Source of the DNA: Leptogorgia sarmentosa
Taxonomy: Eukaryota
Assembly (NCBI GenBank): GCA_964658305.1
Contig: OZ210885.1
Span: 11,470,001 to 11,534,000 of the forward strand
Reading direction: 5' to 3'
Length of the DNA stretch: 64,000 nt
Part shown: piece after piece, positions 1 through 64,000 of the stretch
Numbering within the stretch: position 1 is the stretch's first letter
Layout: each line of letters begins with the position of its first letter
Program-made: the position numbers and the translations under genes
Notes under the pieces: generated by a model
What the model was told of the DNA's origin: nothing
The model's database searches: none
What the model saw: only the letters and a program-made list of their open reading frames with translations

Positions 1-1592
1 TAAAAAAATTGAAATTTTAGGGATTTTCTTTTGTTCCGCTCCGTTGCGTTGGGCCTGCAGTTTTCTCTTCTTTCTTTTTGCAGCTCCAGAGAGAGCAGCA
101 GATGAAGACATGTTTCTAGGGCAAAACACAAAACGTCAAAACCTCTACCTTATTTCTCAAAAAAAGCGGAACACCTACTTCCTTATGTAATGTACTTTTT
201 AGCCAGACGGCTAAAATAAACAGCCTTTCAAATTAAGAGCCAAAACATTTTCTATAAATTTTCTTCCTTAAAACAATCATACAGTTAGGTGTTTACTACA
301 TTTTAGACGATATGTTATATTTGTCAATTTCAAATTTTAAAAACTAAGTCAAAATTTCAAAAAGATAAATAGTTCATACCTTTCATCCTTCGATTAGTTC
401 GTAGGCAAGTTATAACACGAGGAAACACGAGGTGAGGTGCATTAAAATAATTGTAATATAAAATCATATCCATGAATCTTATAAACAATGCTTCCACTTT
501 AGATTTTAAAAATTCCTTTCTTCGTCTATTTTGTATTCTTTCGCATAACGTCGACATTATAGTACAGACAATAGTAGCAATTGAACATTGGTGTTATATA
601 GAGTTGTTTTGCAACCAAGACAAATCGTATTTTCGAACTCATGAAATACAATATTTGTATTATTTGAATTTGATATTAGCCAAGGGCCCCCCTAAGAAGT
701 TTCTTCCCTAGGGCCCCCGGCTTCGGCCAGGTTGGGCCCTTAGTAGTTACGCCACTGATATTTATTGAAATATGCAATACGAGACACGACTCAGAATGAT
801 TTGCAACAATATTGTAGGTTTTAAAATTGCGAAGTTAACCTAACATAATTTTTACATATCGCTCCTATATATAATGCACTGATATAATGAGTGATTATTA
901 GTGTGAAATTTCATAATATCCGCTGAAATATTCTCACTGTAATGATGTGAGATATCAGCTGATTCACCTACAAGTATCAGTTGCCTGTGTTCGTGTAAAT
1001 CATCGAAAGGTCGGATTTATAGATTCATAGATTTAGTATACACAGGGTTATAGTAAATGTACATAATGTTTCTGCCAGACCAGGTCTATGAACTTGAGCA
1101 GCATGCTATATTTTTACGGTTCCGAAGTTACCATCTCAAGAAGGAACGAAGTGGGTTGTGTGCTAAGACAGCCGCGAGTGTATTTAAGTTTAGAAAATTG
1201 GATTATATTTTATAGTGACGTTGGACGTTGGTTCGAATGATGAATTAAATTACTGAGAAATGCCTGTAAATTTGATAAATTAATATATGCACAACGCAGA
1301 CGTATATCAGTGTTTGAAAAGCTGCGATACATAAACGCGGAACTTTATGGACTTATGGAGGTCGAGGTAGGCTTAGGAAATGAGCAAGACTAGAAGATTT
1401 ACCACTTCTACTTATAAATGAATAACGTGATTGATAGAGACGACATTGAATGAGTGGTCATTTTCCATCCCTAAGTGAGCATTCATGTTGCCTTAAAGAC
1501 GTTTTATTCGCTTCATACAATTGAAAACATTTCGGTTGCTAGCTCGCTGTGTCAGTCTAGCACATTATAAACGCAATTCGTATCAAATATCA

Positions 1593-2513
1593 TATTTCAT
1601 ATGTGTCGCGGCTTCAAAGAAATGTTTGCAATGCGAATTTTCCATAACAGCTAGGGCCTCTACATTTTGGACACCACTACATTTATTACAATCACCAAAA
1701 CATTTATTACATCGTTTTTCTGTTTTGCTTTATCTCACATCACTGAAAGGATCGTAGCTACAATAATATCAAACATACTTGACAAGTTGACCTTCAAAGC
1801 CATTGAGATTAGCTATTGTGCGCAAAGACGCGTTGAGACAGATATTTGCTAGATGTAATGTTTTAGCTTGCCACTCAAGTGATACTGCATGTAGTGAGGA
1901 TTTAACTTGAAAAATACGTTGATCAAGATCTGCGTATGAAATTTGTTTCACATTAAGTTAGGATGAGTAAACAAGAAAGTGGTTTCCATTTGACAAATAA
2001 AATTGTATGGCATCAGAAAATGTGAATAATGAATTAATAGGACCTACAGTATCAAGATGGATTGCAATTTAGTGTGTTTACTCATGGGTTCACCACGCTT
2101 TCTTCTTCTCAATTAAATTCATAGAAGATCATTATTATGGAACAAAAATCTTTACGCTTTTATGTTTTGTACTTTTACACGGTAAAGACTGTACGTTATG
2201 ACACAAAACGATATTTTGCTGTATTAAAAATATTTCGATCGAAATGTAACATTCCTAGCTTGACTCGGCCAATGCGATTACTGCGGAATGCAGACTGCGT
2301 GTACTCGCGGATATTTTCGTATGCCTTTGCAATGTAGAGACTAGAGTAGAATACAAAGTCTTTAAAAATATCATACGAGAAATTCGAACTATTTTCTACA
2401 AGCGCAGCAGAGCCCATGGCCCAGAGTGGGCTGTAGCTTTCTCAATTTTTTGCTGGGTTATAATATGCTAACAAGAATATAGGAAGACTGTATAATCGAC
2501 GCTTACAAATCGA
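1593..2513. repeat. Copy 1 of a 0.9-kb direct repeat
   Basis: Near-identical to 9730-10629; duplicate ORFs (MGSAALVENSS...) appear in the ORF track. Confidence 0.93.
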
Positions 2514-3292
2514 CAGGCGGTTCGCAGGAATCTAGAAGGTATAATAACTACCAGATTGGTCGGAAGAGCCAGTAATTATACCGTCAGATTGGCCAATTTC
2601 TTCCAAACCGGCCAATCTCAGATCTCAAACTACGAATCTAGTTCCAGTCCGCCAAAATTGCTTAGCAGCGCATTCAAAATGGAGGAGGCAATGGAGTGGT
2701 TTATTTATATTACGTTACTTCTGTTGCTTCTGTGGTTGTTTCCGCATCATAAATGATTAAACCTATCCGTTTTGATCAATCTCTCGGTTAACTAAACACT
2801 ACAAAGACATATCCGTGCTTTTTTAATGCGTATTTTTACTTTAATTTTACTCGGTTTGATTAAATGATGCTGATGTCTTTATTGATTATTTATCAAGGGT
2901 CAGTAGATGATTCCAACTATACAGTATATACACTAAATAGGCAGGAATAGCGCGGTCACTGGAGCACAGATTGTTGGGAAATGTGGCCATGCAAATTTTT
3001 TATTTTGTACGATAATGAACGCAGCAGAAATTTTGCATCGCTTTTAAGCAGACAGAGACAGTGGTGCAGGTGTGGGACATAGGAAATTTGCAAAAATTTA
3101 AAATATATTTCCCGCACATTCCGTGACTATATTTTGCAATTTAAAATCTGTAATAATTTAGCTCTTGCCTCAAAATTTAATCTATAGCTGATTGGAATCA
3201 TCTACTCACTATACTCTGGATATATAAGCAGTCAAATCAGTCATTCCTGGCCCTGGGGAAGTGAATAAGGGGAAATGATAAACAATTTGCAT

Positions 3293-5810
3293 AGTGTTAT
3301 ATATCATTTCAAAGATTTTTTCCACTTAGTTTACGTCCGTATATCTAAATTAGTTCTGGCTTGAGTACAGCTAAGAGTAATTTTTATTTCTATCTTCCAA
3401 TCTGACAGTATTTATACTACCTGGATTGGAATGTTATTGTAGAATTTAGTGGAATCTACGACTTTAAGCATTTAAATTAGACTTTAATTAGTGTTATATA
3501 TCATTTCAAAGATTTTTTCCACTTAGTTTTCGTCCGTATATCTAAATTAGTTCGGGCTTGAGTACAGCTAAGAGTAATTTTTATTTCTATCTTCCAATCT
3601 GACAGTATTTATACTACCTGGATTGGAATGTTATTGTAGAATTTAGTGGAATCTACGACTTTAAGCATTTAATTTAGTGTTATATATCATTTCAAAGATT
3701 TCTCCACTTAGTTTATATCGTCTATATATTTCAAATTAGTTCAACTTGAGCACCTAGTATAATTTATATTTCTATCTTCCAATCTGACAGTATTTATACT
3801 ACCTGGATTGGAATGTTATTGCAGAATTCAGTGGTATCTACGACTTTAAATATCTAAATTAGTTTCATACATCATTTCGAAGATTTTTTCACCTAGTTTA
3901 CGTCCGTAATTCCATATATTTTGATTTTTGAATTATTCGGTAATCGGTACAGCTATAGAGTAATTTTTATTTCTATCTTCCAATCTGACAGTATTTATAC
4001 GATCGGATTGGAATGACATTGGCATTTAACGTATACTGATCGATAGCTTGAAATTAGGACAATTAATAATATATATATATTCTCCAAACTGACAGTATTT
4101 TATACTGTATGGGATGGATTTGATTGTGGAAAAAGACTGATTCTCAAGAACTCTCACGTTTCAGTTTATTTCATTCGCAAAAGCTTAATTTTCATATATT
4201 CTATCATAATCATATCCAATCAATTTCCTGAACTGCGCCGATGATTGCTAATAATTTTTCTTAATAATATTATGCTAATTTAAATGCTTAAAGTCGTAGA
4301 TTCCACTAAATTCTACAATAACATTCCAATCCAGGTAGTATAAATACTGTCAGATTGGAAGATTGAAATATAAATTATACTATAGAGGTAGCTAGGTACT
4401 CAAGTTGAGACTAATATGAAAAATATAGACGTAAACTAAGTGAAAAATCTTTGAAATGATATATATAACACTAATTTAAATGCTTAAAGTCGTAGATTCC
4501 ACTAAATTCTACAATAACATTCCAATCCAGGTAGTATAAATACTGTCAGATTGGAAGATAGAAATAAAAATTACTCTATAGCTGTACTCAAGCCAGAACT
4601 AATTTAGATATACGGACGTAAACTAAGTGGGAAAAATCTTTGAAATGATATATAACACTAATTTAAATGTTTAAAGTCGTAGATTCCACTAAATTCTACA
4701 ATAACGTTCCAATCCAGGTAGTATAAATACTGTCAGATTGGTTAAGTCGACATGAAGAGAGGAAAACGATGTCCAGAGCTTAAATATCACTAAAGAATCC
4801 GCTATTATTTGAGAGACAAAAATCGAGCACAGTGCGCACAATTAATTTCTATCTATATTAAAATAATAATACGTATGCGTGAAGGGGTGGGGTATTTGAA
4901 CCGCTAAAGGTATAACAGTGTCGCCACCTATGCACCATGAATCCATGATGAGGCTTAACTATAGTCCAGAATCAGGGTCAGGCTTACAAAATCGATGAAA
5001 CCTATATAGCTAATTGCCATAGAGATAATATAGTTCCTGATGTCTCGAACTATGTATACGACCACGTAGCTATATACCGTAAGGCGTTGCTAAAGTGTGT
5101 TAAGACGCTAACCATATTCTTTGGCGGTCGCATTTTTAAACTTCGTTCAACAACGAGATTCCAATGTAGATAATAAATATAAATACTGTTAGATTTTAAC
5201 ATCCATCATAAATTACTATACCTGTATTCAAAGCTTGATTTTTTAAAATATATGGACGTGAACTAAGTGAAAAAATCTTTGAAATGATATATAACACTCA
5301 TTTAAATGCTTAAAGTCGTAGATTCCACTAAATTCTACAATAACATTCCAATCCAGGTAGTATAAATACTGTCAGATTGGAAGATAGAAATATAAATTAT
5401 ACTATAGAGGTAGGTAGCTACTCTCAAGTTGAGACTAATATGAAATATATAGACGTAAACTAAGTGGAAAAAATCTTTGAAATGATATATAACACTAATT
5501 TAAATGTTTAAAGTCGTAGATTCCACTAAATTCTACAATAACGTTCCAATCCAGGTAGTATAAATACTGTCAGATTGGAAGATAGAATACTGTCAGATTG
5601 GAAGATATAAATTATACTATAGAGATAGGTATACTCAAGTTGAGACTAATTTGAAATATATGGACGTAAACTAAGTGAAAAAATCTTTGAAATGATATAT
5701 AACAAGTAGATATAGGGAGTATAGTAGCCAACAATTTGCAGAATAATGTCTAGCCGGTGATTTGTAATTTATCACTGTATTTTCCAATCTGACAGTATTT
5801 AATATACTAC
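3293..5810. repeat. Approximately 185-200 bp satellite arranged as a fold-back array
   Basis: The unit contains TTCCAATCTGACAGTATTTATACTACCTGGATTGGAA. About 4 forward copies at 3293-4120; reverse-complement copies at 4276-4741 and about 5150-5703; a fragment at 5781-5810. Confidence 0.92.
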
Positions 5811-5817
5811 TGATTCT

Positions 5818-8800
5818 TCATGTTGAATCATCGTCATCTGTTTCAGTTTCAAGTTGAACTTCTGGAAATTCGATACATGGTAAATTCACGCACTCTTTGA
5901 AATTGTCATGAATGCTGGAAATGCGTATCTGCAAAAGCTTTTGTTCCGCTTTTAACAAGGCTATCGCCCCTGATTCGTATCTATTTCCTGAATTCCCAGA
6001 CAATATTAACGCGGCCACGCAAGCTGCAAGTTTCTCTTCTTCCTTGACAAAGTAGTTGAAGACAGCTTTCATTTCCTTGCCCAAAATGTTCTTTTCTTCT
6101 CTACTTCGCTTTAGCAGATGAAACATTTCGACAGCATACCGTTTGACAGTCGATGGTACAGCGTTTGGATGATCCCTGTCTACATCGATACCAAATGTTT
6201 CCTGTTGTTTCGCCAGGTCAACAGTGATGTCTGCAAACGATGCTTGTACATCTTCCCCTAGCTGTTCCCGAGAGGTGCTATATTCTAAGACGAGCTCTTT
6301 CATTTTCTTGTCTGTCTTCTTGATTTGGTTAGACAACTTTTTCGACAATGCATGACCTTCTACACAACGAAAAAATTCTATCAGAAAATATATTTAAAAA
6401 TCAGCTTTTTGGGGTTTGCGAATATTTCATTATTATATCAAATATGCAGGACTACAAAATTTAAAGGTACACTCTGAAGGAGGCGGACATCGTCCAGAAC
6501 ACACATTATTATATCTATACCTGAATACTTCTCTTTCAACTTTAAAAGAAAAAGTCGTTCATGACACACGGTTTTCATTTTCTCTAAACAGTCAGTACAT
6601 TTGCGGCACATCTTCGCTTCAAGTTCTTTCTTGTATTCTTCTTGATCTTGTGTCCACCGTAACTGAATCTTTGCACTTCTTTCGGTCACTGTAAGTTCCC
6701 TATCCAGTCTGCAACAAAACGAAAATCAGCTTACATGCATACAGAACCATGCATCGTGCCGTGGTCAAGATTTTTTTGCCATGATATATGTGAACATGTT
6801 TGTATCACATCCTATAATTTCAAATCGTATATTGCCTCTATACTTGATAAGTACATTACTTGACATGCACAAAGTAACTCAAACTCTGGAAAACAAATAA
6901 TGCTATTTATACATGTATGAGCTTATTCAGCTTAATTGCCCACAACACTGATTCACTGTTTCTCTATTGTTCCTCCGCAATACACATACAAATGCTACAT
7001 TATTGCAATATACCTGTCAATCTTTTTGCCGATGGCCGAAAGTTCGTCTGTCGTCAAAGACTCATCTGCGCACATGTGGTTTCTAATATTGAAAATCATC
7101 GATAAAAATTCTCAAGAGTATAATAGTAGTATAATTGACAAGTTTGATAACAAGTTTCTTTGTTCACTTACAGCACGAGGAATATCATACATGCAGGCAT
7201 GTACTTTATGTATTGATTTTAACCAGCCATTCGTTATGGTGTTACCTTTTCATACGTTCATATAATCGATCTTTGGATAACATGGTTATTGTTGCATGGT
7301 ACTAAACTCATCGTTTTAATGTTGTGCAATCTATATGCACCAATTTATGTTCGGTGAACCCGAATTGCAATTTCGTATTCTGCCCTTTTGTGATTAAATT
7401 ACATTACACATATATACAAACCTGAGTGTGTAAAAACTTCTCAATTTATCCACGTACTCTGGTACCCATGAATTGTTTTCAGAATAAGCATTCTGATTCG
7501 CTGATGCTGAAATATTCAGTGAAGGACGCACACATAGTCTGAGTTTCGAGTTAAGACCTTACTCAGTTACGCAGTTTTGCATTCTTGTAAAAAAATTAAC
7601 TACCTGGTTCATGTCCACAAATTTGCAGTCGTTCTTGCCTTGCAAATTCTTCTATTACACCTTCCGATAAAGGAACTAAAATAACATATATAAACATTGA
7701 AATTGTATCTTTGGACAAGTGGTCGTGGTATGGTGGCGTGCATGACGACACACTGTTACTGCATAATTAAATATTTAAGATATGATAGAGGGACGATTAT
7801 GAGGCTTCTTTTGCACAGAATATATACCTACAGAATATTACCTGGCGACTTAGTCGATAGCTCCTTTATGTTCTTCTCACTCGCTTCGATGCACTGAAGG
7901 GACCTATTCCAACTTTTTAATAGACCTGAAACTATATAATATTTTCAAATTTACATACATATTATATGTTGTGCCTAATCGTGTTATGCACGTACAGTAC
8001 CAATGCAATGTAAATTAAAACACTTACTATGACAATAAAAACTTTACCTAACTTATCTTTGCATAAACGACCATAATACAAAATTGCATCTCTTAGAACG
8101 TTAATACGATGCGAAGGGCGCATTTCCTTGGTCATTTTCCCAAAACGACGAAGAAACGACCACAATCTTTCCAATTGCTCCCCATCTGATAACCCAAAAC
8201 CTTGTTTTCTTCTGGGACTGTATTCGAGCTACCAAAAGAAACAATATATGAGTGTTTTTACAGATTCTAAGAATTTATGCGTACATGCAATGTAATTAAA
8301 ACAATAGATATGCAGTCAAATAAACTGTCTCATAATCCATTGGTTGGATCGAATTAATTCGACGGTAATTCGACGTGATAAAATGCACCCAATCTGGAAA
8401 ACCAACATGTTATAAAAGTTGGGCAATGTATTATTTATGTATAGTCTCATGCAGTTACCAGTTTTTCTTCAGAGTGACATCATTAAAACGCTTTCTAACC
8501 TCATAATCGCTTGATTGTTTCCTGCTTTGCAATGCAGTTTCAGCCGACAGAACTATAGATAAGAGTAAATTACCTGACAAGACGCTTTATGTCCATATAT
8601 GTGGAAAGCAGGTACAGCCAATGTGATTTTGGATAGAAGGTTTATTTGCCCTGATGCCTAAATTGTATGGCAAATTAGGAAATTTTAACGTTGGCTAGCG
8701 CTGCGAAGACTAATCGAAGTTCATTATTTTGACGAATATATATATATATATATATATTCTAATATAATATATTCTAATATATGGTGCACATATACTGTGG

Positions 8801-9201
8801 TACAGACTGCTTCAAAAAACGTTTTCACAAATACAGTACCCGCAGGTGTTTTTCCAATAGACATCCAATATCGTACATCAACTTTATTTGGTAATTCCCT
8901 GCTCTAGTTTTCTCCACCATGTCTTTCAACATGTAAACGGAATACGCTATTCTAAAACAAATGAAGCACAAAGACAATCTAAGAATCTTGTGCTTGTCAT
9001 GCAACTAAAATATTTGGCAATACTGTTGGACATTCTGACTTGTCGTATTTCATGCTAAGTTCACCTTTCACCATGCTTTAAATTCAAGAACCGTTTGGGA
9101 AAACCATGTTTACAAGCTCGCCCAAAAACCCCAGTTTCGTCTAGAGCTTTAAACTTTCTTTTTGAATACAGTATGTCACCAGCCTTGAAATCACTGCATT
9201 C
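5818..9201 (-). CDS. KDZ (Kyakuja-Dileera-Zisupton) transposase-like gene, 3' ten exons; 5' part not found
   Basis: Exons 9201-9065, 8951-8840, 8657-8574, 8228-8048, 7925-7842, 7675-7604, 7506-7422, 7082-7014, 6708-6521, 6359-5818 join in frame (1554 nt including TGA). Motifs: LDETGVFGRACKHG, KHGER, MYDIGC, VPAFHIYGHKASCQ, GFGLSDGEQLERLWSFL. Confidence 0.85.
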
Positions 9202-9293
9202 CTATAAATGAAAACAAAATGATTATTAGTAAGTCCATCATTCCGTCACATGCACATGAACATTTTATAATATTTAAGAAATAGATAACGAGT

Positions 9294-9449
9294 CGCGTGC
9301 CATTATGCTGTTATAATGCACGAGGGAAATGTTGGGAGAATACGAGAGAATCGCGTAAAACACGAGGCGTAGCCAAGTGTTTTACGCGATTCTCGAGTAT
9401 TCTCACAACATTGCCCGAGTGCAATTATAACAGCATAATGGCACGCGAC
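9294..9449. repeat. Hairpin repeat with GAGGCGTAGCC loop (Crypton-like non-autonomous end)
   Basis: About 70-bp inverted arms. Related hairpins occur at 34582-34676, 46959-47116 and 63313-63422. Confidence 0.65.
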
Positions 9450-9729
9450 GAGTTTTTCTATTTCTTTTATAATATAAGAGAATATTAGCGCAACAAAAAA
9501 CTTCGTTAGGAAGATCAAAATTACAATTCTCTTTACATGTAATCAAGCGTGTTCTCAAATGTTGCCAAGCAGCAACACAGCTTTATTCCTTTAGCTGAGC
9601 GAAAGCAAACAATTCAAGCCTTTTTTATGGATGTATTTGTAGTATATATGTATTTTTATTGTCTTTTTGTCAAACCAAAGAGTCGCGGGAGAAATTTAAT
9701 AGCTAGATTAAATTATTAGATTAGATCAT

Positions 9730-10629
9730 TATTTCATATGTGTCGCGGCTTCAAAGAAATGTTCCCAATGCGAATTTTCCATAACAGCTACGGCCTCATT
9801 CTTTTTGACACCATTACATTTATTACAATCACCAAATCATTTATTACATCGTTTTTCTGTTTTGCTTTATCTCACATCACTGAAAAGGTCGTAGCTACAA
9901 TAATATCAAGCATACTTGACCTTCAAAGCCATTGAGATTAGCTATTGTGCGCAAAGACGCGTTGAGACAGATATTTGCCAGATGTAATGTTTTAGCTTGC
10001 CACTCAAGTGATATTGTAGTGAGGATTTAACTTGAAAAATACGTCGATCAAGATCTGCGTATGAAATTTGTTTCACATTAAGTTATGATGAGTGAACAAG
10101 AAAGTGGTTTCCATTTGACAAATAAAATTGTATGGCATCCGAAAATGTGAATAATAATTAATATGACCTACAGTATCAAGATGGATTGCAATTTAGTGTG
10201 TTTACTCATGGGTTCACCACGCGTTCTTCTTCTCAATTAAATTCATAGAAGATCATTGTTATGGAACAAAAATCTTTGCGCTTTTATGTTTCGTACTTTT
10301 ACACAGTAAAGACTGTACGTTATGACATAAAACGATATTTGCTGTATTAAAAATATTTCGATCGAAATGTAACATTCCTAGCTTGACTCGGCCAATGCGA
10401 TTACTGCGGAATGCAGACTGCGTGTACTCGCCTATTTTCCTATGCCCTTGCAATGTAGAGTAGAATACAAAGTCTTTAAAAATATCATACGAGGAATTCG
10501 AACTATTTTCTACAAGCGCAGCAGAGCCCATGGCCCAGAGTGGGCTGTAGCTTCCTCAATTTTTTGCTGGGTTGTATAATATGCTAACAAGAATATAGCA
10601 AGACTGTATAATCCACGCATACAAATCGA
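9730..10629. repeat. Copy 2 of a 0.9-kb direct repeat
   Basis: Matches 1593-2513 with scattered substitutions and small indels. Confidence 0.93.
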
Positions 10630-12885
10630 AGGGATTACCGATCAAGAATGGCACGCAAAATTGCTTATGCTGAGCAGGTTTCGCGTTATATTTTGCACGA
10701 TACTATCTATACTGATCCGCAGTGAATGTGCAGAAATTAAAAATCATATTCTGGTATATCAGATGAAGTTTAAGTTGCGCGCTGTAGTTAGGATAAAAAT
10801 TTAGAGATTGCAATGGGGGTAGTATCGCATAGCTCTTGGCTACGTAGACTGTGATTAATCTCCACTTTCATTTTGAGCCTCCAAGATGATATTTTAGAGC
10901 AGAAGTCTTAGTGAAATGTTGGCAACTGTGATGTATTTAGTGAAATAAAGGCAGCAAAAGTCATAACTCTACCTGAATTTCACAAACGACATTTTAAGCC
11001 TTAGATAGATGTATTAACGTCATTTTCTCTTTGTATACAATATGGTTATAAAATATGTTTGACTTTCACGTCTGATGGTAGCACGATAGAGAAATCGAAG
11101 TGACATATTGATAGAAACTAAAGGAAAATTCAAGGAATTTAAAACTATTTTCCAAGGCATTCTCAAGTTCTGCCAGGCTGAATTTTAATCTGCCGGAAAT
11201 TGAAAGGGATTTCCCCTTTTCTCAAGCCATGTTCTGATTACACTCAGAGTTTTAATATTTTAGCCAGTCTGTGCTTTATTGTAGCAGTGAGTTTCATGTA
11301 TTTCGTTCTCTGTCAATATAATCGCAATCATACTACATTGACGAATAATTGAAAGCGCGACAGGGAATAAGAAACGAGGTGAGTTTGATTTAAATGTCTA
11401 GTAAACCAAAGAAATTCCCGTAGGATTTCCCGTCACAGAGCTGCGAAGATGCCGTGTGTTAGGAAAGCAATATACCCGTTGAAAGGAAAATACGTTAGGC
11501 ATGAACGACACAAATGACGAAACAAATATATTCAACCGTAATAAGTTTACAAATAGGTATAATATGCTCGAAATAATGAACGAACTGCGAAAGACCAAAG
11601 CCGGAAGCTAAATCTTCATGCTGTACCTACGTTTATATTTTGCCATACATGATTGTATTGTTCGCCATTTCAAGCGAATTTATATCCCTATCAGAATTTA
11701 TTTGCTGAAAACTCCACCAAAACCTAAAAGTTTTCGCTCTGTTAAATAGAAGTTGCTTACGAGGGGAATATGGCTTACTAAGCAAGATTTGCTTTACAAA
11801 CATTTATAACTGCATTTCATATCACAAGGTTACAATCATGATTTAATGTTAGTGAAATAATATCAGCAGTCAGTAGTCTGATAGAAGTCACCTTCTCATT
11901 AAACAGGGTGTTCATTACAATATATACTGTACACTTTGGTGAATTCAGTGGCTAATTTTGTCCCGTTCATTAATGATTTTTCCTACAGCTTCTCTAAGGC
12001 ATTCCAGCCCATTCCATACAAATTTCTTGGCAGTGACTAAGCCAAGCTGTGTTCAGACATGCATTAATAAATGATATAGAAACTCTAACCCTATCATCAT
12101 TGACTTTATACTGTAGTACAGCTGCATCAAGTTGTATATTGCATCAGTAGTTTGTGACCTAGCTGGTGATTCCTAGCATGGCACATAAGTCAAGAGCATT
12201 CCCTGTTACACAGGGCCTTCACTTGCTCTAAAAACACCACCAAAACCTCTAGCTTTTGCTCTGCTAACCCACATTCTTTCAGTACAATTATATTATGCTT
12301 AATATAAATTTATTAAATAGTGAAGACAATTCTATTATTTGCCCAGCAAACAAGTTTTGTGTTACATATATTTATAGCTGTTTTATACCACAAGAATTCA
12401 ATCATGTTTTGATGTTACAAGGATGTCAATCTCCTGGGCTGATGAAATTACCATTCCCTTCAAGATTTTAGTAGCACGGAAACGATATATGAGCCCCATA
12501 TTACATGCATTTTGCTTCTCTATTAAAAAAATGTATTTTACACTTAACACCCATCAAAAAATAAAAACTACACAACCAGAAATTTGACAAAAAGACATTT
12601 TGGAGCATTTTAATACATTGCAGCAACTGTCCCAGCATGTGTATAATTTTTACTCAATCCCTGGTTGAAATCTTGAATAGGATCCTGACAGGATCCTAAC
12701 AAGATCCTACCTAGGATCTTAATAGGATCCTTGGTAGGATCTTACAAAAGATCAACAGGATCCTGAACAGGATCCTCTCAGGATCCTATAGGATCCTACA
12801 GGATCTTATACAAGATCCTGTAGGATCCTGGTAGGATCCTATAGGATCCTATAGGATCTTGTACAAGATCCTGTAGCATCCTAAT

Positions 12886-13135
12886 AGGATCCTACAAGAT
12901 CCTAGCCAGGATCCTGAATGGCTTTTGTAGGATCCTACAAGATCCTAGCCAGGATCCTGAATGGCTTTTGTAGGATCCTACAAGATCCTAGCCAGGATCC
13001 TGAATGGCTTTTGTAGGATCCTACAAGATCCTAGCCAGGATCCTGAATGGCTTTTGTAGGATCCTACAAGATCCTAGCCAGGATCCTGAATGGCTTTTGT
13101 AGGATCCTACAAGATCCTAGCCAGGATCCTCAATG
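12886..13135. repeat. 43-bp tandem repeat, about 6 copies
   Basis: Unit CAAGATCCTAGCCAGGATCCTGAATGGCTTTTGTAGGATCCTA. Confidence 0.93.
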
Positions 13136-15195
13136 GATCTTGTAAGATCCTACAAAGATCCTACAGGATTGACTCAAGATCCTAAAGGTTTCTGGTAGGA
13201 TCCTACATGGGAATTTGTCACAATCCTAAAGGTTTCCATAGCGGATCTTGGCAGATCTCTGAAATTTCCCAGGAATATAATGCACATATGAGCAACAAAA
13301 TGGCAAAACGTGGCTGTTGTCTATTGATTTTCTATTATTAATGAACTTTAATAAACATGACATATTTAAATCATTATATTATCCTAAAAGATATTCATTA
13401 AAAAAAGTTAGATATATGTTCAGTGCCGAAGCTAGCCCGACATTTGGTCATGCAAATTTAAATCATTATGTTATTCATTTCTTTAGAAATTGATTCCTTA
13501 TACGGTCTAATAAACACAGAAAAATTTGCATGACCAAATGTCGGACTGGCTTCGGCCACTGTATATATTTAGTCTGTAACTTTGTCCAATTTGGAACTGT
13601 CTTTCTGTTTCCAAGCCTTGAGCTTTTCCAAACATTTTTGGCATTCAGGCTTTTCCAAATTTCATGCTACCATTTCTTCTCCAACGCCCCGTTCTCCAGA
13701 TTTAATCACTATGCATTCTGTCAATGCAGAGTAAATAAATATATTAGTTTTCATAGACAAATCTTAGTCTCCACTTTATGTTTTTTATTTTAAGTTCCCA
13801 AAGACTTGTGTACCCCATGTACATAGTACAGACCACAGAAATAAAATTAAAATATATATTTCCACAACAGATATGTTTTATACTTACACGCTTTTAAAGA
13901 ATTGTAATATTTTAAGATCATAACACTTGCAGTATAAATGTTTGGTCCTAAATTACAATGGATCAGGCTGCCAATACAGCACAAGTGCTGAGATAATATA
14001 TTCGTATTAATAGTATACCAATTTATTCATATTATACGTCCAACGATTTACGACATAAGCAACTTATCACAGTCTAAGCGAGTATAAAGGCACCAATTTC
14101 AAGTCACTCATTAAAATTATATTTTCTCAAATGCCCAAGCAGAGCCATGCTTTTATTATTAGTATAATATATGTTCAAACAATAGGCATCTGAGAATCTG
14201 TATATACAGTTGGCTATTAATCAATGTTAAAGCCCAACTTGTCTAGATACGTCTGAGTTAAACGAAAGAACTTAATGAATATACACAAGTAATGTCTCAA
14301 TACATCGTTTCAGCTGGGATAGTGACGCGCCAAATTCAAATTTCAATCGGGCGCACATGCTTGAAAATTCATGAACAGAACATACGAAATATTTTATTAT
14401 TTATTACATTATTTATACATAAAGCATAAACATATTCTCACCTTAGTATTGCGCGTTCATCACTGATGTAATCCATCTGAAAAATACTCCTTAGTTTCAT
14501 TAAAAAATGTTTTCTTTGATGTAAACCATTCAACATATGAATTTGAAAAATATGGCTGCGATAAAATGCGAGGTGTGGTGACGCTATCCCGGGAAGCTTT
14601 GCGCATCGCAACACAGTAACATGACACCAGCCTACGAGCATTGCGCAACGTAAAGATACAATTATGAAATTCATAACAAACCTAATATAATACAATATTT
14701 CGAATGTTGTGTACGTTTTAAGACCTTTAGAAAATTATGAGGCCTTCCATAATAGTCATACCACCACCGAATCGTGTTTTATATTATTTTGCGCGACTTA
14801 AAATGTAAACATTATTCAGTATCCAGGCATGCGCAGTAATATGGTAGTACATAGGCATGTACTTGATAATGACTGTTGTAACGTACATAAATACAGGCCA
14901 GTATGTATTAAGCTTGTGACTGGGGAAAGATAAAGGTGCCATCTATACGTGTGCTAGCGCACGTGATAAGTTTGGGTCTTGGTGCGCGTCCTCCCATGCA
15001 CCCAGTCAAAGTCCATCGACTATTACTGGAGTCCCTGTGGCATGGTTAGGGAGGCTGGCGTCATAACTGCGTTGAGGTTACTCCGTGGGATGGACGTCAA
15101 CTATGGGCGGATTTTTATTATAAAAAAGATTATTCGACTCACATAGGATTATAGGAATAGCATCTTCATTATTTTCAGGATGTTGAGTTTATTTG

Positions 15196-15541
15196 ATAGG
15201 ATCCTACTCAAGATCCTGTTACTTTTGCCAGGATCCTGAGGTTTCCTGATAGGATCCTGCTCAAGATCCTGTTACTTTTGCCAGGATCCTGAGGTTTCCT
15301 GATAGGATCCTGCTCAAGATCCTGTTACTTTTGCCAGGATCCTGAGGTTTCCTGATAGGATCCTGCTCAAGATCCTGTTACTTTTGCCAGGATCCTGAGG
15401 TTTCCTGATAGGATCCTGCTCAAGATCCTGTTACTTTTGCCAGGATCCTGAGGTTTCCTGATAGGATCCTGCTCAAGATCCTGTTACTTTTGCCAGGATC
15501 CTGAGGTTTCCTGATAGGATCCTGCTCAGGATCCTGTTACT
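15196..15541. repeat. 53-bp tandem repeat, about 6.5 copies
   Basis: Unit GATCCTGTTACTTTTGCCAGGATCCTGAGGTTTCCTGATAGGATCCTGCTCAA. Confidence 0.93.
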
Positions 15542-18500
15542 TCGTTTCTAGAATTGTTCCTGCTATATAGGGGATCATGCTTGGGATGCCTATCTCCCAG
15601 AAACATAATATTAATTACTCACACAGACAGGTTGATTAATTCCTTAAATGACCATGTTATTGTGGGAATTACGGTCGTATGTCAGTGCAAGTTGAATTCA
15701 TTATTACCCATAATAATCTCTCAGAAAACATTCCTTATAATTAGAATTCATTCAATTTTAGTTTCCTCATATAGCAATATCCTAGTTAGGATCTTGTAAA
15801 TTTATAACCCTGTCAATTTTAGGATCCTATGAGAATCCTGGTTAGGATCCTGTTTCAGCTAGGATATGTTCAGGATCCTATTTCAAATCCTGTAATGTTC
15901 AGGATCCTATCAGGATTTCAGTTAGGATCCTGCTCAATTTAGGATCTTAACAGGATCTTAGCAAATCCTACAGGATCCTACAGGATCCTGTAGGATCCTG
16001 CTTAGGATTTCTACCAGGGAATATTAAGACACATTAACTCCCCTCAAAAATTTTCACATTGAGTGAAGTTCTATAAAACCATATTGATTTACATACTGAT
16101 GATATATTTCACTGCAAATTTCAAGTGTCACAATTGAATTTAGAGTGTTTTTACCTCAGATTTAGATCAGATCTACATATTTCATTTGTGTTTTGAAATC
16201 ATAAGGCTAATAAGGGATTGGATTAGATTTGACTACATCAATCTGAATTGAGTTACAACTCATTCTGGATTGAGTCAATTTTGATTTTGATTTCAATCTG
16301 GATGGATTGAATTGCTGATTGAAAATAATGCATTGAATATTGCAGAAAGAATATGAGTGGGCCTGAAACTGCAAAACAAATCATGCATGTTTTTTGCCCG
16401 CATGTTTTCATTCCTTAAATTCCAGTTTGCATGTACATAAACTGTCAAACTAGACATGAGTTTCTTTCTGCCACTTACTGGAAAAATCCCCCTGCCTCTC
16501 GCACATTTTACTTTAATTTTCATTGTCAGATATGTTAGCTTATATATGATAAGTTTATAAACTGTTTGAATCTATAAAACCTGACTGTAAGGAATTGTAA
16601 CCATGAGATTCCAGACCAGCATTCTGACCGACCGAGCTATAGAAGTCACTTGTCGAGTAATAACTTTAAGTTCATGTAGATTTATCTTGTATTTGTGCAG
16701 ATGGTTGGTTGTTATTGCTCAGTTGTTATATAATACTGTCCAAACAAAATCAAACTGCCACAGATACTGCCAAAGAACATTAAGTGTTTTAGTTCCCATC
16801 CCTGGTCATGATCAGGTCTTAAACATGGTAGCTACAGTATATATAATCCTCACATTGATTACCCCATTTATTATATATTCCTGTACTTTGCCGATAGCTT
16901 AGAGTATAGATGGGGGGTGGGGGAGAACAAGGGGAGGGGGCACTGATTTTTTAGTTTGGGTCATGTTATAATAAAGTAGACCACAACATTTAGTTGTCTA
17001 TGAAACATCAATGGAATTGTTGATTTCTTGTCAAAATTAACACTGGCTCTGCCCCATTTTCTTATCTCCTTATAGAAATGTGATTGGTTCATCTGTTGAC
17101 ATCATCCAACAACAATACATAGTGTGAAAAACTTGATTTTCAACCTGAATCAAGGCTGCCAAATTAGAACATTTAGTTTCCTGAAATTATAAAATAAATT
17201 AAGGTAAGTTAATTGTCCAGTAACAAACTTCAGAATGTGGTCAGTATTACCAGCAGATAACAGAATCGACAAGCATGAGGTGCTCTTTGATCGAGAATCA
17301 GATTTGATAGTTAAGGAAAAGTGCACATATTATTTTTATGAGGGTGAACATATTAACATCTTTGTTGTCAATGGTTTTCCAATATGGTTTAGTCCCCTAC
17401 ATATAGACTACTTAATGCAATTGTATACAATTGTATATACCATGTGTCTCTCATCTCCCACAATATTTCCTGACAAAGGGCCCAGTTGGTCAAAATGTCA
17501 AACCTTGTGGTATATCATTTAATATGTAGATATAGTGGGGAATAAATTAGCTGGTTGTCGATAAGTTATTACATTATACATGTTCAGTCATCGCACTCAG
17601 ACATTAGTTAACCCAATTTCAAGATAATGTTAAAATTAGGATTTCATTTTTTGTGGGTAGTTTCTCTCCTTTTGTATCTTTATCTCCTTTTGTATCTGTA
17701 TTTCTAAATCTTCATGATTTCGCTGGATCTTCCCATTCTGTTGCCACAATTACCCATGATCCAAGATCTTGCCATGCTCTTGCCAAGATTGTATTATCAT
17801 TCAATCATGATCTTGTAAGTTCCTGGCATAACACATGTTAAAGGCCTCGACAAAATTTTCCCGGAATGTTGCAAGATTCATCGAAGATTTATCTTCATAA
17901 CGTCTGGCCATGTGTAATCAGCAGAAGATTGGACGTTTTGAGCGAAGGCCCTTCGTTGGGAGTTACGGTACTTAATTACAAATTGCCGCCGGAAGGGGGG
18001 CCTTTACTCGAAATGTCAAATGTGTCGTTTAAGTAGAACCTTTCTTTGCTGTCTATTGATGTTGTTATCAGCTTTTCTTTGACGTTCGAGATCTTGTCAT
18101 AATCTTTCTGGATCATCACATGTTGTTGTTGGCAAAAACAAGCATGGGAAAAGTGGTCTGATGTTTAAAATGTATATACAGATGTATACGGATGTATATA
18201 TGGTGAATGTATTTCTATCGTATGCCTTTTGGTGATGAATAGTGGCAGTGCTTGTATTTAATTCTGAATGTGTGTAGTTGCTTGTCCACCACGAAACGAA
18301 AGGCAAAAACCATATTTATTTGCGTTTGTAGGGAGTTCAATTCAAATTTGTCATTTGAGGTCAACGTTAAATTCAACTTTTCTGATGGTAGGATCGTATT
18401 AACGTAGAAAGGTATGTAAGAAAAAACATTGACAGATAGATTATAGAATCCTTTATTTTAAGCATTTGAATAAGGCCCTTAATGGAGCAAAACGAGCATT

Positions 18501-19397
18501 ACTATTGATTACACCGATATTCTTCTGTCTCGCGTATCCCGGGAGTCTGCAAGTATTCTACTGTGCACTTGAGGCCATCCTTATTGTACACTAAATCTTG
18601 TTTCACTGCTACAATATTTAAATAATTGCTACTATCACTGTTGTGCGAAGACTCTTGATTGACAAATTTGTACCATATCCAACAAGAAATTTTTTGCCAA
18701 AAATACACATCCTAAAAGATCAAAGTAATGAAACTTTTTTTTTGACTTCATGATATATTTCTGATTTCTCTAGGAACAATCTTTACTCCGGTCGCCTCTT
18801 GTGGAAATCAACCTAAGTTTTTGGTAAGTGTGTTAGTATATAATTTTTCAACGACATATCGATCTATCTAGTACCTCTGCAAAACGGACATTGTTGGTAT
18901 TTTAGTTTTTGATGTGTTGGCGTAACCTATAGCAAAAATATGTAATGTTGGTTGACCTCATTCATCGTCCGTAATTCATCAACTATTTTAAATCCTCGCT
19001 TCGACATCCCCAGACACGGTTGATCCTACGAGATCATGTCGAGATTCCTTCATGATTCAGTCGTGATTTGTAAGCGGACAACTTTAGTGTAAAAAAGAGT
19101 AACTTAAGTGTAAAAAAGAGTAAGCGGACAACTTTATTCGAACGCTTGAACTGCTGTGGTTGGAGAAGACAGCCCCAATTATTGGCCAAAATCCACCTGT
19201 GTGCAAGCGTTGCTTAACTCATTCACGAGATCCGAAGCAATTCACAACACTATACAAATTTCACAACATTAAATTTCTAATATTTTTTCATTTTCGGACC
19301 ATTTATATCATTTTTCGCCGCTTCTCTTCAAATTCTTTACCATGCGATGCTTACGTGCCTTAGATTTACTGTAAGAGTGTAATTATTACGCGAACCA

Positions 19398-19490
19398 CTG
19401 AGTATTTTCATGAAATACACTACAACGGTAACTCCGAATAACGTATAAGCATTTTGATTCAACGTTTCGACTTCATTTAGTCATCTTCAG
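19398..19490 (-). mobile_element. Inverted solo copy of the Penelope 3' end with hammerhead-like core
   Basis: Reverse complement reads CTGAAGATGACTAAATGAAGTCGAAACGTTGAATCAAAATGCTTA...AATACTCAG, matching 24396-24486. Confidence 0.8.
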
Positions 19491-20042
19491 GATTAGGATG
19501 TGATTTTTATCTAAGTTTGTTGGCCAATGTTTTAGGGAATCCGTTGTGACGCGAAATTCCTGACTTGCTAAATACATGATTATCGCAGTTCTGCACATGC
19601 GCAAATGATGTGCGTCATCCACGCTGGCTCATGAATTTCGCAACTGCTGAAGCTACAACAACACGTTTTACTTTGAAAGAGATTTTTAAGTGATTTTCCT
19701 ACAAAAATTCTTTACGAATGGCTCCAAATTCAAGTACGGCATCTGTTGCTGACTGTGCTAGTGTTGAAGTAGCGAAGCCCCAATCGAAAGTCTGTTTCGC
19801 GAACAGCCCACGGCCTATATTAAACTCATTGAGTCGTTTCTATCTAATTTAACTAGTTGGTGGTGCGTATATTGTGCGTATGTTGAAATATCTTCATATT
19901 ATTGTTGTATGAATGATTCAATGTCATTGATATTGTACATTTGTAGTTCAAATAATTTACTGAACAGTCAAAACTGATTTAAAAATATTTAAACTTTTCC
20001 TTATAAAACCGCAGCTTAAAACTAGGGCATAGCGATCTACCT

Positions 20043-22392
20043 CACTGTTATTTTCAAGGTGTTATTTTAACACCAAAAAGAGGGGTTACGGCATTTAGTC
20101 TAAAATAATCCTTTTTTAGGGGTTACAAATAACTCCAATTAGGGTGTTAAAATTTAACCCCAGTTTTGGAGTTAAAATAACACCGATTTAGGTGTTAAAA
20201 TATAACACCTTTTGAGGAGTTAAATAAATCTAACTCCGTTTCAGGGGGTTAAAAATTCATTCGCCGAATTTCAAAAACTCACCTTCCCAAATGGTCCATT
20301 TATATCTTAATTACCTTTAGCTATGTTATCGTCTTTGAAAAAACATTATTTTCCGCCATAATAAATAATTTAAAATATTGGAGTGCCAGTTGCATAGCAA
20401 CTGCGAAAGAATTAAATATAGCCGAAATATACAACTTACTACAGAATCATAACAGAAATAAAGTCAATGAGTCGCATGCATATTGTTTAAGTATGTGCAG
20501 TACCAGCTTTGTTGATAGGCTTAAAAAGCATCACAAGAATGTGCATGGCAAGGACAAGAAGTTTTGGTCAGTTCATTCTAAACCACATGTTGTGTAATTC
20601 AAGATTCACCCATACTAAAATTGTAAAGACATTTGATTACTTTGCATCAACATATTGCTGTACTTCTAACTTTTTAGTGCCAAAAAGTTTACCCCATGCA
20701 TAATGTAAGATATTTAACTGTAAAGAAGTTGCTGAAGGTTTAGAATTTACAAGAACACTCATACATATATAAAAAATAAAATGCAAACTTGTATGTTTTG
20801 TTTACCTTATACATCAAAAAATATACACATTACCATGTTTAAATGTGTGAAAGTATTTTGAAACTAAACTAAATGAGGAGTGTCTAAACTCTAAAAAAGC
20901 AAATCATTGTTCAAAACAGTACATGTTCAAATTTGAATTTCATAGGAGTAAGCTAAAGAAATGCTTTTGCGGATTTTTAGACTCCCAGAACCTATGATAA
21001 ACACATATCTGTTACTGCAAGGGGTCAGAAACTCAGAGATTGTTTGTACAAGTTAGATATCTAAAATTTAATATAAACTGTCATTAAAATGTAATCCATT
21101 CATGGCAAGGGGAAACAGTGTTACCAGTATGCTGTCTTGTATAAGTATAAGGCAGGGCTGGTTTGTTTCTTTATGTCTTCATCAAGGGTTCAGCAACACT
21201 CTAAGATGAAAGGAAATTCAAGTATTTAAAAAAATAGGCATTTTCCATATTGAGGTGGATTTCACACATGATGTCCTACATGGGCACATATTTAGGGTCT
21301 TATCATGAGTATGTAGCTGGCATCGATTTTATTGATGTCAACACAAAAATAATGTGTTTATTACATTACAAAAGGAATAGAAGTGTTTTTGAACAAAATG
21401 ACAATTTAATATCAAACTTAGACACAGCTGTTTTTGAAATTCTTCCATGTCATATACCGGTATTGATAAATGCGAAGTGAGATGTTGAATATGATTTCAA
21501 AATTTCTGGTAGCAGTTGCAGGTCTTTGCCTGAACACCTTAGGCCAAAATATAGAGCCATGTAGGCTATATAAATATGCTCAAGCATGAAATAATCACAG
21601 TTCAAATTTGGCCTGTCAGTGTCTTGTGTTAGAAGACATTGGTTGTCATTATTTTACAAACTCTCCACAAATACATGGCAAACTAATGAACTATAAACAA
21701 ATTATTGATTTACCTGTGACTCATTCAACCAGAAGTCAACTATGCATGTCCTTTATAGTTTATACTGGCACTGTATACTGCATAGTACATTGCGTCATTG
21801 CCATACTATTATCACATGGAAAAACCAGTTTCTTTGGGAAACCCTGAGCAGAAATAGTGTGTAAATACAAAAGAATACATAGCAGTATAAATATGGCTAA
21901 ATCATAAACACAGTCTGCTAAAATTCACCTGAATTTTGCGGCTCATATTTGTCGTTGAATGTTCACATATAATGCTATAATTTTGGATGTAAATAAACGC
22001 TTTATTACTGCATAAATTCGTATAAAATTTGAGCATTGAGAATGGATAACACTTACCCAACATAAGATCGTGTAGATACGACACAATTGGCACAATTTCT
22101 CCTTTTTTCCGTCGAAATTTCATCAAAAATCGCATCCAAAATAGCGTTAATTTAAAAAATTTAAAAATGCCGCTCCTTAAAAATAATCCCTTAAATGGAG
22201 TTAGATTCACTAATCCCCCTTACGTGGTGTTATTTTTGAATACTGATTAGCCGGCGAATGCCTGTAACCCCTCAAAGGGTATTATTTTAACTCCAGTTAT
22301 GGAGTTAAAAGAGCTGAAATTTGTAACCCCTCTATTACTCCTCTAGAATCCCTTCAAAGTGGTGTTAAAATAACACCTTGAAAATAACAGTG
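20043..22392. mobile_element. Non-autonomous CACTA/EnSpm-like element
   Basis: Perfect TIR CACTGTTATTTTCAAGGTGTTATTTTAACACCA, 2-bp duplication CT, and subterminal GTTA/TAAC repeats. Confidence 0.85.
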
Positions 22393-22735
22393 CTTATACA
22401 GTGGTATCCGAAGATACCTACATAGGTAGGCCTAAAACGCGTTATACTAGTATAATAATCAACTTTTTTTTGCAAATATATTCTATATGCAAAATATATT
22501 TCTATTTATTTATTATTCATTTCCCGTGAAGTCGCAGATTGTTTACTGATTATACTCTATATAAAGTATAATCGATAAAAAACACATATATTCCCGATTG
22601 TTTTGTAATGTGAGAAATATAAAATTGATTCTAGCTTCGGTGTTCGATACAATACATTATTAGAGCATTAAGCACGATATAAACCGAGATGTGAGCCAAG
22701 AAAAGTGGTTTTGATTGAGGGTCCTACTAAACACC

Positions 22736-22821
22736 GTCCGCGAACGTCCGCGAACGTCCGGGAACGTCCGCCAACGTCCGCCAACGTCCGCCAACGTCCG
22801 CCAACGTCCGCGAACGTCCGC
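22736..22821. repeat. 10-bp tandem repeat
   Basis: GTCCGCCAAC/GTCCGCGAAC, about 8 copies. Confidence 0.9.
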
Positions 22822-22854
22822 TAAAAAATCTGTAATATCAGAGATAATCTAATT

Positions 22855-23395
22855 GGCGCGGCATGCGAGTAGCGACTCAAAGGCGCGAGGCGCGACTAAA
22901 TTAGCGCGACTCGTGGAAAATGGCGCGACTCGTTAAAAAAGGCGCGACTTGCAAAAAAGGTTAATTAAACCGGATAAGTTCTGTATTTTGTATTGTATTT
23001 AAAACTTCTTTTCCACTACACTATGTCACACTATATTAACAAGACTACTGACTATATTACACTATTTATTTACAAGAAGAAACTATTACTATATACCAAT
23101 TTCACTATTTACAAAAGGAAAAAAACTAGATCAATAACAGCACACACGATTAATAACTTTAACCAATTTTACCGAGTTCGTACAGATTTTATTCGTTTAC
23201 GTTGTCCCGGTTTTCTTGCAACTTTCTGTGTTGTGGGGATTTCCAATCTTCCTCCATCCGTCGACTTAATTTTCTTTTCTTTCTTCGGGACGCCTTTTAA
23301 AAATTTCTGGAAAAGTTTGTCTTTCTCTTCTTCCGACTTAGCTGCCCAGTTGGTTTGGCTGACCTTGCACGCTGCCATCCATGGAGCAATCTGAG
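22855..23395 (-). mobile_element. Probable 3' end fragment of a DNA transposon (MULE-like)
   Basis: Basic C-terminal peptide STDGGRLEIPTTQKVARKPGQRKRIKSVRTR* followed by GCGCGACT subterminal repeats. The family call is from recollection only. Confidence 0.4.
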
Positions 23396-23619
23396 GTTTT
23401 CATAGAGTCAGGTATTTCGCAAGCGTCATGTATTTCCCGCCTACGTACGCGAAATACATGAGCCGTCACGCTTGGTCAGGAATTTCGCTTGACACCGTTC
23501 CAAGACATAAATTTGCGAATTTTCTTTATCTACCAACATACCACTTCACAGCGAAAACACCATACGACCACACTTTACGGCGAAAACACCATAAAACTGA
23601 TCCTTGATGATTGTACCAA

Positions 23620-24487
23620 ATGGGTTCGCCTTTAAGTCCAACTTTAGCTAACATCATCATGATGGCATTAGAAGACGAAATACTAAAAGACCTTTTCGAA
23701 AACGATACTATAAAATTCTATATAAGATATGTTGATGACACACAGGTTTTGGCCAAACCGTCTGATATTAACTTGATTTTAAATAAACTGAACAGCTACC
23801 ATCCGGATATATAGTTCACGCATGAAGAGTTCGTCGATAACGAGGTAAATTTTTTGGATATCGAATTAACATCTAACGGCACTTCGATTTTTCGTAAGAG
23901 CACACACACAGGCCAGTATATCCATTAATCTAGTTTTACTCCGTGGTCGTACAAAATTGCATGGATTAGGTCACTTGTGCATAGTACTTGCACTGTTTCG
24001 TGCAAAGATAAAACACCTAAGGAGTTTCAAAGTTCGGTGGTTTATAAATTTTCATGTCCTGGGTGCGGCAAAACATACATAGGAAAGACAGACAGATGCC
24101 TCTATACAAGACTGAACGAACATGCAATCACAGACAAAAACTCAGAGATTGATAAAAACATTAACACTTGCGAACAATTTAACTATCTGAACCTACTGAA
24201 CAACTGCAACATCATAGGCAGGGCTAAGCATTGGTCAAATCGCTTGTTCAAAGAAAAAAATCATTCATCGACAAAAACCGGAACTGAATCATGGGACTAA
24301 AGCATCTAGAGAACTATCGGTTTTCTTCTGATTAGATATCAAATTACGTAGAATATATATAACGCGTGCACATGAAATATAACCATTCCTGAATGCTGAT
24401 GATGACTAAATAAAGTCGAAACGTTGAATCAAAATGCTTACGTTATTCGGAGTTACCGTTGTTGTGTATTTCATGAAAATACTCAGA
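23620..24487 (+). mobile_element. Truncated, internally deleted Penelope-like retroelement (RT plus GIY-YIG)
   Basis: MGSPLSPTLANIIM and YIRYVDD (RT); VVYKFSCPGCGKTYIGKTDRCLYTRLNEH (GIY-YIG); stops and frameshifts present. Confidence 0.88.
24396..24425 (+). ncRNA. Minimal hammerhead-ribozyme-like core at the Penelope 3' end
   Basis: CTGATGA-T-GACT-aaataa-AGTC-GAAAC, matching the CUGANGA / stem II / GAAA pattern. Confidence 0.6.
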
Positions 24488-24729
24488 CTGAGTGTTTCCC
24501 GTAATTATAAGTAGGCTATGTATATGCATATTTCAGGATGGACAGGATATGTAAAAAGAACAATGTTTTACTAAGTCTGAGCATAGACGATTGTCTATGA
24601 TCTAAGTGACTTTTAAGCGCTTATTACATTAATATGGCACGGCTTGAATGACACAATTAACGACAGAGATATATTTAATCGTTGTCAGTTTACAACTGTC
24701 CATAATATGCTCGAAATACGGAACACACT

Positions 24730-25325
24730 ATGGCCAGAAATGCACGACAGTCAGCTACTTAGCATGCGCAAAGCCTGACACGTATTTATTCAAAATGGCG
24801 TTTATTACTAGTAGATTATACCAGTAAAACGCATTTTCCACAAATAGCATTAATATTGTGAGCATAAACCTATTTGCCAACATCTAGAAATGATTAAAAC
24901 AACCCAACGTGAACCTGTACGAAATTATATAATACAAAGGATTCGGAAAGTTGGTTCCGCATAAAATAATTATCGAAGCAACTATGCCTTTATATAAGCT
25001 GTATTAAATCCATAATTTATGCAGTAATACCCGAATTGGTGGCAAAATTACCCTGGTTTTCAATGTTGCCAACATCGTATTTTAAAGTTTGAAAGTTCCG
25101 CTACCAGTTTAAACCATTTGTAATGTTTAAAAGTCCACAGAAAGCGGTTCCTTTTAGCCCCAAACGTGTCCATATTTCTTGCACAAAATGTAGGTCCAAA
25201 GCCTTGTAAACAGGGGATTTGCAATTTAAATTATCCATTGAAAGTCCTTCATCGTATTGCGCATGTTCTGTTGTCAATTAAGCGCCCGTTGTCCTAGCCG
25301 CTGACTGTCGCGCATTTCTGGCCAT
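24730..25325. mobile_element. Probable MITE
   Basis: Inverted ends ATGGCCAGAAATGCACGACAGTCAGC / GCTGACTGTCGCGCATTTCTGGCCAT; no clear TSD. Confidence 0.55.
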
Positions 25326-26963
25326 GTGCGAGGCAACGAATATTTGGAGACAGCGTTGAGTGGTCAATACTTTCCACTCGCCTTACAAATTGAATAAATC
25401 TGGCTTGTCTGATTGTTCAAAACTGGGTTACTCATATAGATTATTTGCGATAGCAAAGTAGGAAGTAAGATGGTATGGTTAGGAAGTGATAGTATGATAG
25501 TCAGTCCGTTGGGCAAAGCTGAGAAATAATAAAAGTAATTCTGAAAACCATAATCTTGTTGCCATGTTCATTCTCCCGGAAAGAGGTATATGGAAGACAG
25601 CGGAGATGCCATTTCCGACCATCAAGAGATTCCAAATTTCTAAAATTTTCTCGCTCAGGCTCAGCGCCCATCCTATAGTGGCGGTGTATGACGTCTCGTG
25701 AACTGCGGTTCCCACCCAAATATAACCATTTTCTAACGCCCTGTTAACGTATCATTTCGCCCGGCGAGAGAGGGGGCCAGTTGTCTGTTGCCCCCCCCCC
25801 CGCCAAATTTTGCAGAGCAACGGGAATGAAAATTGTGTGCCTCTCTCGGTAACGTTAGGGCCGCCCCCTAATATTCCATAAGAAAGGGGCCAGAATACCT
25901 TTTGCTGCCGAATAATTATTTGATTTATCGTTATTGCAGCAAAATGTTTCAATTTATATGAGACCTCGATGATGGCATTTCTGACGATCTAGAGACCTCA
26001 ACTTCTCAAAATGTTCTCGCTTCGCGCCTCGTCAACTTAAACTATCTGTTGTGTTATTTTAGCCCTCTGAGCACACCAGCCTTTCCCCACCACTTCAAAT
26101 TTCGTTCATCCAGGCCTGATCATTTACTCTCAATTTTATTTACTAGCCCACTCGTCGGGGAACATATCCCCTCCACCGGGTAGTTGCTGGCGCCACCCGT
26201 GAGCTTTACCGGTTATTTATAGGGCGGGGGGGGGGGGGGGGGGGAGCGGGAGCTAAAGTGTGGGTCTAAACGATGGGTCCAAATCCACAGTTTGCTCTGA
26301 AAATGGAATTTGAATGCTTGGCATTTGTTCTGCTTAAATCGCAATATTATACCTACTTTTATTTAGTTATTATTTCATAAAACCTGGTGCTTGTAATCCT
26401 ATTTTCCCATCCGGCAGACAAAGGCATTCTGCATTACATATCATCCCGCACAGATTACTATCTTGTAAATCTGATGACCTGCTTTGGACTTTCCCTTTCA
26501 CCCCACGTCTTACCTACAAATTACTGAATAATTACATATAATTGTCAAAGGCAGTGGATACTAGATTATGTCAACAAACAGCAAAAGTTCTAGTAATTAC
26601 CTAAAGGATAAACTAGGATTCGATGTTTTGTGCAACGGCCCTCGGGCATTTTAACACACACTAATTTTTGACTATTGGACTTTGCTTGAAGCATTAATTC
26701 TTATTGCATTTGTTCAGCCAGTGGGCAGAACTTTAGTTGATGTTGTTATTCGGTAGCGGTACCTATATAGCTACTGGCCACATGTTGAAGTTTGTTACCA
26801 GATGATTCCATACAATTATTTTCAAAGAAACTTCTACTTTCACATTTTTGTAAAACACTTAAAATGTCAGAAAGTAATTATGTCTGTACTGTTTACAAAA
26901 GCTTTGTGCTTTGGTAGCTAAAATTGTAACACCATTATTTTATGTTTACTTCATAGAACGATA

Positions 26964-27549
26964 ATGATATCAGAGGAAGAACAACATTGGGTTTTGGTTG
27001 GCATTGCCTTTACCAAAGTTCTTGCACCTGCATTGAGGAAAGTTGTCGCCACTGAACTTGGGAAGTGGTATAATTCTTTATGCCAACCACCTGATGAAAT
27101 TCACAAGCAAGATTTCGCAGCATACAGAAGGAAGAAATTACCCCCTTCCACCCATAACCTACAATATCAAAACATTAACAACAACATTATCCACAAGCCT
27201 ACTAAATCAGCTTATGATTATGCTGTTAAAGATCCTGTCTCGTTGGCGAAACTATTCGTCACGGACTTTATGGCACATTTCACTGGATTTGATGAAACCA
27301 TGGATATGTCAGCACTTTTGACTATTATCGGCAAGGCAGACCCTTTTGTATCTTCTGGTGCTGCAGCTGAAGCAAACAAAGTTCGGTCGGACATCAGAAA
27401 CCCATGGGCTCATTGTAACATCTCTGAATGGACAGTGCATATGTTCAATGACTCGTTTCAAGCAATGGAATCTTTGGTGAAAATATTAAATTTACCAGCA
27501 GCTGACGAAAAAATAATTTGTGATGACCTAGATTTCTGGAATAAAACAG
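26964..27549 (+). CDS. Exon 1: N-terminal helical domain with HEPN-like RxxxxH motif (DZIP3-like HEPN / CXorf38-like)
   Basis: ORF MISEEEQHWVLVGIAFTKVLAPALRKVV...DMSALLTII...KVRSDIRNPWAH. Acceptor AG at 26955-26956, donor GT at 27550. Confidence 0.8.
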
Positions 27550-30500
27550 GTACACTGTATTATTCCACAGATCATTTTTTATCTCCAGTACGAAAACCCC
27601 CATGTGTTGAAAGAATTTCTCTTATTATTTATTTATTATTATTATTATCCAATTTTATTCATATATTACCATATATACAATTCAATGCGATTCTTAATAC
27701 GATCAATCGTTGAAATTATATGGGGTCGAACAGGTAAAAAAAATTAAATTCTTCAATAGTGTAACTATACTTTGAAACTTTACATAGAAATCTAGTGTTG
27801 AATTGGTGACAGTGATTTATTTTTAGACCTTCATATAAGTGCAGAAGTTAAATGCCTTTAATACTGTATACAACATGATATACAGTATAGTACAACTAAA
27901 TATATGCTGACATATGCATAAGATCAAAATTTTCACATGAATTAGACTTCGTAAATCGTACTAATTCCAGTTCGACATTTGTGTTCAAAACTTCAATCAT
28001 CCAAAAGTGGAATAAAAGGGAATGTTTAACGCAATTTTGCCAATTTTTTCATTTTAGTATTAGGCACGCAAAATTGATAGACTTTTCTCGATAAGGATAT
28101 AAATGCATGGGTAATACAAAATATACAAAATTTGAAAACTTTACAGGGTCATATTTTTCGCATTTTAAAACAATTCTCAACCAAACTTTACAGTTTTACT
28201 AAATTTGGGATGCTCTTTAACGATGTAGCTCTGAATTGTACCATTTCGAAATTTTTAAAAATTGTCTATTATGCAAAAAATCTACTTTACTCAAAACGTC
28301 CGACCTGTTTGCATTTTTAGGTAGTGGGTAGGACATGTGCTGCTTGCTGATGTTGTTATCCTCTATCTACTACACTGGCCGCATATTGAAGTTTGCTAAT
28401 AACGACAGCAGACCATGCTTATCAAATAGTTTGTATGGACAGCAAGGCATGCTTTTTCATGTATCCTTCGTGCTACGCGCATTAGCAGCGATATATTTAT
28501 AGTGTTTGTGATACTCAAGATAAATTTTCTTCATTATTTCCAGACATTCTTGTTGATGGTCGTCACGCAAAACTAATTGCAGAAAGTGTAGCTGAACTTT
28601 GCCGTTGTATCAAAAACTACGATTTGGACGCCACAAAGGTTTGAGGAACTTTTGATGTTTCATTTAACAGTCGTTGAATAAGTAGGAAGACGCTGTTCAA
28701 ATTAATATAAAACATGTTTCAAATGCGAGCCAATGCAAATTTTCAGCGTGGGAACGCAATCTGTGCTTTTTTTCGATAATGCTGTTTTTATGAGTTTTGT
28801 TTTATCCGTTAAGTCAAACATGTGCATACTTTTTTGGGGACACGTTTGCAATAGAATACTTAGAACGAAGCGTGTACCGATGAATAAAACACACTACATA
28901 TCAATTACTGATAAATAAAATACTCTTTTAGGGGGAAAAAAACTAGCCCAAGGGGCTGGGACATCCCATTAAGCAAAACAATTGAGCCATTCTCATAGGC
29001 AAGAGATAAACCTAAATTTGATAGATAACAATTATTTTTCCTTGCAAAATTGCTATTGAGGTTCCAACGTTGAACTACAAATTTCTGAAAAGTTTACAAA
29101 CTAGGAAACTTGCATATCAGATTTCAATAGACCTTATGTATAATGTCGTCACAAAAACTTTAGCTCGTATTCGACTTTACATCTGTGTCGACCAAGCATT
29201 GAAATATTTCGTCCTCACAGTGAGGTAAAAATTATTCGATGGCCAATTTATAAGAGAGGAAAAAATAGGTACGCATGTGGGTAGCCCGTAAAAGATCGGC
29301 GAAGCAATTTTCCCTTTCCCTAAAATCCCAACCATTAAAGTCAGGAAAATATTGATCAAGCTCAGACGGTTAAGAACACGGGCGTGCGTCGCTGTTCAAA
29401 CAAAACAAGTCCACAGAGTTTCCGTCTTCTCTCTTTAGCTAGCCACAATGCGTAGTTTCTGTCCCTAGGATTCTTGACTTGCTCGGTAATTGCCTTGAAG
29501 TTCTTCAGTAATTCTATTTAATTTGGGAATTAACTCTATAAGCGACTGGCTTCGGTTTCTCGCCTTTGCTGGGCGAGAGTTATAACTCCATCGTTTATCG
29601 ACTGGGAGTTTTATTTTCAGTTTGCCAAAGCACTCCAAGTATAGAACGACTGTCTTTAAACTTCAGGACATCAGACCGCAGTTGGTTCTTTTCAGTTTTG
29701 GAGCTTAGTTCACCCCGCGCTAGTTACTCTTCGTCACCTTTTTTTCATTCAAGAACTAACAATTTTACTTTACTCATCTCGCCTAAGATTCATTGTTTTC
29801 AGTCACCTCGATACACGCTTTCAATTCCAACTAATTCTTCTCGAATCCTTGTGTGGCCCTGCCCTCTTTACTTGTCAGGTCGTCCTCGGCTCATATATAT
29901 TGTCTCATCTTAATCTCTAATCTAATATATATGAAAAAATTTCTCGATTCTGATTGGCTGAAAGCAGTGCAATTTTAAGGAAATACAGTGCCAAAAAAGG
30001 AAATTCATGTTAATGTCCTATGATTGGCTGAGATTACAAAGCTATCCAATCAGATTAAGTCATTTCTGGCGAACAATAACAAAATATGAAATTATTCGAG
30101 GATGAAAAAATGGCTGCCTTTTTGGGTAGATTTTTTTGGCAACAGACAAATGATAGAGGGGCTTAAAAATAGTTCGAAAAATGAAAATACCAGGAAAGAT
30201 ATCTAGTCTTGTGGTTGATTGTGCGGAGAAAATGGTGCATTGAAAAGGAAATACAGCGCGAGATACAAAATATTCCGCAAGAGGTGTTAGATTATATATT
30301 TTGCTCGATTGTTTTTATGCTGAACGAAAACTGTGAATTAAAAAAGAAACGACATGAATATGAACCAGACAGCTTAAAAGTGATATTAACAGCAGTCGAT
30401 GATGACAACTTTTTTATAATAAGAGACAAAGATTTCCCTTCGTTCAAGCAAGTGCTCGGTGGACAAGCAAAACATCTCCGCATATTAGCGGCCGAACAAA

Positions 30501-33500
30501 GCGAGACAAGTAAAATCTACTTAAATTCTCATGCTATTTGGAAAAACATACACTCGTGAGTTTGTCAAAGACTTCAAATTACACTCGTCCTTTGGACTCG
30601 TGCAATTTGAATGTCTTTGAAAAACTCACTCGTGCATGTTTTTTTCCAAATTGCACTCGAAACCATACAATTACTCATACTAATAACGTCAGATTATAAC
30701 TATTATTACATCACACACCTTAAACCGCTTTGTGAAGTTGAGAGTGATTTCAGATTTGTTTTAGCCCGTAAATTGAATATTACTAAATCAATTTTATCTA
30801 TTCAGATAAATCCAGTGATGGAGAAACTCGATAACATACAATCCACACTGCTTCGCAAAATTAAAGAGGTTGAAAGGTCTGCAGCTGAGAAACTTGAACA
30901 TCATTCAATGGAGCTTAAACGTCTGGCGGAGAAAACAGATGAAATCGAATGTCGTCAGAAAAAGCCGAGGACGGAGCATTCAGATTTTGCAGAGAAAAAA
31001 GGTAGTGTTTCAATTAACTAGGAAAGATGGGAATCTATTTATGCAGATTATATTATGCAGGAAAATTTACAGAGTATCAGGCAGCCATTCAATTTTCAAA
31101 ATTTGTCCCCCCAGGAACCTTCCCGGTCTTCAACGTTCTGTTTCTAAAGATTTCTTGTAGAAAAATATCTCGTTAGAGTAAACGGCAACAGGAATCCAAT
31201 ATGTCTTCTAAGACTTCCCAGATTTAGTGGGAATCCGAAAGCATTGGCAGTGCAGTACGCGCTGTCGCACTCATCATCACTAAAAATGAATTTTAATGTT
31301 GGGCGGGTTAACTGCGTAGGTCACAACCAAATAAAAAACGCTCGTGAAAAGTTGACGCAGCTCAATTGCGACAAGAATGCTTAAATGTTGCTGATAGTTG
31401 TTAAAAGCTTCTTCTTTTGATTTGTGTCCTAAAATGCTTCATTAATAGGAGATTCAGTTTAGCCAATGTTGAAAGTCAAGTTGTCAAGTTGCGAACTGTG
31501 GTAGAAAATGTAAAATCTTCTGAAAATTAGCAAAATTTGTCTTTAATGGAAAGATTGACCAGCTTATTCGAAAATTTCGAGAAGGGACCACACAATGGTT
31601 CTTTGACGACTTTGAAAAATGGCTTCGCGATACGAAATCGAGAGTTATGATCCTAAATAGAGGTCCCGGCGTTAGGAAAAGTGTTCTGTCGGCAAAATTA
31701 TGTGACTTGTATGAAGAGACTGGCCAGCTTGCTGGTTGCCACTTCTGTTACTTTAGAGGCTCTGATTGCCGAGATGTCACTGTTCGTTTGTACTACTTTC
31801 TAAAAATCCATGCTGTAAATGATGTTTATAGCTTTATTCTATAGCATGATTTGAAAGCTTCAACTGAAATGGACGCTGCGCGATATATACAATGAAACGT
31901 CGGCTGTCCAGAAGCCGAATCATACCCTAGAATGTCTAATTCTTATTTGTATAGGTACATATTGGCATGGTTTCGAATGCAATTTCGATATAGTATGCAC
32001 GAGTGACCTCGATGATTAGGAATGGTAGTTTGATATTACATATCTTTATATCACCACTGCACTCAGTGGACAGCACTTCAAAATCATACCGTACTCCAAG
32101 TTCTCTCACCCTGCAGTACAGGTGGTGAGGAAAGACTGTACCAATTAGTACCTTCTGCGCGCGCACGCATAAACGACCAAACAGGAACAGCCACAACGTA
32201 GAAACTTCTCATCAATAATTGTAAACCACACTACAAATTGCTTTTCTTGGTAAAGTTTAAATAAAGTTTAGACTCACTTCAGTAACAATACACTGCAAAC
32301 TGTAGCAAGAGATTTTCATGCCAGGGCGACGTAAAATATTGAACGAAATTAATGTTCAAAGTTGAAATTATACAAATATGCATTCTGGTATGCACAATTA
32401 TTTGAAGCGTGCAGCAAAGCGATTTCAAAATTATCATCTATATTTTTTAATCGATATTCTAGTTCCGTATGGATTACGCAATCTACCTGCTCACATGGTG
32501 GAAAGGCCATCAGAAGTAACCGAGATATTGGAGTTACTCAAGCAGGGAAATAAAGTGGGTGTTGTTGGACGTCATGGTGGGGACGTTGGTATCCGTGGAA
32601 TGGGAGGCCTCGGTAAGACGGTGTTAGCCCAAGCTGTTGCCTGGGAAGTCTCAAAATCTCGTCAAGTTGTCTGGCTTGACATTGGTCAAACACCTGATCG
32701 CTTGAAACTGATTAACACCCTCGTCAGAGTCCTTGGTGGAGATGTGTCGTTCAGTGATATTGTTGCAGCGCAATCTTGGTTAAGAAAATACACGGTATGT
32801 ATGCTGTGCTATATTTGATGTTTGTGAGAAAATGTGATAGGGCTATTTTCAAGATAGGGACGATTTTTAATGGGATGTAGCTCGGATAGCCAAGTTGCAC
32901 GAATACAGAAAAATATATCCGGTACAGCGTTGGTAAACGTAAATTAAAGCGACGTTAAATGTAGAAGTATGATGTTAGATGGACGTTAAAGATAGAATAG
33001 TGGCAATTCTTCCAAGTCTTTTCTTTCGCACGACCACTTACCCAGGGCGGTAAGCTTTATTACTTGTCTTTAATTTTTAAAATAAATTTAGCATTTTAAC
33101 CCGGCTTCGCCTTGTTCAGTATTGAAAATTTCTCGTGCGTTGTACAGCCAGTTCGTGTAAGTATTTGTAAATAAAGCACAATTCTTAACTCGTGCATTCT
33201 TGTTAAACGAAAACAATATATATTTGCATACGACTGATGTGTCGAAATATTTCCTTCATGCAGTGATGATATTTCCCTTGGGCTGAAGCCATCAGGTCTT
33301 CATGAAATATTTCGACGATTATATGTAGCCCCCGGGTCTATAAATGATAATTAAAATAGTACCTCTACTTTCTCAGTTCGTTAAAAAACCTCATTCATCT
33401 CATGCATTGGTGGTGAGATGATGGCAGCTGGGACTCTTTTACACTTGCAATTTTTGCAGCGATTTCTAGTGCGAGTTTTATTATTGAGGTGAAAGACTAA

Positions 33501-36500
33501 ACCAGTTGCGGAATTCAGAAATAATAAAATCAGAACATTCGTCATAAATCCACCTATGCATGAACATGTGCCTCGTATATCAGAAAGGCCAGAAAATGCC
33601 ACTAAAAAATTGCAAGCGAGCCTTTGAAGGCCTTGGCTAGTAAGAGTGGTAAATTTTACCAACCTTTGAATGCAGTTAACAGATACGGTTTCTGAGCTAG
33701 TTTTCAACTCATTTTTAGATTGATAAAGATTGTTTGGTTGTTGTTGATGATGTTTGGAAGGTGGACGACGCTGCTGTATTCAATTGCTTATCTGGCAAAT
33801 GCCAATTATTAATAACAACTAGAGATGCTACTGTTCTCTGCGGCTCGGGAATTACCAAGTACGAACTTGTTATTATGCCACAAGATAAATCCCGAGGGCT
33901 CTTGTATCGGAGCGCCGGGATAAGTCCAGACGAACAGTTAACGCCAAACTTACGGCGAATTATTGCAGACCTGTTAGAGCAGTGTCGAGGTTTACCGCTG
34001 GCTGTGTCACTGGTGGGTTCAAATTTAACGGACACTCGTGCGGAACAAGATTGGGAGGATGTTTTAGATGATCTTAAAAATGCTGACCTGGAGAGAATTC
34101 GTATATTATTTCCCAAAGTCGATTATCCTTATGATAACCTCTTAGCAGTCATTGATGTGAGCTATCAACGCCTAGACGAAAGTGTACGCGAGATGTTTCT
34201 ATATTTGGCTATATTTCCAGAGGATACAGATATACCGTCAGATGTACTCGAGCTGCTGTGGTGTTCGATACAGAACCAGAATGGAAAAACTTCGCGCAAA
34301 CCTCAGAAACACAAAGATATACTTGCTGTGCTCGAGAGAAAGTCGCTGATCTTAAAAGGTATATATATATTTATTACATAGACAAGCACTATATATGAGA
34401 TATTCTGTAATCTGATTGGCTGAGCTACTCACTAGCTATTACTTCATATATAGTGAGTAGGACGAATTTAATGATCTCACTCAAGTGAGCTTAAAACAAA
34501 ATGGCTGAAAATGGCTGAGCGTTTCCTTCAAATGAATGATTTTAATAAAATTTATAATGTTCGCCTTTTGTCTATATAATAAAACAATTATACCATTCGC
34601 TCTCGTCGTATATGGCTGATAGCCAACTCATCGGCTATCAGCTCATATACGACTCGAGCTCATGGTATAATTGTTAAATATAGTTTTATATTTTAACAGT
34701 TTTGCATGAAAAATTGTTAAAATTCAGTTTTGCACCGAAAAATTTTTATATTTAGTGCGAAGTTCACTTTGAAGTATTGTCATTAGTCACGAACATTTAC
34801 AACATTCAGTGAACCAGTAATACAGGTTACAAAGTGGATCGAGATTTCATCCTGGATTGACGGGAAAACTAAACCGAACAACGTTTGCGTGTCTTAACCG
34901 CGTGCAGAAATTTATTTTGGGATCACTTTCTTTGGGATACTTAGTAACCGCGCGTACTTTATAAATTTTATTGTATTGCAAAATCTATTCATATAAAATA
35001 GTTGGCTCAGAGGTTGTGGTCCCGGCTCGCCAGTAGCGAACCTGCAAATTCGAATCTCGCGTGTTGGCTTTTTGTCATTTTGTTTGTTTTTTTCAAGCTC
35101 TTTTTCTCAGCATTTTGTTATTAGGGTCAGAATTACTGTTTGGGCCAGGATTAGAAAAACAAAAATAAGAAAAGACAATATTTTCTGTTTAGAGTCAGAA
35201 TTGCCATATAATATTCTCGACCCAGTACCTCCCGAGCAAAGTGATCCCAAAAAAAATTTCTGCTAACCGCGTATTTTCATTGCTCCAAGTCGATTTTGCA
35301 TGTGAAGCAAAGCGAATGTGAGTATACTTGCATCCAACTATAGACATCTAGTACAACCGTCAAGAATTCTTTTGAATGATATGAATGCTCTCATTAAGAC
35401 TTCATTAACAGAAATATAAGGAGAAGGCGTAAGATAGAATGTTATCTAAGGCGAATAATTCGTTAATAACTCTGAATGGTTTTCTTGTATCATCCATGCA
35501 AAGAGTATGTTTTGCATGTGTCTTTTAAACAATTTGACTCCATTGCCTGCTTATCCAACATTTTTCAAATCATTGCCACCTCGTTTCCATGGCCCAGAAG
35601 TTAAAACTTGCGATGACTTGCATCTCGTTTGATCATGGCTTAATATTAATCAAAGCCAGTTCATGTTGTTAGTAAATGTATTAACTAGTTCTGAACATAA
35701 CGTATTGGAGAATCCCGTTATTGGAGTTTGTGGGTTAGCCCTACCATCTATTTTCATCTAGTGTCTATTGTAATTTCTTTATTGATGTTTTGTAATAATA
35801 AGGCGAATCATGTGAATTAAAAAACATTCTTTGCTTTTTAGGAATTAGAATCAGGACTACCTTAAGTCTATGTGCCTTTTTACAGATATTGCATTATTCT
35901 TGGCTCAGTATAGCCAGTAATTATTCTTATTGTGACTAAGCCATTTCGTATTTACGAAAACCTGATAGCACAATTTCTTCCATAGCTACTCAACGGCGAT
36001 TTGAAAAATTGTCCGTCTCTAGTACAAATTTCCTAACATTTCGATCAATTTCAGGGCCTGAACTCCACGGAAAGAGAAGCTATCGTGTACACGACTTGCT
36101 TTTGGATTTTGCCCAGACAAAACTTCAAGACATGGGTACACTAAATGATGTTCAGGATAAGTTCGTAAAGACACTTCGTGGCCTGTGCGTGGATGGTGAA
36201 TGGAATGATAATTCAACTACCTGCCAAAGAGACTATTATTTCAAGTACCTACCCTATCACATTTATTCTTCGGGACGACATGGTGAACTACTTCAGCTGC
36301 TGTTTGATCTACACTGGCTCAAACAAAAAGTGAAGCACGTCAACGTATTCTCTGTAATATCAGATTTTCGTTTTGTGGACACAGAATCGAAGGAAATCCA
36401 ACTTCTCAAATCCTCGTTAATGTACTCTGCCGAAGTCATCAATGAAAAGCCAGATTCAATCTGTCCTCAACTCCTAGGTAATTCAAATAATGAACTTTAA

Positions 36501-39500
36501 GTTATCTCATTCTTCTATGATTTATTTAAGTTGCCTCACTATTTAGTGCAAAGTTTCGAAGAAATTTTGCATTATTTTGATGAGTGGCGAAAATTCACAT
36601 CAGTCATTCATTCATTCATAGTGTAAACTTGGGGGGAGGGCGTGTTCTTCCCAAAATGTTCCCATGTACAAAAATTATGCAATTGTAGCTATAAATCGTT
36701 GTTCAGCATTGTTTGCAATTACTCTAATGAATAGGAAAGTAAGCTAGATGAGTAATGTCACTAATGTGACCTAAGAGCCCCACAAGTTGGAGTACACAAT
36801 GCCGGAAAGTCCCTCCGGAATTTCAATTTTTGCAAAAGCATTCATTCGGGGCATTAAAATTTCTACACAACATGGCGAACGCTTAGAGTAGGGCCGTCAA
36901 TCAGTGAAGTTGGTTAACAATGTTTTGACAAAATGTAAACGCTGTAATTACAGCAAAATGTAATCGTCACATTACGTGCGTCTGCGCATGACGCAGTACC
37001 TCGTATCGCACGTGTAAAGCATGCTTTGGGTAATTCAAGGTGATTGGCTCAATAAATATGGAAATACACTCAGTTGAGTAAGATGCCAAAGATCATTATA
37101 AAACAGCCAGAACACGTGCACAACGCGTTGCGTGTATTGAAAATAATTAGCTGGCTGATCGATACGAATCAATGTGGCTGTCGCACAACGTCATATGAGT
37201 TCTTGCCAACACACAAGGAGTTGTTCGTATACGATCGAAGAAAATGAAGTGCAAACCTTGCGACATTTCTGAATACCTCTTGACTCGTCAGAGGGCTGAT
37301 TTTAAAAGTAAAAGATGAAGAGATAACCAACGTGTTATCGCCACTTGCTTCCCCTTGCCAGCGAGCCTTCTGTAATCGAGGAAAACGGCAAGGAGATAGC
37401 CAACGTGTTGTCGCCACTCGCTTCACTTGGCAGCGACCCTTCTGTAATCGAGAAACTATGCAAATTGTTAACTTATCTGAAATGATGAAAAATTTATATA
37501 TGAAACAGTTACGCTTATGAGACGCTTACTTGTATGAATCAAAGGTCAATGAGACTTAGAGCACATCACACGTATTCAAAAGCAACATCCGATGCTAGTT
37601 TACAGCTAAGTAGCAATAATTATAATACGAATATAAAAGGTGAACTTTTATCTACAAAAGTAGCTCATGATGTATAAAACATTTGGGACATGCTAGAAAA
37701 CGTGATCGTGAACCGTCTAGACATTCCCATGAAAAAGTTATTTATTTAATGAGCACAATTAAGACAAAAGGCGTAGAATAAAAAGCTTCATTTCATTCAA
37801 AAATCATCATGTTGGTACAATTTTCTCTCTACAAGATACCGCAAAAATGTGATTCAAAAACCTGAAAATACAAACATGTGGCAATTTCTGAAGCCTACGC
37901 AAAGTTTCATGCAAAGAATGATTGTCTCAAAAGGAGTTTGACCATTACTAACACGCATACTTATCAGAACAAGAAAACACAAATGTTTTCAATTAAACAA
38001 TGCTAAAATTGTTCGCGCAAATAAATGTAATGTACAAAGAATAAAAACATGTGATAATTTGTTTCTTATTTGTGTGTGGTGATATTGAGTTAAATCCGGG
38101 TCCCGTGAATGTTATTCGTTTGTCAGTGTTGACGACAAGATGAGCTCGCAAAGGGCGTAAGCAAGTAAATATTGTCGGTGATGCTAACTACTTCTTTCGT
38201 AGTGTTAGCCAGCAACTTACGGAACTGAAGATCGTCATCTCCAAATAAGAGCTCTCGCAATGCAAAACTTAATAAACTGTCCAGAACATTTCATGGAAAA
38301 TAACACTGAGCCGTCATGATTGCAATGTTTACGAAGTATGTCGACACTTAGTACATGGGCAGACAATATTATTATACAGGCAGTTGCTAATACAAATAAT
38401 TTACGAATAATTCATCACGGAAAGTGCACTCAATTTTTCCGAGTCAACAATTGTGAACTATTTATACTGAGCTTGAAGGAGAAAATGCGAGAGACATTTA
38501 TATAGGCCATCTTGATGAACTGCATTACGTGTCAACCACGTCTATCACAGAATCTTTTTCTGTACAAACAAATCAAATAACAGATGCTGAAACTTATCAA
38601 ACTCGCGAGATTCTCCATCCAAATCAGAAAATTTATCAAAGTAAAAAGGATTTGCCTTATTAAGCAAAAATAGACGAGAGGAAAAAATATATAAAAGAGT
38701 GAGAAAAAGATGATGAAATTGAAAACAAAGAACTTGAAACAAAAAGTCTTATCATAAAAACTATAAAAATTTGAACACTGAAAAAATTAAAGAATCTAGC
38801 TTGGCAAAAAGCTCCTGCAACATACAAAGAATGAAATCCCGAGAAGGTTAAACAGTCCTCCAAGAAAGCCACTGCAAGATACATTGATAATAATCCTGAA
38901 AACGTTGAAGAATGTAGAATGCGAGCTACTGCATTTTACAGAAATTTAAATTCTGAGAAGGTTAAACAGTCCTCTAAGAAAACCACTGCATGATACATTC
39001 ATAATAATCCTGAAAAGTTTGAAGAATCTAGAATGCGAGCTACTGCATTTTATAGAAATTTAAATTCTGAGAAGGTTAAACAATCCTCTAAGAAAACCAC
39101 TGCATGATGCATTCATAACAATCCTGAAAAGGTTGAAGAATCTAGAAAAAGAGCTACTGCATTTTATAGAAATTTAAATCCTGAGAAGGTTGTGGAATCA
39201 TCTAAAAACTAAAGTAGAATTTATAATAAGAACTGTCCCGTATAAAGAGTTCAAAATATTCTAAAAAGGGGGTTATATTGAAAGGAAACTGTCTTGTACG
39301 GAAACAAACGAGATTAAAATCTAACTTCCAAGACAATTCAATTGAAACTTTATAATTAATGTAAATCCTTCTGATACGAGGTTGTCGACAAACATATCAA
39401 CAGCCGTTGAATTATTTCATCCGAACATTAGTGTTGGACCAAAATACATTTGTACATGTTGTGACCAGTATAATACCATGTATCAGACCAATATAATGTT

Positions 39501-42500
39501 TCTTTGTATAAGTCGTGTTCAAAAGAATTTCTCAAATTATGTATTACTTTTCTCAAAAGCATTGGCAATACTGAATTGATATGTAATACCTATCGAACCT
39601 AAAAGCTGTCAAACGTCCTACTTGTGATAAGGCGAATAAAATAAGTTACCAAGAAAAGCCTGATGTCTTAAAGGATTTGACACCTCTCGAAGAAAGACTA
39701 ATTTCGCCAAGAATAACTTTTATTCAAGTACGAGAACTTCCCAATTAAGTTTCAGGAGGCCAATTAAGTATTCATGGAGGTAATGTACCTGATGATGTTA
39801 ATTCTACTGCAAGCGTTTTACAAAGATCAATCAATGAATCACAAACAATTTCAATTAAATTAAAACGATCCCTTGGTACAAACACCATTATCAATTTCAG
39901 AATGCTATTAGTAAAGCTTCAGAAGCAGCTCAATACTTAGATCGTACCAGTGAAATATTTGAAAACGAAGGAATACAAATGGACAGTTATGTATTAAATC
40001 AAGTCGATAATAATGAAGAGAAGTGGTCAGAATTTATTTCCACGGATGCAATAGGGACTTCAGAAAATCTGAATGCTCACAGTCAAGAAGTAGTTGAGAC
40101 AAATGCAGATAAAGACTTGATTGACAATGATACAGATGATGAGTGGTGTGAAGTGACTGAACGGTCATCAGGTCTTATGGATACATTATTACAAGAAACC
40201 GACATTACCGAAGATGGTGACAGAATAATAAGTTTTGCACTAGGAGAAGGAATTAGACCACGTGGTATATTTGCAGACAAGGATTCTGAATTTCTTTTTT
40301 TTCCATCATTAATTGTGGAAAACGTCAAGCTGAAAGCATTATAGCGCAATGTGTAAATGGGAACTGCGAAGCAAAGATAGAAGAGTCGCGCAGTCTGTGC
40401 CGAACATTTTTACAAACTAAAAAAAATACAGATCAGGCAAATTCAAGGAAGTGCAAGTTTATCATTGCGTAAATGTAAAATTAAAGTTAAAATTTAAAAT
40501 CAGAGTTAATAATTTTGGATGAAGGATTACGAAATTTACGCGGATCACCTGCATACTTTGAAAGGTGTAAAAAAGATCTATTTGCCATGATTCGTCAGCT
40601 TGGTAGTCCTATACGTGGTTGTGTTCATTCTTAGCAGTGGATTCATTTGACTAAAATTCTTGGTCGTCTTATAGACAATAAAGATTCTACTAACGACGAA
40701 ATTAAACAAATGACATGGCAGAAAAATCTGAACTGATACAGAAAGATCCAGTCATATATGCAATAAATTTTCGACATAGGTACAATTATTCATTCACAAC
40801 TTTATTTAAAGCTCAAGTCATCCAGTTGGTGAAGTTGTTGACTTCTTTTATTCTATCGCGTTGAATTTCGGCAAAGAGGTTCTCCACATATCCACGGCTT
40901 ATTCTGGATAAAAAATGCTCCTGAGTATAGTAAAGATAGTGATGAAGATATTGCTGAGTTTGTCGATAGTTATGTTTCATGTAAAGCTGACTCAGATGAT
41001 TTAACTGATCTCGTAAATTTACAAAGGCATAACAACTCTAAAACGTGTAAGAAGAGTGGTCAGGTTGTTTGCAGATTTAATTTTCCGTTACCACCAATAA
41101 TGCCAGAAACCGTGATTTTAGAGCTTTCATCTGAGACTGATCTTGACGAAAATGTCGCCGCTATATTAAAGAAAGCTTTAGAATTAACGAATATCTGAGT
41201 TATATAGACTCCATCAAGGCAGATGAAACCATGACATTAATTTTGTTGAATTTTCTCAGAAGCTAAGTCAATCAGAACAGCGGTATATAAAAGCTATAAG
41301 GCTACCTGTTATGCAGTATTTCACCTGTACTTCAACTATCAACTGTCAGCCACCGATGATCAGATAAGAGAACTATAGCACGATCGTAAACTAAATATGT
41401 CTGTGTTCTCAACTTCCCGAAAATGACTATATACAATGAAAACTTCCAAGATTTTTTGAAGACACAACCAAAGAAGGATTATTCTTCCCAGAGCTGAAGT
41501 GGATATTTATGGACTTTATATGCATAACCGCACATGTTGCTTATCCTTCTCGTCATAAAGAACATTGCTAACTTAATCAAGAACACGCGTGCATACTATA
41601 CTCTGTTAATCGTTGGTTCTGCATGCAACTAGCAACTAAGCATGACAACTGCTGGTATATTGCAGAATTAACCCTTGTCAGTGTAACATATGTGGAAATA
41701 AATGATTTCATAAACACTCGTTCCGTTACCATAAAATAAATTACTTATCTTTTTACTGTCACAATGTAAAACAGAATACACATCATTTCAACAATTGCAA
41801 AGCTTACAAAAACGTTTTTTCAGTGTCTCAGTTTCAAACTTTGATATCACTTTATGTCCCCTTTATATAAAAGTCACTGAAGGGGAACGAACATTTTGTT
41901 AAGACAATCAAAAACTTTCTTTAGAAATTAGAAAAGAACATATATAATATATAGAATAATCAGATAAGCCCGTTAGTTGTTCAGTTTTAATTTTTTCCCG
42001 GTCAAAAATTCTCTTCATCTTTAAATGCTATCTTAAATTTTCTGAATTTGTTACGTCCGCTAATAATGTTGTGTATTTTTCTTTTCCAGGCAGACTGCTA
42101 TCTTATGAAGAGTTTCCGGGGATAAAGACGCTATTAGAGCAACTCCGTGCAAAATGCACGGAGAATTGCCGTCTTATACCGGAATTCTCATGTTTAGATC
42201 TTGGAGGCCCTGAGATCTTTCGAAAAACATTCGATTCAGATATATTCTCATTAGCGACGTCCACTACTCCATCCGCTACTCTTGTCCTTTGTGGTTTAGA
42301 GAATGGTTCAATCACAATCTTTGACCTTGACACAGGTAGGTAATCGTGTGGTAACGTACTATGGATAAAACTAATGCATGGCAAGGTTTGGGGTTTTCAA
42401 TAGTTTTTTTTTCTTTTGACCGATCGCCGGTCCGGAACAAGGATAAAACACAGATTCAAAGTAGCCTCCTCCGCAGGCATCTCTTGTCTCTGATCTCTAT

Positions 42501-45500
42501 GTACTAACTGTAGTGGGGGCGGGGAAAAAATTCGGAGAGATGCCTGCCATAAATCGACACAATAACTTGCACTGCGCATACCGGCTCGCGCATACAAATC
42601 GTTACTGTGGGGGGGGACAAAAGGGCAACATTGAAGATTTGTCGGCTTTGTCATTTGATATGACGGAATATGTCGGAGTCAAAAAACGTTGTAGTTATCG
42701 ACTCCAAATTGCAACTTAAAGAGTTGTATGACGTTAAGATAAGCAACGGGGAAGTATTTGTGGAATTAATTCAAGTCTTAGACCGAAAAGAAGAAGAGAA
42801 CGATACGATGGACGTGATCAACGATGCATCTGTGTTTTTAAATTTTGCGTATCCCTTAGCTTCACTTGTATTGCCGATTGTCTCTTTCTCACATCCTGTA
42901 CAACGCTACGGTGATCTTTGCTAGCAATCGGCAAGGAACTTTTCTTGTAAATTGGAATCTTTGAACTGCCTTCGCTCTTCGATCGAATCCGACACTGAAT
43001 TTATAATTAGCTAGGACGCAAAAAGCTACTTAGGGGACCCTGCTCCCGTATGACGTCCAATGAGGTGCCATCAGACGTCCACTTTGTTCGATTTATGGCA
43101 GGCATCTCTCCCGATTTTTTTTCCGCCTTCCCCGACACAGCTAACCCAAGCCGAATGTTAAAATTCTTAATAACACTAGAGATGCCTGCGGAGGAGGCTA
43201 GATTCAAAGCCGCTTCTGCTTATAATTGTAATTATATGTGCAACCATATCCTCACTCACATTTGTAAGAATCATCAGTTCTGAGTTATGCAGGTTGAGCG
43301 GCTGCGCGATGTACGTGAATAAAAAACGGAGCAAATTCGAAATCGCTCTCAATTTCGCAAAGCCACTCGGGTGACGTTATTTATTGACAAAACTTTGCAG
43401 TGCAAAATTATTCCTTGTCAAGAAACGTTGTACTAGCCTTCATCTTTAATTCTTTTTGTTAGCGCTGATAATGAACTAAATATAGATAAAAAGTTTAATA
43501 AAGTACATGTTTAACTTACCTTCTGTCACATGTACAGTAGTTGATTACATCGGAAATTTTACGGCGCTATGATCTCATGGAGCTCACTGGCCACTGGCCT
43601 CAGGGCTCGTCCCATTATGCTTCGCATCACTCTATTTAGTGTGGCTATATGCTTTGCTTCAGTTATATATCGGTTGTTATCAGATTACTTACGTGCGTCT
43701 CTATTCGGAATCGGCAAATAATTGATCTGCTCGCCAACGATAACTCGCCTTATTTCGTGCGACGTCGTCCAATAATTGATAGTAGGGACCTTAAGATCTA
43801 AAACGCCACAAACTCGACGACGGGTTCTAAATTTCAGCTTGAAAATGAGTGCTGACCTTTTTATGCTTTAAATAGATGTTGGAATTTTTTCAAGAAACAG
43901 CTACACCAGCCGTTGAACAAAGACCTCAACGGGTAGTACCCAATATTTCTCAATTGAGAACACGGGTAATGCCCACGCTGGACTATCGCCTAAGCTTGCT
44001 GGTCGGCGTTTCAGTATTACTCTTGATATAGTTATATTAGTGTTAGATATAAACCATTTTTCTATATACTAAGAATTTCTTAATCCCAACCCAAACCCTA
44101 GAATCCTAACCCTGACCATTGTGGTCAGAAAAATATTGAGGAAAAAAAAGTTTTCATCACCAACGCTGAAAAAATGTGTCGAACTGGGGTTTGAACTATA
44201 GAACTGCAACGCACGCATCGCGTGCCTTACCACTTGAGCTAAATCGAGCTCGCTGCTCACCACTCTGGCCTGGTTAAATGCATATGATTATAGACCCGGG
44301 CAATTACTGTTCATAATTTACCAGGCCAGGCTACTTAGACGATAGTCCAGCGTGGGCATTACCCATGTTCTCAATTGAGAAATATCGGGTACTACCCGTT
44401 GAGGTCTTTGTTTAACGGGTGGCTACACAGGTTCAGCTAAAGCAATGCGATCGTTGCTGTGTAGTCAACTTGAAGTTACAGCTCTCACGTTGTAATCAGC
44501 CTTCACGTTGCTTTGAAGACGTTATAATGCTTGGCTTAACATTGCGTTGATAACAAAGCTGTTGATACCACAATTTATGCTTGGTTTTTGTTCAGCATAA
44601 AAATTTGTTTGTTCGGAAAGCTCGTCGTCGATTTGGTCACGTTGTTGATCTTAGGATCCCTAATCCTCTGCTACAAAATTACTATGACACCATTTTTGAA
44701 CTTATCCACAATGTAGTTGTCTTTCTATTAGGAATGACAGAAAAGTCTGGTGATATAGTTACAGTTTGATAAAATAAAAATAAACCACTGTATACACGCG
44801 TCATATTTCGCGCAAATAAGTAAGTATTAATAATATTACGCCATCCAAATCTCATTTCGTTACACGGATAATTATTCAAATTTTTTAGACCTGTAGCCCA
44901 CTGCCCCGGTTTTTGAGAAAAGTTTCTGGGTAAAAAATAAAAAAATCTCACAAATGGCTGGACGGAATGCTTTTGTCTGCAACATATTAATCAAACTATA
45001 AAAAATCAATTCGGACAGAGTGACATATTATTTCTTCTAAACAATAAAACATACAATTATTAAGAAATCGTGTGCATAAATGATATCTGCCAATTTTAAA
45101 ATGTGAAAGTTCAGTAATTACAAATACAAGTAGGACAACATTCCTGTGCAATCATTGGTATTCGCTGTATAGAACATTTCCTGTTCATGAGCTCATTCAT
45201 GCTTTCCAATTATCTACTTTCTGTTCTACCACCATCACCAGCCATTTAATTTTATCTAAACAATAAATATATTATAAATTTCAGTAAACTGTTCGTCATT
45301 GGAAAACAGCCATAAGTGTGGCTGCTCTACAATTAAACCCATGTTTGTATAGTATGTGGTTGGTGAAATTTACGATTTAATAAACGAATATCTAGCTAAT
45401 TTGTTACATCAAAACAGCAACAGACTACACGCATGTATAGGTTACTTGACCGCTACTCTACCACTTTAGTTATCGACCCAACAGGGACCGGTAGCGAGAC

Positions 45501-48500
45501 TTACCCAAGCGTTCAAGTTGGCTCGATACCTATATCTATGGACTTGCACAACGAAGATGAGGGCATACTTTTACGAAATCCCAAGAAATAACGAATGAAA
45601 ACACACGCCTGTGAAACACGCTACAGTAAATTCCGCAAATTTACAGTTATTTTGTTTTTAGTATTAAAAATCGTTTCGGTGTTTGTCTATCGCTTACATT
45701 GCTGTTAAGTTGCTATAGGGACGTAATAGTAAAAATGAAAGTTAACGGTGTAAGCAGAGTGTAGCTGATAGGTTAGTTATTGTAGTTACTTGTCTCAATC
45801 ATTTATTTTGTCGCCGCAATGTTTTGAACAATACTCCCAGTGTAGAAGTGATATGAGTGAAAATGATCTATTACACCCTTTTATGTACGTGCTCTCTTAT
45901 TTTATAAACAGGTAGAGAAGTTCAGCAACTACAGGGACATTCTAAGAAAGTTACCTGTTTGGCTGTGTCACAAAGTGGAACAATACTAGCGTCAGGGTCG
46001 TGGGACGGCAGTACAATCCTTTGGAGAATGGACAGTTATGAACAGCTTTTTGTGTTTCAAGGGGACAGGATAGTTAATGCACTGGATTTCAGTGCAGATG
46101 ATCAGCGAGTGTTTATTGGAACCATAGACGGTAAGCATCTTAAACACAAATCAAACAAGGATATCAAAATATTGTTCAGAATAGGTAAACGAAAATCTGC
46201 ATTAACGTTTCTTGACTTCCGCTCTGCTTAAAAGTTAGTATTAAAGTGCGCGAGTTTCGATAAGAAATAAGATTTTGCACTGTTATTTTCAAGGTGTTAT
46301 TTTAACACCAAAAAGAGGGGTTACGGCATTTAGTCTAAAATAATCCTTTTTTAGGGGTTACAAATAACTCCAATTAGGGTGTTAAAATTTAACCCCAGTT
46401 TTGGAGTTAAAATAACACCGATTTAGGTGTTAAAATATAACACCTTTTGAGGAGTTAAATAAATCTAACTCCGTTTCAGGGGGTTAAATTAAAAATTCAT
46501 TCGTCGAATTTCAGAAACTCACCTTCCCAAATGGTCCATTTATATCTTTGGGCTATGTTATTGTCTTTGAAAAAACATTATTTTCCGCCATCAATAAATA
46601 ATTTAAATTATCATATGGCAAGTGTTCTGAGCGGTCCGTCTGCTAAAATACAGCATTCTGATTGGTTCCTGAGCGGTCGGTAACCTGCAGTACGGACCGC
46701 TCACGTTTAGCGACGTCGGTTGTTTACTGAATCAAGCGACAACGAAGACGAAATAAGTTAAAAACATGTTTGAACATTCTGTTCTTTTTTTGTTTCAACA
46801 TTTTGTTCTTTTTTTGGTAGCCAATAACATTTTAGAGAACAATTTTTAGCAAACTTCTTCAGCTGTTCTCATATTAATTAGCCGTTTACCGGCTTTGTTC
46901 ATAGTATTGAATTGTTGTAAACGAGTTTTGTTTATCTTTTGCCATATAATAAATAGCTTATTGACTGAGTTTGTTCGATCCGTACTGGAGGATACTGCAC
47001 GGTCTCGTTCTTTTCTCGCTTGTTTATGGACCTCGCCTTCGGCTCGGTCATAAACAAGCGAGAAAGGAACTCGACCGTGCAGTATCCTCCAGTACGGACC
47101 TCACACTCAGTCAATAACATATATATATTCAAAATAAAAAGAAAATAACACAGGAGAAGGAGGAGAAATAAGGACATGGATTTCAACATATTGGACTCTG
47201 TTTTTCTCAGATAGATGCTAATGCCTTACGTTTCCGACGATCAATCTATATTTTTTTGTGCGTATTGTGTTTTAACCAACATGCGACCCACCGTTCGAAA
47301 GATCACTTTTTTTTTTTATTAGGATTTCAATGAACTTGTCTTTACTTCGTGCGGTATATACGCAGTGAAAAAAAAAAGAATTAAAAATTTGTATTTCAAC
47401 TTTCGGAAACGTGTTGGAGAGAAAGAGAGCTCGTTTGTAATCCGTCCTACATTTCAACCATTTTATCTGAATTCGTACCTGTAACCTGTTGTACATTATC
47501 GACTGCATTTGGAAACGAACTATATTTTCATTATTTTGAAGCGAAGCCCAACTGCCATTACATGGTCCATGCTTACAGTTTTTTCGCGATCTTTAACCCA
47601 GTCTTACTGGCAGTGGCGACGCCAGCGCTCATGCAAGTCATGCAGTGCATGACTAAAAATTTCCCCAAAAATGTTTAAAAATATAAGATTGGTAAAATTA
47701 TTCAGTATAGAATTATACTTTATCTTTGCACTTCTGCGCTGAAGTGTTTTATTCATCATTTTTCTGTCCAAATCAATTGTCTTTGAGCGATATTTTCGCT
47801 AAGTGTTCTCGAATGTTATTGATTTCGGCTTTGTTACCATGACAACAGAGCGGTCATGCAGATTTTACATGCATGACCGATTGCGCAATTAGCGCAAACG
47901 CGTGGAAGACGATTGCGGCTAATTTTGAAGGTTCGGTCATGCAATTTTCGATTTGCATGACTAACAGGCAGCCAACCCGAATACACAGCCTCTTTGCTTT
48001 CAGCCTTGAATGAACATGTCTTCTCGTGGTCAATCAAGCATGTGAAGCTGTTCTTCATTGCAAGTGAATGAAAATCCGGAAAACGATGATGTTATTTGAT
48101 GATAATATAATGTGGCCAACATGTTTGAATACGTTGATAAAACAATTAAGATGTTCTTTATATATCAGCAATGAAACTAGACTTCACGAGGCTTCACTAA
48201 GCTTGGGTTGTTAATGTTTGTTTACACGACATGCCGGGGATTTACAGAATTTTCGATACTAAAAGAATTAAACCATATAGGGGCATACAAAACTAAATTT
48301 AACGTTAGCCCGATACTGTGAAAAAACTGGATATATTATTACGACGCAGAAGTAGCGTGCACTTTATGATTTAACTCATTTAAGATCATTTGTTCAGTAC
48401 GCGACGATTTGTATATATTATAATTTTAAAAAGGTCAGAGGTCAGGTCAGAGATTTATTTGATTTGACGCGCGCGCTGGGCCTGCTGCGATTTCCAGATG

Positions 48501-51500
48501 GCTGGAAATGGCGACTCTGGTGGTCTATATTTCAAAATTTTCCCGGGGGAGAATCCCCCCGGACGGACCCCCCTAATTGTGGTGGGTCTTTTTCATGACC
48601 AAACGACAAAGGCTGGCGTCGCCACTGCTTACTGGTATGGATGCCCTGTAGTATGCATACAATTTGACAACAATGTACCTATGGTATAGGGTGGGTTTAT
48701 GAAATTTACAAACGCCATCGTATCGTGTGATTGGACCATGTTCACTAATTCTTTTTGTGTTTGATGCCAGGAACAGCAGTTTCACAACGTAGCTGTAGTA
48801 AAATGATTTCCTGGGAAAACCACATACGTCTGTTTTAGTAGCACCTCTCAACCTTCGCCAAAAGTACAAATTGTTCATATTCAAACAATAATTGCAACAG
48901 CTGGTTTGAGGATTCCAGCGACTGCGTATCTCCAAACCAGCGGTTAACTGTGAACGTCGTGTAGAGCGCAGTGAAACGCAGTGTAAAAACATAAGCCTGC
49001 AACAGCCAGAGCATGTTCAGCGCCGGAGAGGGACACAATTAAAAACAAGATTTCACAAAATCGTATCAGAGTTAAACATTATTGAAACATCAGTCTGACG
49101 AGTATCCATCATGCGTTGTAGGGCTGAAAGTGTATTGTGTATCTACCGGAGAAAACCTCTCAACAAGTATTCCTGAGAAAGTCAGGTCGCTGTGTACGAC
49201 CAAAGATGGACAGTTCATTGCTACTGTTGGATATGGTGACATGACTATCAAGTTGTGGAAAGCCGATAAACTAAATTTTGAGGCCAGTTTGGTTGGCCAT
49301 ACAGATTGGATGACATGTGTTGTCGCAACAGGTATGCAATACTGTATGAGTTAATATTTCATAACATTTTGAAGATCTTACTTCAATAGAGTCTCTTCAG
49401 AATTATATTTGTTATTTCATTCGGATAAAACATATTCTTTATTATAAACTTCGTTAATGGTTCAATAAAGCAATGATTGGAGGGGAATATCATGTTTTGG
49501 AATAAATATTCCCAATTATTGCACAAAAATACCTGCTTGTAACAGCATTCTAATATTGTAATGAAAAATTATGCCTAGAAAGAAAGCAAAGTCTTTCCTT
49601 AATTGTTAGTATGGTGGTAACCAGTGCGTTGATTTACAAGCACTATTTTAGGACTTTCTGATTTCTTTCAAATTTTTAGGCTGGTTGTATTTGTATATGC
49701 TAAGAGTATTTTAAAATGGCCACTAGCTTTCTAAATATACTCTGAGACAATTTGCTTGTGTGTGTATATTTCAACTGATTACCCTGTGTCGCAGACCTTA
49801 AAGAGAGGTTACAGTCCCTTTTGCGCATGTGCGAGCTTTGTTTACGTCTGGAGACTCCACCGGATGTGTCAGTGTTATTCTCGGTCTAGTCTCACTTCCG
49901 GCAATAATAAAGGCACGTTTGTTTTAATTGAGGAGTGAGCATATTATTTAAATCGGTGTAATCAGTGTCATATGTCAGTGAGGAATTTTACATCTGTCAG
50001 GCACAGGCTAGTGAAATTGTTTGGGAGAAATTGTTTTGAGTAAAACATGGCCAGTCTAAAGTTTATTTGTTTGATTGTTTTGTTTGATGGAGATCGTTGA
50101 AGGAAGAGCGCAATTTGAGGACGGACAGAGTATCGCCAACATGCTTCTCAACGAATATATGGCCAGAAATGTCGATGTTTAGTACATAGTAAAGTACGAA
50201 ACAGTAAAAATTAACTTACATTACATTAAGAATCAAATATTTTACTGTTTCGTACTTTACTATGTACCAAACTTCGACATTTCTGGTCATATATTCGTTG
50301 AGAAGCATGTTGGCGACACTCTGTCCGTCCTCAAATTGCGCTCTTCCTTCAACGATCTCCATCAAACAAAACAATCAAACAAATAAACTTTAGACTGGCC
50401 ATGTTTTACTCAAAACAATTTCTCCCAAACAATTTCACTAGCCTGTGCCTGACAGATGTAAAATTCCTCACTGACATATGACACTGATTACACCGATTTA
50501 AATAATATGCTCACTCCTCAATTAAAACAAACGCGCCTTTATTATTGCCGGAAGTGAGACTAGACCGAGAATAACACTGACACATCCGGTGGAGTCTCCA
50601 GACGTAAACAAAGCTCGCACATGCGCAAAAGGGACTGTAACCTCTCTTTAATGTATAAATTGTGATACTGTACAAGTAGATTCAAAAGACTTGGCATTTA
50701 GGGTATTGTATATTTTATTAGCGTTGAGACCTCTTGTAAGTAATAATAGTGTGCCGTAAAAATAAAGGCAAGCTCTGAAACAAGGGCATAGGAATCAAGT
50801 TGTAGTTTGTAGGGGAGGGGGAGGCACAAGGACAACAGAATCCAAACCTTTACTATTAAATGTTGCAACTTTAAATAAAAACTTGTTCCTGTATTTGCAA
50901 CTTGCAATCAGCAAGGCGGCATCTTGGAAAAAAAACATTTAAAAACTAATGAATGATGGAATCCTACAAAATATTTTAGTACATTTGGGCAAATTATCAT
51001 GTCTATCAGAAAGCTGTACAAATCCTAGGCATGAAAGAAGGTCAATTTCTTTTTTAAAACGGCACTTATAACCATGAAAGTTGGGGGTGAAAGTGCCCCA
51101 CCATCCTACGCCACTGCTCTGAAATGCATTTCATAGGGATACATCAACCAAGAACAATTCTAGCCGTTTCACATGTATCTAATTAATGCACATGTATCAA
51201 ATTAAACTACAATATATAATAGAATTCAATACAACAGAATATGACAGCATTTTATACCATTTGTTTTTAACTTATGAAATTATATAGATAAAGTAACAAA
51301 TGGATCGAAGCCAACATGAATGTTGTTTGTAAAGTAATATTGTTTTAGATATACTGTCCATTGCCAAGATATACATATAGCCAGGTGTCGTTTGACTTAT
51401 CTTGTCCATCTTGACTTCAGACCCTTTTTTTCCAACAGACAAAATTTATATAGTTAGACCTGTTTTATAATTGTTGTGAGATATTGGGGGATATTTCTGT

Positions 51501-54500
51501 TTTCCTGCTTTCAGATGGCAAGTAGATGGTGGGGGCTTAATAAATTTTCACCCAAATTTGGTATCGTAAATATACTAATTCACACAACACATCCAGAATA
51601 TCAATTAACTTCATTACGCATTAAAATTAAAGGAACGAAAGTTTTTTTTCATAAATGTTTTGCTTGATTCTCAGCCGAATTGAACCAAAATGTAATCATC
51701 TCTTCCTTGTGTAATGGCAAACAATTGTGCAAGATGTTCGATATTTCACAAACAAACCAGGATGATTACATAACCTCCTCGCGGTCGTAATGAGCTTTAA
51801 CATTATGCTTATGCAAAACTAACTGGAAGAATAATGTTACTTTGCACAATTCATTCGTGATCATGACTATTGTACTTGCCAGACGGTTCGCCCATATTTT
51901 GAGTATTTCAAATTTATCCTGACACATTGGAATTTCTTTTTGCGTCAATTTCTCTTCAATATCCTAACGGTACCAACAAAATAAACTTTCGGTATTCTAC
52001 TACTGTAGAATCCATTGCCTGGACATGCAGAATGCATATATAAAAATTTCTCCTGTCAGCGATCGAGTTATTGAATATATTTAGGATATCATGTACTTTG
52101 CTTTCCCTTGTTTTTTTGTGCCAGTTCGACTAAAATGCGAAGTTTCTCTTTTAGATTCAGGAAAAAACAATCCAATGCTCGTGTCTGGTTCAGACGATGG
52201 GACAATAAAAATTTGGGATTTAAAAACGTATCAGGAAATTCGTACCCTTGACGTTCGATCTCGTGTTACCAGTGTCGCTGTGAGCGATGATAAAAAGAAT
52301 ATTATCTCTGGAGACGATGAAGGAAGTGCGAGGTTGTGGTGTTTCCACACTGGAAAGTCCCTTTCCTGTTATGAAGGTCACACCGATCGCATCAGGTGGG
52401 TTCACTCTAGCAGCTATATCTAATTTAGCGAAAGGATCGTTATGCGGGCAAGGCAACAACGAAGACCCGATACATAACATTAAGCTTAACATACAACACA
52501 TTCTGTTTTGTGTAATTGTATTAATTTATTACGATATTTAACAGTCACACTTAGACGTACTGCTTCTTGAAATCGGTTATTGATGAATTGAAAAGATAGC
52601 GAAGATGAACGCCATCAAAGTAATTTTCAGTCATCCATTTGTTCGCAACGCTACAAGAATTTCTATTTATTACACTAATATACTAATTGGCTTGTGGCTA
52701 TAGTCGTGCTTATTTGCAATGGACGACTTGGGCTTTAGAAAGATTTTAATGAGGGATAAACGTAGGAAATTAAGCGCATGACATCCAATGCAACATAATT
52801 TTACCTGTTGTACATCTTTCATTACCCTATCTTGTATTGTTGCTTTCGTTGATTTTTTGCAGTACTGAACTCTACAATATGTCTATAGGGCTCCCGTTGA
52901 TAACAGTTATTTTTATTACTGACGGGACTACCCAATGTGAATAAAAGTTTTATCTATCTATCTATCTTCTTAATTGTTGACATAGTAATAGAAAGATTTT
53001 TGCAAAAATTAAAGTCACCATAGGTGTAGTTTTCATTTGCACTAAAATTTGATGAATACGACATATTTCCCAGATCATGTATGAATAAATTATACAGCAT
53101 ATTTTGATAACATTGGTCTGACAGAGATCGTCTTTGCCTTTTTTCGGTAGAAAAAATTATTATTTGAAATAAACAATCAACTTCTAATATTTCAGCGGTG
53201 TCGCAATAATTCCCAATGCAAAGAAGGCATTGACAGCGTCATGGGATGGAAGTATCAGGGTTTGGAACCTGGGAACTGCTGCGTACATGGAACAATACAG
53301 TCTCTCTGATCATTCAAATGACGTCACAGTTATTACAATCGCTCGTGATGAGTCTAGATGCGTTACCGCTTCAAATGATGGTACTTTCAAAGTTTGGAAT
53401 CTTCACACAGATGCACAGTGCTTTTCTGTCAAAGGTATAGTTCAAATTGTCTATTTGGGTCAGCTTTCTTATAAATAGGTTGCGGACGATCTCGTTTTCA
53501 TTTCATTTCACTGACTAAATTCATTTTTATTTTACTAAATTGATATTGTCTGCAACGCTCTGCACTGATATTAACCGATGGTTAAGTAGAGTTGAATGGA
53601 TAGCAGGATTTCGTAAATTAATAAAGTTAATTGCCGTTAATTTGTATTTCCTAAGATAATTGCATGTAAAGAAAAGAATTACTTTGATATTCTTATAACC
53701 AATCATAATTACAAAATTTCAACTAGTTTCATGCAGAATGACGAAATAAAACTTGAAAACAAAGCAATAAGTGGTGAGAAATTTTATATTTTGGTATTTC
53801 GCTCGTGTTGTGTTTGTCATTGTCATCTGTGTGTATCAAATATTCCGTATCTCTACACTATTCCTTGTATTCAATAAACAAATTACTTCATGCGCAGTTG
53901 GCTCGTTTATTCGAATTTTATTATTTACAAATCGTACACATCTCTATTTACATCATTGACGAAAGGGAAATGTTTTATGAGATTTGGCGATTGTCTACTT
54001 ATACACTTTGCTTTAGAAAATTCGTACAGTTCCTCTCGTTTACAGAAAGACAATACATAGAGATTGATGGCTACTTCACGGTTGACGAGTGCATACGATT
54101 TGTATTTACCAATTGTGAAGGATCGTTAAAATAAAGGAGATCGCTGGATGGTATACTCCAAAATAAGATATCCGCGACTGCTGTACATTCACGTCAGCGG
54201 TGATAGAAATTTCTATTGGCGTACTCATAAAATAAACCAGTCCCAAACCATAAATCTGACCCTAACCTTTGGTTATGGTTTGGTACTCGTGGTTAGGGTC
54301 AGATTTATGGTTTGGGACTGGTTTATTTTGTGAATACGCCAATAGAAATTTCTATCACCGCTGACGTGAAGGTACAGCAGTCGCGGATATCTTATTTTGG
54401 AGTATACCATCTAGCGATCTCCTCAAAATAAACGAGTGACCCCGTGAGAAATCGAGTGACCCCGTGTGAGCTTTGCGATCACAAGGAGTAAATAATAATA

Positions 54501-57500
54501 ACGGTACAATGGAGCAACTGTGAAGTTGTTTGTTTATTACAGGAGTATAAAGAAGAGTGTAGAGATACGGAATATTTGATACTGAAAGACAACAATGACA
54601 AACACAACGCAAGCAAAATATCAAGATATAAAATTCCTCACCACTTATTGCAACAATGAGGTTTTGCCTTGAACAGCGGATAGATGCACACTCATTTCTC
54701 TTCTGGTTTGAAATATGTCTATACGAAGTCTTGGAAGGGATTTAATGTGAAGTTACGTGGTTCCACATAAAGCGTATCACGGTTGTTGTGCAGTTCCAGC
54801 GTGCGTTTTCCAGTCCATTCTTTTGATAGTTTATGGTCTAGCCCACTAAAATAAGGTTCAATATACGACCCGTGAAGGTTCGGCCGGATATAATCAACAT
54901 CAACAAGCAACAAAAGTTCTACTTACTACCTAAACGTTAGAAAACAAATTCACTGCCTATCGTTCAGTTGGTGAATAGAAATTTTGCTGCTTGTTAAAGT
55001 ATCCAGCCATATTAGATACAGTATTTAATCCACTCCTCAAGATTTTTCTTTTCATTGCATATAAATCCTTAAATTGCAAAGATTTTTACATTAATTTTAA
55101 TAACGCGTCCAAGTTGATCATGCACATCTCATTTCTGACTGTTTCAGAAAATATCCTTTTAATGTTTACTTAAATTTCTGAATTGATTATTTTTCCTTCC
55201 TGATCAATAGGTGACCTTGAATGGGCAGAACATGTTGCAGTCTCTGCTGATGGTCGCTATGTCGTGTCGTTGTCAAAGGAAGTTCTACGAACGAGCCCAA
55301 CGGAGTCCTCGATAAAGGTATGGTACACAAGGCTACTAGCTATACTGTACATATAGAAATACAAGCATCCGAACACAAGAAATTTTTTGAATTGTTTGTT
55401 CCACGTTTCGACTCGGCGTATTCATTATTAGGAATGTATACAATTTTTACAAAACATGGGTATATATACTTCTGAAACTCATTAATAATTCCTGAAGAAA
55501 ACACAGAGGAAATCGTCAGCGTGCAGGTGTCAGTATATGTTATACGCAGATTTCGGTTGATTGGCATAAACTATATTTTTGATTTACTGATGTTATATCA
55601 AATTTGTTTTTAAATTTAAAGAAGATTTGAATCAGACCTTAGATAATCGAAGGCATGCACTGGAAACTCTGCCTCAAACTGTACGACATCCGCGTTATGC
55701 GCTTTGTTTTGAAACCTGTAAGTTCACATTCAATCCATTCCAGGACTTCGTACTGACATATTTTAAACCAGAACAGAAATGAGTGTGCAACTATCGACTT
55801 TAATGATTTATATCTGTTACAATCACCACAAAAGGCTCATGTTATAAGGCTGATGATACAATATAACGAAAACTCCAGTAGACCCCTGAACTCAAATAAA
55901 CTAACCAAACTTTCTCCAGTAACTTTATTCACGGGGTTATATAAATGCAGTTAAATGCGTACATAAACAGTGAAGACATAAATTAAACAAAATCGTTAGA
56001 AAGATTATATTGTTGGGGAAGTGTTAGAGTGACGGAAATTGTATTTCTTATTTAAAACCAAATCATAACCCTATAATTTCTAACGTCGTGCATGCTACTG
56101 TGTCTTAGATGGCAGACCCGGCGAAAGATGAGGGCTCTGGAGCCTGTGGTTCCCCCGCTCACTTTTTTGCTGGGAAATGAAGTCGTGAATTACTTGTCTT
56201 TCTTAACAAAGGAAAATATCTCTTCTCCTCATACAGTTATGAATTCACATTAGGTTTTTTCCACAAGATCATGCATGATTGTACCGATCGTTAAAACAAA
56301 TTCCCGCCTGAAAACGCCGGGAAACGTGTTTCTGTGCCAGCCTCGTCCCCGGGGTTTTAAAACAAATGCGCGGTCACGTGACACGCGCGTGGAAACACGT
56401 CTGAGTAGCCCACGACGCGAGGAGGAAGCGCCGAGCAGAAAATGAATCGAAAAGTTAGATTTTTGTCGAAAAGTGAGATATTTTGAATTTGCTGGTTTTT
56501 GTTTTAAAATTTCGCGCTTGTTGGTCTGTTTTTCCGAAGAACCATGGATTAGATAGATGAATCACTTCAATATATGACTTTTGAAGGTAAATTTATTCAA
56601 AAATGTTCTCATTTGAATGTTTGATTATGCATGTATTAAATATAAATAGTGTATACGCTGTATATTTTGCATATTTGTAATAAGCAGACCAAACGGTTGA
56701 TCCATTGCCAAAATCGCTGAGCGCACATTTTCACCATCATTATCCAAACAAGAGTGTATTAAATCACGGTGATCCGCCGTGCATTTGCTCGCGTCCACCA
56801 TCTTGTTTGCATTTTCTGCCAGGCCCTTCTCGTGCAATTTTCCCCTTCGCTCCTCCACGCACGTGTCACGCGACCGCGCAATTGTTTTAAAGCGCCGGGG
56901 ACGAGGCTGTTTCTATGCGCCGTAATTAATTTTAAAATGTCCCGTTGAAGCAAGTTCCCCGCCCCTAACGCATACACACGCTGAAAATTTTGTTTTGTAT
57001 TGCCTGGATTGCCGTTTTTCTGGCCTGAGACAGGAAATTTATGATATGCGCAATACATCAGCAGACACCGTCATCACTATAGCTAGTAAAATGCATGTCA
57101 CACGCTGGAACGGTCGAACCGACTTGTCATCATAGCTTTGTTTGTGTTGTTGGTTGGTTGATTGGTAAAGGACTAGGTAAATTCTCACACAATTTCGGTT
57201 TCACATTGTGTTCAAGCAATTTTTCAGCACTCGTTTAGGGGATATATTCAGAGCGCAACTAATTTAATCTAATATAGTTAATTTGTTGAGTTCAGGACCA
57301 CAACTTACAACTTACTGAATTTGTTTCAAAGTTTGTTATCTCCTTCGCAACTACTTTTATTTTCTAATTCGCATGACTCATTTAATTCCATATCGAACCG
57401 CTTATAAACTGAAACTGGAACTAAAACTAACCTCCTAAACACCCATACGTCAGGAGGCGCTGAATACCATCCTTCAGGGTGACAGAAAAGAAATCACAAG

Positions 57501-60500
57501 GCGTCCTTCTTGGTGTGACCTCATTTGTCATTCACGAGCAAAGGAAAAAGACACCATTCTTGGAGGAAATTTATTCAGACAATGTTTATTTATTCCAAGT
57601 TATAACCTAAAGTTGTAGGAACGTCAAAAACACCACAATGGATTTTAGATAGTCACTCCAATATGGGCGCCATTGGTTCATTTATACATTACCGAAGCGT
57701 TGTCCAGTCATATTATAAGACTGTTCTTAATACGTACATCTCGGAAATTGAAACGTAAAAACTAATCTAGAACGTATTAACTAACTAGTATGCTCTATCA
57801 AAATCTTTAAAATCTGCATAACGTCCGGTTTTTTGTCGCTTTGAGGTGCACGCATAATATAACTAAGTAGACCTATTTATAAAGTCATTCATGTGCGTGT
57901 TAGTTTTTTATTGATAATTAGTTTTGAAGAAATCATTGTAGTCACAAGTTTTAAGCGCGTGTTGCGTATCACACAGAACAACTTTTCCTTTTATTTTTCA
58001 AGGTGTGGAATTTGTCTGATGGCAGTGTGATCAATGGAATTGATAGCGATGGCACACCTGAGATTGTTCGCTTTAGTTCTGATGGGTTGCAAGTTATAAT
58101 TGGATGCGAAGATAACCATGTGTTCATCTGGGACTGGCAAAAGCCTGATGCGTCTTTGAAAGAAGTCATTTCACCCGCGTCCTATACAGTGGAAATAGCA
58201 TGCGATCACAACATGATTTACACATGCAGCCCTGACATGCATATTTGTGAAATCAATCTCGACTCACTACAAGTATCGACTGTTCGTCAAGGGTCGAGCG
58301 TCCCACCAGTAATATTACCCGACAGTAAAAGAGTATTATTTGGATCGCTTCAGAATAATGTCTTTTTCAACCGGAAACTGTCAACTGATAGTTGGATCAA
58401 CCATAATGCAGGTGGGTAAATGAAGGATTATTTGAAACTTCTAAATACTTTTAAGTCATTGATGCGACTACAGGGTATTGTACTATCTTTATACACACAA
58501 AATTTATGTTTGTGAAATATACGTTTTAATTCAGAAAATATTTCTCCCCAAAAAAGGGTGCATTCAAATTGATTTTGGATTCGATTTAACAAATCGTCAT
58601 GGCTTCACATGCTATTTTCTGATTACAACAATACAATTTAAACGGTTTCATCGCGAGTATCTAGCTACAAGCCGATATGCATTATTTAGGTATGTTGCAT
58701 GTAGCTAGAGAAAGAATACCAAACCTACAAGATTGCTGTGATATATAGAAATTCTATAGGATTTGCAGCACATCGATGCCGATGAATGTAAATCTCAATG
58801 CTTATTTAGCTTGTAGTGTCACCCACGCAATCAAAGCCAGCGCAAAATATGCGTTTGCGAACGCAAACATAATTCGTCATTGGAACAATATTCATCGTCA
58901 TAATGCTGTTAGGAAATGAACTCGCCCATATTTTTTCCGTTACGCCCGCAAATGACATTAACTTCAAATTTCCGTTTAACACCTAGCCTAATAGTGCTAA
59001 CGCGCCCCAATTATCTGGACACTAATCCTAATTGCCTCTCCGCCTCGCCTTTACAAGCTAACGTATAAAATAACGCGCAAATTGTTAGAGTCAGTTGTCA
59101 GACAGTCATAGCTTCGCGCTTGGTGAGTTATTATCAACTGTATTCTTTTGTGATGCCGCTTTAATATATGTGAATAAATACTATATGTGTACAAAATCTT
59201 GTTAGTGTTGAGTATTTCATATGCAACTTCGCACAATACAACTCGAGCGAATCTCACATACTCAAATACTAAAAGCTCATCAAGAATTTTTTCCGTCATC
59301 CTTTTCAATTTATTTGCTACTATTCATTTCGCATTATATATGTTATAATTATATATTTTGACCTTATCAATATTAATTCAGTTATCTCTGTGATTGGAAG
59401 TGGTATGAAGGATCCCGACTACGAGCCCTAATTCTGTAGCTCCATGTGCTAATTCACACGCAGTCATTTTTGACGGCGTCACTCCTATGTGGTAAACCTA
59501 AAAGTTGCAACACTGGTAAATTTAAGTCGTCGATAGCTTGTCGAAAACACGTAAAAGAGGGTTGAGAACGAAATAGAGGACTGCAATGTTATATGGTTAG
59601 CATGAGTTCTTCACCATTATTCATCCCCACAATATAATATCCGTTTCAATTCAGAATATATTAGTATTTCAAAACCCCTCTCTCGTGAGTAGCTATAACA
59701 CACACCTCCAGGAGAAACTCACGACATGCGGCAAAAGCGGTGACAGGCAATTTGTAAATGAGTTCGTGCAAAGAATCGAACCGATCTTAGAGGTAAAAGG
59801 TGCTTACTCCAGTCCGCATGTGAATTTAGTCTGTCTCATGTCTAGCCCAAATTTCTTCGTTATACAGAGCTTTATCGGCAAACCAATAAGACTATCCCCT
59901 TGCGTAGCAATATTATGCTTAGCAAGTTAAGTAAATAATTCCCAACGTCGCTCTAAATTAATTCCAGTCAATGACTCATTTGCTATGAATTTGAAGTACG
60001 TGCCGATAAATTGTCTAGAAGACGAAATTTCGGCAAATATCACATCTGTAGGTACTTATAAGGTGCTCACTTCTTCAATTTGAAAGCCCATTATTTCGGT
60101 CAACCATATTGCTCTACATCGTACGTATTGGCTATATGCACGCGGCATCTTTAGATCACCTTCACTCCTCGCCTTTTAATAGTTCATTTATACGCGAGAA
60201 CAGGCCATGCATTCCCACGATGCATTGTGCGCACAATGTTCTGAGTTTGGAAAGGACAACCTTTTTTGAATTAGTTGTACAGTACGTCACTCATAGTTGC
60301 CTCCAATATTATATTTCCTGGGTCATTCTGCTGTTAAAATGCGGGATCCAGATACAAATAAATTATATATTCGACTGTCAGTGATGAGTTTGACCGTCTA
60401 CAATTTCCATTATCGCGCAACTTAATTCCTAAAACTGCATTGTTCGTAAAACTGCATGATGACGATCTGCTACTGAAAGCAATGCGATCTTGGAAAAAAA

Positions 60501-63267
60501 AGAAAAAACGTAATTGTATGTAATTTGTCCCATTTGTTAATGATCTGGGTGTAACAGTGTGTATCTGTCTGAACCTGCTCGTCATGCAATAATTCACGAC
60601 AAAACCAAGTATATAAAGATTTTATATAAAGATAAGGTGGACTATTAGGACAGATTTCATATAAATTGGCTCCAAACCTGTGTTAAGAAGTATTTCTTAT
60701 TCCATGACTTTATTTTCATTGAATATAAACTTCTCAAACAAGTTTATGAATGCAAAACAATCCGGTTAACAATTGACGTGCACTTGTCTAAAATAATACT
60801 GAAATTATTTGCCAAAAGGTAACAGCGTGAATCACTGCTGGCTAACCGTTTCTTTACCACAATATACTTATTTTGATATATAGCGCTATTGTAAAGCCGG
60901 TTTTCCACTAGCGATTTTTGTCGCGTGAAGCGAATATTTTCCATTGTCCTTGATCTTTCGACTGGAACCATCTGGAACTAATTCATGGCTAGAAATATGC
61001 GACATGTAGTATTACGCAATGGGCATTGGGACTTTCAAAATGCTCGTAAATTTATAGTATGCAGCAACGCAAAATAGTATGTTTTCTTACATGCGAAGTA
61101 TAAACATGGTAAATCGACTTGTAGCGAATCGAAAAAGCAAAATATTGTGATATTTAGAAGCCGATAAACCTTGTCCCCGAGCGATTCAAACGTATCCATA
61201 GATTGTAGCGTATTATAGCCGCCATTAATCATCAATTCTTATATACTTCACTGAAAGAGAGCGGTGTTTTAGGATACATGAAATACAAATTCCAACATGC
61301 GAAGCTTGATTTGTCAAGATGGGGTTTCGGCGGCTTCAACTAATATAAAACCTATAATAGGTTACGTATCTTTCCCTTGTCCAGCTTTACGTTTATGTTC
61401 GATAGTTATGGATATTTCAAGCAAAGCGAAGCACTTTGCCGAACATAAACGTAAAGCTGGACAAGGGAAAGATACGTAACCTTTTATAGGTTTTATACTA
61501 GTTGAAGCCGCCGAAACCCCATCTTCACAAATCAAGCTTCGCATGTTGGAATTTGTATTTCATGTATCCTAAAACACCGCTCTCTTTCAGTGAAGTATGT
61601 AAGAATTGATGATTAATGGCGGCTAATACGCTACAATCCATGGATACGTTTGAATCGCTCGGGGACAAGGTTTATCGGCTTCTAAATATCACAATATTTT
61701 GCTTTTTCGATTCGCTACAAGTCGATTTACCATGTTTATACTTCGCATGTAAGAAAACATACTATTTTGCGTTGCTGCATACTATAAATTTACGAGCATT
61801 TTGAAAGTCCGAATGCCCATTGCGTAATACTGCATGTCGCATATTTCTAGCCATGTGCGTCAAGACAAAAGAAAAAAATCGATTCGCGCGACAAAAGTCG
61901 CTAGTGGAAAACCGGCTTTAGTCCGCACCATAGTCAGAATTCGCGACATTTGAGCCCGCGCTATCTGCCCAGCGGCTGTACGAACAATGTCCTCAGAATT
62001 CATCAATACCCTCCGATATCCCTCACCGTTTTCTCATCAAAATCAAAATGCCAAAAACAGCTGGTACTGAGAAACATAGTCCAACTGTCGAAACCATCTA
62101 AATCATCCGACTTTTTTCAATACGCATCTCTCCTCGTAAGGGGTCTCAGCCATTCTGAATTTAAATTTTCACGCGTTGCTTTTTGGAAAAGCGTGTTTGC
62201 TGATGAATAGAGTCTCGGACTTACGACATATCTTTAGGAAAAGGCTACACATCGAGAAAAATTCTCTCTCGCTCCACATTTTGGTACCAAACAGTTTTAC
62301 TCTTTGGACATATTGGTGAACGATAAACCTCAGTGGACTTTATTGATTTTGTAACTTGAAAAAGCAGAGTGGCTATAGATCGCCAAAACATCCAAGATGA
62401 TGAAACGAATTCAAAAGCCACTCGTTCAAGCTAAAAGATTTCAACAATGATTGATTGCTGTCTATAAGTATCATGAAATTTGAATTACAAGCTTATCTTT
62501 CCGAAAAATATGTTGTTCCCCCATCAAAATTATCAGTTAATTTCTTTGAGTATTACTCGCAAAAAGCTACGCCCGGTGTGAGAATTTATGGTAATTTGTG
62601 TTATTCATGCACTGACTTGGACAAATTCAAATGACTTTAAATAAACGTTTTACTTCTTTCAGGTCATCCTGACGACTCGATAGTTACAGCAATTGACATC
62701 ACATCAAATGGGAAATTTGCTTTGTCTGGAAGCAGTTCAGGAACATTGTCACTGGTCGACATAGAGTGTTCTAAAATAGTTCAAACCTTTGCAAAGACCG
62801 AATCTGGAGACGCCATACGTTTTGTGTGCTTATTAAGTGATGATGTCCGTTTCGTTTTTGTTGACGAGGCAAACAGGATCGAACTAAGAACTTTTAGTGA
62901 TACCGAGGCCAGCATTAATTTGGGTGAACCAGAAGTTAAAGTAACTTGCATTACTGCTCTTGGTTCAAACTATGCATTGCTTGGTTGTGATGATGGAGAA
63001 CTGTTATGGTTCCAATTTAACAATAAATCGCAGTTGAAATTCCCAGCACACGAGGATGCCATTTCTCAAGTTAGAGGCGAGCTAGCAAGTCATGATCTTT
63101 CACGTCGCTTTGCATCGGGGTCTATCGGTGGGTCTGTGAAGCTTTGGAATGTTGAAGAAAACTTGCCGACGTTAATATGGTCACATGACAACATTTGGCC
63201 GGATCCCATTACCGCGTTTGAATTCGTGCCCCTCTCGGATGATATCATAATTGCTTCGGGCAGTAAG
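26964..63267 (+). CDS. Multi-exon Apaf-1-like STAND gene: HEPN-like domain, coiled coil, NB-ARC, WHD/HD2, WD40 repeats; 3' end lies outside the window
   Basis: 14 GT-AG exons join in one open frame: 26964-27549, 28544-28638, 30806-31001, 32463-32794, 33719-34358, 36055-36477, 42090-42335, 45912-46130, 49122-49331, 52155-52395, 53196-53434, 55211-55317, 58003-58411, 62663-63267 (4548 nt). Intron phases match at every junction. Motifs seen: GMGGLGKT, VVVDDVW, LLITTRD, GLPLAV, VHDLL and many WD40 repeats. Confidence 0.88.
28544..28638 (+). CDS. Exon 2 (linker), not in the ORF track
   Basis: tttccag acceptor, AAG/gtttga donor; open frame DILVDGRHAKLIAESVAELCRCIKNYDLDATK; phase 1 to 0 bridges exons 1 and 3. 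Confidence 0.65.
29925..30683 (+). mobile_element. Degenerate Crypton-like element
   Basis: Peptide EYEPDSLKVILTAVD...IIRDKDF...QVLGGQAKHLR resembles the region upstream of the DUF3504/Crypton recombinase domain. It has a CTGATTGG box near the start and a terminal hairpin at about 30538-30650. Confidence 0.65.
30806..31001 (+). CDS. Exon 3: predicted coiled-coil linker
   Basis: INPVMEKLDNIQSTLLRKIKEVERSAAEKLEHHSMELKRLAEKTDEIE; ttcag acceptor, G/gtagt donor; phase 0 to 1. Confidence 0.75.
31524..31775 (+). pseudogene. Truncated, degenerate NACHT-type (NPHP3-N/NWD-like) ATPase exon in intron 3
   Basis: Reads KLAKFVFNGKIDQLIRKFREGTTQWFFDDFEKWLRDTKSRVMILNRGPGVRKSVLSAKLCDLYEETGQLAGCHFC. This resembles the GTRxW...WL...GxxGxGKS...HFC start of NACHT domains. 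Walker A has G>R and no Walker B follows. Confidence 0.78.
32463..32794 (+). CDS. Exon 4: NB-ARC start with Walker A
   Basis: LPAHMVERPSEV...VGIRGMGGLGKTVLAQAV...VVWLDIG. Confidence 0.92.
33719..34358 (+). CDS. Exon 5: NB-ARC Walker B, sensor 1, GxP motif and start of winged helix
   Basis: CLVVVDDVW, LLITTRD, CRGLPLAVSLVG, SYQRL...LAIFPED...LLW. Confidence 0.93.
34904..35263. mobile_element. MITE with 9-bp TSD (MULE-like)
   Basis: TIR GCAGAAATTT..TTTGGGATCACTTT; TAACCGCGT duplicated at 34895 and 35264. Confidence 0.8.
36055..36477 (+). CDS. Exon 6: MHD-like motif and Apaf-1-type helical domain
   Basis: YRVHDLLLDF, YYFKYLPYH and LLFDLHWLKQKV resemble Apaf-1 WHD/HD2 segments. Confidence 0.9.
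38050..41250 (+). mobile_element. Decayed Helitron-type element (OTU-like domain plus Rep) in intron 6
   Basis: Frameshifted remnants: IVGDANYFFRSVS, TWADNIIIQAVAN, GHLDELHYVS (OTU); CTCCDQ, LTPLEERLISPRI, VEFRQRGSPHIHGLFWIKNAP (HUH motif at 40860), CRFNFPLPP. No helicase is visible. Confidence 0.85.
38835..39210 (+). repeat. 114-bp (2 x 57) tandem repeat inside the Helitron, formerly coding
   Basis: AATCCTGAAAA recurs at 38892, 39006 and 39120; NPEKV-type 19-aa subunits. Confidence 0.85.
42090..42335 (+). CDS. Exon 7: end of helical domain and first WD40-like blade
   Basis: The splice creates QLLGRLL; ...LVLCGLENGSITIFDLDTG. Confidence 0.85.
42462..43200. mobile_element. MITE with 9-bp TSD and TAG ends (AcademH-like)
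   Basis: TIR TAGCCTCCTCCGCAGGCATCTCT; GATTCAAAG duplicated on both flanks. Confidence 0.82.
43783..44662. mobile_element. MITE containing a nested younger MITE
   Basis: Ends TAGGGACCTTAAGATC / GATCTTAGGATCCCTA. Confidence 0.6.
43907..44421. mobile_element. Nested MITE with about 85-bp TIRs and 7-bp TSD
   Basis: CCGTTGAACAAAGACCTCAACGGGTAGTACCC... is inverted at 44335-44421; GCTACAC duplicated. Confidence 0.82.
45912..46130 (+). CDS. Exon 8: WD40
   Basis: LQGHSKKVTCLAVSQSGTILASGSWDGSTILW. Confidence 0.9.
46278..46607 (+). mobile_element. Solo left end of the same CACTA-like family
   Basis: Near-identical to 20043-20373. Confidence 0.88.
47611..48627. mobile_element. hAT-like non-autonomous element
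   Basis: TIR CAGTGGCGACGCCAGC; 8-bp TSD CTTACTGG. Confidence 0.87.
49122..49331 (+). CDS. Exon 9: WD40
   Basis: DGQFIATVGYGDMTIKLW...LVGHTDWMTCV. Confidence 0.88.
49802..50647. mobile_element. Fold-back MITE with TTAA TSD (Kolobok-like)
   Basis: About 405-bp near-perfect arms starting AGAGAGGTTACAGTCCC, about 30-bp spacer, TTAA on both sides. Confidence 0.85.
52155..52395 (+). CDS. Exon 10: WD40
   Basis: LVSGSDDGTIKIWDL...IISGDDEGSARLW...EGHTDRI. An alternative in-phase acceptor would start the exon at 52161. Confidence 0.9.
53196..53434 (+). CDS. Exon 11: WD40
   Basis: ALTASWDGSIRVWNL...CVTASNDGTFKVWNL. Confidence 0.9.
54136..54422. mobile_element. Palindromic MITE with about 10-bp TSD (MULE-like), nested in an older inverted repeat at about 53763-54651
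   Basis: GGAGATCGCT...AGCGATCTCC palindrome; flanks TTAAAATAAA and TCAAAATAAA. Confidence 0.8.
55211..55317 (+). CDS. Exon 12: WD40 segment, not in the ORF track
   Basis: GDLEWAEHVAVSADGRYVVSLSK...SSIK joins VWNL of the next exon; phase 1 to 0 is required to keep the frame. Confidence 0.82.
56338..56909. mobile_element. MITE with 9-bp TSD (AcademH-like)
   Basis: TIR CAGCCTCGTCCCCGG..TTTAAAACAA; flanks TTTCTGTGC and TTTCTATGC. Confidence 0.8.
58003..58411 (+). CDS. Exon 13: WD40
   Basis: VWNLSDG...VRFSSDGLQVIIGCEDNHVFIWDW. Confidence 0.9.
60894..61918. mobile_element. Fold-back MITE (Harbinger-like ends) with an internal palindrome of about 420-bp arms
   Basis: TIR AAGCCGGTTTTCCACTAGCGA flanked by TA; the internal palindrome 60984-61855 produces mirror ORFs in the track. 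Confidence 0.82.
62663..63267 (+). CDS. Exon 14: WD40; gene continues past the window
   Basis: GHPDDSIVTAIDITSNGKFALSGS...AHEDAISQV...FASGSIGGSVKLWNV; AAG/gtatgt donor. Confidence 0.9.
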
Positions 63268-63312
63268 GTATGTATACAGTGGCGTCGCCAGCTCGATAAG
63301 TGAGGTGGACAT

Positions 63313-64000
63313 TTAACAGTTATTCTGCGAACTCGAGTCGTATATGCGCTGATAGTCGACGAGGCGCGTAGCGCCGAGTCGACTATCAGTCATATACGAC
63401 AAGAGTGAGCAGAATAACTGTTTTATTATGTACACAAGCGCTTGACAAAAACAACTTCCAAATTTATTTGTATTTTATTAATAACTGAATATAATTTCAA
63501 AGTGTTCTATCGCTTTGAAATCGACATATTTACAAAAACAGTTTTACTTGATAAATACACGCCAAAAAGCACGGTAAAAACAACAGTTACGGAATTAAAA
63601 TAGTCAACGTTACGTTTAAACTATAGCTAGTTTTAAATTTCAGCAGTTTTCATCTGTATTTTTCTGCATTTGAAAGTACAATACAAATTTTATCGTTGTA
63701 AAATGTCAACAAACAGCAACAAGCGATCCAACTCAATCAAGCGATGAATTTTATAGCGTCGAGTCCGGTTTTCCAGATTCAAAACTGCACAATTAACATT
63801 TACTCACTAAAATTCTTGAATTTTATTCTTTTAATCGATCGCAAAGACGTTTTTAACTGTTGAAAACTTCAATTCCGGCTTCGCTCTTTCCGCCATTTTG
63901 TTTGTTTTTCTCTACTAGCAGGATATGAGCTAATATCCTGCTAGTAGGGAGCCAATCAGATTGCAGAATAGCTCATATCCAGCGCTTGTGTATATAATAA
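63313..64000 (-). mobile_element. Crypton-like non-autonomous element in intron 14
   Basis: Terminal hairpin with GAGGCGCGTAGCGCCGAG loop and a CCAATCAG box at the far end; same layout, inverted, as 34378-34680. Confidence 0.55.

Follow-up and report, generated by a model that had tools for sequence, protein, structure and literature searches.

The window, the 64,000-nucleotide stretch of Leptogorgia sarmentosa DNA analysed here (AT-rich, GC 36.5%), carries on its forward strand 14 GT-AG exons that join into a single open frame of 1516 amino acids (26964..63267, over 36 kb). Exons were placed using open reading frames and tblastn, and their ends were then adjusted to canonical AG/GT sites; eight stop-free 14-exon paths resulted, with differences of 3-4 nt confined to three junctions, and the first of them gives the 1516 amino acids. 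The coding part of exon 1 (26964..27549, residues 1-195), preceded by a splice acceptor at 26958, encodes a predicted HEPN-family domain with the Rx4H motif R145-N-P-W-A-H150 at 27396..27413, where a sequence-only reading had placed it, at the end of a predicted helix (133-150). Exon 2 (28544..28638, residues 196-227; 89% DNA identity to the related contig L002 over 76 nt) encodes a helical linker, and exon 3 (30806..31001, residues 228-292), ending in a phase-1 intron, a likely coiled-coil spacer. The NB-ARC domain starts in exon 4 (32463..32794; Walker A GMGGLGKT at 32597-32620) and continues in exon 5 (33719..34358) with Walker B (D413/D414), TTR438, a GLPL motif and the start of the winged helix. 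A VHD motif at 36087-36095 (H629) and the APAF1_C helical domain lie in exon 6 (36055..36477), the end of the helical domain and the first WD40 blade in exon 7 (42090..42335; alternative donor 42339). WD40 sequence makes up exons 8 (45912..46130), 9 (49122..49331), 10 (52155..52395), 11 (53196..53434), 13 (58003..58411) and 14 (62663..63267, with a GT donor at its end), and exon 12 (55211..55317) adds a propeller segment. Pfam recognised NB-ARC in exons 4-5, APAF1_C in exon 6 (E 4e-11) and WD40 in exons 8-11, 13 and 14; NACHT plus leucine-rich repeats, the domains that would make the protein an NLR, were not among the Pfam matches of the coding exons, which yield NB-ARC and WD40.

Human and mouse Apaf-1 came first in PDB for both exon 5 (best match E 6e-17) and exon 6 (six of six matches), and exon 4 alone did not retrieve Apaf-1. 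D413/D414 are equivalent to Apaf-1 D243/D244, R438 to R265 and H629 to H438, residues that we take to have roles in the nucleotide switch. The Pfam domains, PDB matches and switch motifs uphold the earlier description of an intact Apaf-1-type NB-ARC, helical domain and WD40 array. Compared with human and mouse Apaf-1, the window protein keeps the equivalents of Walker B, R265 and H438 but has no CARD and a longer WD40 region. The N-terminal CARD of Apaf-1 proper is absent from the model and from its relatives P0001 and P0126, and the protein is therefore Apaf-1-like in the sense of PMC10959488. Since corals also keep a CARD-bearing Apaf-1, the window gene is likely a paralogue of it.

One gene, its ends and its surroundings

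The reading had proposed a single phase-consistent 14-exon gene without a CARD, and this is borne out by the stop-free model and by two colinear relatives that lack introns. P0126 (1709 aa, contig L008) aligns to window residues 2-1516 with 57% identity and P0001 (1205 aa, contig L002) to residues 2-1143, through exon 11, with 59%. Because both contigs match the window exons in order and without introns (blastn), they appear to resemble spliced transcripts. In L008 all 13 junctions are read through with a register offset of at most two residues, and L002, which extends over 11 junctions, keeps register at 9 of them, junction 2 falling in an alignment gap and being unscored and the protein ending three residues after junction 11. 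The join of exon 3 to exon 4 is in exact register in both relatives, and the junctions 27549/28544, 28638/30806 and 31001/32463 of the window gene have canonical sites and keep phase; its own splicing would follow the pattern of these relatives.

The splice acceptor at exon 1 had been taken to leave room for a coding exon further upstream. The acceptor stands, but relatives argue against a coding role for whatever precedes it. P0001 and P0126 start at most 11 residues from the exon-1 domain, and in each a stop codon lies in frame a short way ahead of the ATG, so that both lack a CARD upstream; P0071 (81% identical) has its first residues in common with the window, MISEEEQ, and in many close relatives a start codon lies no more than about ten residues from the domain, with open reading frames running into intron 1. 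Given these stops and start codons, a CARD exon upstream is unlikely, and an exon upstream of exon 1 would most likely be non-coding; blastn of five related contigs gave no match 5′ of exon 1 in the window. At the other end, P0126 extends about 197 aa past exon 14 with a tail that has no match in the 64-kb window. With a GT donor closing exon 14 and the tail absent, the gene likely continues for about 190 aa beyond the window and is incomplete in it.

The gene is real and conserved, under purifying selection, with dN/dS against P0001 and P0126 of 0.18-0.71 over all four regions (HEPN 0.18-0.32; NB-ARC 0.29-0.30). Three further contigs, L001, L003 and L009, match the window's intron positions and have frames that stop just past the equivalents of exon 1, exon 2 or exon 3; they could be unspliced reads, HEPN-only isoforms or truncated paralogues.

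Intron 3 holds a decayed NACHT-type gene fragment (31463..31841, forward strand; NPHP3_N, E 2.3e-9) that is frame-broken, has a degenerate Walker A, lies outside the reading frame and is preceded by a phase-compatible acceptor. It had no match among the 241 proteins and 29 loci compared; it is probably a piece of a gene that was inserted there, and may record shuffling among STAND genes. Mobile-element relics comprise a decayed Helitron-like Rep in intron 6 (39859-41195; Helitron_like_N, E 6e-4), near-perfect long inverted repeats (90-97%), foldback or MITE-like, in introns 9, 11 and 13 (49795-50654, 54135-54423 and 60892-61920) and, upstream of the gene, a KDZ transposase fragment (7965-8228, reverse strand, E 1e-9); a weak GIY-YIG fragment (23929-24297, forward strand) also lies upstream.

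The exon-1 domain and the spacer

Relatives of the exon-1 domain were compared as 122 distinct sequences among the matches listed (one search listed the best 120 of 215), from sources that include octocorals, Acropora and bivalves. For the gene as a whole, the closest named relatives among the matches listed are from Dendronephthya and Xenia and point to an octocoral gene. Conservation of the arginine and histidine, proposed earlier as a check, was found: RNxW[AG]H is intact in 118 of the 122 relatives listed (R in 119, N in 121, H in 120; four lack R or H), a count to be read with the bias towards motif-bearing matches of searches that shared short words with the query. In a set of 16 distant relatives, retention is 88% for R145 and 94% for H150. 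Since 36 of the 195 positions are conserved at ≥95%, the motif does not stand out by conservation alone; the acidic residues D110 (122 of 122) and D114 (99%), at or just before helix 115-124, are conserved too.

Pfam gave no match at E≤1 for exon 1 of the window. Across 90 relatives at the same threshold, HEPN_Swt1 was matched by 70 (best 1e-4) and DUF4559, which we take to be the CXorf38 family, by 23 (best 2e-5), while every other family stayed at 5 of the 90 or fewer; all such HEPN_Swt1 and DUF4559 matches inspected fell under the Pfam gathering thresholds. HEPN_DZIP3 (PF18738) did not match exon 1 and was absent from the 25 of 36 families listed for the 90 relatives. The annotations of ESM-Atlas neighbours were HEPN_DZIP3, DUF4559 and HEPN_Swt1, and the top clusters are eukaryotic, with HEPN_DZIP3 or DUF4559 on 11-38% of members; their high scores (0.93-0.98) are weak evidence because recognition was 2034, below the 2300 mark. 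NCBIfam and PADLOC returned no consistent family for the domain.

An AF2 model from a 120-row alignment (pLDDT 94; a single-sequence run, pLDDT 42, was set aside) places the motif where helix 133-150 ends, ahead of helix 158-174, and has a further helix, 179-194, beyond the HEPN core. The placement agrees with the description of HEPN helices 3 and 4 in PMC3710099, in which the motif ends helix 3 of the helical bundle, before helix 4, with a long insert. A PDB fold search retrieved the Swt1 C-terminal domain 4pqz (Z 7.0, rmsd 3.4, 119 of 136 aligned), HEPN 2hsb (Z 7.0, rmsd 3.3, 98 aligned), the HEPN toxin 7ae2 (Z 7.0, rmsd 3.6, 99 aligned) and sacsin HEPN (Z 6.9), rows that tie with generic helical bundles, acyl-CoA dehydrogenases being at the top (Z 8.2). 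Foldseek with the domain model gave nothing at E≤0.001. In the structural check suggested earlier, the motif placement spoke for a HEPN, and the fold search fitted one without being decisive. The sole match from a profile search of PDB sequences, a capsid protein, was rejected as due to chance. The predicted homodimer score, 0.01, was counted neither for nor against, and the domain is not basic (20 K+R against 24 D+E).

Exon 1 thus very likely encodes a Swt1/CXorf38/DZIP3-type HEPN that is missed by Pfam cut-offs. We hold the HEPN fold itself with high confidence, and the earlier claim of an N-terminal HEPN is probably right given the weak Pfam matches, the ESM-Atlas neighbours and the conserved RNxWAH; RNase activity of the predicted domain, argued by analogy, we consider probable. 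In Mytilus, the Roc-COR protein P0032 apparently has two copies of the same HEPN, and both P0032 and P0059 have a changed motif.

The spacer encoded by exon 3 has a heptad a/d hydrophobicity of 0.47 against 0.22 overall. In P0001 the segment between HEPN and NB-ARC (residues 258-320) is expanded by repeated 7-residue units, and spacer length varies in whole heptads.

Likely origin of the predicted HEPN

With the NB-ARC region of P0001 as query, the best 120 of 625 matches were listed, and the nearest chassis relatives among them carry one or two DEDs (P0123, P0124, P0125, P0127 and Nematostella P0130) or, in Xenia P0128 and by similarity in P0129, tandem death domains; the same HEPN is present on one of the 119 other chassis proteins listed, P0126. 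These CARD-less Apaf-1-like proteins with DEDs or death domains (Nematostella P0130, Dendronephthya P0124/P0125, Xenia P0128/P0129) are 42-63% identical to the window protein from NB-ARC to HD2, whereas the window has the HEPN and coiled coil instead of death-fold adaptors, and its predicted output would therefore be enzymatic rather than caspase recruitment. Proteins with different effectors become similar exactly at the exon-4 VPYGL boundary, and the phase-1 intron there would fit exon shuffling.

In an NB-ARC tree of 27 rows (the window and 26 of the 120 matches listed), midpoint-rooted between cnidarian-type rows and 13 distant, apparently bacterial rows, the window groups with P0001 and P0126 in a single clade (100/99) that sits inside rows bearing DEDs or death domains. 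A tree with nine non-HEPN relatives held together and HEPN outside was rejected by an AU test (p-AU 5e-5, for a post-hoc group) that used 15 of the 120 matches listed; P0149, labelled DED in the 27-row tree yet without a Pfam match, was dropped. Because the HEPN clade is nested among relatives bearing DEDs or death domains, HEPN is the derived state on this chassis and likely replaced DEDs rather than a CARD. The earlier phrase of a HEPN in place of a CARD is right about the effector position, and is not supported as to the predecessor, the nearest relatives having DEDs or death domains.

In Dendronephthya, Acropora and bivalves the same HEPN forms the N-terminus of NB-ARC/AAA_16-TPR-beta-helix-MYND proteins, and it also occurs on a Roc-COR protein. 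We strongly infer that an older HEPN-STAND-TPR family of cnidarians and bivalves was the source of the HEPN and coiled coil (exons 1-3). By chassis, P0126 and the window are sisters; by HEPN they separate, and a tree that keeps their two HEPN domains together was rejected in a post-hoc AU test on 20 chosen rows (p-AU 4e-5). The partial HEPN rows P0014, P0030 and P0031 were omitted in the tree analyses. Between P0126 and the window, dS is 1.73 in the HEPN, near saturation, against 0.62-0.72 in the rest of the gene, and in P0126 (residues 8-200) the HEPN exon has likely been exchanged a second time among paralogues.

Proposed mechanism, rival readings and published relatives

We lean slightly towards a ligand-gated, self-assembling RNase, a one-protein immune switch that would cut RNA. 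The ADP-bound monomer would be closed; a ligand, for which a pathogen protein, cytochrome c or nucleic acid are candidates, would bind the WD40 propellers; nucleotide exchange would drive ring assembly, in which the coiled-coil spacers would pair HEPN domains into a composite Rx4H site; and RNA would be degraded, leading to translation stop or cell death without caspase recruitment. Every dynamic step is by analogy only with Apaf-1 and dimeric HEPN RNases. The human Apaf-1 ring is heptameric, and an odd-numbered ring is an awkward fit with a two-fold HEPN active site. CARD-less Apaf-1-like proteins may not oligomerise (PMC10959488), which also counts against a ring, and DNA is named as a candidate ligand because Apaf-1-like proteins are reported to bind dsDNA (PMC11747288). 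The fuller account, of an apoptosome rewired to a caspase-independent RNase by a mobile HEPN cassette, triggered by ring assembly and with HEPN exons still exchanged among paralogues, is tentative and falls a little short of probable.

The HEPN fold might instead be an RNA-binding or protein-docking module, an adaptor or integrated decoy without nuclease activity from which a partner protein takes the signal. Eukaryotic Swt1 HEPNs are probably inactive binders (PMC3710099), the previously listed Apaf-1-family N-termini are all interaction modules (PMC2246300), the domain is not basic, and two bivalve relatives, one of them the Roc-COR protein, have a changed motif. Inactive HEPNs, however, lose the motif, and R, N and H occur together in nearly all of the relatives listed, with the CXorf38 group listed as active in PMC3710099; we consider this reading unlikely. 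Somewhat less likely again is an active RNase that exists as a standing coiled-coil dimer, with the STAND switch, a partner NLR or proteolysis doing no more than lifting its autoinhibition. The nucleotide-switch motifs, which in Apaf-1 are tied to oligomerisation, are intact in the window protein and under purifying selection, and so speak against it. For it speak the heptad-patterned spacer of variable length, the HEPN-only or HEPN-plus-linker products encoded by L001, L003 and L009, and the resemblance of helix 179-194 to the occluding helices modelled for CXorf38 (bioRxiv 10.64898/2026.05.28.728550).

Two other readings are very improbable. A decaying or near-neutral product of exon shuffling without current function would suit introns full of mobile-element relics and the relaxed constraint proposed for CARD-less Apaf-1-like genes (PMC10959488), but is already largely refuted by a 1516-codon frame kept open over 36 kb, the low dN/dS of HEPN and NB-ARC and an architecture common to three proteins at 57-59% identity. 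The gene model could be wrong, with exons 1-3 taken from another gene (spliced, for example, to the intron-3 NACHT remnant) or a CARD or DED exon upstream, and here the same-strand NACHT fragment with its phase-compatible AG, the exon-1 acceptor and the reliance on relatives for the window gene's splicing are set against the register of exons 3 and 4 in two intron-less relatives, the in-frame stops before their ATGs and the broken frame of the NACHT remnant itself.

The concept of a sensor coupled to an RNase is already published. Fusions of CXorf38 and DZIP3 HEPNs to NACHT and death domains in cnidarians were described in 2013, with an RNase L-like defence proposed (PMC3710099), and among the immune-receptor architectures of corals and bivalves such HEPN-STAND fusions rank with the commonest: counts there run from tens to hundreds (PMC8260672, PMC10236652, PMC9646362), including 17-83 HEPN-NACHT proteins per anthozoan with 83 in Dendronephthya (PMC8260672), HEPN-NB-ARC-TPR and HEPN-NACHT-WD40 proteins listed for corals (PMC10236652) and a bivalve HEPN-STAND case (PMC9646362). 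HEPN occurs with WD40 or STAND in oyster TRADD-N proteins (PMC8195603), and CXorf38 has been modelled as an autoinhibited HEPN (bioRxiv 10.64898/2026.05.28.728550). The cnidarian and bivalve DZIP3-like/CXorf38 HEPN-STAND proteins, which include HEPN-NACHT-LRR as well as HEPN-NACHT-WD40 and HEPN-NB-ARC-TPR forms, share with the window protein an N-terminal Rx4H HEPN, a central STAND ATPase, a C-terminal repeat sensor and the same proposed sensor-to-RNase logic, likewise predicted only; the window chassis differs in being an Apaf-1-family NB-ARC with APAF1_C and WD40.

Homologues of Apaf-1 with CARD pairs, DD, DED or TIR are known (PMC2246300, PMC10959488). In Additional file 16 of PMC10236652, none of the seven APAF-1-domain rows has a HEPN, their N-termini being CARD/DEATH or DUF4062; in Additional file 17, where the comparison covered 30 of 323 HEPN places, there may be a HEPN/NB-ARC/WD40 row. 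The open-access literature, mostly as titles and abstract openings, yielded neither a paper that describes an Apaf-1-type chassis with a HEPN nor an assay of an animal HEPN-STAND protein, and the Apaf-1-type chassis and the DED-to-HEPN swap appear to be new. Because this HEPN subfamily lies below Pfam cut-offs, domain surveys would score the N-terminus as empty, and such receptors are probably undercounted. The effector list of the Apaf-1 family (CARD, DD, DED, TIR) is widened to a predicted nuclease. No STAND scaffold is better understood than this one, and individual residues that would fix the switch in its on or off state have Apaf-1 equivalents, which makes the 2013 hypothesis directly testable; the proposal, if true, would offer a manageable first case for asking whether the hundreds of invertebrate HEPN-STAND proteins act as RNases.

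RNase L and Ire1, with KEN-type HEPNs, work similarly in that a sensor is predicted to join HEPN domains for RNA cutting, but they use a kinase scaffold and another HEPN family (PMC3710099, Table 1) where the window has a STAND ATPase. Bacterial Avs/STAND and cyanobacterial Apaf-1-like proteins (PMC13581612) are alike in having an enzyme directly in the effector slot, and the window gene, if the reading as a ligand-gated RNase is true, would be a eukaryotic counterpart, on an Apaf-1 scaffold, of bacterial Avs enzyme-effector sensors. The bacterial Apaf-1-like proteins have caspase-like proteases as effectors (PMC13581612), whereas the window holds an animal multi-exon gene of a cnidarian clade with a HEPN. 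Bacterial NB-ARC-WD40 proteins are the next-closest chassis matches among those listed, at about 30-34%. One of them, P0137, has an N-terminal SIR2-like domain and is another case of an enzyme effector on an Apaf-1-like chassis.
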